Positions 1 to 64,000 of a DNA stretch of 64,000 nucleotides are shown piece after piece. The stretch is from contig NC_081390.1 of the NCBI RefSeq assembly GCF_030684315.1, positions 14,880,001 through 14,944,000 on the forward strand, read 5' to 3'. Both the position numbers and the translations under genes were made by a program. Origin of the DNA: Stegostoma tigrinum (Eukaryota). The stretch's first letter is position 1, and every line of letters starts with the position of its first letter. Under the pieces are notes generated by a model. That model did no database searches. It was not told the DNA's origin and saw only the letters and a list, made by a program, of their open reading frames with translations.

Positions 1-15
1 CCCTTCTTCAGAAAA

Positions 16-663
16 TGCTGTCTGAGGATCTTGGGTGAATTTCTGCAGTGCATCTTGTAGATAGTACACAATGCAGCTACTGATTGTTGGTGATGGAGGG
101 AGTGGATGCTTATGGAGGCAATGCCAATCAAGTGGGCTGCTTTGCCCTGGATGGTATCAAGCTTCTTCAGTTTTGTTGAGGCTGTACTCATCCAGACAAG
201 TGGGGAGTATTCCATCACATTACTGACATGTGCCTTGTAGATGATGGGCAAGCTTTGGGAGTTAGGAGGTGAGTTACTTGCCGCAGTATTCCTTGCCTGT
301 GACCTGCTGTTGTAGCCACTACATTTATGCAGTGATTCTGGTTGAGTTTCTGATCAATGATAACTCCCAAGATGTTGATAATGAGGGATGCACTGATGGT
401 AACACCATTAAATGTGAAGGGACTTTGGTTAGATTGTGACTTGATGGTGATGGTCGTAGCTTGGTCTTTGTGTGATGCAAATGTTACTTGTCACTTTTCA
501 GCCCAAGCCTGGATGTTGTCCAGATTTTATTGCATTTGGACACCGACTGCTTCAGTGTCTGAGGAGTCATGAATGGTACTAAACATTGTCGGTGAACATC
601 CCCACTTCTGACCTTATGACAGAGGGGAGGTAATTGATGAAGCAGCTAAAGATGGTTGGGCCT
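16..663 (-). mobile_element. CR1/L2-clade LINE fragment, family B (RT C-terminal region), degraded
   Basis: Reverse complement matches the family-B segments at 18440-18694 and 19562-20097 (e.g. ggggagtattccatcac, caagcttcttcagttttgttgaggctg). Confidence 0.75.
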
Positions 664-759
664 AGGGTCTTGTTGTGATACACTGCTGCAGCTGGAGGGT
701 CTTGAACTCAGGCCTTCTAGCCCAGAGGTAGGGATACCACCACTGCATCACAAGACCCT
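664..759 (-). mobile_element. short tRNA-like SINE head fragment
   Basis: Minus strand reads gtgatgcagtgg (A-box-like) ... gagttcaagacc (B-box-like); the ends agggtcttg / caagaccct are complementary. Confidence 0.45.
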
Positions 760-832
760 TAAGTAATTTTTACTCATACACGAAGCATTTTTGAGGCTCA
801 TGATTTGGTTAAACACTACATTGGTTTTGCCA

Positions 833-1012
833 TAAAAACCAAAAGAACTGCGGATGCTATAAATCAGAAATGCAAACAGAAGATGCTGGAAGACCTCAGC
901 AGGTCTGACAGCATCTGTGAGGAGAAATCAGAGTTAACATTTTGGGTCATGTGATCCTTTCTCCAAGCCAAGGAAGGGTTGCCAAACCCGAAATGTTCCC
1001 TCTGATTTCTGT
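833..1012. mobile_element. old fold-back PLE terminal remnant (family 4)
   Basis: tgctggaagacctcagcaggtctgacagcatctgtg..cagagttaacattttgggtc is followed by the inverted aggaagggttgccaaacccgaaatgttccctctgatttct (decayed hammerhead). Confidence 0.6.
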
Positions 1013-2419
1013 TCATTCATTTAGCCATCATCTGCTGTAAATATTTAGTAACCTCCAGAGATTGTGAAAGGCACTATATAAATGAAAGACCATTTATTAA
1101 TTGGAGTTGCTGAAATTGAACATTTTTGGTATGTGTATTGAACAGCTGATCTAACACCAGCTCCAACTGGTGAAAGTTAAACTCAGCCTTCTTATGATGA
1201 CAAGTGAATGCTTATCTTCAATTTTTGTAGTCTTTTATCAGAAAAGTTGTAACTGATTGGCAAAGCGAAGCATACAGTGGGAAACCAGGCTGTGATATTC
1301 CAAAGGAGATATGACGTAGATTGTTTTTACGCCAAAGACAATCACTCACTACACTGCCCTGCACTAAAAGAAGAATAAGGAAAACCTGCTGCCCCATGAC
1401 ATCTAGTGAGTCATTGAGTCTTAATCAGCAAACATGAACAGACCAGTTAGAAAGTAAAGCCTTTAACACATGGCGTTGAATACGAAAGGGAAGCTTATAT
1501 ATTCAAGAAGGATTGGAAAGTTAGCGTAGGATGTCACAAAATATATTTAATGGAAAGTGATTAGAGCTGTCTGAAAGCCAATTCCATTACTTTTCAGAAC
1601 ATGTAATTACTGAATATAATCCTATGTGGCACAACCCTTTCATGTATAAAAGAGATCAAAAAGAGATTTATAAGCAAAATTCTATACTGCCAGCTCAGCA
1701 TACCATTGAAATACAATTCAGAGATAGTTATGATTGGTTATGTAGTGGTTACATGTTGTGCCAATGTTTAAACTCAGCCAATGCTCCATTTGATAAATGC
1801 CATTAGACAATATCTCGTCCTTGCACAATAAATTAGCATTATAGCCAATGTTTCAGCTGTAGGCATTCCTGATTACTTTTAATGTAACTACAATTTGTAG
1901 TTTGGTGTTTGGGTGTATATAATTGGTTTTCAGCTTCAATCTTTGGCCTCTATTGAATAACCTTAACGAGAACTGTTTTGGGTGCAGCAATTAACATTAC
2001 TGCCCTTAGGTTTTGGAGAGAAAAACTCATCCAGACTTTCTGCTCAATGAAAGTGAAAGATGAGGCTTCAACTGCGCTTGCAAGCAGGAAAACCTTGGTG
2101 AGATGAAACAGAAGTCTGCTAAATTCTGAAAAGATTAGATTCATTTAAGAAGTAGAAAAACATTTTCAGCAAATGTTATGGGAAAATGTACATGGAATGC
2201 ACTTTGAATGTAATCCTGTAACAAGAGTATAAATTCAATAGTTATTGTTCTAAGTAGATTGAGAACAAGCTCTTGACTAGACCTTTTAAAACTGGCAATG
2301 CAGGATTTTTGTTGAAAAGTAACTCCTTAAAGAATTGTATTTAGTCAGTGATGATTTCTTAAATTATTTATTAAAAGCAGCCCCATTTTAGATTTTTAAA
2401 AACTTTGTAAGTGAATATG

Positions 2420-2562
2420 ACATTTGGAAAAGTACATGAATTGGAAAGGTTTGGGGAGATACAGGCCAGAAGCAGGCTGGTAAGACTAGTTTAGTTTGGG
2501 ATTTATATTTGGCATAAACTGGTAGGAATGAAGGGTTTGTTTCTGTGCTGTATGATCTTATG
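2420..2562 (+). mobile_element. CR1 LINE 3' end, family A
   Basis: acatttggaaaagtacatgaat...gaagggtttgtttctgtgctgtatgatc matches the 3' ends at 19400-19560 and 25440-25575. Confidence 0.65.
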
Positions 2563-2889
2563 AGAATTTTGAGCTACGTTTCTACATTGTTTCTTTTGCA
2601 TAAAATTTAGAGGCAGATGATTGAGTTTGTCTGTCTTTTCTTTTATGCTTACTATCCAAACTGAAAAAAAACAAAGAAATACTGTGGCTACAACAGCAGG
2701 TCAGAGGTTGGAAATGATGTGGCAAGCAAATCACCTCTTGACTCCCCAAAACCTGTCCACTATTGACAAGCACACGTCAGGAGTGTGATGGAATAGTCAC
2801 CACTTGCCTGGATGAGTGCAGCTCTAAGATAACAAAGCGTGAAGCTGGATGAACACAGCAGGCCAAGCAGCATCTCAGGAGCACAAAAG

Positions 2890-2921
2890 CTGACGTTTCG
2901 GGCCTAGACCCTTCATCAGAG
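2890..2921 (-). ncRNA. minimal type I hammerhead ribozyme motif (PLE)
   Basis: Minus strand: ct-CTGATGA-a-GGGTC-ta-GGCCC-GAAAC-GTC-ag; intact core and GUC triplet. Confidence 0.8.
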
Positions 2922-3328
2922 AGGGGGATGGGGAGAGGGTTCTGAAATAAATGGGGAGAGAGGAGGAGGCGGACCGAAGATGGATAGAGGAGAAGATAGG
3001 TGGAGAGGAGAGTATAGGTGAGGAGGTAGGGAGGTGATAGGTCAGTCCGGGGAGGATGGACAGGCCAAGGAGGCGGGATGAGGTTAGTAGGTGGGAAATG
3101 GAGGTGCGGCTTGAGGTGGGAGGGGGGATTCCCATCTCCCACCTCAAGCCGCACCTCCATTTCCCACCTACTAACCTCATCCGGCCTCCTTTACCTGTCT
3201 GTCCACCCCGGACTGACCTATCACCTCCCCACCTATACTCTCCTCTCCACCTATCTTCTCCTCTATCCATCTTTGGTTCGCCTCCCCCTCTCTCCCTATT
3301 TATTTCAGAACCCTCTCCCTATGCCCCT

Positions 3329-3360
3329 CTCTGATGAAGGATCTAGGCCCGAAACATCAG
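3329..3360 (+). ncRNA. minimal hammerhead motif (mutated copy)
   Basis: ct-CTGATGA-a-ggatc-ta-ggccc-GAAAC-ATC-ag; one stem II mismatch and CpG decay of the ACGT palindrome. Confidence 0.6.
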
Positions 3361-4324
3361 TTTTTGTGCTCCTGAGATGCTGCTTGGCCTGCTGTGTTCA
3401 TCCAGCTTCACGCTTTGTTATCTTGGATTCTCGAGCATCTGCAGTTCCCATTATCTCTGAGTGCAGCTCTAACAATGCTCAAGAAGCTTGTGCTATCTGA
3501 GACAAAGCTGCCTCTTGATTGGCACCCTATCCATATTTACGTTTAAACGTTTACACCCTCCAACCAAGAGTGCAGGACATGCCTGACAACACCATGACCT
3601 GCACAATTGCACCTCCTCCACCACACCCCCCCACCCCCGCCATAACAACGTACATATCATCCTGATTTGGAACTATGTTGTCATTCCTTCACTCCCAATA
3701 AGTTTAAAAATCCTTCCTTCCTAGCAGCACTGTGGATGTACACATTTCATCTTCTGATTGGTGTTGTAGGAGATCGTATCATTTCTTGAATGATTCTGCA
3801 GTAGACTATGTACATTTTAACAATTTTTAAATTACAGACTAACACTGCATAGCCATGGATCTGTACTCCTCGGTTAGATCTCTACTTAGCTTCCCCTTAA
3901 TTATTTGATGTTACATCTTATACCATGATGCTATAGGTTCATGCTGTTAAACCATTACATCACATCTATTGCTCCCCCCACCCCTACCACCAACCAAATC
4001 CATGTTCCAATTATTTACATTATTTTCCCAATTACTAATGATAGTTTAAGGTCATTAGCCTGACCCTCATGATCGGGCTAATCATTACTCCAAGTAATGA
4101 TCAGGTTTAAGCTGAAACCTGCTGTGAAGCAAAGCCTCTTGATTTTGTGAGAAATGAAGGGGTTCAGTTATTATTCTGTGCTTCTGTTTTGATATTATGA
4201 TTTGATCTTTTATCTTTCAAAATTGTTCCTTCTAGGAGCTAGGAGTTCGGTTTTAAAAAGGAAGGGTTTTAACATAGATCAAGTTAACAGCTTCCTTCTG
4301 GAGTATTCTACTAAAGAGGGAGAA

Positions 4325-6175
4325 AGTAAACTTCCACAGTAAACCAGCAAGTAAAATAAAAATGGACAGTAAGAGTTTCTTTAAAGATGTGAGGAGAAAG
4401 AGAGAAGCAAAGGTGAAACATGAGCCGCTTAGAAAATGAAGCTGGAGAAATTACATTGGGGAGCCAGGAAGTGATAGAGGAATTCTTTGCATCAATACTC
4501 ATGGTGATCACATTCCAAAAATAATCGAGGGGCAAAAGTTGGGGGAGGAAATAAATGCAATAACCATCTCTAGAGAAGCAACATTGGAGAGCTAATGTGG
4601 ATAAAGACTGATAGATTCCTTGATCTTGATGGATTGCATTTTAAGACATTTCAAGAAGTGCAGTAGAGATAGATGATGCAGTAGTAACAATCTTCCAAGA
4701 ATTCTTAAATTCTGGAAAAGTTCCAGTAGTTTAGAAAGCTGTCAATGTAACAAAAATTATTCAATTATTCAAAAGGGATGGAGACACAAATTGAGTAACT
4801 CTAGGCTAGTTAGATTAATATCAGTCTTAAAAAAATGTTAAATAGCAGGGTAATTAGAAATATATAATGTAATCAAGCAGAATAAACATGGCTTAATGAA
4901 AGGGAAATCATGTCACGTACATGTATCAGATGTTTCAAAGGGGTAGAGAGCAGGATTAATTAAAGAAAATGAGTAGATGTAATACATTTGGCATTTCAAA
5001 AGGTGTTCAATAGGTTCTGCACATGAGACTACTTAATAAGATAATAGTTCATAGTATTGGGGTAGAGTTTGGCATGGATACAGGATTGTATAACTAAGAG
5101 AAGACACAATATTGGGATAAGGAGGCATTTTGAGGATGGTAACCTGAAACTAATGGAGTGAGACAGGGCTCCATGCTAGGGCTACAGTAATGTGCAATAT
5201 ACTCTAATGACTTGAATATTGGAAGCAAATGTACTATCGTCAAGTTTAGGCATGACACAAAAACAGCGGGAGGTTAAGTGGCGAGGATGACGCGAGTCTA
5301 CAGAGGCATATAGACAGGTTAGGTAAGTGGGGAAAAAATCAAAAATAATTCAATAGAATGTCATGTAGGGAAATGTGAAGTTACGCACTTTCGCAGGGAG
5401 AATGGGCAGATAAAAATTATTTAAATAGCTATAACCTGCAGAAAGCTGCAGCACAGAGGAATTTGCAAGTTCCTGTGTATTAATCATAAAAAGCTAGTAT
5501 TCAGACTATGTCATTAGTCAGACAGAAGACAAATGAACTGTTGGCCTTATTCAAAGGAAATGAAGTATAACTGTGAGGAGGTCTTGCTAATTCTATACAA
5601 GACACTAGTTAAACCAAACCTAGAATATTGTAATCCTCCTATCTCTAGAATACTGTAAACCATTTTCATCCCCTCATCTAAAGAAAGATGTACTGGCTTT
5701 GGAGGCAGTTTGCAAAATGTTCAATAGGTTGATCCTGTTATGGAGAATTTTTTTAAGAGGAGAGGTTGAGTGCATTGGGCCAGTACTCAACATAGTTTAG
5801 AAGGGAGCACAGTCTATTGAAACATACATCATTCTCAGTGTAGATGTTGAGTGGTTGATTCCTCTTGTGGGAGAGTGGAGAATCAGATAAGAATATGTCA
5901 GAATAAGGGGTTGCTTATTTAAGACATATGTGAGGAGGAATTTCTTCTCTGAGGGTGAGAGTCTGGGGTTTCTTCACTACAGAAGATGGGAGATGCTTGA
6001 TTATTGAGTATGTTCAAGGCTGAGATGGACAGATTTCTTTTGTCCACAGGAGAATCAAGGCTTATAGGGGAATGCCGGAAAGCAGAGCTGAGGATTATTG
6101 GATCTGCCATGATCTTGTTGATTTGCACAACAGACATGCTGAGCTGATTGGCCTGCTTCTGCTCCAGTGTCTTGC
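4325..6175 (+). mobile_element. CR1 LINE ORF2 (RT) remnant with 3' UTR, old family A
   Basis: Decayed CR1 motifs in order: cttgatggattgcat (PDGLH), catggcttaatgaagggaaatcatgt (HGFxKGKSC), tttcaaaaggtgttcaata (FQKAFD), gatgacacaaa-like (DDTK), then 3' UTR ggatctgccatgatcttg. Confidence 0.85.
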
Positions 6176-6487
6176 GCAATAAAAATTAAGCTCAGTATAA
6201 TGTCCCTCTACATTAATGTTTAACATTAGTATTCATTGTCCGCACTATTGGTGTTTCCCACACTGCCTAATATCTTTGGCTGTGGCTCTTCTATTTCTTG
6301 AGTCTGGTTGCATAATTTTAAACTTTTATTGCTACTTGCTTACATAACTTGCAGGTCTAGAATGACACTATTTCTCCAAATGGCCACATTAACCACAATT
6401 GTGGCACTCAGCACCCCCTTGCTGGGCAGTCATCATACTTGTACATCTCATGCATTTCAAAATGGCAGTTGGTATTCTTGTATTACT

Positions 6488-6845
6488 GGAGGGAAGGTGA
6501 TGGCCTAGTGGCATTATCACTGGTCTATTAATCCAAAGACCCAGGTAATATTCTGGGGACACAAGTTTGAATCTCACCAAGGCAGATGGTGGAACTTGAA
6601 TCCAATAAATGTCTGGAATTAAGAGTCTAATGATGGCCATGAAGTCATTATCAATTGTTAGGAAAAACCCATCTTGTTCACTAATATCCTTTAGGGAAGG
6701 AAATCTCCCATCCTTACTTGGTCTGACCTACATGTGACTCCAGACTCAGAGCAATGTGGTTGACACTTAACTGCGTTATGGCAATTAGAGATGGGCTTTA
6801 AATGCTGGCCTGGACAGTGGCACCCACATGAATGAATAAATAAAA
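6488..6845 (+). mobile_element. tRNA-derived SINE with family-B LINE tail
   Basis: A-box tggcctagtgg (6501-6511), B-box-like agtttgaatc (6564-6573), body tttagggaaggaaatct. The tail ggcaattagagatggg...aatgctggcc...atgaatgaataaa is shared with the family-B LINE 3' end. Confidence 0.85.
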
Positions 6846-7176
6846 TCTGCTTTTGGCAGGCTATTGTTTGACACACTTTCTGGTTTCAGGCTGTGTACTG
6901 CATCAAAGCACTTGAACTTTTCCAGGGAGACTTGAACTAGTCTCAAACAATTCACCAGTTTTGCGTCTGGATCTCACACTACCTCACAAACAGTATCATC
7001 TTCACAAATGTTGAATTGTCTTTTGCTTGTAAGAAAAAAATCTGACAATGACCCATTGATCTCACGGAATTTGCTGTTCTGTATTAATTTGTCCCTAAAA
7101 TTGCCACATGCATATTTGCCTGATAATTTATAGAGATTATTGGTAAAGAAATCACTGGGCTCCCCTGAATTCTGCC

Positions 7177-10100
7177 TTTTTTCATTTATTCATGGATTTG
7201 GGCATCACTGGCAAGATTAACATTTAGTCCCCATCCCTAGTTACCCTTGAGAAGGTAGTGGTGAGCTGCCTCTGGAACTGCTGGAGTCCTTGGGGTGCAG
7301 AGGCACTCACAACATCATTTGGGAGGGCATGCCTGGATTTTGACCCAGTGGCAGTGAAGAAAGGGTGATATGTTTCCAAGTCAGTGTGGTGAGTGGCTTG
7401 GAAGGAAGCTTTAGGTGGTGGAGTTCCCATGTATCATTTGCACTTGTCTTCTCGATATTACTGGGTTTAAAAAGTGCCGTTGAAGTACAGCTTGTAGGTA
7501 GTACACTCTGCTGCCACTGCGTGTTTGTGGTGAAATGAGTGAATGTTGAAGGTAGTAAATGGTGTGCCAATGAAGTAGGATATTTTGTCATGGATGAGAT
7601 CATGTTTCTTGAGTGTTATTAGAGATGCATCCATCGAAACTAATGCAGAGTATTCCATCACACTCTTGACTTCTGCTTTGTAGATGGTCGACAGGCATTG
7701 GGAAGGCTGAAGGTAAATTACTTGATGCAGAATTCCTAACTCCTGACTTGCTGTTGTAGCTATTGTATTCGTATGGATAGTCCAGTGCAGTTTATACAGT
7801 CCCATGTTTTTTAATAATGGGTGAAGGTCAATGAACAATGATTAAGTTGTCCTCTGGGAGATGGTCATTTTCTGGTGGTTGTGTAGCATGTGTGTTACTT
7901 ACCACTTGTCAACCTTGGTGTTGTTCAGGTCTTACTGCATATAGATTGAGATTGTTTTAGTGTGTGAGGTGTCCTGAATAGTGGTGAACATTATGCAATC
8001 ATTAGTGAATGATCCTTATGATAGAGAGGTCACTATGAGACAATGGGAGATTGTTGGGCCGAGGACACTACCCTGAGGAACTCTACAGAGATATTTTGGG
8101 GCTGAGATGATTGACCTCCAATAACCACAACCATTTTCCTAAGTGTTATGGAGACATTTCCCATGGATTCCATTGACTCATGTTTTCCATGATGCCATGA
8201 TCAGCTAAATGCTACCTTGATGTCAAGACCGCCCATTCTCACTTAACCTTGGCATTCAGCTCTTTTGTCCACATTTGGGCCATGTTTGTAATAAGGTCAG
8301 GAGTTGAGTAGCCATAGTGGAAACCAAACTGGGAGCCATGTTGCATTCTAAGTGTGACTTGATGCCATTGTCGGCCGTACCATCCATCACTTTGTTTTGA
8401 TGGAGACTGACAGGGCAGTAATTTGCCTGTTGTGGCTATGTCCTGCTATTGTGTACAGGACACACCTGGGCAAATTTTCCAAGTGTTTGGATAAATGCCA
8501 GTCTAGTAGCTGTACTTGAACAACTTGGTTAAGGATATGGCTCATTCTGGAGGAAAGATTTTCAGTGCTATTGCTGGCTAATTGTCAGGACCCTTAGTCC
8601 TTTCAGTATACAGTGGCTTCAGCTGTTTATATCACATGAAGTGAATCAAATTGATTGAATCCTGGCTTCTGTGATAGTTGGAACCACAGAAGCCAAGATT
8701 GTTCATCCACTTGATATTTCTGACAGGTGACAGATGCAAATGCCTCTCCTTGCCTTTTGCACTAACGTGCTTGGCTCCCCCATGACTGTTTTTGTTGTGG
8801 AGTGTTCTCCACTTGATAGTTGTTTTATTGTCCTCAATTGCTGAGGATGTAACAGGACTGCATAGCTGGCATCTGACCCATTGTTTGTGAGATTGTTTAG
8901 CCCTGCCTATTGCATGCTGTCACTGCTGTTTGATTTCCAAGCACATTGGTACTTGCGCCTACCTTTTATTGTACCTGGTGATGCTCCTGGCATGCCCTCT
9001 CAGTCTCCTCATTGAGTCAGCACTGATCTCTTAATGTTTGAGCGAGGGATATGACAGGCCATGCAGTTGTCGACTGTAGTTGAATAACTTTTCCTGCTCC
9101 TGATGGCCCACACCCCCTCAGATGCCCAGTTTTGTGTTGCTGGGTCAGTTTTAAGTCTGTTCCATTTAGTGCAATGATAATGCCAGATAACCCAACAGAC
9201 AGTATCTTCAGTGTAAAGACAGGGCTATGTTTCCAGAAGTGATTGTCCCACCTATTTATATTGATACTGTCAATGATAGATTCAACTGCAACAGGCACTT
9301 TGTTGAGGATGGGGTCAAATAGGTTTGCCCTCCTTATTGGTTCCCTCCCCATTTGCTTCTACATTAGTTAGTAGTGGTGCTACTGAGCCACTGTTGGTGA
9401 TAGACATTGAAGTCTTCCAACCAGAATACTTTCTTTGCCCTTGACACCCTCAGTGCTTTCCCCAAGTGGAGGAGGCAAATTCATCAGCTGCAGAAGAGGA
9501 ACTGTCGATGGTAATGTGGCAGCACATTGTCGGGTCTGTGTTTAGCCTGATGTCGTGAGGCTTTGCAGTTTTTGAGTCAATGTTGAAGACTCCCTCCTGA
9601 TTGTATATCATCTCCGCTGGTTCTGTCCTGCCAGTGGACAAGGTTATGATGATGCCTGAGACATACTCCTACTCACTGAAGCATGCCTTATAGACAATGT
9701 CAGGCTGTTGCTTGTCTCGTCTGTAAGACAATATTGTTGTAAGTTCGCAGGTGTTCATAAGGATAACTCTGTAGGATCGACAGAATGTGTTTGCCATTTT
9801 TGTTTCTAGTGTTCCGGTTGGTGCCAGGTGGTCCATCCAGTTTCATTCTTTTCCTTAGTCTTTGTAGCAATTTTCATCCAAATAAGTGGCTTGCTTGACC
9901 ATTTTGGAGCACAGTTAAGACTCCTCCACATTTTTGAGAGTCTTGACTTAGATGTAGCCTAGCAGGTATGGGCAGCAGACTTCCTTCCCTAATGGACAAC
10001 AGTGTACCAAGTGTGTTTTTACAACAATAATTGGTGGTCACACAGACTAGCTTTTAATTCAATGTTTGTGTTTGATTGAATTCATGTTTCATCAATGGTG

Positions 10101-10180
10101 AAATTTGAACCCATGCAGAACATTATATTGGGTGTCTAGATTAGTAATCCAGTGACATTACTGCTATGCCATCAACTCCA
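7177..10180 (-). mobile_element. near full-length family-B LINE (APE + RT, degraded) with a SINE-like 5' end
   Basis: 3' tail at 7177-7260, RT region at 7300-8500, APE-like remnants at 9400-9720 (KQQPDIV; HWQDR; VFNIDS; SAADE). Region 9900-10180 aligns with the SINE head and body at 6488-6780. Confidence 0.8.
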
Positions 10181-10477
10181 CTATGATTAGATCCCCATGG
10201 ATGCTGGACACTATCAAACTTAGTTGTCAGAAAATATAGTCTCACCTGTGCTTTGTCTAGTGAACAATCATCTGTGATTGTGCTAATTGCAAAGTAAAGT
10301 ACTGATCTGATTGCACTGACCCGCCTCTTGTCTAAAACGTTTTGCTAATTGGCAAGATATTTACTCCATCATCTGTGTGTCTGCTGTGGGACTTTTTTTA
10401 AGTTGGGAACGGCTTGTAATGTTAGAGAAACTTCCATGATTCTTTTAGCCACTGGACCAGTGTCGTCTTAAAGTTCT

Positions 10478-10638
10478 GATCAAAAATCATACGACACCAG
10501 GTTATTGTCCAACAGGATTATTTGAAGGCACAAGCTTTCAGAGTCTGAGTCGTTGAATAAATCTGTCGGACTATAACCTGGCGTTGTGTGATTTTTGACC
10601 TAGTCCACCCCAGTCCAACACTGACACCTCCACATCAT
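10478..10638. mobile_element. fold-back mini-PLE, family 3
   Basis: caaaaatcatacgacaccaggttattgtccaacaggattatt is inverted against aataaatctgtcggactataacctggcgttgtgtgatttttg; right-hand tail ccccagtccaacactgacacctccacatc. Confidence 0.75.
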
Positions 10639-11054
10639 GCTCAAAGATCTGTCAGTCTGTTGCTGTGTTGGGATTCTAACCCCAACTCCAGGTTGCTTCA
10701 GCTGCTATCTGGCATGTCAAAAACTTTTCTTTGTCCCTCTGATTTAGTGTTGAAGTACTTCAGTGGTTTTCAACCATTTTGTAACCTGTCTTCAGTGTTT
10801 TTGCTGCTTTTGGTGGTTCTTTCTTAGATGTAACTTCCATGTGTTGCCTTGTTGCTGCCTCCATATTTCGCCTCTGGTTGGCACATGAAGAGGTGTTCTC
10901 ATCTCTTAAGCAGCTGGGCACCTTTTAGCAGTCTTTTGTTTACTGGCTAACACTATACACAGTCACGGATCTACATTCAGTGTGTCCCTTCATGCTGTTA
11001 AACTATCATTCAACAGTACCTGCACAGTATGCATTTCAGTGTTTCAAGAAAATG

Positions 11055-11140
11055 GCTCACTACCATCAACTTCAGGATAATTAGGGACAGGAAATAAATG
11101 CTGGCCTAGCGAGTGATGCTCACATCCTGCGAGAAAAGAT
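11055..11140 (+). mobile_element. family-B LINE/SINE 3' tail
   Basis: ggctcactacc...attagggacaggaaataaatgctggcctagcgagtgatgctcacatcc. Confidence 0.6.
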
Positions 11141-12631
11141 AAAATTGTTGGCTTTCAGAGTTGTATACACTGCTTGAATCAACCACTCACTACTTTACAA
11201 ACTATCTTATCAAGATTGCCTACTGTCAGGTCAGTGAGAGACAAGAGATGATTGATGCATTCAGGTGCCATTATAACCAAATAAGTTAGCTATAATGCTG
11301 AGTCGGTCTGCAAGACTGTCAATAAAACCATGTAAGAGGCTTTCTTCTTTCTTTGGAAGCTGACTTATGCAATGCATATGAATAAAGATAGTTGTTTGAA
11401 ATATAAGTTGTAAAGGATAAATTGCCCATGTGCAAACAAATTTTGTTACAGGTATTTTGCACTCTATTTAGCTATAGTTGGAGTGAAGAGACCAATTTCA
11501 ACTATTTTTTCAACATGGGTGATATCAACTGCACAGCATTTATGTATTTTCAGCAAATGTGTCACACTGGATTTGTGGCAGGAAAGGAGAAAGTACTGCA
11601 AAATGTAAAATGTTGTGGTTTATAGGCAATTTCCTTTCCACAAAAAGTATATCACAAATCTCTTAGGGATCTATATCTCCAATGAGTGGTACCTCTAGAC
11701 CTTTGCTAGGGTCCTGAAGCTGCTCGGTGTAAAATCCTACAGTGATGTTGGATGTCGGGAGCTCCATCTCACATTGCCTACTCAATTCATTGAGCAGTTA
11801 ACCTTCAGCAAGAAGAGAGGATATGGGTAAAAGAAGATATTAACTTGCATTTAAACAAGCACTGGTTCTTCTATCTGTACATGCAAAGAATCAAACATCT
11901 TCAAATATTCGCAAAAGACCATTCATCTTTGTCCTCCTCTAATATGGTGTGCGTTTCATTTCTGAAAGTTTGGGACCTGATGTGCAGCCCTTGAAAAGCT
12001 TGCTGTACTGTGCAGTTTGTAGGTCAGTACGTTCAACAGTACAATTACGCCCTTGGTATCACATTAAATAGATTAAGTAGGGAAGTTCGTAGGTAGCCAA
12101 AAATGTACTAGCACCATTAGTCTTGAACTCAGCTTTAATTGTCATTCATTTGATCATGTAGCAGGATTGTATTAACTAGTTATATCGATTTCCTACGACC
12201 TTGAATGTAGATGAAGGCATTTCAGATTGTATAATTTTTGTCCCAAGATGTATTGTTGAAAACATTGATGAAAACAATGTGGGCAAAAATGCAGCATTCC
12301 AAACTACATAAGCTCACAGTAGCTGTACTCAATTATCTCTGTATTAAAATCATGGTCATTCATTAGTATCATATATGACAAACTGTTTGGCAACACAAAC
12401 CATTGAAGCCGAAATGATGTAGGTAGTATTTCAGATTAATTAAATTGTGATCCTTTGAATCCATATCTGCCTAGCCTATAAAAAGAGCAAGGTTTGTCTT
12501 ATAATTTATTCAGTCTCCAGTCATTGATTGATCTCAATTAGAGAGGACAGTGTCATCATGATATACCTTGAACACGCATTATTCCTATTTTATATTCAGT
12601 GTAAAGTATGTACTCAACAAACACAAATAAC

Positions 12632-12900
12632 AAAGCAAAATATTACAATTGCTGGAAATCTTCAATTAGAATAAAAATTGGCTGGAAGAACTCAGTTGTT
12701 CAGGCTACGCCTATGGAGACAAACAGAGTTAATGTTTCAGGTTGATGACTTTTCATTAGTAATGAAGAGGAATAGAGATTGAAGTGTTTTTCAGCCAGTG
12801 GAAGAGAGCAGAAAGAACCAAGGAGGTGGCTATGACTGGATGGACGACAGGGGAGATTAAACAATAAAAGATTTCATCAAGCAATAGCAAAAGACAGCAG
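12632..12900 (-). mobile_element. old PLE 3' remnant (family 4-like)
   Basis: tgctggaaatc...gctggaagaactcag...cagagttaatgtttcaggttgatgactttttcattag (decayed hammerhead), then a purine-rich tract. Confidence 0.5.
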
Positions 12901-13338
12901 GAGTAGACATGGTGAAGAAACTAATATGTGGCTAAATGAGACATGAATTGCTACATTAAAATCATCTGAAACCATGAAAATCATGAAAAGCCTAATATTT
13001 CCAATATCAAGACTTACTATTGGGCAGTTCCATTCTGAATATTAATAGCCTAGAATCTAGTTTCCACCCTCAATGTTTGGCTGCCGTTTTAGGTTAGACC
13101 TTCCCAAAAATGCCATTGCATACTGTTTCCTTTGATAGAACTCAAAGATAAGTGAGTGAGTGCCCTGAAACCTAACAGCATAAATACTTATCGCAAAAAT
13201 CGAAGCTTTGAGACTGATTTGTTAGACCTGCGGTTATTTTTACATGTTTTGAAGTAGTTATTCAGCACATTGTTGAAGGTGCAGGCTGACGAGCTAGGGC
13301 TGTGAAAGAAGTGGCTCATAAGATAATTGATGCATTCA

Positions 13339-13818
13339 CTACATTGGACAAACAGGCAGAAAGCTAGCCACCAGGATGCATGAACATCAACTAGCCACAA
13401 AACGACATGACCCACTATCACGCGTATCCTTACATACAGATGAGGAAGGATACCACTTTGATTGGGACAACATATCCATCCTAGGACAAGCCAAACAGAG
13501 ACACCCACGAGAATTCCTAGAAGCATGGCATTCCAACCGGAACTCCATCAACAAACACATTGATTTGGAGCCAATCTACCATCCCCTGAGAAAAAGAACA
13601 GGAAATGACATCACCCATGCAGGAAATGACATCACCAACCCAAGGAAACCTAACCAGATAACTAGAAGGCGGGACATAACACCAGCACTTCGTCGGAGGC
13701 TCACTGATGATGTTACCTAGAATGGTGACGAAACGTCTGAAAACTAACCTTCCAGCTCAGCGAGCAAACTCACATCCAGAACCTCAACCTGAGCTACAAA
13801 TCTTCTCAAAACTCGCTA
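13339..13818 (+). mobile_element. 5'-truncated Penelope-like element, Poseidon-type (GIY-YIG C-terminus + terminal repeat), family 2
   Basis: Translates YIGQTGRKLATRMHEHQLATKRHD...FLEAWHS...SINKHIDLEPIY. TSD gcattca at 13332-13338 and 13819-13825. Internal 21-nt duplication caggaaatgacatcacc at 13599 and 13620. Confidence 0.88.
13701..13740 (+). ncRNA. minimal type I hammerhead ribozyme motif (family 2)
   Basis: tca-CTGATGA-t-GTTACC-tagaat-GGTGAC-GAAAC-GTC-tga: stem I tca/tga, 6-bp stem II, GUC triplet. Confidence 0.85.
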
Positions 13819-14667
13819 GCATTCATTTCAATTTTGCGAAATTCCCACAATTTGGGGAAGGTTCCATTGGAATGGAATGCAGTGATTGTAACTCCATTAT
13901 TCAAAACAAAGGACGAAGACAAAAAGCAGAAGACTGCAGGCCATTTGGCTTAACATCTGTCCTATGAAATACGTGAGAAGCTATAAATAAAGACATTGAA
14001 TCAGGGCACTGAGAAGAGTTCAAAGTAGAGCCAAATTGTTTTGTGAAATAACCAAACTATTGGAGGCTTTTCAGGAACTAATCGTGCCATAGTTGTATTA
14101 AACTCATACTTCCAGAAGACATTTGGTAAGGTGCCACAAGAAAATTTATTGCAAAAACGAAAAGCTGATAGGGTACTGGGTAACATATTGGCATGGGTGG
14201 AAGATTGACTATTTAACAGAAAGCATCCAATGGGGTTAAATGGCTTATTTTCTGGTTGGCAAGATGTAGAATGTCACAGAGACCATGGCTGGGGCCTCAA
14301 TTTTTTATAATTTATGTAAGTGACTTGGACGAAGATGTAGAAGGTATGATTACTATATTTGCAGATGGCACGAAGATAGAAAAATAGGTTATGAAAAATA
14401 CAAGGAAACTCCAAAGGGAAACAGGTTAAGTCAGTGGGCAAAGAACTGGTGAATGGAGTATGTTGTGGGAAAATATGTAATTGTCTATTTTGGCGTAAAG
14501 AATATTAAAGAAGTATACTATCTAACTGGTGAGAGATTGCAGAGCCCTCAGATGCAGAAAGATCTGGATGTTCCAGTGCATGAATTCCAAAATGTTTATA
14601 TGCAGACATTAGAAGAGTTAACAGCATGTATTTCTTTTTTGAGAAACAAACTGAAAACAGACTTAGT

Positions 14668-14815
14668 ATCAGAGATAATGGGAACTGCAGATGCTGGAGA
14701 ATCCAAGATAATAAAATGTGAGGCTGGATGAACACAGCAGGCCAAGCAGCATCTCAGGTGCTCCTGAGATGCTGCTTGGCCTGCTGTGTTCATCCAGCCT
14801 CACATTTTATTATCT
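14668..14815. mobile_element. fold-back mini-PLE, family 1 (no hammerhead retained)
   Basis: Tail on the left; arms aagataataaaatg...catctcagg / cctgagatg...cattttattatctt; flanking repeat tgaaaacagac at 14652-14662 and 14816-14826. Confidence 0.9.
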
Positions 14816-14840
14816 TGAAAACAGACATAGACAGGTTATG

Positions 14841-15073
14841 AGATAACAAGGTGTGGAGCTGGATGCACACAACAAGCCGAGCAGGAAGGCTGATGTTTCG
14901 TGCCGAGACCATTCTTCAGAAAATTCAGATTCTCTTCTTCAGATTTTCTGAAGAAGAGTCTAGGCCCGAAACATCAGCCTTACTGCTCCGCTGATGCTGC
15001 TTGGCCTGCTGTGTTCATCCAGCTCTACACCTTGTTATCTCAGATTCTCCAGCATCTGCAGTTCCTACTGTCT
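14841..15073. mobile_element. fold-back mini-PLE, family 1b, with hammerhead remnants on both strands
   Basis: TSD catagaca(g/a)gttatg at 14826-14840 and 15074-15088; CTGAAGA-a-gagtc-ta-ggccc-GAAAC-ATC at 14948-14977; tail on the right. Confidence 0.88.
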
Positions 15074-16032
15074 CATAGACAAGTTATGCTTCAGATATAT
15101 TGGCATTATTGAGATCACATCTGGAATATTATGTACGTTGTTGGTCTCCTTATTTAAAGAAGGTTGTAAGTTCTTTGGAAGTAGCTATAAGGAGATTTAC
15201 CAAACCAATAACTGGGATGGGTGGAAAAAGTTGGAAAGGCTAGTCTTGTATTCACTGGAGTTTAGAAAAGCACTTGGTGACTTGATTGAAACACATAAGA
15301 TTCTGAAGCATCTTAAGAGGGTGGATGTGGAAAAAATGTTTCTACTTGTGGGAAAATCTAGAACTAGGAGTCATCGTTTAAGGATTGTCCTTCAATATAA
15401 AGATAACAAGAATTTTTTTTCTTGCATCAGGTTTCCACTGTCTTTGGAAACAGTGGGAACGGTCTTTAAATATTTTCAAGCCAGTGCCATTAGATTCTTG
15501 ACTAGCAACAGTGTGAAAGTTAGAGGTTTGCACGACTGTGGAATTATTATATCAGCCATGATTTGATTGAAAGGTGGAGCAGGCTTGAGAGGCAGAGTGG
15601 TCTATATTTGCTCCTAACTCATTTGCTTTTATTTTCAAGCAGTTGACATGCATTCTTGGTTTGGACCCAAGTATAAACCACAAAAGACCACCATAATCAA
15701 ACAAAGTAAAAATCAGTGACACTGAGGAATTCATAATAATTCTATAACATTTATTTATTATATACCATTCAAACTGCATACATTTCAACCATAATAATGA
15801 ATTAACATTCATTTATTCAATAACCTTGGAAGGATATTCATTTCACCCAAAGTAATATAAATGCAAAATGAATTAACTACAATATTTTACATTGAAATCG
15901 TCCAAATCACAAACTCATTTGGTTGCAAACTGAATCACAATTCATCCCACTTGCCTTGATGGTATAATGTCATTTTTTTTAATCTTCTAAGTGCATATCA
16001 AAGAAACACAATTAGGTAAAAGTTAATACTGA

Positions 16033-16511
16033 ACCACATTGGAGAAAAGGTGAGCAGCCCAATGGTATCAATGTGGACTTCACCAGCTTCAAAATCTCCC
16101 CTTCCCCCACTGCATCCCAAAACCAGCCCAGTTCTTCCCCTCCACCCACTGCATCCCAAAACCAGTCCAGCCTCTCTCTGCCTCCCTAACCTGTTCTTCC
16201 TCTCACCCATCCATTCCTCCCACCCCAAGCCGCACCTCCATCTCCTACCTACTAACCTCATCCCACCTCCTTGACCTGTCCGTCTTCCCTGGACTGACCT
16301 ATCCCCTCCCTACCTCCCCACCTATACTCTCCTCTCCACCTATCTTCTTTTCTCTCCATCTTCAGTCCGCCTCCCCCTCTCTCCCTATTTATTCCAGAAC
16401 CCTCACCCCGTCCCCCTCTCTGATGAAGGGTCTAGGCCCGAAACGTTAGCTTTTGTGCTCCTGAGATGCTTCTGGGCCTGCTGTGTTCATCCAGCCTCAC
16501 ATTTTATTATC
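16033..16511 (+). mobile_element. 5'-truncated Neptune-type PLE 3' end, family 1
   Basis: Starts gcagcccaatggtatcaatgtggacttcacc (QPNGINVDFT), runs through the pyrimidine-rich UTR and hammerhead, and ends cacattttattatc. Confidence 0.9.
16418..16449 (+). ncRNA. minimal hammerhead motif
   Basis: ct-CTGATGA-a-GGGTC-ta-GGCCC-GAAAC-GTT-ag. Confidence 0.7.
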
Positions 16512-16948
16512 CTGCTGAGAGAGATGTGTTTTGAGGAAAGACAATAGAGGAGACAATTGAGACAACAATCTCCTGAGCTCAGATTTTGGTAGTATCAGCC
16601 AATCCTTCTTTGAGCTGAGCAGTGATATACCAGAGTCAGAGCAGGTCTGGAGACATTGAGTTGTTTGACAAGTATTGTTTATATGAATGGACTGGCATGA
16701 ATCTGTCATCATGTGATAGCAATGGGGACACATACAGGTAGACTCTCGGGGCAGAAAAAGCTGAAGAAGTGTGAAGTAACCTAAGTTCTGCATAGATGCA
16801 ATAAGTGGACTCATCCGAAACTATAGGTAGCAGAGACAAACTGCTTTTGCCATGAAAAGTGAGTTATGCAGAACGACATTGCCTGTGATTTGAGCAGACT
16901 ACTTGTACATTGGCTGGAACTATGATTATTCAAAATTACATAGACAGC

Positions 16949-17054
16949 TTTGATTTGATTTGATTTATGATTGTCACCAGAGCTGAGAAACAGTGAAAAA
17001 TATTGTTTTGCATGCTATTCAGACAAATCATATCTTATACAAGTACGCAGTGTG
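16949..17054 (-). mobile_element. Rex1/Babar-like LINE 3' tail
   Basis: (GATTT)n microsatellite tail then attgtcac...acagtgaaaa, similar to 49600-49700, which is attached to Rex1-type coding sequence. Confidence 0.55.
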
Positions 17055-17252
17055 AAGCTGGATGAACACAGCAGGCCAAGCAGCATCTCAGGAGCACAAA
17101 AGCTGACGTTTCGGACCTATCATCATACGAAGGGTCTAGGCCCGAAACGTCAGCTTTTGTGCTCCTGAGATGCTGCTTGGCCTGCTGTGTTCATCCAGCT
17201 CCACACAGTATTATCTCGGATTCTCCACCATCTGCAGTTCCCATTATCCCTG
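17055..17252. mobile_element. fold-back mini-PLE, family 1
   Basis: Inverted arms around a short spacer (tcatcatacg); TSD atacaagtac(g/a)cagtgtg at 17037-17054 and 17253-17270; tail on the right. Confidence 0.9.
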
Positions 17253-17539
17253 ATACAAGTACACAGTGTGTTTGTGACTTTCAACCTTTGAGTCTTGTGC
17301 ATTGGTAGACACGGCATTGCTTACCAACAGGTTAAATTCTTGTTTGAAAAACCTGAATATCTCAGTCTTGGTTCTTTGGATGATGCCCTTCCATGTCTGA
17401 TTACAATAAGAGAATATCAATATACAAAGCACGATGCATTAGAGATGTTGAAGGACAAATTAATGGCTGAGAAAGTTGACATTTTAAGTTTGCTTTCAAA
17501 AGTCAAGTTGTAGAGCCATAGAATAAGAGAGCACCCGCA

Positions 17540-18175
17540 CATTAATGATTTGAACTTAAATGTCGAGGGTATGATCAAGAAGTTCACAAATGACATGAAA
17601 ATTATTGAGGTGGTAAATCATGAGGATTGCCATGAACTGCTGGAGGACATCAATAGATAGGTCAGATGGGCAGACCATTGGCAAATAGAACTTAACCAGA
17701 AAGAGGGCACTTGGGGATGGCTAAGAAAACAAAGGATTACACTGTGAATGATAGGACTCTGGAAAGTACTGAAAATGAGACAGACGGTGGTGTGCATATC
17801 TATAGATGCCTGCAGGTAACAGGGCAGCTAGGTAAGGTGGTTAAGAAAACATATGGGATATTCTCTTTTATCAACCAAGGCATATAATTGGTTAAACTGC
17901 ACCTGGAATACTGCATACAGTTTAGGTCACTACATTATAGGAAGGATGTGATTGCACTGGAGAAGGTGCAGAGGAGGTTTGCCACAATGCTGCATGGGCT
18001 GTAGTATTGGAGCTATGAGGGAAGATTGGATAGGCTATTGTATTCCTTGGAGCTGTGAGAATTGAGACCTGATAGGATATTGTATCAGATTGTAAGGCTA
18101 TAGATAGTGTAATTAGAAAGGTATATTTTGTCTCCAATAGGAGAGCGCTCAAAAATTAGGGTATAGATTTAAATT
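17540..18175 (+). mobile_element. CR1 RT C-terminal remnant, old
   Basis: attaatgatttg (INDL), aagttcacaaatgacatgaaa (KFADDTK-like), ctggagaaggtgcagaggaggtttgcc (LEKVQRRF). Confidence 0.75.
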
Positions 18176-18439
18176 GTGTGTGCACATACACAGTATTTTC
18201 CAAGATTTGTTTTGATACCCAAAGTTGAGCATGTTTGTGCTGTGCAGTAGCATCTGCATGCAGACCTCAGAAGCCCCTCCGTTTTATATTGTGCATTTTC
18301 TATGAGGCCTTCGTTTACAAACTTAATTGACAGAAAGTTCTTATTAATGTTTCATTTGACTTGTTCAGCATCCACTCTCCCCCTTTATACTACACTTCCT
18401 CCCCCACCCTCTGCACCCGCCCCGTCCCCACCATTGCTG

Positions 18440-20097
18440 TAGATGTCATTTCCACTGGCCACTCAGATGCCAGGCTATGACCATCAACAATAAGAGACAA
18501 TCTAACTATCGTCCCTTGACATTCAGTAGTGTTACCACCATTGAATCCCTCAATATCAACATCCTGGGTGTCATCATTGACCAGAAACTCATCTGGACTC
18601 ACCACATAAACACAGTGGCTACAAGAGCAGGCCAGAAGCTAGGAATACTGCAGCAAGAGTCTCACCAGCTGACTCCTCAAAGCCTGTCCACCATACAGCA
18701 GAATATAGATAGACTGGAGAGTTGGGCAGATAAATGGCAGATAGAGTTCAATCCGGGCAAATGCGAGGTGATGCATTTTGGATGATCAAATTCAAGGGCA
18801 AACTATACAGTAAATGGAAAAGTCTGAGGGAAAATTGATGAACAGAGAGATCTGGATGTTCAGGTCCATTGTTCCCTGAAGGTCACAACGCAGGTCAATA
18901 GGGTGGACAGGAAGGCATATGGCATGCTTTCCTTCATTGGACGGGGTATTGAGTACAAGAGTTGGCAGGTCATGTTGCACTTGTATAGGACTTTGGTTCG
19001 GCCACATTTGGAGTACTGTGCACAGTTCTGGTTGCCACATTAACAAAAGGATGTGGACGCTTTGGAGAGGGTGCAGAGGAGGTTCACCAGGATGTTGCCT
19101 GGTATGGAGGGCGCTAGCTATGAAGAGAGGTTGAATAGATTAGGATTATTTTCATTAGAAAGACGGAGATTGAGGGGGGACCTGATTGAGGCCTACAAAA
19201 TCATGAGGGGTATAGACAGGGTGGATAGCAAAAAGCTTTTTCCCAGAGTGGGGGACTCAATTACTAGGGGTCATGAGTTCATAGTGAGAGGAGGAAAGTT
19301 TAAGGGAGATATGCGTGGAAAGTTCTTTACACAGAGGGTGGTGGGCGCCTGGAACACGTTGCCAGCGGAGGTGGTAGACGCAGACACGTTAGCGTCTTTT
19401 AAGATATATTTGGACAGGTACATGGATGGGCAGGGAGCAAATGGACACAGACCGTTAGAAAATAGATGACAGGTTAGACAGAGGATCTTGATCGGCACAG
19501 GCTTGGGGGGGTGGGGAGCCGAAGGGCCTGTTCCTGTGCTGTAATTTTCTTTGTTCTTTGTATCGACAAGGCACAAGTCAGGAGCATGATTGAATACTCC
19601 CACCTGCCTGGATGGGTGCAGCCCCAACAACACTCGAGAAGCTTGACACCATTCAGGACAAAGCAGCCCACTTGATTGGCACTGCACCCATAAACGTCCA
19701 CTCCCTCCACCACCGATGCTCTGTAGCAGCAGTGTGTACTATCTACAAGATGCACTGCAGAAATTCACCAAAAATCCTCAGACAGCACCTTCCAAACCCA
19801 CAACCATTTCCATGTAGAAGGACAAGAGCAGCAGATACATGGGAATACCACCACCTCTAAGTTCCCCTCTAAGCCACTCACCATCCTGACTTGGAAATAT
19901 ATCGCTGTTCCTTCACTGGCGGTCAAAATCCTGGAATTCCCTCCCTAATAGCATTGTAGGACAACCCACAGCAGGAGGACTGCAGCGGTTCAACAAGGCA
20001 GCTCACCACCACCTTCTCAAGGGCAACTAGGGACGGGCAATTAATGCTGGCCAGCCAGCAACGCCCACATCCCACAAGAGAATAGAGGGGAAAAAAA
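18440..20097 (+). mobile_element. family-B LINE 3' part (18440-18694 + 19562-20097) split by a younger CR1
   Basis: ORF INILGVIIDQKLIWTHHINTVATRAGQKLGIL continues after the insertion as acaaggcacaagtcagg...LEKLDTIQDKAAHLIG; 3' tail gggcaactagggacgggcaattaatgctggcc plus an A-run. Confidence 0.88.
18695..19561 (+). mobile_element. young CR1 LINE 3' fragment (family A)
   Basis: QQNIDRLESWADKWQIEFNPGKCEVMHFG and LERVQRRFTRMLPG...LERRRLRGDLIEAYKIMRG; ends in a (TTCTTTG)2 tail. Confidence 0.93.
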
Positions 20098-20751
20098 ACT
20101 CTCAGTCCTCCTTCAGCCTATCCCTGTGATTACTGACCATACACTATCTGCCTTGATATTCCTACTTTTCCCTGATTCTACTTTTACCCAGATCCCCATT
20201 CCAGCCTTAGCCTTGTACAGTCCTTTTTTCAATTCTCCTGCTCCTTCTCCCTCTCCATCGCACCCAGTTATCTAATTGTATTCCACAATCAAACCACATA
20301 GATCCCCGTCCTTCCTTTAACCTTCGTCCCATCACTGTGATTCACCTGTCAAATCCCAGTTACTTACCTCCAGTGTAAAAATCCTTGCAGTGCCTTTAGC
20401 AACTGCACTCTTTAAAATCCATTCCTTCATTGTTAGCCTATCTTTTTCTCAGCATTCAATGTATGAAAGCTCTGAGTAGGAGCCTTCTGAAGTGTAATTA
20501 TGGATGAGCAATAAATGCTGGTCTAGCCAGAGATATCCAGATAACATGAACGATTTCAGAAGTATAGCCGCTGATATTATGAACTGGGTGTCCAAATGCT
20601 ATGATGTAGATCCTCCACAAAGGTCATCCTTTTACATGCTTTCATCTTTGGTCAGGAGATGTATGAACTGAAATTTAGCACTTTCGGGTGGGATGATGAA
20701 CTAATTTTATTAGATAAGAGTTGGAGTGGAACAATGAAAGAATGGCAAATA

Positions 20752-20932
20752 AAAACTGCAAGAACAGCGCATGCAGTAAGTCAGAAACAAAAACAGACAT
20801 TGCTGGAAAAGCCCAGCAGCTCTGGCAGCGCCTGTGGACAGAAATTAGAGTTAATCAGAATTGTTTTGAGGAAGGGTCACTCAACCTGAAATATTAACTC
20901 TGATTTCACTCCACAGCTGCTGCTCGAGCTGA
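20752..20932. mobile_element. old fold-back mini-PLE, family 4
   Basis: ctgtggacagaaattagagttaat is inverted against attaactctgatttcactccacag; decayed hammerhead tgaggaagggtcactcaacctgaaat. Confidence 0.6.
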
Positions 20933-21060
20933 TCAAATTAAAAAAAAAGTCACCTGTAGTAGTTCTAAACTTAGTGAGCATGACAATTTGCTAAAATCTC
21001 TTTGTTAAATTCTTTTTAAAAAAAAACTTTATGACATTTCCTCTGTGCCTGTTCATACAG

Positions 21061-21063
21061 ATG
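21061..21063 (+). other. candidate 3-nt microexon (ATG)
   Basis: ttcctctgtgcctgttcatacAG|ATG|GTAAGC: pyrimidine tract with TGC, then an acceptor and a strong donor 3 nt apart. Confidence 0.35.
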
Positions 21064-21547
21064 GTAAGCTTTCAAATCTAGGCCTTTTCTGGCTTGGTTT
21101 GGACTTTCTGTTCACGTGGTGTAGTCTGTGACTACTTAATGTAATTTATTACCAGTCGGCATGCCATAATGGATGCAAGATGAACTTTTAACAATGTGCG
21201 CATTGTATCATTCTTTGTTCTCGGGGAATAGATTGTAATGTGCTGAGCTTGATGCTGTCATGTGTTCCAAAGGAACACTATGACCATACTTGGATGTGTG
21301 CCATTTTGATGTGCAGTTGTTTGTTACACTATAGTGCAATGGGAACACCCTGCTGGTGAATTTCAGCAGTGTACCGTGATTTGATGCTATTGTGTATTTT
21401 CAGGTGCACAAAGTTCAAAATGTTTGTATGCTCTATCGAAATTTTTATTTTTGTTTAGACATAGTCGGACCTTAGGAGTGCAGCGTTGTTTTACATTCTA
21501 AATTACAATATATTCAAAATAAGGGAAGCAGGGAAGTTTAATAGCCA

Positions 21548-21726
21548 GGAGATAGCAAGAACAGCCAATGCTGAAGTCGGAGAAGAACACAGCAGGTCAG
21601 GCAGCATCAGAGGAACAAGCAAGTTGATGTTTTGGGTCAGGATTTTCTGTAGAAGGGTCCCAACCCCAAAACATCAGCTTTCCTGCTCCTCTGATGCTGC
21701 CTGACCTACTGTGATCCTGTTGTCTC
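21548..21726. mobile_element. fold-back mini-PLE, family 1b-like, older
   Basis: cacagcaggtcaggcagcatcagagga...gatgttttggg is inverted against ccccaaaacatc...cctctgatgctgcctgacctactgtg; TSD aagtttaatagcca (21534-21547) / aagtttaagaacca (21727-21740). Confidence 0.8.
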
Positions 21727-22317
21727 AAGTTTAAGAACCATTTTTTTTCAGTTTGATTGCCCACTGTTGTGCTTTCACTACTAGAGTGTCAACACTGTGA
21801 GGCAGATATTTACGTAGTTGCTCAGTATGTTTTGTGTTCGTCAGTGTAAAAGGAATACTCAGACATAGAATGTATAAGCATCTCTGTGATCTTCAAACCA
21901 TAGATCTTTCTCTTGTGTTTTATCTTGTGAGTTGGATCTTCTATAGGAGGCCAGGATTTTGAGTGATCCTGTATAAAGAGGGAAAGCTGTTAATACCATC
22001 CATCTTGCCTTTTTGTGTTGTGAGAAGCCCTGTGATTCCCAGCCTGATGAAGGGTCTTGTAACTTAAACTGGCTTTTGCTGATGCTGAAATACCCTGCTG
22101 GGAATTCCCACCAATTTTGGACTCTGACCAATAATCTTGTTAACCAATCAAATAGAAAAGGAGGAGGAAAGAACTTAAAGGGAAAAAAACTAAAATCCTA
22201 CGTTCAATTTCTTGCCTCATCTGTTAAATAAGCCCAATGCATTTTTGGTGACATGTTTTCACACTTGTTTTGATTCTCCGGTGTGCTGTGGTTTCCTGCT
22301 AATGTGATGACTCAAAA

Positions 22318-22887
22318 TCCAAGACGGCACTGGCATGGTAAGTAGAGTTTGTAATCCACTGAAGGCCGGTGGCATCATTTTCTCAATGTACTTTTCATCT
22401 TTATCCTTTTCTTCTTCTTTGCTTCTTCACCTTTGAGGTTGGAGTGGTGTTGGTGGGGCAGTGACTACAGTGACGGTGGCATGGATTGGGGTTCCTGGCA
22501 GTAATGCCTGGACTCCGAGCCATGGCAGGCCCAGAGCTGGGACTGCTGGTGGCGGTAGGCCTGGAGCCTGGATTCTTGGTGGTGGTGGTGCCTGGAGCAC
22601 GGACTCTTACTGGTAGTGGCAAGGTGGTGGCACCAACATAGCTGGGGTCTCCTGGGTCTTCAGCGTTCTCTGTTTCCAGAGTAGGATTCCTTGAGGACCA
22701 GAACACCTTGAAGAGATCTTGCGGAAGCCCCAAAACCATGCTTGAGACCCCAAACTGAACAGAAGAACTCTTACTTAAGTAATTTGTTTTTATCCTGGTT
22801 GTGACTCAAAATGGTACCAGATTTTGGCTACAAAACACTTTTCACTGTATCTTCAAAACACATGTGCCATTAATCATTCATTCATTC
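22318..22887 (+). mobile_element. GC-rich non-autonomous element with Rex1/Babar-like 3' tail
   Basis: G-rich low-complexity body; ends aaaacacttttcactgtatct...acatgtgccattaat(CATT)3, resembling the reverse complement of 49600-49670. Confidence 0.5.
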
Positions 22888-23825
22888 TCTCAGTGGTGAA
22901 CAATGAAAGGTTATATGTCAATGGTATCATTGGCCTCACCTGAGGTCCACAAAGGCATTTCACAGAATGAGGCAGAAGGAGAAACTTAACCACTTTCCTT
23001 TACCCTTCCCAGTCACTAAACGTGGGTGATGTTCTGGAAAGTTGTAGAGTTCCTGCTCCCGAACTGAGTCTATTAGCATTGCTTCCCCACTTTCAAGGAC
23101 ACTACTAACAGTCAGTAGTTATTATTTTGAATGATCAACTATCAGCTGCATTTTATTAGTGGTTATTTATCACTGTGTATGAAGTCCACAAAGAATACTA
23201 AGACCGTATTTAAATTTAGAGATAAAATATGGAAAAATAAAAATCCACATGGTCTATTCCATTGAATAAGTAAGCTTGTATCTGAGAAAACTATTGGATC
23301 TCTTATGGAAATAGAAAACTGCAACTAAACTTCCAGAAATCAAAATTACTGTGAAAACTAATTCATTAAATGAACCTGCAGCATTAATTTTGTGAGATCG
23401 TAGTTTGAAGGAAAAAAAATCACGGCTCAAGTATCTTTCTGTACTTGGTTGCAATGGATGGCGTCGGAAATGTATAAATATGTATTTGTACTGTTTCACT
23501 TGTCTAATTGCTAATGTTAGGAACCAGAAGAAAACTTCAGTGTTGGCAATTATATAAGCTGTAAGAATTCAGTTTCTGGCCTTACTTTAATGCTGTCATT
23601 GTGACTTGATCATTCTTTTCACTGTTGCTCGTGCCTTTTGAAAGACATGAATCTACATGAGCTGCAATCGGATGCACTTCAAGCCAGTCTCTGGCTTAAT
23701 GAGATTCTTAAACTGTAAAGCTACCTCCAAAGTAAAGACAGTTAAAAACCTGCATTCTGCATTGCCAAGAAGCTTAAATTAACTCTTTTACATTCACCCC
23801 CTGCATTTCTGCAAAATATTTGCTG

Positions 23826-24148
23826 TGACAGAGTGGTGGCTCAATGCTTAGCACTGCTGCCTCACAGTGCTAGGGACCCAGGTTTAATTCCACCCTCAGG
23901 TGAAAGTGGAGTTTGCACATTCTACCCATGTCTGTTTTGATGCTCTAGTTTTCTCCCACAGATATGCATGATAGGTGGACTAGTCATGCTAAATTCCTCA
24001 TAGTGTCCGGAAAGCCGTAGGCTAGGTAGGTTACCGTGAGAAATGTAAGGTTACAGGGATAGAATGGTCGGGGGGGAGGGGTGTGTTCTTGGTGGGATGC
24101 CCTCAGTGCGGACTTGATGGGCTGAATAGGCTGCTCTATTCCGTGATA
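23826..24148 (+). mobile_element. HE1-like V-SINE
   Basis: tRNA-like head gtggctcaatgcttagcactgctgcctcacagtgctagggacccaggtttaattcc; V-domain-like gtggagtttgcacattct; CR1-like tail gacttgatgggctgaatagg. Confidence 0.85.
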
Positions 24149-25099
24149 TTTGCATATTTCCTCTTTTGATGTGGCCATATGAGAAAAAAACAGCTTTCTA
24201 AAATATAAAACATATTTTCATGACCATAACATGCGTTTGAAATAATTGCGTGTTTTTCAAAATTAGTTGAGTAATTTTATATCCTCGTGGCCAATAAACA
24301 TGAGGAGAACAGTATTGCTTTGACCAAAAGATAGATTAAATTTATTTTTGGACTGGCTGTTTGAGACTTTGTTATCTAAGGCTATGTCCTCCATCAGAGC
24401 AGTCAAAAAGATTGAATTAACAGCCACAGATCAATTCTAAGACTGTAACTCCAGCCACTAAGTGGAAACGCAGTAGGAGCATTTGCACATGTGTAGGTGA
24501 AATGTGCTATAGCTGTTGGTACATGATCAACTATTCCTGTTGCCAGCAGCAAAAGTTCTGGAATGATATTGAGGCTGAGAAATGTCTGCTTCTACAGAGG
24601 GATAAAACTCACCCACAACACAACATCAATCAACTTGTCAAAATCCCTAATGAATCAGATCATGAAAGTCAACAAATTAAATGACGTCATTTAAATACTA
24701 TTTTTCCACGACTGTGCTAAAGCTTTGTGCAGGGAGCCCCTCACAATATAGGTAGCTCAGTTGGATGTTAATCAGATTCTCAAAGGGCATTTTTCCAAAT
24801 CATATGTACAATAATAAATTTTTCAAGTATTGTATGCAAAATACTTTAAAAATTATTTTCAAAGAAAACTAATTCTTAGATCATTCAATAGATCATTGAA
24901 AATTTTGAAAGCAATTCATGAAATTTCCTGATTATCTTCATTCACTCCATTATCAGAAGCGTATTTTACAAATCAAAAGATGATAAATTGATAAATAGGT
25001 AAAGTGGATAAAAGAACCTACAACTGATTTTAAGCAAACAGTATTGTTCGTCTATGTCAAGCCAACTTGTTAATTTTAATGCAATGACTGACATTGAGA

Positions 25100-25575
25100 C
25101 TGGGTGCAGTAAAGATTTACAAGGATGTTGCCAGGACTGAAGGGTTTGAGCTATCAGAGAGGCTAGATAGACTGGGACTTTTTCCCTGAAATGTGGGAGG
25201 CTGAAGGGTGACCATAGGTATATAAAATCATGAGAGACATAGATAAGGTGAATAACCAAGGTCTCTTCCCCCAGGGCAGGGGAGTCCAAAACTAGAATGC
25301 ATAGGTTTAAGGTGAGAGGGGAAAAATCTTAAAGGGACCTGAGAGCAACGTTTTTACACAGAGGATGGTGTGTGTATAGTAAAAACTGCCGTACAAAATG
25401 GTAAGGGTGAGTACAACTATGACTTTTAAATGTCATAGTTGGAGAGGTACATCAGTAGGAAAGGCTTAGAGGGATTTGGTTCAAACATAGGCAAATGAGG
25501 CCACTTTCAGTTTAGGAAACCTGGTTGGCATGAACAAGTTGGACCAAAGGGTCTGTTTCTAGGCTGTATGACTCT
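25100..25575 (+). mobile_element. CR1 LINE 3' end (family A)
   Basis: gggtgcagtaaagatttacaaggatgttgccagg...gggtctgtttctaggctgtatgactct. Confidence 0.85.
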
Positions 25576-25579
25576 CCCC

Positions 25580-26165
25580 TGCAGCTACTCGAACAATTTG
25601 CTTTTCTCAATGCCATTTGAAATGTACCTCGCAATCTCTTTCACGAGGCCCCTGCCAACAATTATTACCCCTGACCCATGACCTCATCAGCCATCTTCAG
25701 CCCTTAACACAAACTCATCCTTGCATTGGTTCTGTCTGCCTCGCAACTCCAACTGAATTGTCAGAACTTCAATGCCGTTTTTAATTCAGCTGAACTGATA
25801 ACGAATTCCAAGCTGGTCAGTGATTTAATTAAGTCTTGTGACCCTTTATAACTTTTTTGAATGGCTGTTCACCTTGGCAACCTCACACGGTTCAGCTGTT
25901 GCCTCATGATGGTTGTAAACCAGGACTTCCAACTTTGGATGTTAACTTGACGGTTTCATCATGTTATCTCTTAACTACAACCACTCCCAATCAACAGCCT
26001 TTTACCCATCTCCAATATTTTTATAGAAAATAAAGAAAGTGAAGATAATTTTTTTTTGCCCTTGTGATTTTTCTTTCCTCCTGAACTGCTTGCTACAATG
26101 TTCAGAAGCTAGGCATTTTTGTCTATTTCTGATTTCCAGCATCTACGATATTTCATTTTCTTTCT
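25580..26165 (+). mobile_element. possible very old PLE remnant
   Basis: Ends with a family-4-like tail, tttctgatttccagcatctacgatatttcatttt; the upstream part is not resolvable. Confidence 0.3.
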
Positions 26166-27345
26166 GATTATACCTTTGTGCACGCCTTTAGAATAAATTT
26201 CTTCCTGAAAGGAGCTGTATAAATATAAAGTTCTCAACTGTAACCTGGGTTCCTTCCAAATGTTCCTAGCTTGTATACTGGAAAGTCTGGTTTGTAAACC
26301 AGGTATTGCAGAAAACCATGCCCCTTTAAACTCATTACAGAAAGCTGTAAATGAGCTGAAGGATGAAACAATTTCAACTCACCATGACATAGCAGATCTA
26401 CTTTGCACTTACTATATTATAGAAAACTCCCAAATTCCAAGAAAATGTCAAATAAGACGTTTCTAAATACTATCCTGTGCTACCAGTTTCAGAGATTATT
26501 AAAGAGGTCAAACAAGTTAAGTTTCTGGACAGTTTCATGTGAGTGAAGGCTAATATCAGAGAGCTGGTGCCTGAGAGTCTGTAAGCGACAGTGTTTACAA
26601 AGAAGTAAATAGCAGACTCTGAATGATTGGGAGGGGTTGCTTGAAGCCATTTTAACAATGTTGTTACCAGAGTTTTACAAGTTTCCCAGCTGGTGTCTTT
26701 GTATTAGTGTGTAGGCAACAGAATAAGGTGCCTCTTTTGATGGAGGAGTACACAAGTGACCTCAAACACTGAGTTTATTGTACTCATGCTCGAATCTTGA
26801 GTTGGAATTCATTTTTGACACATCAGCAAGTACGTTTTATATCAGCTCCAAAAAAGAAGCTGGCATTAATACAAAGGAAGTGGAACCAGCAGCTGCCTTA
26901 ATGGTTTTCATGCTTCCTTGTGGAAAAAATATCTTAATAGTAATTTTCCGGTACTGTCTTCATCGCCTAGTTTAATAATTCCAATTAACAAATTGTTAGT
27001 AGTTCGCAACATCAATTGATGTGATAAATACTTCACCAGGGTGTGTTACTTAAGATTTCAATTGTATTTTATATGTCTGTTTATTTGGGGCATTCGGATT
27101 GCTAGCTGCTGACTGGTGGTACAATTGATAGCAACCTAAAAATAAACTACTTGCATTCATCAAGGTCAGCTGCTGGAAAATACTGGTTTAAAGAAAATGA
27201 TATTCCCAAGTTATCCGAGAGGATAAAGCTAATCCACAGACTGATGTCTGCATTACCAATAAGCATCTCCTTTTAACCTGTTCTTCCCATTGACTTTCCA
27301 TGCTTAATTCAACACTAAGCAGATGGAGTTTGTTGACTTTTTCCA

Positions 27346-27527
27346 AGATGTGGAGGTGCCGGTGTTGGACTGGGGTGGGCAAGGCCAGAAGTCACACGAT
27401 ACCAGGTTATAGTCGAACAGGTTTATTTCATCAGGTGAAGTCACTTTACCTGATGAAGGATCAGTACTCTGAAAGCTTGTGATTTCAAATAAACCTGTTG
27501 GATTACAACCTGCTGTCATGTGACTTC
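27346..27527. mobile_element. fold-back mini-PLE, family 3
   Basis: Left tail gatgtggaggtgccggtgttggactgggg; arms cagaagtcacac...caggtttattt / aaataaacctg...tgtgacttctg; TSD tga(c/a)tttttcca at 27334-27345 and 27528-27539. Confidence 0.85.
27447..27481 (+). ncRNA. minimal hammerhead motif, family 3 (decayed stem II)
   Basis: tac-CTGATGA-a-gga-tcagtac-tct-GAAA-GCTT-gtg; AGCT palindrome in place of ACGT. Confidence 0.6.
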
Positions 27528-27980
27528 TGAATTTTTCCATCACAATGATTGAAGATATTCGTATAGAGCTTTAGAATTTCCCTTGTCCCATTATTCTGAC
27601 AAGTTCTTCCTTTCCATCCCTATCTTGACATCACTCTTCAGCACCTCGGTATCTCATGGAGCTCTTCTTTAACTGTTATCACTTGAAGACTTGAATTCTT
27701 CCCGAACAAACTCTCACCACTCAAATACCTTGGCTTGCTTTTGATCTCACCAGCTCATGAAGTGCTGTTGTCAGAAGTGAACATTTTTGGAACAAATACC
27801 AAACCAAGGCACTTTGTTCGGGTGAAGGCCCCATTTGACTTATTCATGATTTTTTCAGCCTGTGGACCTTCAATGATCCATGCACATAGGCCCATCTGCC
27901 CTGGCACTGCCTTCAGAATTTCAACCTTTGTTTTATATTGACTTTTGCCATTCTTAATGTTTCCCTTCATAATTCTTGAT

Positions 27981-29381
27981 GGAGTCATACAGATGTACAG
28001 CATAGAAACAGACCTTTTAGTCCAACTCATCCATGCCGGCCAGGTATCCTTAACTAATCTAGTCCCATTTGCCAGTGTTTGGCCCATATCTCTTTAAATC
28101 TTCCTGTTCATGTACCCATCCAGATGCCTTTTAAATGTTGTAGTTATACCAGTCTCCACCACTTCCTCTGGCAACTAATTCCATTCATGTACCACCCTTT
28201 GCATGAAAAAATTGCCCCTTAGAAGAAGCCTTTCCCTCTCACCTTAAACCTATTGCCTCCAGTTTTGGATTCCCCCTACCATGTGAAAAAATACCCTTTG
28301 CTATTCCCCTTTTTCTTGCCCCTCATGGTGTTATAAAGTCATCCCTCAGTTTCAGGTGCTCTAGGGAAAGTAGTCCCAGCCTATTCAGCCTCTCCCTGTG
28401 GTTCAAGCCCTCCAACCCTGGCAACATCCTTGTACATCTCTCCTGAACATTTTCAACTTTAACAACATCTTTGCTTTAGCAGGGAGACCAGAATTGAATG
28501 CAGTATTCCAAAAGTGGCCGAACCAATGCCCTGAACTGCCGTAACATGACCTCCCCACTCCTATACTCAATGAACTGACCAATAAAAGCAAGTGTACCAA
28601 ATGTCTTTTTCACTATCCTGTCTACCTGTGACTACACTTTCTGGGAACTATGAACCTACACTCCAAAGTCTCTTTGTTCAGCAACACTCTCCAGGTACTT
28701 GCCATTAAGTGTATAAGTCATGCCCTGATTTGCCTTTCCAAAATGTAGCATGTCACATTTATCAAAATTAAACTACATCTGCCACTCCTCAGCGCATCAC
28801 TCCATCTGATCAAGGTTCCATTGTATGCTGAGGTAATCTTTGCTGTCCACTACACCTCTAATTTTGGTCTTATCTGCAAACTTACTAATCATACCTCCTA
28901 CAATCATATCCAAATCAGATATAAAAATGACAAAAAGCAATGGACTCAGTACTGATTCTTGCCACACACCGCTGGTTATAGGCCTCCAGCCTGGAAAGCA
29001 ACCTTCTATCTCTCCTACCTTTGACCCAGTTAAGTATCCGAATGGCTCATTCTTACTGTATTCCATATGATCTAACCTGGTTAACAAGCCTATCATGCAG
29101 AACCTTATCAAACACTTTACTGAAGTCCATATAACCCACTCCACTGCTTTGCCTCCATCAATTCTCTTTGTCCCTTCTTCAAGAAAACTCAGTCACGTCA
29201 GTGAGACATGATTTCCCACACACAAAGCCATGTTTACTTTCCCTAGTCAGTCTTTGCCTTACCAAATACATATAAATCTTGTCACTCAGAATCTCCTCCA
29301 ACAACTTATCCACTACTGACAACAGGCTCACTGATCAATGGTTCCCTGGCTTTTCCTTATCACCTTTCTTAAAGAATAGCA
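27981..29381 (-). mobile_element. CR1 LINE RT + 3' end (family A)
   Basis: ORF track: GWRPITSGVWQESVLSPLLFVIFISDLD...ISKFADKTK; 3' tail gagtcatacagatgtacagcatagaaacagacc. Confidence 0.9.
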
Positions 29382-30356
29382 TTGTGTTGATGTTACGTTT
29401 TATCTACACATGTGCACTCAATCCTCCAACTTGTCTATGTCCTCTTGAAGACTTGAAATATCTATCCCATTATACTTCAGCTTTTTGTGTCACTGCAAAT
29501 TTTGAAATTGTGCCCTGTACATCCAAGTTTTAGTCATTCACAAAGGTAGTGGTCCTAACACCGAATACTCATTATTTACCTCCTTCTAATCAAAGAAACA
29601 ACAATAAGCCATTATCCTTGTTAGAGGTCTATCTTTTTAGATGAAATGCTAATTCAAGACTAAAACCAACTTTTTCGAGAGAAGGTGACGTATTTAACAG
29701 TGCTTTTTTGTCCATGAGCTGGATGTTCTTAGTCATCCATGAACATCATAACATGCATTATAAAATTGTTGCACAATTTCTTTCTGTTTTTAAGGAGAAA
29801 TGTATAATACAGTAACCATTTTTACCAGGAGGACAACTCTGACTATTTTTGACTGCAATGCTCAGACTGAATGAAGCCTAATGAAATGAACCGCGCTATA
29901 AAAAGCCAAATCTTGATTTTCATGAATAATATCATTTGACTTCTCACACTTCTTGATCACCTTTGGAGTACTTCAAGTTCATTTTAACCCTCCCTTTTCT
30001 CATAATTTAGACATTGATCCCATCCCCTTGTGCTCCTAAGCAAAATGATATTAACCAGAGCTATGGAATTAGTTTCCACATATATTTGGCGAATGCCCAA
30101 CTTTCACTACATTATTATGAATTTTGACTTGATCAATACTTCCTGTGCAATCTAACATTCCTGAATGGTTTGAAGCAAGGAAAGAACTTAATAGTTTGGT
30201 ATTGTTGGGCTGTGCAATGTACCTAAAGTTCATTGTCTTTTGCTCATTAAGTGTTTGCTAGCTCTCCATCTGAAAATCCCAAATGATAAGTCACAAAGTG
30301 GTCCATAGATTCAACAGATTCTGTCAAATTGGCATGAATTCTAATCTAAGAATATC

Positions 30357-30484
30357 AACTCTGATGAAGAGTCATCTAGACTCAAAACGTTAGCTTTCTT
30401 TCTCTCCATGGATGTTACCTGACCCACAGTGATCTCCAGTATTTTCTGTTTTCAGTGCAGATTTCAGCATCTGCTGTAATTTCC
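30357..30484 (+). mobile_element. PLE terminal fragment, family 4, with hammerhead motif
   Basis: aact-CTGATGA-a-GAGTC-atcta-GACTC-aAAA-CGTT-agct (GAAA>AAAA, consistent with CpG decay), then tail gatttcagcatctgctg. Confidence 0.7.
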
Positions 30485-30547
30485 TCCACAGATTTTGGAT
30501 GTTGATTCTGATTTTGAATTGTTTTTTTAAGGAGATCCATATCTTTT

Positions 30548-30645
30548 GAGATAACAAGGTGCAGAGCTGGATGAACACAGCAGGCCAAGCAGCATCAGAG
30601 GAGCAGGAAAGCTGACATTTCGGGTTGAGACCCTTCTTCAGAAAG
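30548..30645 (-). mobile_element. PLE terminal fragment, family 1b, with hammerhead at 30611-30643
   Basis: Minus strand CTGAAGA-a-GGGT-ctca-ACCC-GAAAT-GTC-agc followed by gatgctgcttggcctgctgtgttcatccagc. Confidence 0.8.
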
Positions 30646-31559
30646 AAACATCTTTGAGGTTCTTTTAGCTCTTTGCTGTTCTTCCTGATGGTCCAATGTA
30701 ATTTCCAGTTGCTACACAAATTTAATGGCTTGCTTTTTTTCATTGGACACACACGAATATAGAAACGTGAATGTTGTTTTAAATGTTTTAAATTCCGTTA
30801 GGTGGTTTGCAGTGTCCCAATTTATGTTATGGAATTTTGTGGGTTTTCTGACTGAGCCTTTGACTTTGTTTCCTTTAGCTTGGCACACATCTTGATCACT
30901 TGCATTTCTCAAATATAATAGAGATTTGTCTACTGACCAGCAAGCTTTTTTTTTCTTTAAACTCTCTTCTGTACTGAAGAAAGACATTAAGGGTTGTCTG
31001 ATGCAGAACTAAAGACTGCCTACCATGTGTTTCACTTGTAGATTAACTTGCTTGCTGAACATTCAAGAAAGACAGGTATTCTTAGCATGACATTTTCCAC
31101 CACTCTTTACCACTATATCACTAATAATTAATAATCAATTCTTCATTAGAAATCGATAAACTTTGTGTTTGTTGATTTAAAACAGTGTAACAGACATTAC
31201 TGCAAACCAAATTTCATCTGTTTGTGTAGATTGCAAGCACAAGACAGGTTGACTGCATGGACAAATTGCACACAGCACATGGAGTTCTCAAATTCCCTTA
31301 AAGACAAGGTAAACATACAACAGAGGCCACAATCAGATCTTATCCATGGGTCAGCATGCTATCTTGAAAGGAGACACAAAGTATTCAACGATGGCCCATG
31401 TCACTTTGACAAGTGTAAGCTTTCCCTTCTCATGCTTTTTATCCTGTCCGCAGCCTTGCAGCTGATGATTGACTGCATCAACCTCCTGTAGAACCTCCCC
31501 ACTGTTACCCAGCTGTGTGGGACTGTATTCATTGTTTTATTCTTCTTTGGCGTTGCAAA

Positions 31560-31870
31560 GATTGGGGGAACTAAGGATCATAACCTTAAAATGAGGGGGA
31601 GCAGATTTAGGACTGAGTTGAGGAGGAATTTTATTACCCAAAGGGCTGTGAATGTGTGGAATTACCAGCCCAGTGAAGTAGTTAAAGCTACCTTATTGAA
31701 TATTTTTAAGGCAAAGATAGGTTTTTGAATTGTGAAAAAATTAAGGGTATTGGTGACCAGGTTGTAAATGGAGCTGAGTCCACGCAAAGATCAACAGTGA
31801 TCATTTTGAATGGCAGAGCAGATTTGATGGGCAGGATGGCCTACTCCTGCTCCTATTTCTTGTGTTTTTA
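31560..31870 (+). mobile_element. CR1 LINE 3' end
   Basis: ttgaggaggaattttattacccaaagggctgtgaatgtgtggaat (RRNFFTQRVVNxWN); UTR ggcctactcctgctcctatttct. Confidence 0.75.
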
Positions 31871-31909
31871 AGGATTAATGCCTGACCCCCCCCCCTCCTA
31901 TTCCTCACT

Positions 31910-32785
31910 TCCATGCTGCCACTTGGTAACATCATTCAAAGGCATGATGATAATTTTCACATATACTCTGATAACAACCAGCTCTACCTCATCACCACCT
32001 ATCTTGATTCATTCACCATTGCTACATTATCAGACTACTTATCCATGTAGTGCATGAAAAGAAATCGTTTCTAATTAAATATTGGGAAGACTGAAGTCAT
32101 TGTATCCATTCCCTGCTCCAAGCTCTGTACTCTAACCACCAAGTTCATCCTTCTCTCCAAAAACCGTGTGAGATTAAGCCAGTTGTTCACAGTTGTATCT
32201 CTGCTGCAGCCATGAGAATCAGTGCCATGTTTATATTATCACAGTAGGTGGTGTTTCTCTCACTGTCCTGGACATTAACTCTTTCAAACTCTTATATTTC
32301 AGAGACCATCCAAAACTTTATCAACCCTGCTGTAACTCTCAGCAAATGCCATTCTCCAATCATCCCTAGGCTTGTTCACCTATGTAGGTCATTGAGCATC
32401 CTGATATTAAAATGTCAATAGATAGCTTAATTCACTCCAACGTCTTCACTTCTGTAAATCTGTAATTCCCTCCGATACCAAAATCCGCCAGGATATCTCT
32501 GCTCCAATGATTTTGGGCTTTTGTGCATTTTCAATTTTAATTGCTCCTCCATTAGTAACTATGTTTTCACTTACCTCGACCCCAAGCTCGAGAATTCCCT
32601 TCAATTGTCTGTCACCTCTCTACCTCATCTTCATCCTTTAAATATTCTTCAAAACCAACCTCTTCGCCCAATATTTAGAACATCTGACTTAATATTTCCT
32701 TATGTGGCTCGGTGTTGTAGTTGTTTCATAATTGCTCTGTGAAGCAGTTTAGTATATTTCAGTACATTAAAAACACTAATGTCAA
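31910..32785 (+). mobile_element. L2 LINE RT remnant and 3' end
   Basis: atgctgccacttggtaacatcattcaaaggcatgatgataattttcacatatactctgataacaaccagctctacctc = MLPLGNIIQRHDDNFHIYSDNNQLYL (L2 YADDTQLY box); ctaattaaatattgggaagactgaagtc (LNxxKTE). Confidence 0.75.
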
Positions 32786-32832
32786 GAGAGAGAAGGGTAT
32801 TGTATGAATCCAATCCAATAAGTACATGTGTT

Positions 32833-33027
32833 TCAGAGATAGTCGGAACTGCAGATGCTGGAGAATCTGAGATAACATGGTGTAGAGCTGGATGAACACA
32901 GCAGGCCAAGCAGCATCAGAAGAGCAGGAAGGCTGACATTTCGGGCCTAGGTGCAAAACGTAAGCCTCCCTGCTCCTCTGATGCTGCTTGGCCTGCTGTG
33001 TTCATCCAGCTCTACACCGTGTTATCT
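32833..33027. mobile_element. fold-back mini-PLE, family 1b
   Basis: Tail on the left; inverted arms; TSD caataagt(a/g)catgtg at 32816-32830 and 33028-33042. Confidence 0.9.
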
Positions 33028-33703
33028 CAATAAGTGCATGTGCCTTCTTGTGAGCAATGCCAGTTGATAGCTTCATGCTAGTATTGCTAACTTTAGTTTT
33101 GGAGTCATTTGTCAGATAATTTTTCACGTCCTGAAGCGTAATTTATGCCCAAAGTTCCCTGACCTTGAGAGGTGTTCAGGATGATGTTTGTGGGCTGTTC
33201 GACTGTGAAGAGAACCTATGGAATAACAAAAATGAAAGATTTATCATGAATCAGGGGAGTATGTGATACCTTGCATTTTTTCGTGCCTTCATTCTGTCTT
33301 GAATAGCCATTCGTCCTGGAGTGGAGACCTGATTATATTCTACAATAAAGGGGAGTACCCAGGCAGATGAAACTTCTCCCAGACAATGTTATAACTTGGT
33401 GGATGCGTGATAGCTTGACCTAGAAGAAACAACAAGTAGTTTTACTCTTCTGCTAGTACTCCTAGTACACACTGTTCTTTTGGAAAGGCAAACATAGACA
33501 GTAGGCTACGTTAACTAGAATACTTCAGATTTGCCTGACAGCCAGTTATGTTTTATGTTCATTCATTGAAACATGTGGCATGATGATAGTGAGTGCATAT
33601 TTATTTATTCCCCTGGCTCCTAATGGGCAGCTGTTTGTTATAGGACACCACGTTCTTTCCTTACAAATGTGTCTTCGCTATGGCAATCAGACTGATTGGC
33701 ACT

Positions 33704-33784
33704 CGGATAACCAAGTGTGGTGCTGGATGAACACAGCAGGCCAAGCAGCATCTTAGGATCACAAAAGCTGATGTTTCCGGCCTA
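33704..33784 (-). mobile_element. PLE terminal fragment, family 1
   Basis: gctggatgaacacagcaggccaagcagcatcttaggatcacaaaagctgatgtttccggccta. Confidence 0.8.
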
Positions 33785-34749
33785 TTGCTGTGCATGAGGA
33801 CTACTTTTAGAATCTTTACACTGTGTCACACTATATCTGACTGCACCATGATTGCAATTGGATACTTATATTACAAAATGTTTCAGTTTTGTGACCAACC
33901 ATTAGTGTTTCCTGTAACTATGAATTATCTCAGCAGTTTTCAGAAGGATGATGAAACTGCATTGCACATGGCACATTGCTGGGGGACACCTTGCTGGTCA
34001 TTGGGATTGTTTGTCATCTATATGATCATCTGGATGATAAACTTGCAAGAGAGCGATGGCTCCTCATTGTCAAAAGGTTCATTTTGGATAAAGATACAGG
34101 AAACCAAAACAAGGTATAATCTGATAGTTCAAGTTCAGGTCTTTCCTGACCTTTGTGGTTTTCGATGAGGGGTCAATAATGAACTAAATAATGAAGGGTG
34201 TACATCTTTCATGGGTGAACCTCTTTTTAAAAAGCAAGTAACTATTACGCACAAGGATTGAATAAAACATTCATATTGCACCCGGTATGTCATTATCTGA
34301 AGGTTGACTGATGCTATTTCACATAATAGTTCAACATTTCATAATATTTCCAGTATCTGTAGACTGAAACAATTTTGGAACTATGTTTACAAAAAATTCT
34401 TCAATCTTTAAAATGAACTAACTCATATTGAATTCAATCTGGTGTGCCCACCTTGCCCCCTCTGAAATCTGTTAGAAATCAAGTCAGAAGTAGAATTATT
34501 AATAAGTGTATAAATGCATATGAGGACTTTGCAGGATAATGACTTTTAAGAAGTGATCAGCCGTGACCTAAATGATGGGGCAGGCTCAGTGAGTCAGTTG
34601 GCTCACTCCTATTCCTATGTTCATATACTGTCAGATTTTAGGACCCAGAAAATAACTGAAACAAATGTAAATTAAAATTCATTTCAAGTAAGTAGAGATA
34701 AAGTTAAATATAGGGCACCTTTGAAGAGAAATAGGAGAATAATTGTAGA

Positions 34750-35116
34750 TGACATGAGTCAGTTAGCTGAGTTGGCTGGATGACTGGTTTGTGATGCAGA
34801 GTGATGCCCAATGACATGGGTTCAATTTCCGCATTGGCTGAGGTTACAATGAAGGACTGTCATTCTCGACGTCTCCCCTTTACATTCCCAAAACAAAACT
34901 CAGATTTTATTATGTAGTAGATTCAATACAAAATACAAAACAATTTTGTCCTCGGAAGAGTTTTGATGATAGGATAAAACCAACAGTAAAACCAAAAAAA
35001 GTAATATAAGTAACTACAAAGATGTGGTGACCTTCAGGTTAAACTACCACCAGTCATTTCTCTCTCTAATGAGAGAGCAGCCCTATGATCTGTTAAGGCT
35101 CTGACAATTTTATTTT
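34750..35116 (+). mobile_element. tRNA-derived SINE with an AT-rich interruption (~34880-35022)
   Basis: A-box ttagctgagttgg, B-box gggttcaatttcc; second half gtggtgaccttcaggttaaactaccaccagtc. Confidence 0.6.
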
Positions 35117-35523
35117 TCACCCTTTGTAACTGCTTGAGAAAGTGGTTAAAAAGCCAATGGACCAGGAAAAAGGGTACCAAAGCAAAGGATTTACAATGAT
35201 TTTTTTTCTAAATAAGTGGTGTTTCTGCATCCAGTAGAGTATCATGTTGGATTTTGGGCAGTAGAGATTTACAAGGATGGCTCCAAGGACAAGGGTATCA
35301 GTTGTGTGCAAATATTGAAGAAGATGAACTTCTGAGAGAATAAACGATTGAGAGAAGATTTGGCAGAAATGTTCAAGATATTGAGGAAAATAGACAGATT
35401 TAGTTATGTAGAAACTGTTTTCTTTGGCAGAAGGATTGACAACCAGAGAGCACATGCTTAAGATAATAAAATGTGAGGCTGAATGAACACAGCAGGCCAA
35501 GCAGCATCTCAGGAGCACAAAAG

Positions 35524-35555
35524 CTGATGTTTCGGGCCTAGACCCTTCATCAGAG
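35524..35555 (-). ncRNA. minimal hammerhead motif
   Basis: Minus strand ct-CTGATGA-a-GGGTC-ta-GGCCC-GAAAC-ATC-ag. Confidence 0.7.
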
Positions 35556-35777
35556 AGGGGGATGGGGAGAGTGAACTGGAATAAATAGGGAGAGAGGGGG
35601 AGGCGGACCGAAGATGGAGAGAAAAGAAGATAGGTGGAGAGAGTATAGGTGGGGAGGTAGGGAGGGGATAGGTCAGTCCAGGGAAGACGGACAGGTCAAG
35701 GAGGTGGGATGAGGTTAGTAGGTAGGTGGGGGTGCGGCTTGGGGTGGGAGGAAGGGATGGGTGAGAAGAAGAACCGG

Positions 35778-37037
35778 TTAGGGAGGCAGAGACAGGTTGG
35801 ACTGGTTTTGGGATGCAGTGGGTGGGGGGGAAGAGCTGGGCTGGTTGTGTGGTGCAGTGGGGGGAGGGGACGAACTGGGCTGGTTTAGGGATGCAGTAGG
35901 GGAAGGGGAGATTTTGAAACTGGTGAAGTCCACATTGATACCATATGGCTGCAGGGTTCCCAGGCGGAATATGAGTTGCTGTTCCTGCAACCTTCGGGTG
36001 GCATCATTGTGGCAGTGCAGGAGGCCCATGATGGACATGTCATCTAGAGAATGGGAGGGGGAGTGGAAATGGTTTGCGACTGGGAGGTGCAGTTGTTTGT
36101 TGCGAACTGAGAAGAGGTGTTCTGCAAAGCGGTCCCCAAGCCTCCGCTTGGTTTCCCCAATGTAGAGGAAGCCGCACCGGGTACAGTGGATGCAGTATAC
36201 CACATTGGCAGATGTGCAGGTGAACCTCTGCTTAATGTGGAATGTCATCTTGGGGCCTGGGATAGGGGTGAGGGAGGAGGTGTGGGGACAAGTGTAGCAT
36301 TTCCTGCGGTTGCAGGGGAAGGTGCCGGGTGTGGTGGGGTTGGAGGGCAGTGTGGAGCGAACAAGGGAGTCACGGAGAGAGTGGTCTCTCTGGAAAGCAG
36401 ACAGGGGAGGGGATGGAAAAATGTCTTGGGTGGTGGGGTCGGATTGTAAATGGCGGAAGTGTCGGAGGATGATGCGTTGAATCCGGAGGTTGGTAGGGTG
36501 GTGTGTGAGAACGAGGGGGATCCTCTTAGGACGGTTGTGGCGGGGGCGGGGTGTGAGGGATGTGTTGCGGGAAATACGGGAGACGCGGTCAAGGGCGTTC
36601 TCGATCACTGTGGGGGGAAAGTTGCGGTCCTTAAAGAACTTGGACATCTGGGATGTGCGGGAGTGGAATGTCTTATCGTGGGAGCAGATGCGGCGGAGGC
36701 GGAGGAATTGGGAATAGGGGATGGAATTTTTGCAGGAGGGTGGTTGGGAGGAGGTGTATTCTAGGTAGCTGTGGGAGTCGGTGGGCTTGAAATGGACATC
36801 AATTACAAGCTGGTTGCCTGAGATGGAGACTGAGAGGTCCAGGAAGGTGAGGGATGTGCTGGAGATGGCCCAGGTGAACTGAAGGTTGGGGTGGAAGGTG
36901 TTGGTGAAGTGGATGAACTGTTCGAGCTCCTCTGGGGAGCAAGAGGCGGCGCCGATACAGTCATCAATGTACCGGTGGAAGAGGTGGGGTTTGGGGCCTG
37001 TGTAGGTGCGGAAGAGGGACTGTTCCACGTAACCTAC
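35778..37037 (-). CDS. PLE polyprotein fragment: RT C-terminal half + Cys linker + GIY-YIG endonuclease (5'-truncated)
   Basis: Uninterrupted ~420 codons: RYIDD catalytic box, LTFLDL, FKPTDSHSYLEYTS, CNRRKCYTC linker, VYCIHCTRCGFLYIGETKRRLGDRFAEH, GINVDF. Confidence 0.9.
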   Translation of the reverse strand, partial: VGYVEQSLFRTYTGPKPHLFHRYIDDCIGAASCSPEELEQFIHFTNTFHPNLQFTWAISSTSLTFLDLSVSISGNQLVIDVHFKPTDSHSYLEYTSSQPPSCKNSIPYSQFLRLRRICSHDKTFHSRTSQMSKFFKDRNFPPTVIENALDRVSRISRNTSLTPRPRHNRPKRIPLVLTHHPTNLRIQRIILRHFRHLQSDPTTQDIFPSPPLSAFQRDHSLRDSLVRSTLPSNPTTPGTFPCNRRKCYTCPHTSSLTPIPGPKMTFHIKQRFTCTSANVVYCIHCTRCGFLYIGETKRRLGDRFAEHLFSVRNKQLHLPVANHFHSPSHSLDDMSIMGLLHCHNDATRRLQEQQLIFRLGTLQPYGINVDFTSFKISPSPTASLNQPSSSPPPTAPHNQPSSSPPPTASQNQSNLSLPP

Positions 37038-40000
37038 CTCCTGAGATGCTGCTTGGCCTGCTGTGTTCATCCAGCCTCACATTTTATTATCTTGGAATTC
37101 TCCAGCATCTGCAGTTCCCATTATCTCTGAGCACATGCTTAAGATGGTTTGCAAAATAAAAATATCTGGAGGCAAAAGGGTAGACTTTATACACAGCAAG
37201 TGGCTGGAATCTGACATTGTGATAGAGGCAAATTCAATCAGGGTTTGTAAAATGGAATTGGGTGAGAACTTGAAAAGGAAAGGTTAGCAGGCAGAAGGAG
37301 GAAGGGTGTGGGAGAGTTACTATTATACGCGTCGTGGACACAGGTTACCTTCTATGCTGTAACCATTCCGTGACTCTTTAATTATGAAATATACTTGTGT
37401 TTTGTAAAACTGACAAAGCAATCGTAAAGATAGGTGTTTCAGTAATAATTCTCGGTGAAACAATTTTAAAATACCTAAATGCTGTGACAAGTAACTAAGG
37501 AAAGCAGATAAAACAAAGCTCTGCAATTAGATTCATCCAATTCATTATGCCCAGACAACTGAATTTTGGGCTCTAAATATTTGATTGAATGTATAAATTT
37601 AAATTGGGATATGTTGCAGAAGAATTTGAAGGATTGTATCGTGTAGTGGTGTTACGTTATACTATATTCAGACCAGAATCTAAACAAGTTTAAATAATAA
37701 AGGGTAATTATTTTGGCATCACAACAGGATATCCAATTCTGTTTTTTGAAAATATTCTTTCCATAGTTTGCATCTGATCATCAACAAATCTTGCAGTAGT
37801 TTACTGGACCACAATGTTAGGGAGTGTCGGTACAGTTTTTTTTCCATCCTCCCTTGCATTAATAAGATTCAAAGTTAAGAACAGTGTATTCTTAATGCAT
37901 GCCACAAACACACTGTTGCTCACTGTCACATTCTGAGCATCTTTTGGTGTCATCAAAGTTGAAGCTAATTAACTTTGTAGTTACTTTTATTACTTTTTTT
38001 GGTTTTACTGTTGGTTTTATCTTATCAAAACTCTTCCGAGGATAAAATTGTTTTGTATTTTGTATTGAATCTACTACATAATAAAATCTGAGTGTTTTGG
38101 GGGTAACGTAAAGAACACAATGTATTTCCCTCTTACAGCCAAGGTTTTTTTTGGCCTTTCAACATTTTTCTCCCTGGCAATATTCAAAAGAAATACAGTA
38201 GTCATAACATGATACTCACACTATATAATTACCTTAAGACCTAAAAGTGTAGTTATGTTCAAAAGACTTTCCCATTTTAGAATGAATAGTGCATTCAGTG
38301 CCAGTTTTCCTGTAAACATCTTCAAAATTATGGGTTTGTATAAAAATAAGAACGCAAGAAATATAGAGTCTTGAAACACGCTTTTGTGGTTCTATAGTAG
38401 TGCATTATAATGGCTGTAGTAATTTTCAAAAAGGCAAATTTGCAGTTTTTTAACTGATGCAGCTATGAACTGCAATAGTCTGGAAAGGAGGGTTGTTGCC
38501 CTTTTATTTCTGAAATGAAAACATCCATAAGGAAGGACGGTTTAATTACATTATAATTTGGAGGCTGTTAGCAGGTCAGAGCAGCTAAATTAAGTGATTT
38601 AAATATTAATTATGAATGAAATAAGTTGTTTAAGATATATTTAATAGCACTTGATAAAGCTGCAGCTGGGGCAATCCAGCAATAGAAAAATGCTAAGAAC
38701 AAAATTATCATAAACTATTAGCTTGTTTGCAAAGAATATTATGCTAACCTTTTAGCACTAACACACCCTACAATTAACATATCATAGGAGCTGCTTGCAA
38801 GCAAAGTCATGCAAATTGCATTTCTCAGATAAGGAGTATTCACAAAAAAATCAAAGAGAGGGTTGGTACGGTGTTCAAAGGCCATCAATCCTTGTGGTTG
38901 GGATTAGGAGTTGTAATGATTCTCCTATCAGTTTTAGCTTCTAATTAGATCACTTCCTTCAACCATTACAATAGATGAAGCATTGATTTCTGTGTTTTAT
39001 TGTGAAAGCCCTTTAATTTTAGGGCTGAGAATATGAATAGCCTAAGTAAAAGGACTAGATGAAGCATTGTTGATTGTCTTGTTTAAAACTGCTTTGTTGC
39101 TTGGAATGAAAGCAAGGAGAGTTGGGAATGGGATTGTGGGAAATTCAAGAATTATCATTCGCCTGATGCATACCCTCATCTCAAAATCAAAGTATTATCT
39201 GACTTTAAAAATTGTGTATTTTGTTCTGTATGTGCATTCCATTTTCTAACTGAAATGATACTGGAATTGTTTTAAAGTGTAAATATTAAAATAGTGTGAA
39301 ATCTCTACAATTTGAATCTTTATTTGGCTTCACAATTTGTTGGATGGCAAAATTTAAAATACTTTTTAAAAACTTTAAACAAATTATTGTTGAACAGATA
39401 GATGAGTTGATGAACACTATTAATCCCGTTTGTTTGGGATGGTCCAAATATTTCTCTGAATTCTGTTCCTGACAACAGGTATTGCAAGACTAAATTTGAA
39501 CTAAATAAAAGGCCTATAATTGGAATAATGCCCTTAAGAAAATAAAAGTTGAAGAATCACAGCATTGTAGCTGTCCTCTGGTAGAAGCAGGCACAGTATA
39601 CAATTTTGAGACTGTAACTGTTCCACTTGATAGCCCTTACACAACAATCAGTGACCCACATAATCTTTGGGGTTGAGTTGAGTTCATTTCTTCATGAAAC
39701 ACTACTATAGTACTTTGTCCTTTGATGCTATACTTGAGATAAGTAACCATTTCCCCTCCCTTTGCCCATCCCCCACCTCTGTTTATAATTTATATAGATT
39801 ATGGAAGAGGAAACTTCCTTCTCAGTTATTAAAGTTCTGAATGTTATGGAAGTAAGAGCTGATTTTCAAAGCATCTGTTAGGAAATCTCCTCTGAAACAC
39901 ATTGTTTCATTTCTTTTCCTGGTTTAAGTGGCACCAACACACATGTTCAATTCATTTTGAAAAGATAGCCCATGTTTATACGTCAGAATGTTCAGCCTAC

Positions 40001-40310
40001 GTGCAATTTAAATTGGTATCTTGTATTTCAGGCTTTTTTTTAAGCTTAGAAGCTGATGTTTTCAAACACATTTTAAACGTGTGTTAGATTTTGTGTCACA
40101 ATGCAAAAAAAAGTAAGGGCAAACTTTAAATGTACAAACTAAAATCTGCATGATGCTTTTGAAATGTTATACCTTAAGATCACAATAAATATTTGCTATT
40201 AATTTACAATATAATAACAATCTTGTTGCAATGTAATTTTTGACATGTTCAAAACATCTGCAATTTTTTCTGAGATTCCTGTCGCAGGATAAAGCATAAA
40301 GAGAATCCAT

Positions 40311-42227
40311 AACTTAACTCCATTGAAATAGTAATCTGCCTTCCTGTTCTTGCCACCAAAGTGGATAACCGCACATTTATCCACATTAAACTGCATCTGC
40401 CATGCATCCGTCCACTCACCTAGCCTGTCCAAGTCACCCTGTATTCTCAATACATCCTCCTCCCGTTTCACACTGCCACCCAACTTTGTGTCATCAACAA
40501 ATTTGCTAATATTACTTTTAATGCCTTCGTCTATATCATTAATATATATTGTAAACAGCTGCAGTCCCAGCACTGAACCTTGTGGAGCGCCACTGGTCAC
40601 TGCCTGCCATTCCGAAAGGGACCCGTTTATCACTACTCTTTGCTTCCTGTCAGCCAGCCAATTTTCAATCCAACTCAGTATTTTGCCCCCAATACCATGT
40701 GCCCTAATTTTGTTTACCAATCTCCTCTGCGGGACTTTATCAAAGGCATTTTGAAGGTCCAGGTACACTACATCCACTGGTTCTCCCTTATCCATCTTCA
40801 TAGATACATCCTCAAAAAATTCCAGAAGATTAGTCAAGCACGATTTCCTCTTCGTAAATCCATGCTGACTCTGACCTATTCTGTTACTGCTATCCAAATG
40901 AGTCGTAATTTAATCTTTTATAAACGTCTCCAGCGTCTTTCTCACCACTGACATCAGGCTAACCGGTCTATAATTTCCTGTTTTCTCTCTCCCTCCTTTC
41001 TTGAAAAGTGGGACAACACTTGCCACCCTCCAGTCCACAGGAACCAATCCTGAATCTATAGAACCTTGGAAATTAATTACTAACGCGTCCACAATTTCTA
41101 GAGTCACCTTCTTAAGTACACTGGGATGCAGACCATCAGGTCCCGGGGACTTATCGGCCTTCAGACCTAACAGTCTATCCAACACCATTCCCTGCCTAAT
41201 ATAAATACCCTTCAGTTCGTCCATTACACGAGGTCCTTCAGCCACTATTGCATCAGGGAGATTGCTTGTGTCTTCCCTAGTGAAGACAGATCCAAAGTAC
41301 CTATTCAACTCTTCTGCCATTTCCTTGTTCCCCATAATAAATTTACCTGTTTCTGACTTCAAGGGCCCAATTTTAGTCTTAACCATTTTTTTTTCTTTTC
41401 ACATAATACCTAAAAAAACTTTTACTATTCTCCTTTATATTTTTGGCCAGTTTTCCTTCATAGCTCATTTTTTCTCTGTGTATTGCCTTTTTAGTTATCC
41501 GCTGTTGCTCTTTAAAAGCTTCCCACTCATCTTTGCTATGTTATACTTCTTTTCTCTTTTACCTTTATACAGTCCTTAACTTCCCTCGTCAGCCACGGCC
41601 ACCCATGCCTCCCCTTAGGATCTTTCTTCCTCTTTGGAATGAACTGATCCTGCACCTTCTGCATTATATCCAGAAATACCTGCCATTGTTGTTCCACTGC
41701 CATCCCTGCTCGGGTATTATGCCACTGAACTTTGGCCAGCCCCTCCCTCATAGCTCCATAGTTCCCTTTATTCAACTGCAATACTGACACTTCCGATTCT
41801 CCCTTCTCCCTTCTCCCTCTCAACCTGCAGATTAATACTTATCATATTATGGTCACTATCTCCTAATGGCTCATTTACTTTGAGGTTCCTGATCAAATCT
41901 GGTTCATGGCACAACACCAGATCCAGAATTGCCTCCTCCCTGGTAGGCTCCAGTACAAGCTGTTCCAAGAATCCATCTCGGAGGCACTCCACAAACTCCC
42001 TGTCTTGGGGTTCATTACCATCCTGATTCTCCCAGTCTTACCGGCATGTTGAAATCTCCCATAACAAATGTAGTGATACCTTTGTGACAGGCCAATTTCA
42101 ACTGTTGATTCAACTTGCAGCCTACATCCTGACTACTGTTTGGGGGCCTGTAGATAACTCCCATTAGGGTCTTTCTACCCTTAGAATTTCTCAGCTCTAT
42201 CCATACTGACTCTACATCTCCTGACTC
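40311..42227 (-). mobile_element. CR1 LINE ORF2 internal fragment (APE through RT), few frameshifts
   Basis: ESVWIEL...GVIYRPPN...VMGDFN, EPTREEAILDLVL...LGDSDHN, KSPGPDGLHP, NYRPVSL, QHGF..KSCLTNL, QGSVLG, KFVDDTK, WQMQFNVDKC. Confidence 0.95.
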
Positions 42228-44329
42228 TGTCCCCCTCCAAAGTTTCTCCATTTAGGCTGAATTTGCTTTCCACGCTTTGGAACCTGTGATGCCATCTTTC
42301 TTCAGAAGTCACATGTTGGCTTTACCTTAACGGTGTGACTTTTCCTATCAAGGTTGACTAGCTCAAATTTCATTGTCTTCCTTCTAAAATCAGTCCTCCA
42401 AGACTTGGATGGCATTTTGTCTTGGTGACCCAATTATTATATCAGTTTTAATCACAACATGGGTCATTTTCTTTGCTGCTCTGAAATGATTGGGGTTGTT
42501 AAAACCCAGCTCCTAAAATCCTAAACCACCTTCCAATTGGCAGTTAGGTCGTTCAGCATCATTCACAAAGTATGCACAGGCTGCATTCGCTTCTCGCGAT
42601 CTCCAGTGGAGTTCATGTATATTAATTTAAGATTTAATCTACAGTAGACTGACAGAAATATTGAAATGCCACAATAACTGCATCACACCATGTAACAGGA
42701 AATCTATCAAGTGGTTAAAATGAGGATTGACAAAGCAAAAATTTGGGACAGCTTTTGGCTGGGTTGTTAAATGGTGGTAAATTATTTTTTAACATCATGA
42801 AATACATTATTTTGTTTGAAAAGAAAATATCATTGACTTCCACGGTGAAGTTCAGTCATTTGTACATCTATATCCTACAACTTAGTGACATTGATTCTTA
42901 AAGGTCAATGGTGAAATATCCTAGTTAACACTTGGAAGTGAAAGTACAGATGCGATCCAATGCAGTCGATAGAGTGTTATGGATTGTCTGAGAGCAGAGA
43001 AGATGAAGACAGCTGTAGGGCTTTGAGATTTTTGGTTCAGCAGATTTATAGCACATGTATCAAAGACAATTCTAAACTGTTTTAATCCATAAATGCATAA
43101 TTGAAATCTAATCATCTAACCATGGAGCATAGTGCACATAGTTGCGCAAGTGTTGTAATATATTGGCTAGGAAATTACTCAAATTAAGATTAAAAATTGA
43201 ATCATTTTTTAAAACTTAGGGCAAGGAAATAAAATATGTAACCTTCTAGCCTTTTATTTATTAACATGGCTGATTAAGTTTAAATAAAAAAACTGTACCT
43301 CGTGCCTTGTTTGGAGAGAAACCAAAGTTGAATACCATTTAAAGTACTGGAAAGAACAATTTATATGAATGACATATGAATGACAGACAGCGGTGCATAT
43401 AGAGGAGGCGGGAGAATGAAACTAACTAGCCAATTGGGAGAAAGTAATGCAATTTCTTCTTAATTTCATGGTGGCAGAGAAAGAAATGCATAATGAATAT
43501 TAAACCGTGTGGAACATGTTGAGAAATTCTGGCGGTTTCATGTAAAAAAAGTACAAAACAATTATACAGTCTTGAAATACAAGAAAGAATTAAGCTTCAA
43601 CAAGATTATAGTTGATACTATTACTTCTCAAGGTGGTAGAGCATGATTGAAAAATTTACATCATAACTTTTCAATTAAAGTGAACAAGCACCTTGTTCAG
43701 ATATAATTATTTGTTTAAAAATCTTCATGCTATTCTGTATTGACTGAGAAAGCAGATTTCAAACAAGTATGCCTTTTTATTCTTTTGAAAGACATGATCT
43801 TTATGGTAAACAGAAGCACACCGTGCAAAGGAACATTTAAATTGGCTTTGAGTTTCAGTTTTGATTATCACTTATATGATCATCTTCACAGCTAAAGGTC
43901 CTATATTTATCTTACAAATTTTGAACTAATTATGAGAATTCAGATAAGTGAAGGCAGACAAGAAACTTCTTTGCACTACTTTGAGTTAGTGAATGTGGAA
44001 TTCCCATAACACCATTTCATTTTGAAATAACTAATAGATACTGTATATGCATAGCATCAGAGGCATTGGCACTATTTAAAGTAAGTCATCAGTTAAGGCA
44101 TGGCAAAGCAATTGATGCAACTTTAAGTTGAATAGAAACAATATTGAAGAAGCAATTGAATGGATTTTATCCCTGAGAAATTATTTTGTTTTGTATTGTT
44201 GCAAGCAAACAATTAGACATCCAAATCAAAATTTCTATTTTAACAATATTGTCATCTTATACTTTGCTTTGGAATGTCCCGAGAGAGAAGTGTGTAACGA
44301 TGCATTCCATGTTCTGATTAGGAGCTGTA

Positions 44330-45150
44330 CAGTCACATGATAGCATGCTTTAGGTTTCCATCTCTAGGGAAAGTATAAGTCTTGGCAATAATCAGTTCTG
44401 AGGCAGCTAATGATTCTCTACTGTTGTTTGAAAGATGTGATCCTTCAGGCTCTACGGTGAGGTCCCATATAAGGATTCCCTTTGGGGTGTTGCAATTCTT
44501 CCAGGCATTTTGCAATTGGTTGACAAGGTTGTGGACAGACCATTGAAGCTCCTTGAGGGTGGTCCAAATTAGGCTTTTGGATTCTTAGAAGTAGGTCAGT
44601 GAAGTCATCCTAGATTGGCATATCGTTGCTGGTATAAGTTTCATGCTTTAAAGGCTGGAAGTTCACAATCAAAGTGTAGCAGTATATTGTATGAAAACAT
44701 AGGCAACCAGCGAGTGAATTTGAATAAAAATGTACTGTGGTTAATTCCCATAGCAGTGTTCAGCTAGATACATTAACAACAGTTGACAATCTTGCCAAAG
44801 GGCAGTATTCTGCTGTTCAGTAAATCACAAGGGAAGGGTGGAAGTGGAGTGCTACCATACAAAGGGTTTGAATATCAGCTTCACATGTAGGTCTGAGGAA
44901 TTTCAGAACTATGTTGATCGTAGGTTTTAGTTTCTTTGCAAGTTTCTGGCACCTAATGACAGAGTGCAGTGGAGCATAACTCTGAAAACCCGGAGCATTT
45001 TTTGACCAGGCTGACCGCCCATACTGCAAAAGGAGATTTTCAGAGTTGATGTCGAGGTGAAATGTCAATGTGACAGACTTCTGTGGATATGGCCAAAGTC
45101 ACCATTGATAGAAGTCGTCTCCAATTCTTAGCCAATGTGGTTTGGTTCTT
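44330..45150 (-). mobile_element. possible ancient PLE coding remnant
   Basis: The minus strand near 44460-44550 gives frameshifted SFNxLST/NLVxQLQ/C..GILxxG, resembling the GIY-YIG start. GC content is higher than the flanks. Confidence 0.3.
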
Positions 45151-45809
45151 CGTGGTGGCAGGCATATTTTTGTTTTCTGTGACATTATCTTGGTTGCATG
45201 TGAACTTTTGGGATTCGATTCAGGCAGACCACTGCTGTAAATATTGAATAATAAAGGTTCCGGGGGAGAGCCCAGCTGGAACCTATTGGTCTGTATCCTG
45301 CATCTGCTCTTGGCAGTACCAATGCAAGCATTAAAGTGTCTGTTTTAAAGTATGGAATTGAGCATATGGATTTTTATTTTGCAAGGGAACCTTCATAAAT
45401 GAACCTTGCTTCCATATTGTGCCATTAGCCACTGACAAGTCTATGAACATCTACACTGCAAACTTGCTTCATATGCATTGTTAAAGCAAACAGTTGATCA
45501 GACGAGAGATGTCCATGTGTCATTCAAAATGTAGAGCAGTCCAAATACTAGATTTTGGTGCATTGCTCCCAAACTAAAAGGAGGAAGTGCTTACTGATAA
45601 ACCACGGAATGGGTTAATGTGAAAGCATATTGTAGCTATTATACAAATATCTATGGATTAAAACATTTAAAACCCATATTATGATGGATAATTAGGCAGC
45701 TGTCTTGAATTACAGACTGTGCACAGATTCGTGGAAGGAACGCATCACAGCCATAATGTTACTTTAGTTGCTTTCCAGAAATTACTCAATTTCAACAATT
45801 GTGACACTC

Positions 45810-46195
45810 AAACAAGATGAGGACGAAGGAAGCATTTCAAAGACTCCCCAAAGGCTTCCCTCAAGAAATGCAGCATTGATGTCAACATGTTGGAGAGCCT
45901 TGCCAAATGATACTGATTAAAGAAACCTACTGTATGATGGGACACACTTTTTTGAGAACACCTATCAGCAAGAGGAAACACAGAAAAAGTAACTGGAGAA
46001 AGGAATGCCAGTTATCTAAAGGCCAAGGACTAATTCCATCTCCAGGAATCACCTGATGAATGTTTGGTTGGAGATATGGCTCTGGATCAGACTCATCAGC
46101 CACACAAGAATCCACAACACCCCTTTGACCAGTGATACAGAATTTCCTAGGTAGGCGATCATACTCATTAATGAGTGATTGTCAACGACAATGAC
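45810..46195 (+). mobile_element. RTE-clade LINE 3' remnant
   Basis: ggacgaaggaagcatttcaaagactccccaaaggcttccctcaagaaatgcagcattgat = GRRKHFKDSPKASLKKCSID...LESLA (RTE C-terminal motif GQxKRFKDxLKxSLK). Confidence 0.7.
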
Positions 46196-47041
46196 TTCTT
46201 TCATAGTGAGAGCACCCTTTGTTCAATCATACTGGCATGGCCCTGCCTTCCATATGGCGATCTTACCAAAATATTTGTATTTTGAACTACTGTCCAGCAG
46301 AAAGATGCCTTAGATCTGATCTTTATTTTGTTTTCATTGATGATGTGCTGTATTTGTTAGATCCTTTGTTATTGATGTATCTTGCACTATTCTACGTCAT
46401 GTTAAAGTTCTAAATGACCTACAGAGCAGATAGAATTACTGTCTTTGAATAGTTCTCAAGAATAACCACTACAGCCAACCCATTGAGAATATGGTACTTT
46501 ATTGTGAAGCAATTTGAACATTTCAATGGAAGGAATTACCGGAAATTGGCAATGACATGCAAATCTATCATTTGGATGCCATTCTGGAAGCTTTGAACAC
46601 ACTGTCTTTTCCCAAAGATTTGAAATGAATTTCTCCAAATCCCATTTCCAAAGCCAATTTCAGTCAAGAGGTAGGGAAGTAGAAGCTGTTCAAGTGTTGG
46701 GATTTTCTTCATGCTAAAGGCCAAGGTCTGCAATTATAAGTGAATTCTTGCTCATTATGAACTGATGTTTAGCAGTGCACACAATATCTGACGGTATTGC
46801 TTTGCATCAGCATTAATCTGAAACTAGCACTTAGCTAACTGGATAAGACATGTACCTTTAGTGATCCTTGTGGGTGTTGGAAAGCAGAAGAACTAACACA
46901 CTCATCAGACAGTAATTAGATTATAAACCACCAAGCAGGTTCTATACATAACAATGTTCAACCATTAAGTAGGAAGCAATAGAGTGGTGTGTTATATTAA
47001 ATGTATGCTGTGTTCTCAGGTCCAAAATTTTCTGTTGAAAA

Positions 47042-47693
47042 TAGAGTCATAGAGCTGTATAGCATAGAAAATCATCCATACCAACCAGATATCCTAAATT
47101 AATCTGGTCATTTGCCAGCATTTGACCCATATCCTTTTAAACCCTTCCTATTCATATACCAATCCAGATGCCTTTTAAATGCTGTAAATTTACCAACCTC
47201 CACCACTTCCACTGGCAGCTCATTCCATAAATGCGCCACCCTTTGCGTGAAAAATTTGCCGCTTAGGTCCCTTTTATATTGTTTCCCTCTCACATTAAAT
47301 CTATGCCCTTCATTTTTGGACTCCTCCACCCCCTGGAAAAGACCTTGGCTATTCACCCAATCTATGTCCCTCATGATTTTATAAACATCTGTAAGGTCAC
47401 CCCTCAGTCTCTGGAACTCCAGGGAAAATAGTTCCAATCTATTCAGCCTCTCCCTTTAGTTCAAACCTTCCAACCCTGTAAATCTTTTCTGAACCCTTCC
47501 AAGTTTCACAACATCTGTCCTATTGCCAGGAGACTAGAATTGAATGCAGTATTCCTAAAGTGGCCTAACCAATGTCCTGTACAGCCACAACATGACCTCC
47601 CAGCTCCTGTATTCAATGCACTGACCAATGAAGGCAAGCATACCAAACACCACCTTCACTGTCCTGTCTATCTGCGACTCCACCTTCAAAGAA
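47042..47693 (-). mobile_element. CR1 LINE 3' end (family A)
   Basis: ELFSLEFQRLRGDLTDVYKIMR...KFFTQRVAHLWNELP; tail atagagtcatagag. Confidence 0.9.
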
Positions 47694-48430
47694 CTAACAC
47701 AGTAAACTTGAACTTACATCTGTTCTGTGTCTTAATGCACCTGTTTTCTTCCTTATTGAATAACATTGAGTGATCCTTCCACTACATTATGCCCAACAGG
47801 CTATTTTCTGTGCCCTTTCCATTATGAGTTCCTTTTAACATGGACAGGTCATTAGCCTGCTTCACAACTCCCTATATCAGGAATCTGATCTGTCAGTTGG
47901 ATGAGGCAGGTCTCTGCTCTACAGATGACAGATCCTACTGAATAGCAATCCAAAATTCAGAAATCAGGAGTTCAGCAGGACATTCTTACAAGTGAAGATT
48001 CATAATAGTCAGTGAAGAAATTCTTTGAAATCATTTTCAGCTGAGCTGCAGTACCGTACGTATAAATAATAAACAGGGAATTTCGTTGGGATCATAAACC
48101 TGCCGACAGCTTTTGATCTCAGTTGACCAAAGGGTGGTTGATTCATAAACTGACATATCGAAAGGAAACTTTTGTAAAACCTAATTCAAAACGTATGACC
48201 AATGTTGGCAGCATAATATTGTATTACTGTTGTTTCTTGTCCTCAGTGGGCCTTCTTAGTCAGTTGATACCATTCTCATGTGGTTGTGCTTCCAAACTGG
48301 TACGAAGATGGAATTGTAAGATTTTGACCAATGTCATTGACATATTGCCAAATCAGGACATGTTATAGTAACATTACCAAAACAAAACATTGAAAACGCT
48401 CAGTATCTGTGGAGAAAAAATCTTTCAGCT

Positions 48431-49348
48431 TGTCATGACCCAGGATCATAATCTCAGATCACCTGTGGGTGTATTGATTTTTTTTGTGTGGTATGTGCTT
48501 TTATAAAGAGAGGATGCAGCCAAAATATGCAAATGGATGTAAATTCATTGAATATTTGGAGGGGAATCCTGCAAAGACACACCTAAAGATGTAAATGTAG
48601 CTTCAAAGGGAAAAATACACCACAAACTAAATTGTAATCGCTTGTGGCTAGTTTAGACTGTGAACATGATGGGAGAGAAAAGCCAGCAGTGTGAGTAAAA
48701 GACATTTTTGTGTTTTTCCCTTTTAAGAACATTCAAAGACAGTGATTAAAAGCTAGTTTCAACCTTAGTTTGTGTGTGGCTTTTAGGGTGAGGTACTTAT
48801 GTGCACTAGCTTGGATTCAGATGTTGAAATGCTGTGTGGTCACAGTGGAAGTACGATCCACTAGTCACCTGTGCATTGCAAGTAAAACATTCTCCCATTC
48901 AAAGAGCTGAAAGCTATTTACCAAGGTAATTCAAAGGTAAGCAGGACAAAAGAATTTCAGTCTACAAAACCAAGACTCTCAAAATTTACTGCACAACTAT
49001 TAACATTCCACAATCTCCTCTTCACAAATAACCCAGTGACTGATCTGCATATCTTTTAATTTTCACCTTTCTTTTGGACTTGCTTCTCATTTTCTAATCT
49101 GCAGGCTGCAGTATTATTTAATCTCATGTTTAGTAACCAATAATTCTTCTGTCAACTCAGAAAGCCTGGTAAGGTTGACTTCTTTTAACACATAATTTTT
49201 ATTGGTCTGGGAGAAAGGTATCCACAAGAGAGGAGATCCTTTTTAGTTAACGTTGTTGTAACTGACCAAAGGGGCAGGCAGGTGGAGCCACTTCGCCCCT
49301 GCTCACCCGGGAGCTGACATTTTGGGGTATCTGGTCCGAAACCATAAT
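48431..49348 (+). mobile_element. probable LTR (solo, or with a PBS stub)
   Basis: Starts TGTCATGA, is non-coding, and ends ccataata followed by aattgggg (PBS-like stub). No TSD recognised. Confidence 0.35.
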
Positions 49349-49599
49349 AAATTGGGGAAGCATTGCTTTATCAAGCTCAATCATTTCATTGGGAGCGAGA
49401 TATGACAATTACGCATGACATTGTTGAACTTGTCCTTCTTGGTGATAGATATTGTATGGTAGAATGTATTGTTGAAATAAGATTACTTGAGTTCTTGGAG
49501 TGCATCCTGTGTGTAGTATATTATCACAACCATAGTGGCCATGGATAAGCACATGGACATACTGCATTTTGATACCTGTGGTAGAGGCACCGATTTAAA

Positions 49600-50403
49600 T
49601 GATTTGATTTTGATTTGAATTGATTTCTTGTAATGGCATGTACCTAAGTACAATGAAAAGTTTTATTTTGCAAGTACAAGCAGATCATAACAAACAAGGA
49701 TGTACAGATCATAGAGATAGTAGGAACTGCCGATGCTAGAGAATCTGAGATAACAAGGTATAGAGCTGGATGAACACAACAGGCCAAGCAGCATCAGAGG
49801 AGCAGGAAAGCTGATGTTTTGGGTCTGGACTCTTCTTCTGAAGAAGGGTCCAAACCCAAAACATCAGCTTTCCTCCTCCTCTGATGCTGCTTGGCCTGCT
49901 GTGTTCATCCAGCTCCACAACTTACTATCGTGCACAGATCATAGGTTGCTCAGACAGAGCGAGGCATAAAACGTCACGGCTGCACAGGAGGTACCCAAAG
50001 CAAGATCAACATTATCTGAAGTTATTGGACTGGCAAATAGACTTCCTAACAGCAGGGTAGAAGCTGTTCTTGAACCTGTTGGTGCATGTGTTTATGCTTC
50101 TGCCTGATGGTAGAGGTTGGAAGAGTGCATTAATGGAGCAGGAGGGATCTTTGATGTTGGCAGACTTTCCGCGACTGTGCGTACAACTTTGTGCAGTTTC
50201 TTACCTTGTTGGGCAGAGCAGTTGCCGTACCAGGTCGTTATTCACTCAGAATGCCTTCCATGCTGCATCGATAAAAGTTGGTGAGGATCCTTATGGACAT
50301 GCAAAATTTCCTAAGCCACCTGAGGAAGAAGAGGTGCCATTGTGCTTTCTTAACTGTCGCATCTACATGGGAGGTCCAGGACAGATTGTTGGTTATCATC
50401 ACT
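49600..50403 (-). mobile_element. Rex1/Babar LINE 3' fragment, interrupted by a mini-PLE
   Basis: Minus strand TVKKAQWHLFFLRWLRKFCMSIRILTNFYRC...WYGNCS (Rex1 KKAQQRLxFLR motif); (GATTT)-like tail at 49600-49625. Confidence 0.8.
49715..49930. mobile_element. fold-back mini-PLE, family 1b
   Basis: Tail on the left; arms meet at ctcttc|ttctgaagaaggg (decayed hammerhead); TSD tg(t/c)acagatcatag at 49701-49714 and 49931-49944. Confidence 0.88.
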
Positions 50404-50404
50404 A

Positions 50405-50850
50405 AATGAGCTGTTATTCCTGCAAGGTAAGAAAACTCTTAAGTGTTATTGGAGCTGTAGTCATTCGGATGGTTATTGAAGTTTCTGTCACACTCCAGAT
50501 ATGAATCTTCTAAATCATAAAGAGACTGTAAGTTGCTTTTCACAGAGTAGCCCCTTTCCTGCTGTTGTAGTGGCATGCTGTGGCTGGCCAGTGAATTGTT
50601 AAAATTACTTGCAAACAGACCTGTTGACCAAATTATTTCCTAGATTAGTCGATTTAATATTTTAATGCCTGTTACCAATCAAAGATGGGTTGTCATTGGC
50701 AAAAGTACAAAAGAATGAGCTTGGGTGATCTCAAAGATGTTAATGGTGGGGGACTCACTAATGGACATCCCACTGAAGATCAGAGGAATAATATTGGTCT
50801 TCCCTGGTTGGCGAAGTTAATTGCTTATAATTTCGATGATGCAGATGCAA
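50405..50850 (-). mobile_element. old family-B LINE remnant containing a 124-bp captured duplicate
   Basis: aagtgttattggagctgtagtcatt...cctgctgttgtag, then after 50712 gatgttaatggtgggggactca; colinear with 160-420. Confidence 0.6.
50583..50706 (+). repeat. dispersed 124-bp direct duplicate of 51991-52114
   Basis: gctggccagt...cattggcaaaagt occurs at both places, with 4 substitutions counted by eye. Confidence 0.95.
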
Positions 50851-53800
50851 CTCAGCATATATCAGCCACCTAGACTGGCTTGAGCTGTTTCAGCTTCTGT
50901 CATAATTCTTTCCAGAATGAATGCTGTCACATCAGAGGCAGAGAAAAGATCACTGCATTGGCGGAAGATGGTTCACTCAAGGATGACAAGTGCATTTAAA
51001 AACATCCTGGGACTGAACTGATGAGCATCCCACAATCATAAATATCAGCAGGGTGTCAGTTGTAACTCAATTCATTTTGTAGGGTTTCTTTCCTGCACAC
51101 CATTGATCTTTGGTGTGTAGGTATCCTTGGAATGAGGCATGGTCAAATATTCTCTTTGTGTTGTGAGTATTGTTTCTTTTCCAAGTCTGCACCAAAGCTG
51201 CAATGAGATCTGAAGTTGAATTATTCCAAAGAAGTCAAACAGAATGTCAATGAGCAGATGACTGGTAAAGAGGTACCTCGCAACAAAACTATTGATGACT
51301 GCATCTGTTGCTTTGCTGAGGAATTGGAGGAACCTGGTGGAGCTTTAACTGCTGCTTTAAATTTGCCCTGTGCTTTGGGAATAAGACATACCTGGGTAAT
51401 TTTGCACATAGTTTGGTAAATTGCCAATATAATTGCTGCACTAGAACAGCTGGGCTTGAGGGTAGGGATTTGGCTAGTTCTAGCATGCTGTTTTATACTG
51501 AAAGTTGTTTCTAGGGTCATTGTTACATTCGGTACTCTTGGATGCTTTTTAATGCCATATTGAGTGAACTGAATCGACTGAACACTGGTATCTATGACGT
51601 GGGAACTTTGGAAGGAGGACAAGTATATGCATTATCTACTATGTGACAATTTTGGCTGAAGCCACTGCAAACTCTTGATCTAAATAGCAATAGCAAGAAA
51701 TAATTTATAATTGAAATCAAAATAGTAAGGCTGCCTAGATTTCCTTTGACTCTAATAGTTACTCGATACAGAGCTAGGTAAAGTTACGAATGGCTTATTA
51801 AATATGTCTAACCCTGAATGGACTACTTTTATTTCTATGTCCCTATACCAGGATTGACAGCGCTTGATGCAAAAATGATAGACTGAAATATACTGCACTA
51901 CTTGTCACTAATCTCCTTCATGTTCATGAATACAAAGAAAAAAGATGTAATTGTAGCAAATTATTGTCACATAAATTGCTTGTCAACAGAGCTGGCCAGT
52001 TAATTGTTAAAATTACTTGCAAACAGATCTATTGACCAAATTATTTCCTAGATTAGTCGATTTAATATTTTAATGCCTGTTACCAATCCAAGATGGGTTG
52101 TCATTGGCAAAAGTCCAAATGTGTGAGCTTTCAGTAACTTTTAGTTATCTTCTCTGAATCAATGCCTCAGTGGAAAGCACTTGAAATGACTCTGGAGAAT
52201 GTGTATAGTGTCCCAAAGCTATGTGACTCAAGAATTTCATTATTCCAGTTTTCTTCTCCAATGTTTAAAGAGTAAACAATTATATTCTGAAAAGGCACCC
52301 AGCTGGACTTTGCTCCTCAGCTGATTAGATAGCTCCCTATAACCAAGGGCTGGCTTGGAACTTTCCTTGTCAATGTGGCCCAAAAATAATATTTTTTTAA
52401 GGAACAGTATGTTACCTCAGAAGGCAGCTACCAAATGTGCAGCTCTTTTGGATTGTGAATCTTTACAATGCTGCAGTGCTAACAAGAATTTTGTAGCTTC
52501 CCACCACTAAACGATGGAACACTTACAGACCCTGGATTGATTTTAACATTTCGTGAAAAAAATGCCTTAAAACATAATTTCTGTTTGTCAGTTTCCATAA
52601 ATTACTGGAGCAGATTACAAAGCTACTGATATAATATATTAGTTTGATAGACAGAATTACACCCCCGATGCTTCCTGCTCTCCCCAATGACGCACAGTAA
52701 CCAAGTGTGCTGTGACACTTCCCTTGATTTATTACCAGACAGGGAGGCTGTGTGGGAGACAACATTCATACACAAAGCTGAAACTGGCCCAAGGCCTGGT
52801 GGATAAAGTTGGCCTGTAATTCACTGGAAACGTGTCACTATTAAAATGGAAAGGGTCACTGATAATACTCTTGAATTTATTAGCTCACAGAAAAATAAAG
52901 TTCAATGCAACTTGTTACTTGATTGTCTGACATAATATTGTCAAGGCAAAATGCTCAGCCGACCAAAGATCTACAACATATTTCAAACCAGATGCCGCAG
53001 CTTTTGGCTTGTCACTGCCAGAGCTAAACAATACACCAGAACAGAGAGCTTGCAAACTGTGCAGTAATTAATCCCAGTTTGAGACAAATTCAAAATCAAG
53101 TGAAATTGAGCAATGTACTTCACAAGTGTTCACAATCCAGGCTGTTGGTGTGCAATTTATAAATATGCATGATGGTGTACATTCTTATCTATCGCACTTC
53201 TCATTGAGTTTCATTTAGTTATTCATTCCTTTCATGTGAAGATTAATGGCACATTACTGTCTCAGATGGTTTTCCATGAATAAACCCTGTATTGAAAAAA
53301 TGCTGACAGACCCCAATGTATTGTGCGTTTTACATGCACGTGCAAATGCATATGACACACTTTTCAGGCTTTTGCAAATACCAGCCTGAGATACTTTCAA
53401 CATTCTGCAAGTATTAACTCGCCTTTGGTTGATGACAGGGTTAAAAATTATTCATTAAACTGCCCTGAAGTAGCTTTGTTAACTGGAAAATTGCCTTGCT
53501 GTTCTATTTGGTTTATAGATGTGATCAGAAGTAAATTTTTAACTTAATTAATTGGCTGTTTCTGTTGACAAGAAATTTATGTGGCAATAATTTGCCAGAA
53601 ATAAATGCCATGCATAGGAAATGAGATATCCATCACAGATTTGTGCTCCAGCAGCTGTACTGCCACTAATATGAAAGTATTTCAGCCAGCAATGATCCTG
53701 CTGTTATGCAGTCAGGATTACGTATCCCCACGATCCATTGCTCTCTGGAGTGGCACTTATGGAGGTCGATAATAACAAAGACTTTCTGATTTATTGTTGG

Positions 53801-56307
53801 AAGTCAAAGCAGAGCTCGATGAGATTAAACAATTTAGCAGCAAAAGTGTTTTTGAAGAACTGATTTGTAGTTGCCAGGCCAGGTTAATTTAGTTCCAAAA
53901 GTATTTGAGCAGACTCGGCAGTGGTCTACAATTGCAACATAGTATAACATTTAATGCAGTACCATTGTTAACCTGGTTAACTAGAAGGAGTAGATATGCA
54001 TGTTAATAACAATGCCAATTTCTTGGTGCTCAATTAATGTTTTCTTTAGTGTATTTCTTTTACAACTGATGTTTTAACAGATAAACTGGTTCAAACTGGT
54101 TTTCTTGCTTCTTTGTAATTGGGATATGAAATCATGGGAGAGCTATTTAAGGCTGGGAATTAACTCTTAATGCTGTTCAGATAAGGAAAAGATCAACATT
54201 TGTATACTTCACAACGCTCTGAAGTACAAGAATCACATGGGTCTGCAAAAAGGCTTTGAGGGATATTTTTCTGGTGATTTTATTTTTGAACAGTCACAAA
54301 TGCTCCTCAAAGAAACACTACACTTGGAGAGTTTGAACTTCTTCTGTGAAGAGACCTTTTTGGAAAAAAAAATGCAACAGATGTTTTATGATGAAAAGTG
54401 AGTTGAATAGCCTGGGAAAACAGAGCTCAGCAGGCCTGTATAGATATCTTCCCACATGTGGACTCAGCTGACATTGTATAGGTGTTTTTCTTGCTTCCTA
54501 TGATTTATTAAACTACCCTTTACACTTCACAGTGACAGCTGGTCCTGTAACACAAGACTTGCTTGTTTGAGATCTTTCAGTTTAAACCAGAAATTGAGAT
54601 TAGCCTCTGGCAGTGTAGTGCTATAAAGCACTCAGTGAGTATTTACATATACAGCTATAAATGAGCAAAATGCACAATCTCAGCTGCAGCTGCTGGGTCA
54701 GCTAAGTGTATGGAATCCAGCTTTAAGGACTCAATTGAGTCTGGGGTGTGTTATGAAGCATTAACTGGATGTTGTGTGCAATCTTCTCACCACTAAAGCT
54801 TCATCTGAACAGCGCATTGTCACTAGTTTTCAGCATTGTAGAAATTGAATCAATTTCAACATGTGATCAACTTTTGTATGACCGTTTATGGAGCGCAAGT
54901 ATAGGCAAGCAGAGTGGATAAATCATTGAAAAGTTCCTGCTCTAAATTACAGTTAAGTAAAAGCATCTTACTAACATCTTTCTGTATAGCAAAAGGCAGC
55001 TATTTTATTAATTAACTTGGGACATCATATAATCATGCAACAATAATGAAACTGTGGAGTGGAAAGTCTGTTCGAAGGTACCCAGGGTCTTTTGAAGAGA
55101 AATCGTTTGGTTTCATTTGTGTATTTCCTTTAAACCCCATATTCTTCCCTACCTCTGTTAGAATCACATACCATGCATGCCCCTCAGTGGTCAGTCTACT
55201 AAGAAATCAGCTCACATTTAGACCCCTGTTTAATTATCATAGGTGTTAACTGTTAAAATAGTCAGCTTTATCTTTGAACAAGATTAAAGTTCAGTTTATT
55301 ACTCAGCTATTGCTGTAAGTTAGATAAGACAACAAGTAATTAAGTTATTAACAAAAGTAGAGGTTTAAAAATTTAAAGTAAGGTTAAAACTTACACATAA
55401 AGATTTTTAAAAAGTCTGTGTTATTATTGCAGGTTCGATTTTGTTCTCTTTCTGAAGTCAAGGTGTTGAATACTTCAACGACTGTAAAGTTGAATAGTTG
55501 GACATTGCTCCAACAGGTGGACTGTGCAAAACTGATGGTTGGAGTGAGCAAAAGCCTTCCTATTTTGTTTTGATGGCACTACAGGTTGTGGTTTTTGGTA
55601 GCCTGCTTCTCAGTGCAGTAGTCTTAAATAACTTCCTCTATGTCTCTGTTGAGAAATATTTGCTGTATCAAGATGCCTGTCTCTGTTGCATAGACTTTTT
55701 TTCCCTCAAAATGGCTGTTTCCAGACAATTTTGCCACAATCAAACAAAATGGCTGAAAATATTCATCTTGATGAGTCATTGTTCCACAAAATCAATTATG
55801 CTGGAATTTCTTGTGCTGTCCCTCCCATTTCCCATTCATCATGATAGAGGCTTTTGTGACCTCATGCTTTTGAGTTTGCACACTTTTTGGGTTTCAGTAG
55901 TCAGTTCTGGAACCCTTGAAATATATAATGACCTTTCAGGATTGCTTCTTAAGATACTATTGTCTGCCTGCTTTTGGCTGTCGTGGAATCCTTAAGAGAA
56001 GTCTTTTGGCTTTTGGACAGCCATTTTGTAAGCCCCTTGTGTCAATTTTGAAAAGAGATTGGCTTTCATTACAAAATTTGTAGACTGTGACTACACATGT
56101 GCCTTTCCTGTTTGCAACAACGTGTTGGGGTTATCTGTGAATGCTCCATTGTCCCAATATCTTGCTGTTTGAAGGGCATCAATTTTTTTCCCTTTTGTCT
56201 GCCTAATTGTTTAATTATGTTACAGTAACTGTAAGAATGCTTCCTGCATGTTTTGTAATATTTACAATTCCTTCTTTGCCAAGGCCTCAAAACTGTGTAA
56301 CTCCCTA

Positions 56308-56321
56308 TCTCTCTCTTTCCT

Positions 56322-56354
<33 letters not shown>
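56308..56354. repeat. (TC)n microsatellite
   Basis: Direct reading. Confidence 0.9.
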
Positions 56355-56355
<1 letters not shown>

Positions 56356-56481
56356 GTTCTCATATTCAGGTATTACATGATCTTTACTTCCCAAAAAAGC
56401 CTTTTACCCATTGCAAACTTTGTCGTAAGCTGCAATATAAACCTTGTCCCTGTCATAAACTTGACTTTTTTTTAATGTCAG

Positions 56482-56892
56482 TCATGGCTCAGCAGGGCAC
56501 TCTTGCTTCAGAGTCAGAAGATTTATAGATTCAAATACTGCAGCAGAAGCCTGAGCACATGGTCTGGGCTGATCCTTCAGTGCAATACATAGGGAATGTT
56601 GCATTGCCAGAAACACAGGTCTGTCTGCTGCAGTGTTGTACCAAAACTCCATCCCCCATCTCAAATTGGCACAAAAAAATCCCGCAACATTTTTCAAGCA
56701 AGACTGGGAGATTTCCTCTGGTATAATTATGAATATTGCTAAGACAGGTTTCCTGTTCACTTCACTCATTGCTATTTCTGAGCCCATGAACGATACCACC
56801 CTGACTGCCACATTATTTCCTGTAGTACAGTAGTGATCCAATACAAAAGTACTAAACTGACTATAAAAACCCTTGTGATGCAAACGCTTTGG
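56482..56892 (+). mobile_element. Deu-domain (SacSINE1/AmnSINE-like) SINE, degraded
   Basis: Head tggctcagcagggcactcttgcttcagagtcagaag; body aatcccgcaacattttt...cattgctatt...ctgactgccacatt...caaaagtact. Confidence 0.6.
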
Positions 56893-56953
56893 GCATTGAG
56901 TACAAAAAGGAGGTGGTTTTGGCAAACCTATTATTAGCTAAGGTTTGCTTAGA

Positions 56954-57590
56954 CAAACAACTGCACCTCCCAGTCGCAAACCATTTCCACTCCCCCTCCC
57001 ATTCTCTTGATGACATGTCCATCATGGGCCTCCTGCACTGCCACAATGATGCCACCCGAAGGTTGCAGGAACAGCAACTCATATTCCGCCTGGGAACCCT
57101 GCAGCCATATGGTATCAATGTGGACTTCACCAGTTTCAAAATCTCCCCTTCCCCCACTGCATCCCTAAACCAGCCCAGTTCATCCCCTCCCCCCACTGCA
57201 CCACACAACCAGCCCAGCTCTTCCCCCCCACCCACTGCATCCCAAAACCAGTCCAACCTGTCTCTGCCTCCCTAACCGGTTCTTCCTCTCACCCATCCCT
57301 TCCTCCCACCCCAAGCCGCACCCCCAGCTACCTACTAACCTCATCCCACCTCCTTGACCTGCCCGTCTTCCCTGGACTGACCTATCCCCTCCCTACCTCC
57401 CCACCTATACTCTCTCCACCTATCTTCTTTACTCTCCATCTTCGGTCCGCCTCCCCCTCTCTCCCTATTTATTCCAGTTCCCTCTCCCCATCCCCCTCTC
57501 TGATGAAGGGTCTAGGCCCGAAACGTCAGCTTTTGTGCTCCTGAGATGCTGCTTGGCCTGCTGTGTTCATCCAGCCTCACATTTTATTAT
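56954..57590 (+). mobile_element. young 5'-truncated Neptune-type PLE 3' end, family 1
   Basis: KQLHLPVANHFHSPSH...LSLPP is identical in translation to the end of the 35778 ORF; flanking repeat tattattagctaa at 56929-56941 and 57585-57597. Confidence 0.95.
57498..57529 (+). ncRNA. minimal hammerhead ribozyme motif, intact
   Basis: ct-CTGATGA-a-GGGTC-ta-GGCCC-GAAAC-GTC-ag. Confidence 0.8.
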
Positions 57591-58327
57591 TAGCTAACCC
57601 TGGCGTCTACTCAGGGTTGCAAGTTTGTGCTACGGATCTAATGTGACCAAACCTGTGACCTGGAGTTCGTGGTGTTCCTGCGGCAGAATGTCATATGAGA
57701 TGGTGGGTCCTGGAGTGTAGGACATGCTTCTTTCCCTTCTCTGCTGCCTCTCGGGTTCATCGTCAAGTCATTGTGCCTCAACTTGTAATGTAGCTTGAGG
57801 GACAGGTTGTTGTCATTCCGAATCATCGGTAGCGGGTTCCTCCCGGCCATAATGTTGATGCTGCCATACTTCAAAGACAGCTCAGTTATTGTCTCTGAAG
57901 TGTTTTCTTTGTCGTCTCCTTTGTTCTGTCTTTGGGAAAACCCAGCCTGATTGGGAGGATGGTTTTGGCCACCCAAACAGGGTGTCTATTCTATCAAGGT
58001 TGATTTTTACAGATGTTTTGTTGGAATGTACTTAAAACTAGCTTCAAGAAAGACACTTGCATTTGTTTGATATTCCCACCCCTGGCATTGAAACCAGAGG
58101 ATGAGGAGAGGCATTGCTGATGGAATACCTGTAATGCTCCTATATGTCATGCACATATAAACAAGGTCTAGTACAGTATAAGACTGTGACAAGAACAGCC
58201 TTTATTATCTTGAGGTCTCAGTCATCTACACTTAATTCTATACTTTGTAGAAAGCTGAGTTGCTCTAACTGTTTCATTGTTAGTCATCCTTGTGAATGGT
58301 GGACTTTTGAGATAAGTGGATGTCAAT

Positions 58328-58660
58328 CATAGAATCAGTGCAGATAGAGGCCACTTGACACATTGAATCTGCACAATCCCCTGAAGAGCATCCCACCTAG
58401 ACAGCCCCATCCTCTCCCCATAACCCTGCATTTACCATGGCTAATCTACCCAGGCTGCACATCCCTGGACTCTACAGGGCAATTTAACATGGCCACTCCA
58501 CTTAACCTGCACATCTTTGGACTGAGAGAGGAAACTGGAGCACCTAGAGGAAACCCACGCAGACACAGGGAGAACGTGCAACCTCCAGACAGACAGTCAA
58601 CCAAGGGTGGAATCAAACATGGGACCTGGCACTGTGAGGCAGCAGTGCTAATCAAGTGTC
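58328..58660 (-). mobile_element. HE1-like V-SINE
   Basis: Reverse complement of the 23826 type: ctggcactgtgaggcagcagtgctaa, gaggaaacccacgcagacacagggagaacgtgcaa. Confidence 0.88.
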
Positions 58661-58787
58661 AAACATATTCTGTTTTCACTTTTATTGTGTATTACATCTC
58701 ACTGGGGTAGTGCTCTGCAAATTAAACTGTTCCTGGAGTCGTTGCAAAAGTTAATTTAAAAAAATATATAGAATTCCATAATTTGCC

Positions 58788-59490
58788 TGTCATTTAGACC
58801 CAGGTTGACAGAAAACGCAGACTAGGCTTCTGTACTGAACAGAAGTGACTGTTTATTACAAGTTAATAGACTCTAACTACAGGTAAAACATTATGAACTC
58901 TTGACATATAACTGTTCCAGCTAAAACTCTAATACCCTTACATAGACACATATACACACACACACACACTCTCTCTCACTCACGCACACTCTGTCTCTCA
59001 GACCCGCACCCCCAACTGGACACAGAACTAGATTTGCTGAGATAGTTTGTGTGCTTTTCATAATGCTACTTTTGTTTGTCTTCAGGAGGCACAGAGGGAC
59101 TGATTCACATTTACAGAAGTTCTCTGACTTACTAACTAAAAGTCACAGCTTAAAACAACTGTTGACAAAAGAAGAAACTGATTTTCTTCCGCCTTAAAGT
59201 GAGATTTGCTGTAGAGAACAGAGAGAAATCCTAAGTTTTTGGTGTTCCGATTGTTTCTCCCCATCTTGTTCACAGCCCTAAGCTGTTCAACTAACTAAGA
59301 ACCAAGTTGTTGCCAGGCGGAAGGCCTTTATCATTCAATATTGGTCTTTAGTCCACAGACCGATCAACTGTATGTTGCTGGCTGAATCTCATTTGCACAC
59401 ACCTGTGGTTTATGCCTGTGTATACGAGAACTTAGCTTAGAGACTCCCAGTTGAGTTGTTCAAGATGTTCTTTCCATATTGGTGAATAAC
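58788..59490 (-). mobile_element. possible solo LTR with an internal (CA)/(CT) tract
   Basis: Starts TGTCAT, has tttatt (minus-strand polyA signal) at ~58853 and ends near aataaca; no TSD found. Confidence 0.3.
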
Positions 59491-59494
59491 ACTG

Positions 59495-59850
59495 ACATCC
59501 TTGCTGCCATCCTGTGAACAGAGGGTATTTTGTTCATTTAACCTTGCTCCTTTGATGGCCCTAATAGCTTTAAAGATATTTAACAATAATCAGTGTACTA
59601 TTGGATTTCTCGGGTTTTCTCTTCCCACCACATGTATTTCATCTTCTAGATTTACTTTTTAGCATCTGCCTTGAGCTGTTGGAATGTTGGCTTCTTGACT
59701 TGTGGCTTTGGGTTGTTCTACCAGGCAATGAAGGCTACTCATTTTTATTCTAGGAGGCCACTCATTACACTGTAATTTTGATCAAGCCAGTTGTGGTGCT
59801 GACAGTCCTCAAACTTGAAAGACCTGGGCACTGTATCATGTTACAGCTGA
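59495..59850 (-). mobile_element. RTE-like LINE remnant
   Basis: Minus strand cagcaccacaactggcttgatcaaaat = QHHNWLDQN (compare RTE KHQDWFDEN). Confidence 0.4.
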
Positions 59851-60661
59851 CTTTATTTGACTTCTCTGTTGTAGAATTGAGTTACATGAAAGAAAATCAT
59901 CCACACTGGTTTTGAGCAGTTTGAAGACTGTTTTGCAGCTGGGATGCTGAACATCTTTATGTTTTGCAATATCTTGATGTTAGCTTCTGTTCAGTTGATG
60001 AACTATCCAGCAGATTGGAGAATATAGACATTATTTTCAGTTTCCACACAAATGATAAAAATATTCCAGCTGGTACCACAATTTGACCTAGGATGTCTGG
60101 AATTTTAGAGCCCATTTAATTCAAATGAGAATATTCATACAAATTTCGAATTACATAAAAATGCCATCGCCGTCCCAACCGTACTCCCAAGTATATATAA
60201 ATCCTGATGATGCCATAGGTAACTACATTGGAGACAGCAATTGTATCTCAACAGTTGAGAAAATAAAATATATATCCAGCATTTCCAGTTTATGAAAGTC
60301 CTCAATTCCTGAGAAATAGTTTTCTTTTAAGTGAGAAACGTCAATAAGAAAGTTAGATTATTGTTTAAAAGACCAGCAGAAAGTCTGTTTTTCCTTTTTG
60401 ACTTCGAAGTATCACAAGACTTCAATCAATGCATTTGTCAAAATTGGTTTTCTCCTTGAGCAAGTGGGTTCAATGTTTTTCTATCTTTATCACTTCTAGC
60501 TAAAAGATGGAGAAATAATTGGAAAAGGAATATCAGCCAAATTTCAACAACGCCTATCAATTTTCTAAATTTAATGTTTTTTATTTCGTAAGTACTACTT
60601 TCACTCCTGCAGGCTGAGGGTGTTGATTTCCTTGGGATGTCAGTTTCGCAGCTGTTGCACT

Positions 60662-62125
60662 GAGCATAGGAACATAGGAGTTCAGAGCAAGAGTAGGCCC
60701 TTTGTCCCTTCAAGGCTGCTCTGCCATTAATAAACTCATGGATGATCAGTTTCTGGTGTGGTTTTTTCTCTGTCAGTCCCCATCCCTGCCAAAGCCCCAC
60801 CCCAAAATCCTTGATTCTCTTGTCTGTGAAAGATCTATCAAAATTAGCTTTGACTAAATTTGAAGACCCAGCATCTGCTACCTTCTGGAGAAGGGAATTT
60901 CACTTTCTAACAGCCTTCTATGAGAATAAGAATCTCCTTATCTCAGTGTTAAACTATGTCTCTTAGTTTTAGTCTCCCCTGCAAAAGGAAGCATCATCTT
61001 GGTACTCTCCCTACCAGGTCCCCCAAGGTCTGAAATGTTTCGATAAAAGCACCTCTTGTTGTTCTAAATTCTAGGATCTAGCTTCTAAGATCTAGCGGTT
61101 CAACCTCACATTATAAGGTAAGCCCTTCTTCCCAGGACTAAGTGGAGTGAGCTGTCCCTGAACTGTTTCCAAACAATTATACTTGTTTTCAATAAGGACA
61201 CAGTAATCCAGATGTGGTGTTATGGAACAGACCAAACCCCTCAAAATGTAAGATGATAGTCAAACACTAATTTTCCCTTGTTTTAATGGTAAGTGTAATC
61301 TGGCTGCAATTCTTGAAAGGCTTGAAACAAAACACACTTTATTCATGCACTAAATAAAAATACATGAATTAGCTTAACTGTAACTCTATTGAAATACTCA
61401 ACAAAGTTTTATATTTGTGTATATATATATAGCTGTATAATAATATCACGTAAAAACACCTTTGGCAAAGGCAAATTCAGCAAAATAGATTGTCTCGTAT
61501 GCAATTCTAGCAGCAGGAGGAGAATCCCAGCTTTTAGCTATGAGAGAGAGGGGAATAAGAGCGGCCACATTCAACTTCAAGACCCTGAAAGCTAAAAGTA
61601 CAATTTCTGGTGCAAGGGAGCTTGATCCCACCCATTCGGGTTGCTTCGATTGTTCCAACTTTAAAATAAAAACCAAGCTTCACAAACTGTTTATTAGCTT
61701 TGGAGCAGACTGCCTCTGTTTCAAGTTTTAATCATTAAAAAAAATCCGGGACAAAATACACTTCTTAAAGCCATTGTATCATCACAGTAGTATCAATAGT
61801 GCCCTTTATACCTTCCACACAACATTCTTTCCTTTTTCTTCCATTTCCCTTGCTGTAAATGGCAATGTTCCATTTGCCCTCACCAATCACTTGTTTTACC
61901 TGCATCCTAATTTTTTTACATTTCATGTATCAGGACGCTCAGATTTCTCTATACCACTGAGTCTTGCAATCTCACGCCATTTAAATAATACACTGTTTTT
62001 TCCATTTTTCCTGCCAAATTGGATAAATTCATATGTACTCATGTAAACACTCCATCTGTCACTGAACCCCTTTGCAGATTCTCCACCTCTTCTATCTTTC
62101 CTATCTTGGTGCCATCAACAAATTT
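60662..62125 (-). mobile_element. old CR1 3' part (60662-61217 + 61787-62125) split by a solo LTR
   Basis: Tail cataggaacataggag; cagtaatccagatgtgg; RT end gtgccatcaacaaattt (KFVDGT). Confidence 0.75.
61218..61786 (-). mobile_element. solo LTR (TG...CA)
   Basis: Begins TGTTATG and ends ATCACA; 4-bp TSD gtgg/gtag; the host CR1 resumes on both sides; tttatt at ~61338. Confidence 0.7.
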
Positions 62126-62261
62126 CAACGGGTTTATTTGAAATTACAAGTTATAATTTGAAATTCCGAAAGCTTGTGATTTCAAATAAACCTGTTGAAC
62201 TGTAACCTGGTGTTGTGTGACTTTTGACCTTGTGCATCCCAGTCCAACACTGGTACCTCCA
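62126..62261. mobile_element. fold-back mini-PLE, family 3
   Basis: caacgggtttatttgaaattacaag is inverted against cttgtgatttcaaataaacctgttg; tail on the right; perfect TSD catcaacaaattt at 62113-62125 and 62262-62274. Confidence 0.88.
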
Positions 62262-62309
62262 CATCAACAAATTTGGTTACCATAGTTTTGTACTCTTTTC
62301 CAGATCATT

Positions 62310-62688
62310 TGGTTGATGTGGGATTATTTCTTCTCTGATTCTGAAAAGTCTGTGTTCATATCTAACTTTAGATCTTCAACTCATAATCTGGTGTAGTGCT
62401 GAGGAGATGCAGCTCTGTTAAAGACTCTAATTATCAGCTGGATCATTTCCAATCAGATTATCCCAGTGTCATGGCCAACATTCATTCTTCAACTAATACT
62501 GTCAAAACGTCTAATTAGCTGGGATGTATTTCATTTACGGTTTGTGTTTGTGGGATTTTGTTCCGTGCAGATTTCTGACATGCTTACATACAACAATGAC
62601 AACATTTCAAAAGTAAATCTTTGGATTGAAAAATTTTAAAATATGCTGAGATTGTGCTAAGATGCCACGTAAAAGTTTGTTTCTTCAT
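62310..62688 (+). mobile_element. Deu-domain SINE, degraded
   Basis: cccagtgtcatggccaacattcattcttcaac...tgtttgtgggattttg...caacaatgacaacatttcaaaagta. Confidence 0.55.
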
Positions 62689-62794
62689 GTAGGAGATGAC
62701 ATGTTGAGGGCTAACAAACTGTTCAAATGTGGGGTTAGTTGAAGGTCTCAATCCTATCCTTGTTCAGTCTGTATAAACACATCGCTCTCGCTCT

Positions 62795-62817
62795 CACGCG
62801 CGCGCGCGCGCACACAC
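62795..62817. repeat. (CG)7 flanked by (CA)n, alternating purine-pyrimidine tract
   Basis: cacgcgcgcgcgcgcgcacacac. Confidence 0.9.
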
Positions 62818-64000
62818 CTGTGCATATGTGAACACACACAACTTTCCACCTGGACTGTCTAATATCAATCAGGAGGGACTCTAATTATGTGAACATCCCA
62901 GTGGGGTTAATTTCAGTGCCCCTGCTTCCATCCCATCTGAGACAATTTTCACTTAATTCATACTGCATTCATTTTAAATGAACTCTCTTTAAAAAATAAG
63001 ATGGAATTTGAAATGGGCTACCCATTCACTGTTGTCTTTGTTGTGCTACCACCTAAGACAAGGATTAGCCTTTAATATCGTTAGCCATTGATATTCTGGA
63101 TCTGACTATTTTCTTTATTAGACTGCCTCAGTGACTTCAAATCTTTGACTACAGCCTTCATCAATGCAACTAAACAGACCCTTGTTGGATCTATTTTTTT
63201 AAGAAAGACAATGCTCAGTATATCACGTACTTGCTTTCACTATTGAATATGTGAACTCAATAATGTACTGTGAGGGAGTTTGATTTTTCTACTCCTTTCA
63301 GCTGGTTCCTTCAACTTGACTTCCTTTTGCCTCAAGTATTTTGGATTAGTATCCAGAACTATTGAGAAATTTGCTTATAGAGTTTAACAGCAAGAAATAT
63401 TTTCTTGTCAGGTCCAGCTGGACCATGCTTTCAGTCATATGCAGGCTGTGTTGTTATTGTGATTGTAAAGATTGCAAGATGTCCTTGATCACAGCACTGT
63501 GTTATTGGCATTCTGTTGTTTCACTCAATCTTAGCAACACATGCTAAAAAGTGCGAACAGTAATCCAGATATTTTCCCACAGGGAACTGGGGATAGATGG
63601 TAGGTACCTTTCCCATGCCTCTTGATGTCAAATTTTAGCTAATCATTAGCATGGGTATGTGAATAATACTGTTGCAAATGATGTGTTTCAAGGAAGAAGA
63701 TCAAGAGGGGCAAGAGCAAAATTCTTCAGGCATCTCTTCGTCAACCAGAGACAAAATAAATGATAAACTGATACAAAATTATTTTGTAAAGAATAACATC
63801 AAAGTGCCTCTGATACTGTCTTATGATTTGTACCTTGCTGAATCCGTCAGTAACCTTTTCAAGTTAGTTCCTCAGATAGAAACATGCCACTGACCAATGT
63901 AACCATGCATGCTTTTGAATTTTGCAACATTATAATGTCCTCACACATGTTGGTGCCTCATGCACAACAAATCAGATGTTAGAAAATTTTTCAAAGGCAC

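Follow-up and report, generated by a model that had tools for sequence, protein, structure and literature searches.

Fold-back insertions in the window

The window, the whole stretch of 64,000 nucleotides analysed here, carries fold-back insertions of Penelope-like elements (PLEs) of families 1, 2 and 3, together with single arms and putative hammerhead cores (Table 1). A preliminary description of this DNA had named eleven sites at which two inverted copies of an element terminus lie together and only one of them is extended by a tail. Inverted arms were indeed present at 11 of the 11 sites and a tail extended one arm at each, the tail of 21548 being degenerate; as had been stated, inverted pLTRs with a one-sided tail are the layout already described for this class. 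The named insertions are thus real, but the list lacked two older family-2 fold-backs (855–1015 and 20763–20931), and 35465, taken for a mere element end, is a whole fold-back with a long ORF-bearing arm.

TSDs at the named sites were scored against a random-position null, whose 99th percentile score was 8.0. They had been called usual, which holds for 9 of the 11 sites, where direct repeats exceed the null (marginally at 21548), but not for the old family-3 copies 10478 (score 7) and 27346 (score 5). The flanks of the two family-2 fold-backs likewise had no TSD above the null. As for individual end points, the tail of 14668 extends into the 5' UTR by an additional 7 nt (+41), the tailed arm of 14841 begins at −99, both arms of 32833 end at −82, both arms of 49715 stop near −96, and the tail-less arm of 62126 is short by about 45 nt.

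The 2828 fold-back sits inside an older host repeat, uninterrupted paralogues of which hold the target once. The 17055 insertion is absent in a related species, where one contig omits a net 217 nt (the TSD copies are 216 apart) and the empty site has a single TSD copy, rather than the two that the preliminary description had named as counter-evidence. The ends of the 32833 insertion are present in the related species; for 10478, 14668, 14841 and 35465 there was no bridging contig among those listed.

Table 1. Penelope-like features of the window, by position.
Feature	Position	Strand	Remarks
Older family-2 fold-back	855..1015	.	
Family-1 fold-back (2828)	2813..3472	.	TSD 2813-2827 / 3458-3472, 15 bp exact; arms: tail-less 2828-3123 (-), tailed 3136-3424 (+); tail 3425-3458
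Family-3 fold-back (10478)	10480..10638	.	tail right
Family-1 fold-back (14668)	14652..14826	.	young; tail left; 55 nt arms 100% complementary; TSD 14652-14662 / 14816-14826, exact over 11 bp, or 15 bp allowing 1 mismatch
Family-1 older-subfamily fold-back (14841)	14826..15088	.	tail right; TSD 15 bp, 1 mismatch
Single tail-less family-1 arm	16054..16514	+	absent in related species
Family-1 fold-back (17055)	17037..17270	.	tail right; TSD 17037-17054 / 17253-17270, 18 bp, 1 mismatch
Older family-2 fold-back	20763..20931	.	
Old family-1-related fold-back (21548)	21534..21740	.	degenerate tail left; TSD 14 bp, 2 mismatches, score 9 (marginal)
Family-3 fold-back (27346)	27345..27544	.	tail left; internal deletion in tailed arm
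Single tail-less arm	30547..30645	-	starts at −97
Family-1 older-subfamily fold-back (32833)	32816..33042	.	tail left; TSD 15 bp, 1 mismatch
Single tail-less arm	33706..33784	-	absent in related species
Large family-1 fold-back (35465)	35448..37145	.	1.67 kb; exact 17-bp TSD; arms: tail-less 35460-37037 (-), long, ORF-bearing; tailed 37038-37130 (+), 94 nt
5'-truncated ORF	35778..37037	-	C-terminal RT, CX4CxxC linker, GIY-YIG endonuclease
Family-1 older-subfamily fold-back (49715)	49701..49944	.	tail left; TSD 14 bp, 1 mismatch
Single tail-less arm, youngest subfamily	56953..57590	+	98% identical to 35463-36100
Family-3 fold-back (62126)	62113..62274	.	tail right; short left arm; exact 13-bp TSD
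Minimal hammerhead core in pLTR	2896..2919	-	motif match; putative
Minimal hammerhead cores	3331-3354; 14948-14971; 16420-16443; 27450-27474; 57500-57523	+	motif match; putative
Minimal hammerhead cores	14896-14919; 30618-30641; 35530-35553	-	motif match; putative

Identity of the element

The truncated ORF in the long arm of 35465 is 98–99% identical to 99 other scored genomic copies; a Pfam search with it gave 0 families at E 0.001. A full-length ORF of 1100 aa is present at locus L011, and here RVT_1 (E 3e-5) is followed by GIY-YIG (E 0.004), both below the Pfam curated cut-off, while a PDB sequence search with it returned 0 hits. This ORF has a DKG motif and a CCHH motif whose two cysteines lie between GIY and YIG (VVYCIHCTRCGFLYIGET), the histidines following downstream; in the available text of PMC8557442, the CCHH motif is a criterion of EN+ PLEs. 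So is the rest of the organization that of an EN+ PLE: L011 has a single ORF with RT plus a GIY-YIG endonuclease at its C terminus, and partial-tandem pLTRs, an adjacent inverted 5'-truncated copy and a 30–40 bp tail are seen among L011, L012 and the sampled fold-backs. The RT–EN linker contains the CX2-5CxxC finger by which Neptune and Nematis are recognized, CNRRKCYTC in family 1 and a decayed CHGNLCKTC in family 3. The Penelope/Poseidon clade, defined by having no linker finger, was rejected for both families. The finger being common to Neptune and Nematis, we use the former label on the assumption that it is the vertebrate clade. The mini fold-backs are end pieces of this very common Neptune-type element.

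The hammerhead expected in the pLTR is putative and appears as a match to the core pattern CTGANGA...GAAA, with no match at gathering score in an Rfam scan, hammerhead families not being among the matches listed and microRNA matches being sub-threshold. The same pattern occurs in families 1 and 3, which had been thought to have no obvious common sequence; that they follow the same architecture remains correct. Of the arms in the genome sample described below, 6 end where the hammerhead is predicted to cut (−66), not above the neighbouring positions, and genome-wide 204 junctions fall there, compared with 35–43 comparable rows at two controls and 966 at a third, flawed-pattern control.

Outer ends, tails and sizes of family-1 fold-backs

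We then surveyed 1.46 Mb (1,464,000 bp) of this genome, with 342 family-1 termini; a satellite-like 100-kb sample (C3) with no terminus was kept in the denominator. Five segmental duplicates were removed before counting, and of the 93 pairs 5 were set aside because one end could not be classified, leaving 88. Exactly one tail was found in 79 of these 88 fold-backs, where independent choice expects 50% (P ~2e-15). The one-tail rule was broken in the other nine (7 without a tail, 2 with both) and also at L215, and it held in 19 of 21 ORF-selected loci. A TSD flanked 64 of the 79 one-tailed fold-backs and 25 of the 29 young ones (control, 9/1000), being exact and 14–17 bp long in 21 of 24. A base logo of 24 TSDs was AT-rich (67% vs 59%), with no clear motif beyond this. 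Family-2 TSDs numbered 0 of 20 when scored with a reference lacking the tail end.

The outer ends form two classes, those of one sitting at the end of the pLTR (about −5 to +2) and those of the other 31–37 nt past it, and one of each is nearly always paired within a single insertion; the tail is the sequence continuing from the pLTR into the 5' UTR. The longer arm was the tailed one in 19 fold-backs and the tail-less one in 27, the two being within 5 nt in 33 (n=79), and single tail-less arms carry their own TSDs. On both grounds we take the tail-less end for a separate priming site.

Fold-back size forms an unbroken series from 130 bp to 6.7 kb. About two thirds are below 300 bp, and these occupy 13,009 of the 1,464,000 bp sampled (~0.9%); most cases have no ORF, measure 190–240 bp and number roughly 10^5. 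The minis had been proposed as a large non-coding class; they form no separate one and are the short end of ordinary insertions.

Inner ends, junctions and the preceding base

Inversion points vary, as the preliminary description had it, but they are clustered: 58 of 158 arms end 93–101 nt inside, just 5' of the putative hammerhead core. The same pile-up lies a few nucleotides 5' of the core in families 2 and 3, and it recurs in the related species, where 550–736 contigs per run stop at position 30644. Junctions at −98 numbered 810, compared with 49 and 49 at two control positions; since control counts differ widely (49, 49, 204 and 966, the last with a flawed pattern), the size of this excess is poorly measured.

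Among the 79 one-tailed fold-backs 77 distinct junction strings were found, and the 5363 junctions at the core have many spacers (among the first 50). One junction string nevertheless recurs 888 times exactly. Large groups with an identical junction had been named as a sign of propagation as a unit, and literally such a group exists, but the 15 loci of it that were read span at least 5 terminal haplotypes, with arms matching within each copy and varied outer ends. With several haplotypes represented, the group looks more like an end point reached repeatedly than a unit that propagated. Blunt junctions and zero-loop palindromic junctions were also observed, and in the latter no hairpin turn is possible.

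The base preceding −98 starts was G in 75 of the first 100 (hand tally; background 33%) and in 21 of 98 at control sites (P 2e-14). Counting G and A only, the ratios were 75:11 and 21:20 (P 4e-5). The G-starting copies span four haplotypes. In the older subfamily the preceding base was A in 53, G in 31 and T in 16 of the first 100, a tally confounded by the opposite arm. In L1 an extra G is the mark of a copied cap, according to the available part of PMC11702581. The non-templated G before −98 thus suggests a copied cap, and a capped transcript start there would be consistent with it; our literature search, made outside subscription papers, found no paper on cap-derived G in PLEs.

Agreement between paired arms

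Arms of one insertion resemble each other in length class, with 59 short/short, 15 long/long and 5 mixed pairs (P 2e-11). Of 28 long pairs, 5 had inner ends no more than 15 nt apart (shuffle mean 0.36), and of 59 short pairs, 22 had them no more than 2 nt apart (shuffle mean 10.2), near-equal ends being seen at arbitrary places such as −242/−240, −291/−292, −2453/−2446 and −2667/−2682. Variants seen twice fell in the two arms of one insertion in 21 of 27 cases (chance, 1 in 27). At polymorphic sites paired arms agreed in 190 of 199 comparisons, against 65% between insertions, and sample-wide in 658 of 751, against 54%. In two of 14 long young fold-backs, L020 and L029, the arms disagree at 4 shared polymorphic sites apiece, as would be seen had two templates been copied. 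Gene conversion or assembly polishing could also be sources of variants common to paired arms.

Proposed mechanism and alternatives

Taken together, these results lead us to propose, with a probability of about two in three, that a fold-back arises in one event in which both cut target strands prime on the same element RNA and the copies are joined head to head. Nicks some 13–16 bp apart would give two free 3' ends, and a dimer on one RNA, with a subunit at each start site, would produce the one-sided tail. Where priming uses the start sites close to the transcript 5' end, both copies would run off the capped end about 98 nt upstream; run-off just before the hammerhead core would yield the 190–240 bp class and the extra G. 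Earlier stops or broken RNA would leave shorter arms, and kilobase arms would come from start sites further down a tandem transcript. The cDNA 3' ends would then join bluntly, through 2–10 nt of palindromic microhomology, or by way of a few extra bases. We regard the resulting stubs as probable dead ends. Nicking and extension of both strands have been obtained with a purified Poseidon protein, a predicted dimer that begins at two RNA sites flanking the tail; its in vitro start site is equal between strands, a bulk result that is neutral on pairing (PMC11167929). We lean slightly towards a stronger form, in which paired priming is obligatory for PLE integration, the dimer reads one capped RNA twice, from two fixed internal start sites and onto both target strands, and the 200-bp palindrome would be the most frequent product, its centre marking the transcription start to the base, immediately before the hammerhead. 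That each copy is built at integration and not copied as a unit, as first suggested, is borne out by the longer arm being of either kind, the 77/79 distinct junctions and the 17055 empty site. The original argument from variable inversion points is weak, given the inner-end pile-up, though its conclusion of two primings is most likely right.

It is unlikely that the two opposite-strand primings used two RNAs of one source locus, or a single tandem RNA at two of its pLTR copies, with the −98 pile-up reflecting an RT stall at a C-rich tract or RNA structure instead of a transcription start. Common variants show the same source, not the same molecule; L020 and L029 appear two-templated, and the pile-up does lie at the edge of a C-rich tract. 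However, neither the equal inner ends at arbitrary places nor a G before −98 and not before control sites would then be expected. Less likely still is a single priming after which the product primes itself: the first cDNA, or alternatively an antisense template (PMC3846280), would fold back to be copied, and the tail would come from endonuclease resolution (PMC8557442), as the available parts of these papers put it. No second priming would then be needed to account for identical arms, common variants and symmetric ends, and short palindromes are found at many junctions, but the tail-less arm is longer in 27/79, the tailed arm has sequence absent from the first strand (35460–37130 in the window), a hairpin loop has no space at junctions that are blunt or zero-loop, and tail-less single copies have TSDs. 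Moreover, RT starts on sense RNA at either end of the tail in vitro (PMC11167929).

We consider largely refuted, and very improbable, a MITE- or SINE-like non-autonomous family whose whole hairpin is copied from a few masters, one with a templated G. The 888 exact copies, the 14668-type junction (35 of the first 100 of 966, hand tally) and the predominance of fold-backs below 300 bp would suit it. On the other side stand the haplotypes and varied outer ends of the identical-junction loci, the many spacers at the core, the unbroken size series and the four haplotypes of the G-starting copies. A MITE, a uniform unit with symmetric TIRs, was rejected on its TSD and ends, which are unlike those of a DNA transposon, being asymmetric with RT-linked termini, and on the distinct junctions; SINE-like descent from masters was rejected on the several haplotypes among the 15 loci read. 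An origin of the paired arms in two independent insertions, later rearrangement or assembly error, conceivable in so dense a family (342 termini in 1.46 Mb), is refuted by the single TSD around both abutting arms, the one-tail rule and the clean empty site.

Comparison with known systems

If obligatory paired copying of one capped RNA is correct, the roughly 10^5 stubs serve as a fossil 5' RACE that also records integration geometry. The counts yield three predictions for the existing in vitro system: start-site pairing per event, one RNA for both arms, and a capped start 5' of the hammerhead. MITEs and SINEs are short, non-coding, high-copy, hairpin-forming and TSD-flanked. The fold-backs differ from them in having no fixed unit, asymmetric ends, a palindrome over the whole length and continuity with ORF-bearing copies; short family-1 fold-backs could nonetheless be misfiled as MITEs or microRNA hairpins.

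In L1 twin priming, two priming events on both target strands yield an inversion inside one TSD, each cDNA being made from a different part of the RNA. The fold-backs, in contrast, copy the same part twice, giving a palindrome, with fixed internal starts and no poly(A). An extra 5' G is found in both, that of full-length L1 coming from the copied cap (PMC11702581, available part).

Poseidon PAc of Anolis carolinensis (PMC11167929) is alike in its two RT start sites bounding the tail, a template extending into the 5' UTR, both-strand extension, a pLTR hammerhead and AT-rich targets; it is a Poseidon, whereas families 1 and 3 have the Neptune/Nematis linker. The main text of that paper does not treat inverted insertions, start-site pairing or the transcription start. 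The minimal hammerheads of metazoan PLEs have the same minimal core with a short palindromic helix III, putative here, and in Schistosoma hammerhead motif pairs lie 100–700 bp apart on opposite strands, a geometry mentioned and left undefined there (PMC4209133).

In the available text of PMC3846280 (Adineta Pen2a_Av) and PMC8557442 (a general scheme), EN+ PLE insertions resemble ours in head-to-head inverted pLTRs, a tail on one arm (30–40 bp at one end), a TSD, partial tandems, 5' truncation and junction palindromes. The shark copies differ from the Adineta ones in TSD length (14–17 vs 8–10 bp) and in being mostly ORF-less, 190–240 bp long, about 10^5 in number and turned at a preferred place (PMC3846280, same text). 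Both sources propose, in these parts, self-priming or endonuclease resolution and not paired priming. Both PMC8557442 and PMC11167929 treat the way in which one-tailed, inverted insertions arise as unresolved. Our literature search brought up no paper that deals with short Penelope palindromes in sharks or with paired priming in PLEs, and an earlier description is possible in Arkhipova 2006, Schostak 2008 or Repbase/Dfam entries, which lay outside it. The inverted one-tailed layout is an already known feature of PLEs, and paired copying of one capped RNA is our proposal for its origin.

Results

The preliminary description listed eleven Penelope-like element (PLE) fold-backs, each made of two inverted arms with a one-sided tail, and this layout was borne out at all eleven places (2828, 10478, 14668, 14841, 17055, 21548, 27346, 32833, 35465, 49715 and 62126), each with a single tail-extended arm. 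It had also held that a target site duplication (TSD) is usual. When flanking direct repeats were scored against a random-position null, with the 99th percentile as threshold, nine of the eleven stood above it, but 10478 and 27346 did not. At 2828 the target is present once in uninterrupted paralogues of the host repeat. At 17055 run X2 of a related species (organism A) gave one contig of 1736 nt, in which 16518-17046 is fused to 17267-17756 with 3 letters between; run X7 has its breaks at both of these positions as well. This empty site lacks a net 217 nt and the TSD copies lie 216 apart in the window, so that empty sites keeping both TSD copies, which would have spoken against construction at integration, were found neither here nor in the 2828 paralogues. 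Two single arms, 16054-16517 and 33702-33784, are missing from the related species, with 14 and 7 letters in their place and no TSD, and were probably accompanied by small target deletions at insertion. At 33994-34001 some 370 bases more are present in the related species than in the window.

The window sits in a 3.2-Gb genome, which we sampled over 1.464 Mb in 13 regions picked by round coordinates, one of them around the window. The sample held 342 family-1 termini, whose outer ends are bimodal, and 98 fold-backs, or 93 once 5 segmental duplicates were removed; by rough extrapolation, the genome would hold about 2 x 10^5 family-1 fold-backs. Where both ends could be classified, 79/88 carried one tail, 7 none and 2 both (P ~ 2e-15). 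A TSD flanked 64 of the 79 one-tailed fold-backs (control, 9/1000), and 65/93 were smaller than 300 bp; loci selected for their ORF had an identical layout, with arms of up to 3.1 and 3.6 kb. One-tailed fold-backs also made up 3/3 of family 3 in the sample (9/10 in tail-selected loci), 14/18 of family 2, a count that includes three duplicates and rests on a crude pseudo-LTR (pLTR)/tail border, and 2/2 of a Poseidon-looking family with longer arms. Loci L215 and L011 hold fold-backs in which both outer arms are tailed, or else the inverted arm together with the internal tandem copy. Two sampled regions were unusual in themselves: loci L071-L080 (C3:50.0-50.1 Mb) form a satellite-like array of ~90-bp units with 0 PLE termini in 100 kb, and L171-L180 (C14:30.0-30.1 Mb) a ~24-kb tandem segmental repeat that tripled several insertions.

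L011 is a whole copy whose ORF gave weak Pfam matches to a reverse transcriptase (RT) followed by a GIY-YIG endonuclease, and contains a CCHH motif and a CX4CxxC linker, a type assigned to Neptune and Nematis in PMC8557442. In L011 and in a second locus, L012, the tail is the 34 nt next after the upstream pLTR, into the 5' UTR; in L011 it lies 62 nt upstream of the ATG, and ADADGTPPT repeats occupy the N-terminal region. The long arms of family 3 code for an RT and endonuclease that are decayed, share 23-40% identity with those of family 1 and have the same linker. The pLTRs of all families carry a putative minimal hammerhead core, recognised by motif; with the pLTR/tail border as coordinate zero, that of family 1 begins at -94. 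A search of the source genome with the RT-endonuclease fragment gave 343,766 first-look candidates, and because 100/100 of those scored were 98-100% identical, family 1 is, by sequence identity, very young and probably active.

Coordinates of coding and other features (window positions unless a locus is named)
Feature	Position	Remark
RT end and GIY-YIG endonuclease coding	35460-37037	long arm of window fold-back
Intact 1100-aa ORF	L011 4023-9511	partial tandem with inverted 1.6-kb arm
3' end of unrelated PLE, presumably Poseidon-looking	13331-13815	hammerhead-like core of its own; 38-nt tail
LINE RT fragment, which we take to be CR1-like	40199-41398	RVT_1 E 8e-23 at 40202-40909
LINE RT fragment, likewise taken as CR1-like	18360-19469	
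LINE RT fragment, likewise taken as CR1-like	28797-29192	
Exon-like stretch	22401-22805	Pro/Thr-rich frame

The inversion points had been described as variable. Indeed 77/79 junction strings were distinct, but the inner ends cluster at -93 to -101 (58/158 arms, and 41/146 single copies, some of whose ends may be alignment limits), with few at -102 to -150. Large groups sharing a junction would suggest copying as a unit, and one blunt junction did occur 888 times, among 5363 junctions at the hammerhead core with many spacers. Since the 15 loci read from this group carry five or more terminal haplotypes, which agree between the two arms of any one copy, we take it to be a recurrent end point, the fold-backs not being copied as a unit.

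The two arms also resemble each other, as would be expected of copies of one template. Their length classes agreed in 59 and 15 fold-backs, with 5 mixed (P 2e-11), and equal inner ends exceeded the shuffled expectation in long pairs (5/28 vs 0.36) and short ones (22/59 vs 10.2). Among 14 young long fold-backs, 21/27 variants seen twice lay in the two arms of the same insertion, and at polymorphic sites arms agreed at 190/199, vs 65% between insertions. Against a single template, gene conversion or assembly polishing could have homogenised the arms in this way, and two long fold-backs, L020 and L029, are discordant at shared polymorphic sites, so that their arms look to come from two source copies.

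Three non-templated bases before -98 were found at 810 places; in the first 100, the hand-tallied arm-adjacent base was G 75, T 14 and A 11 times (background G, 33%). The same pattern occurred at 49 places each at -74 and -52, with 7 and 14 G; taken together, these G counts differ from that at -98 by Fisher test (P 2e-14; P 4e-5 when G is set against A only). Twenty loci read from the -98 set comprised 7 fold-backs and 13 single copies, with unrelated upstream sequence and differing haplotypes. Two results counted against an RNA start here: counts at other positions were uneven (204, 966), and the G test in an older subfamily was confounded. As to a second peak at the predicted hammerhead cut (-66), 6 arms in the sample ended there, no excess over neighbouring positions, and the genome-wide count of 204 lay above the 35-43 comparable rows at two control positions but below the 966 at a third, whose pattern was flawed.

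Discussion

We consider that each fold-back arose during integration, through two primings (probability about 0.85), as the preliminary description proposed. The longer arm was the tailed one in 19 cases and the tail-less one in 27, with 33 within 5 nt, and tail-less single copies are flanked by TSDs. Self-priming, in which the cDNA folds back upon itself, could not add a tail missing from the first strand (for example 35460-37130), and blunt and zero-loop palindromic junctions fit the meeting of two 3' ends, not a hairpin turn.

Two primings on one RNA, both copies running off its capped 5' end near -98, would be fairly likely from these sequences; an extra G marks a copied cap in L1 (PMC11702581). 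Because the PLE protein requires sequence downstream of the tail (PMC11167929), start sites closest to the transcript 5' end would give just this kind of 100-135 nt copy.

Our searches of the openly accessible literature turned up no publication that treats paired priming in PLEs, maps their transcription start or reports a cap-derived G. The fold-backs are real and the element is an ordinary one of a known kind; their value is as a record of the integration mechanism. The inverted one-tailed PLE layout is already described in PMC3846280 and PMC8557442, whose suggested mechanisms are self-priming with an antisense strand as template, or resolution by the endonuclease; PMC4209133 mentions opposite-strand hammerhead pairs. 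Two priming events also agree with PMC11167929, in which the PLE protein cuts and extends both strands, two start sites bound the tail, and a dimer is predicted.
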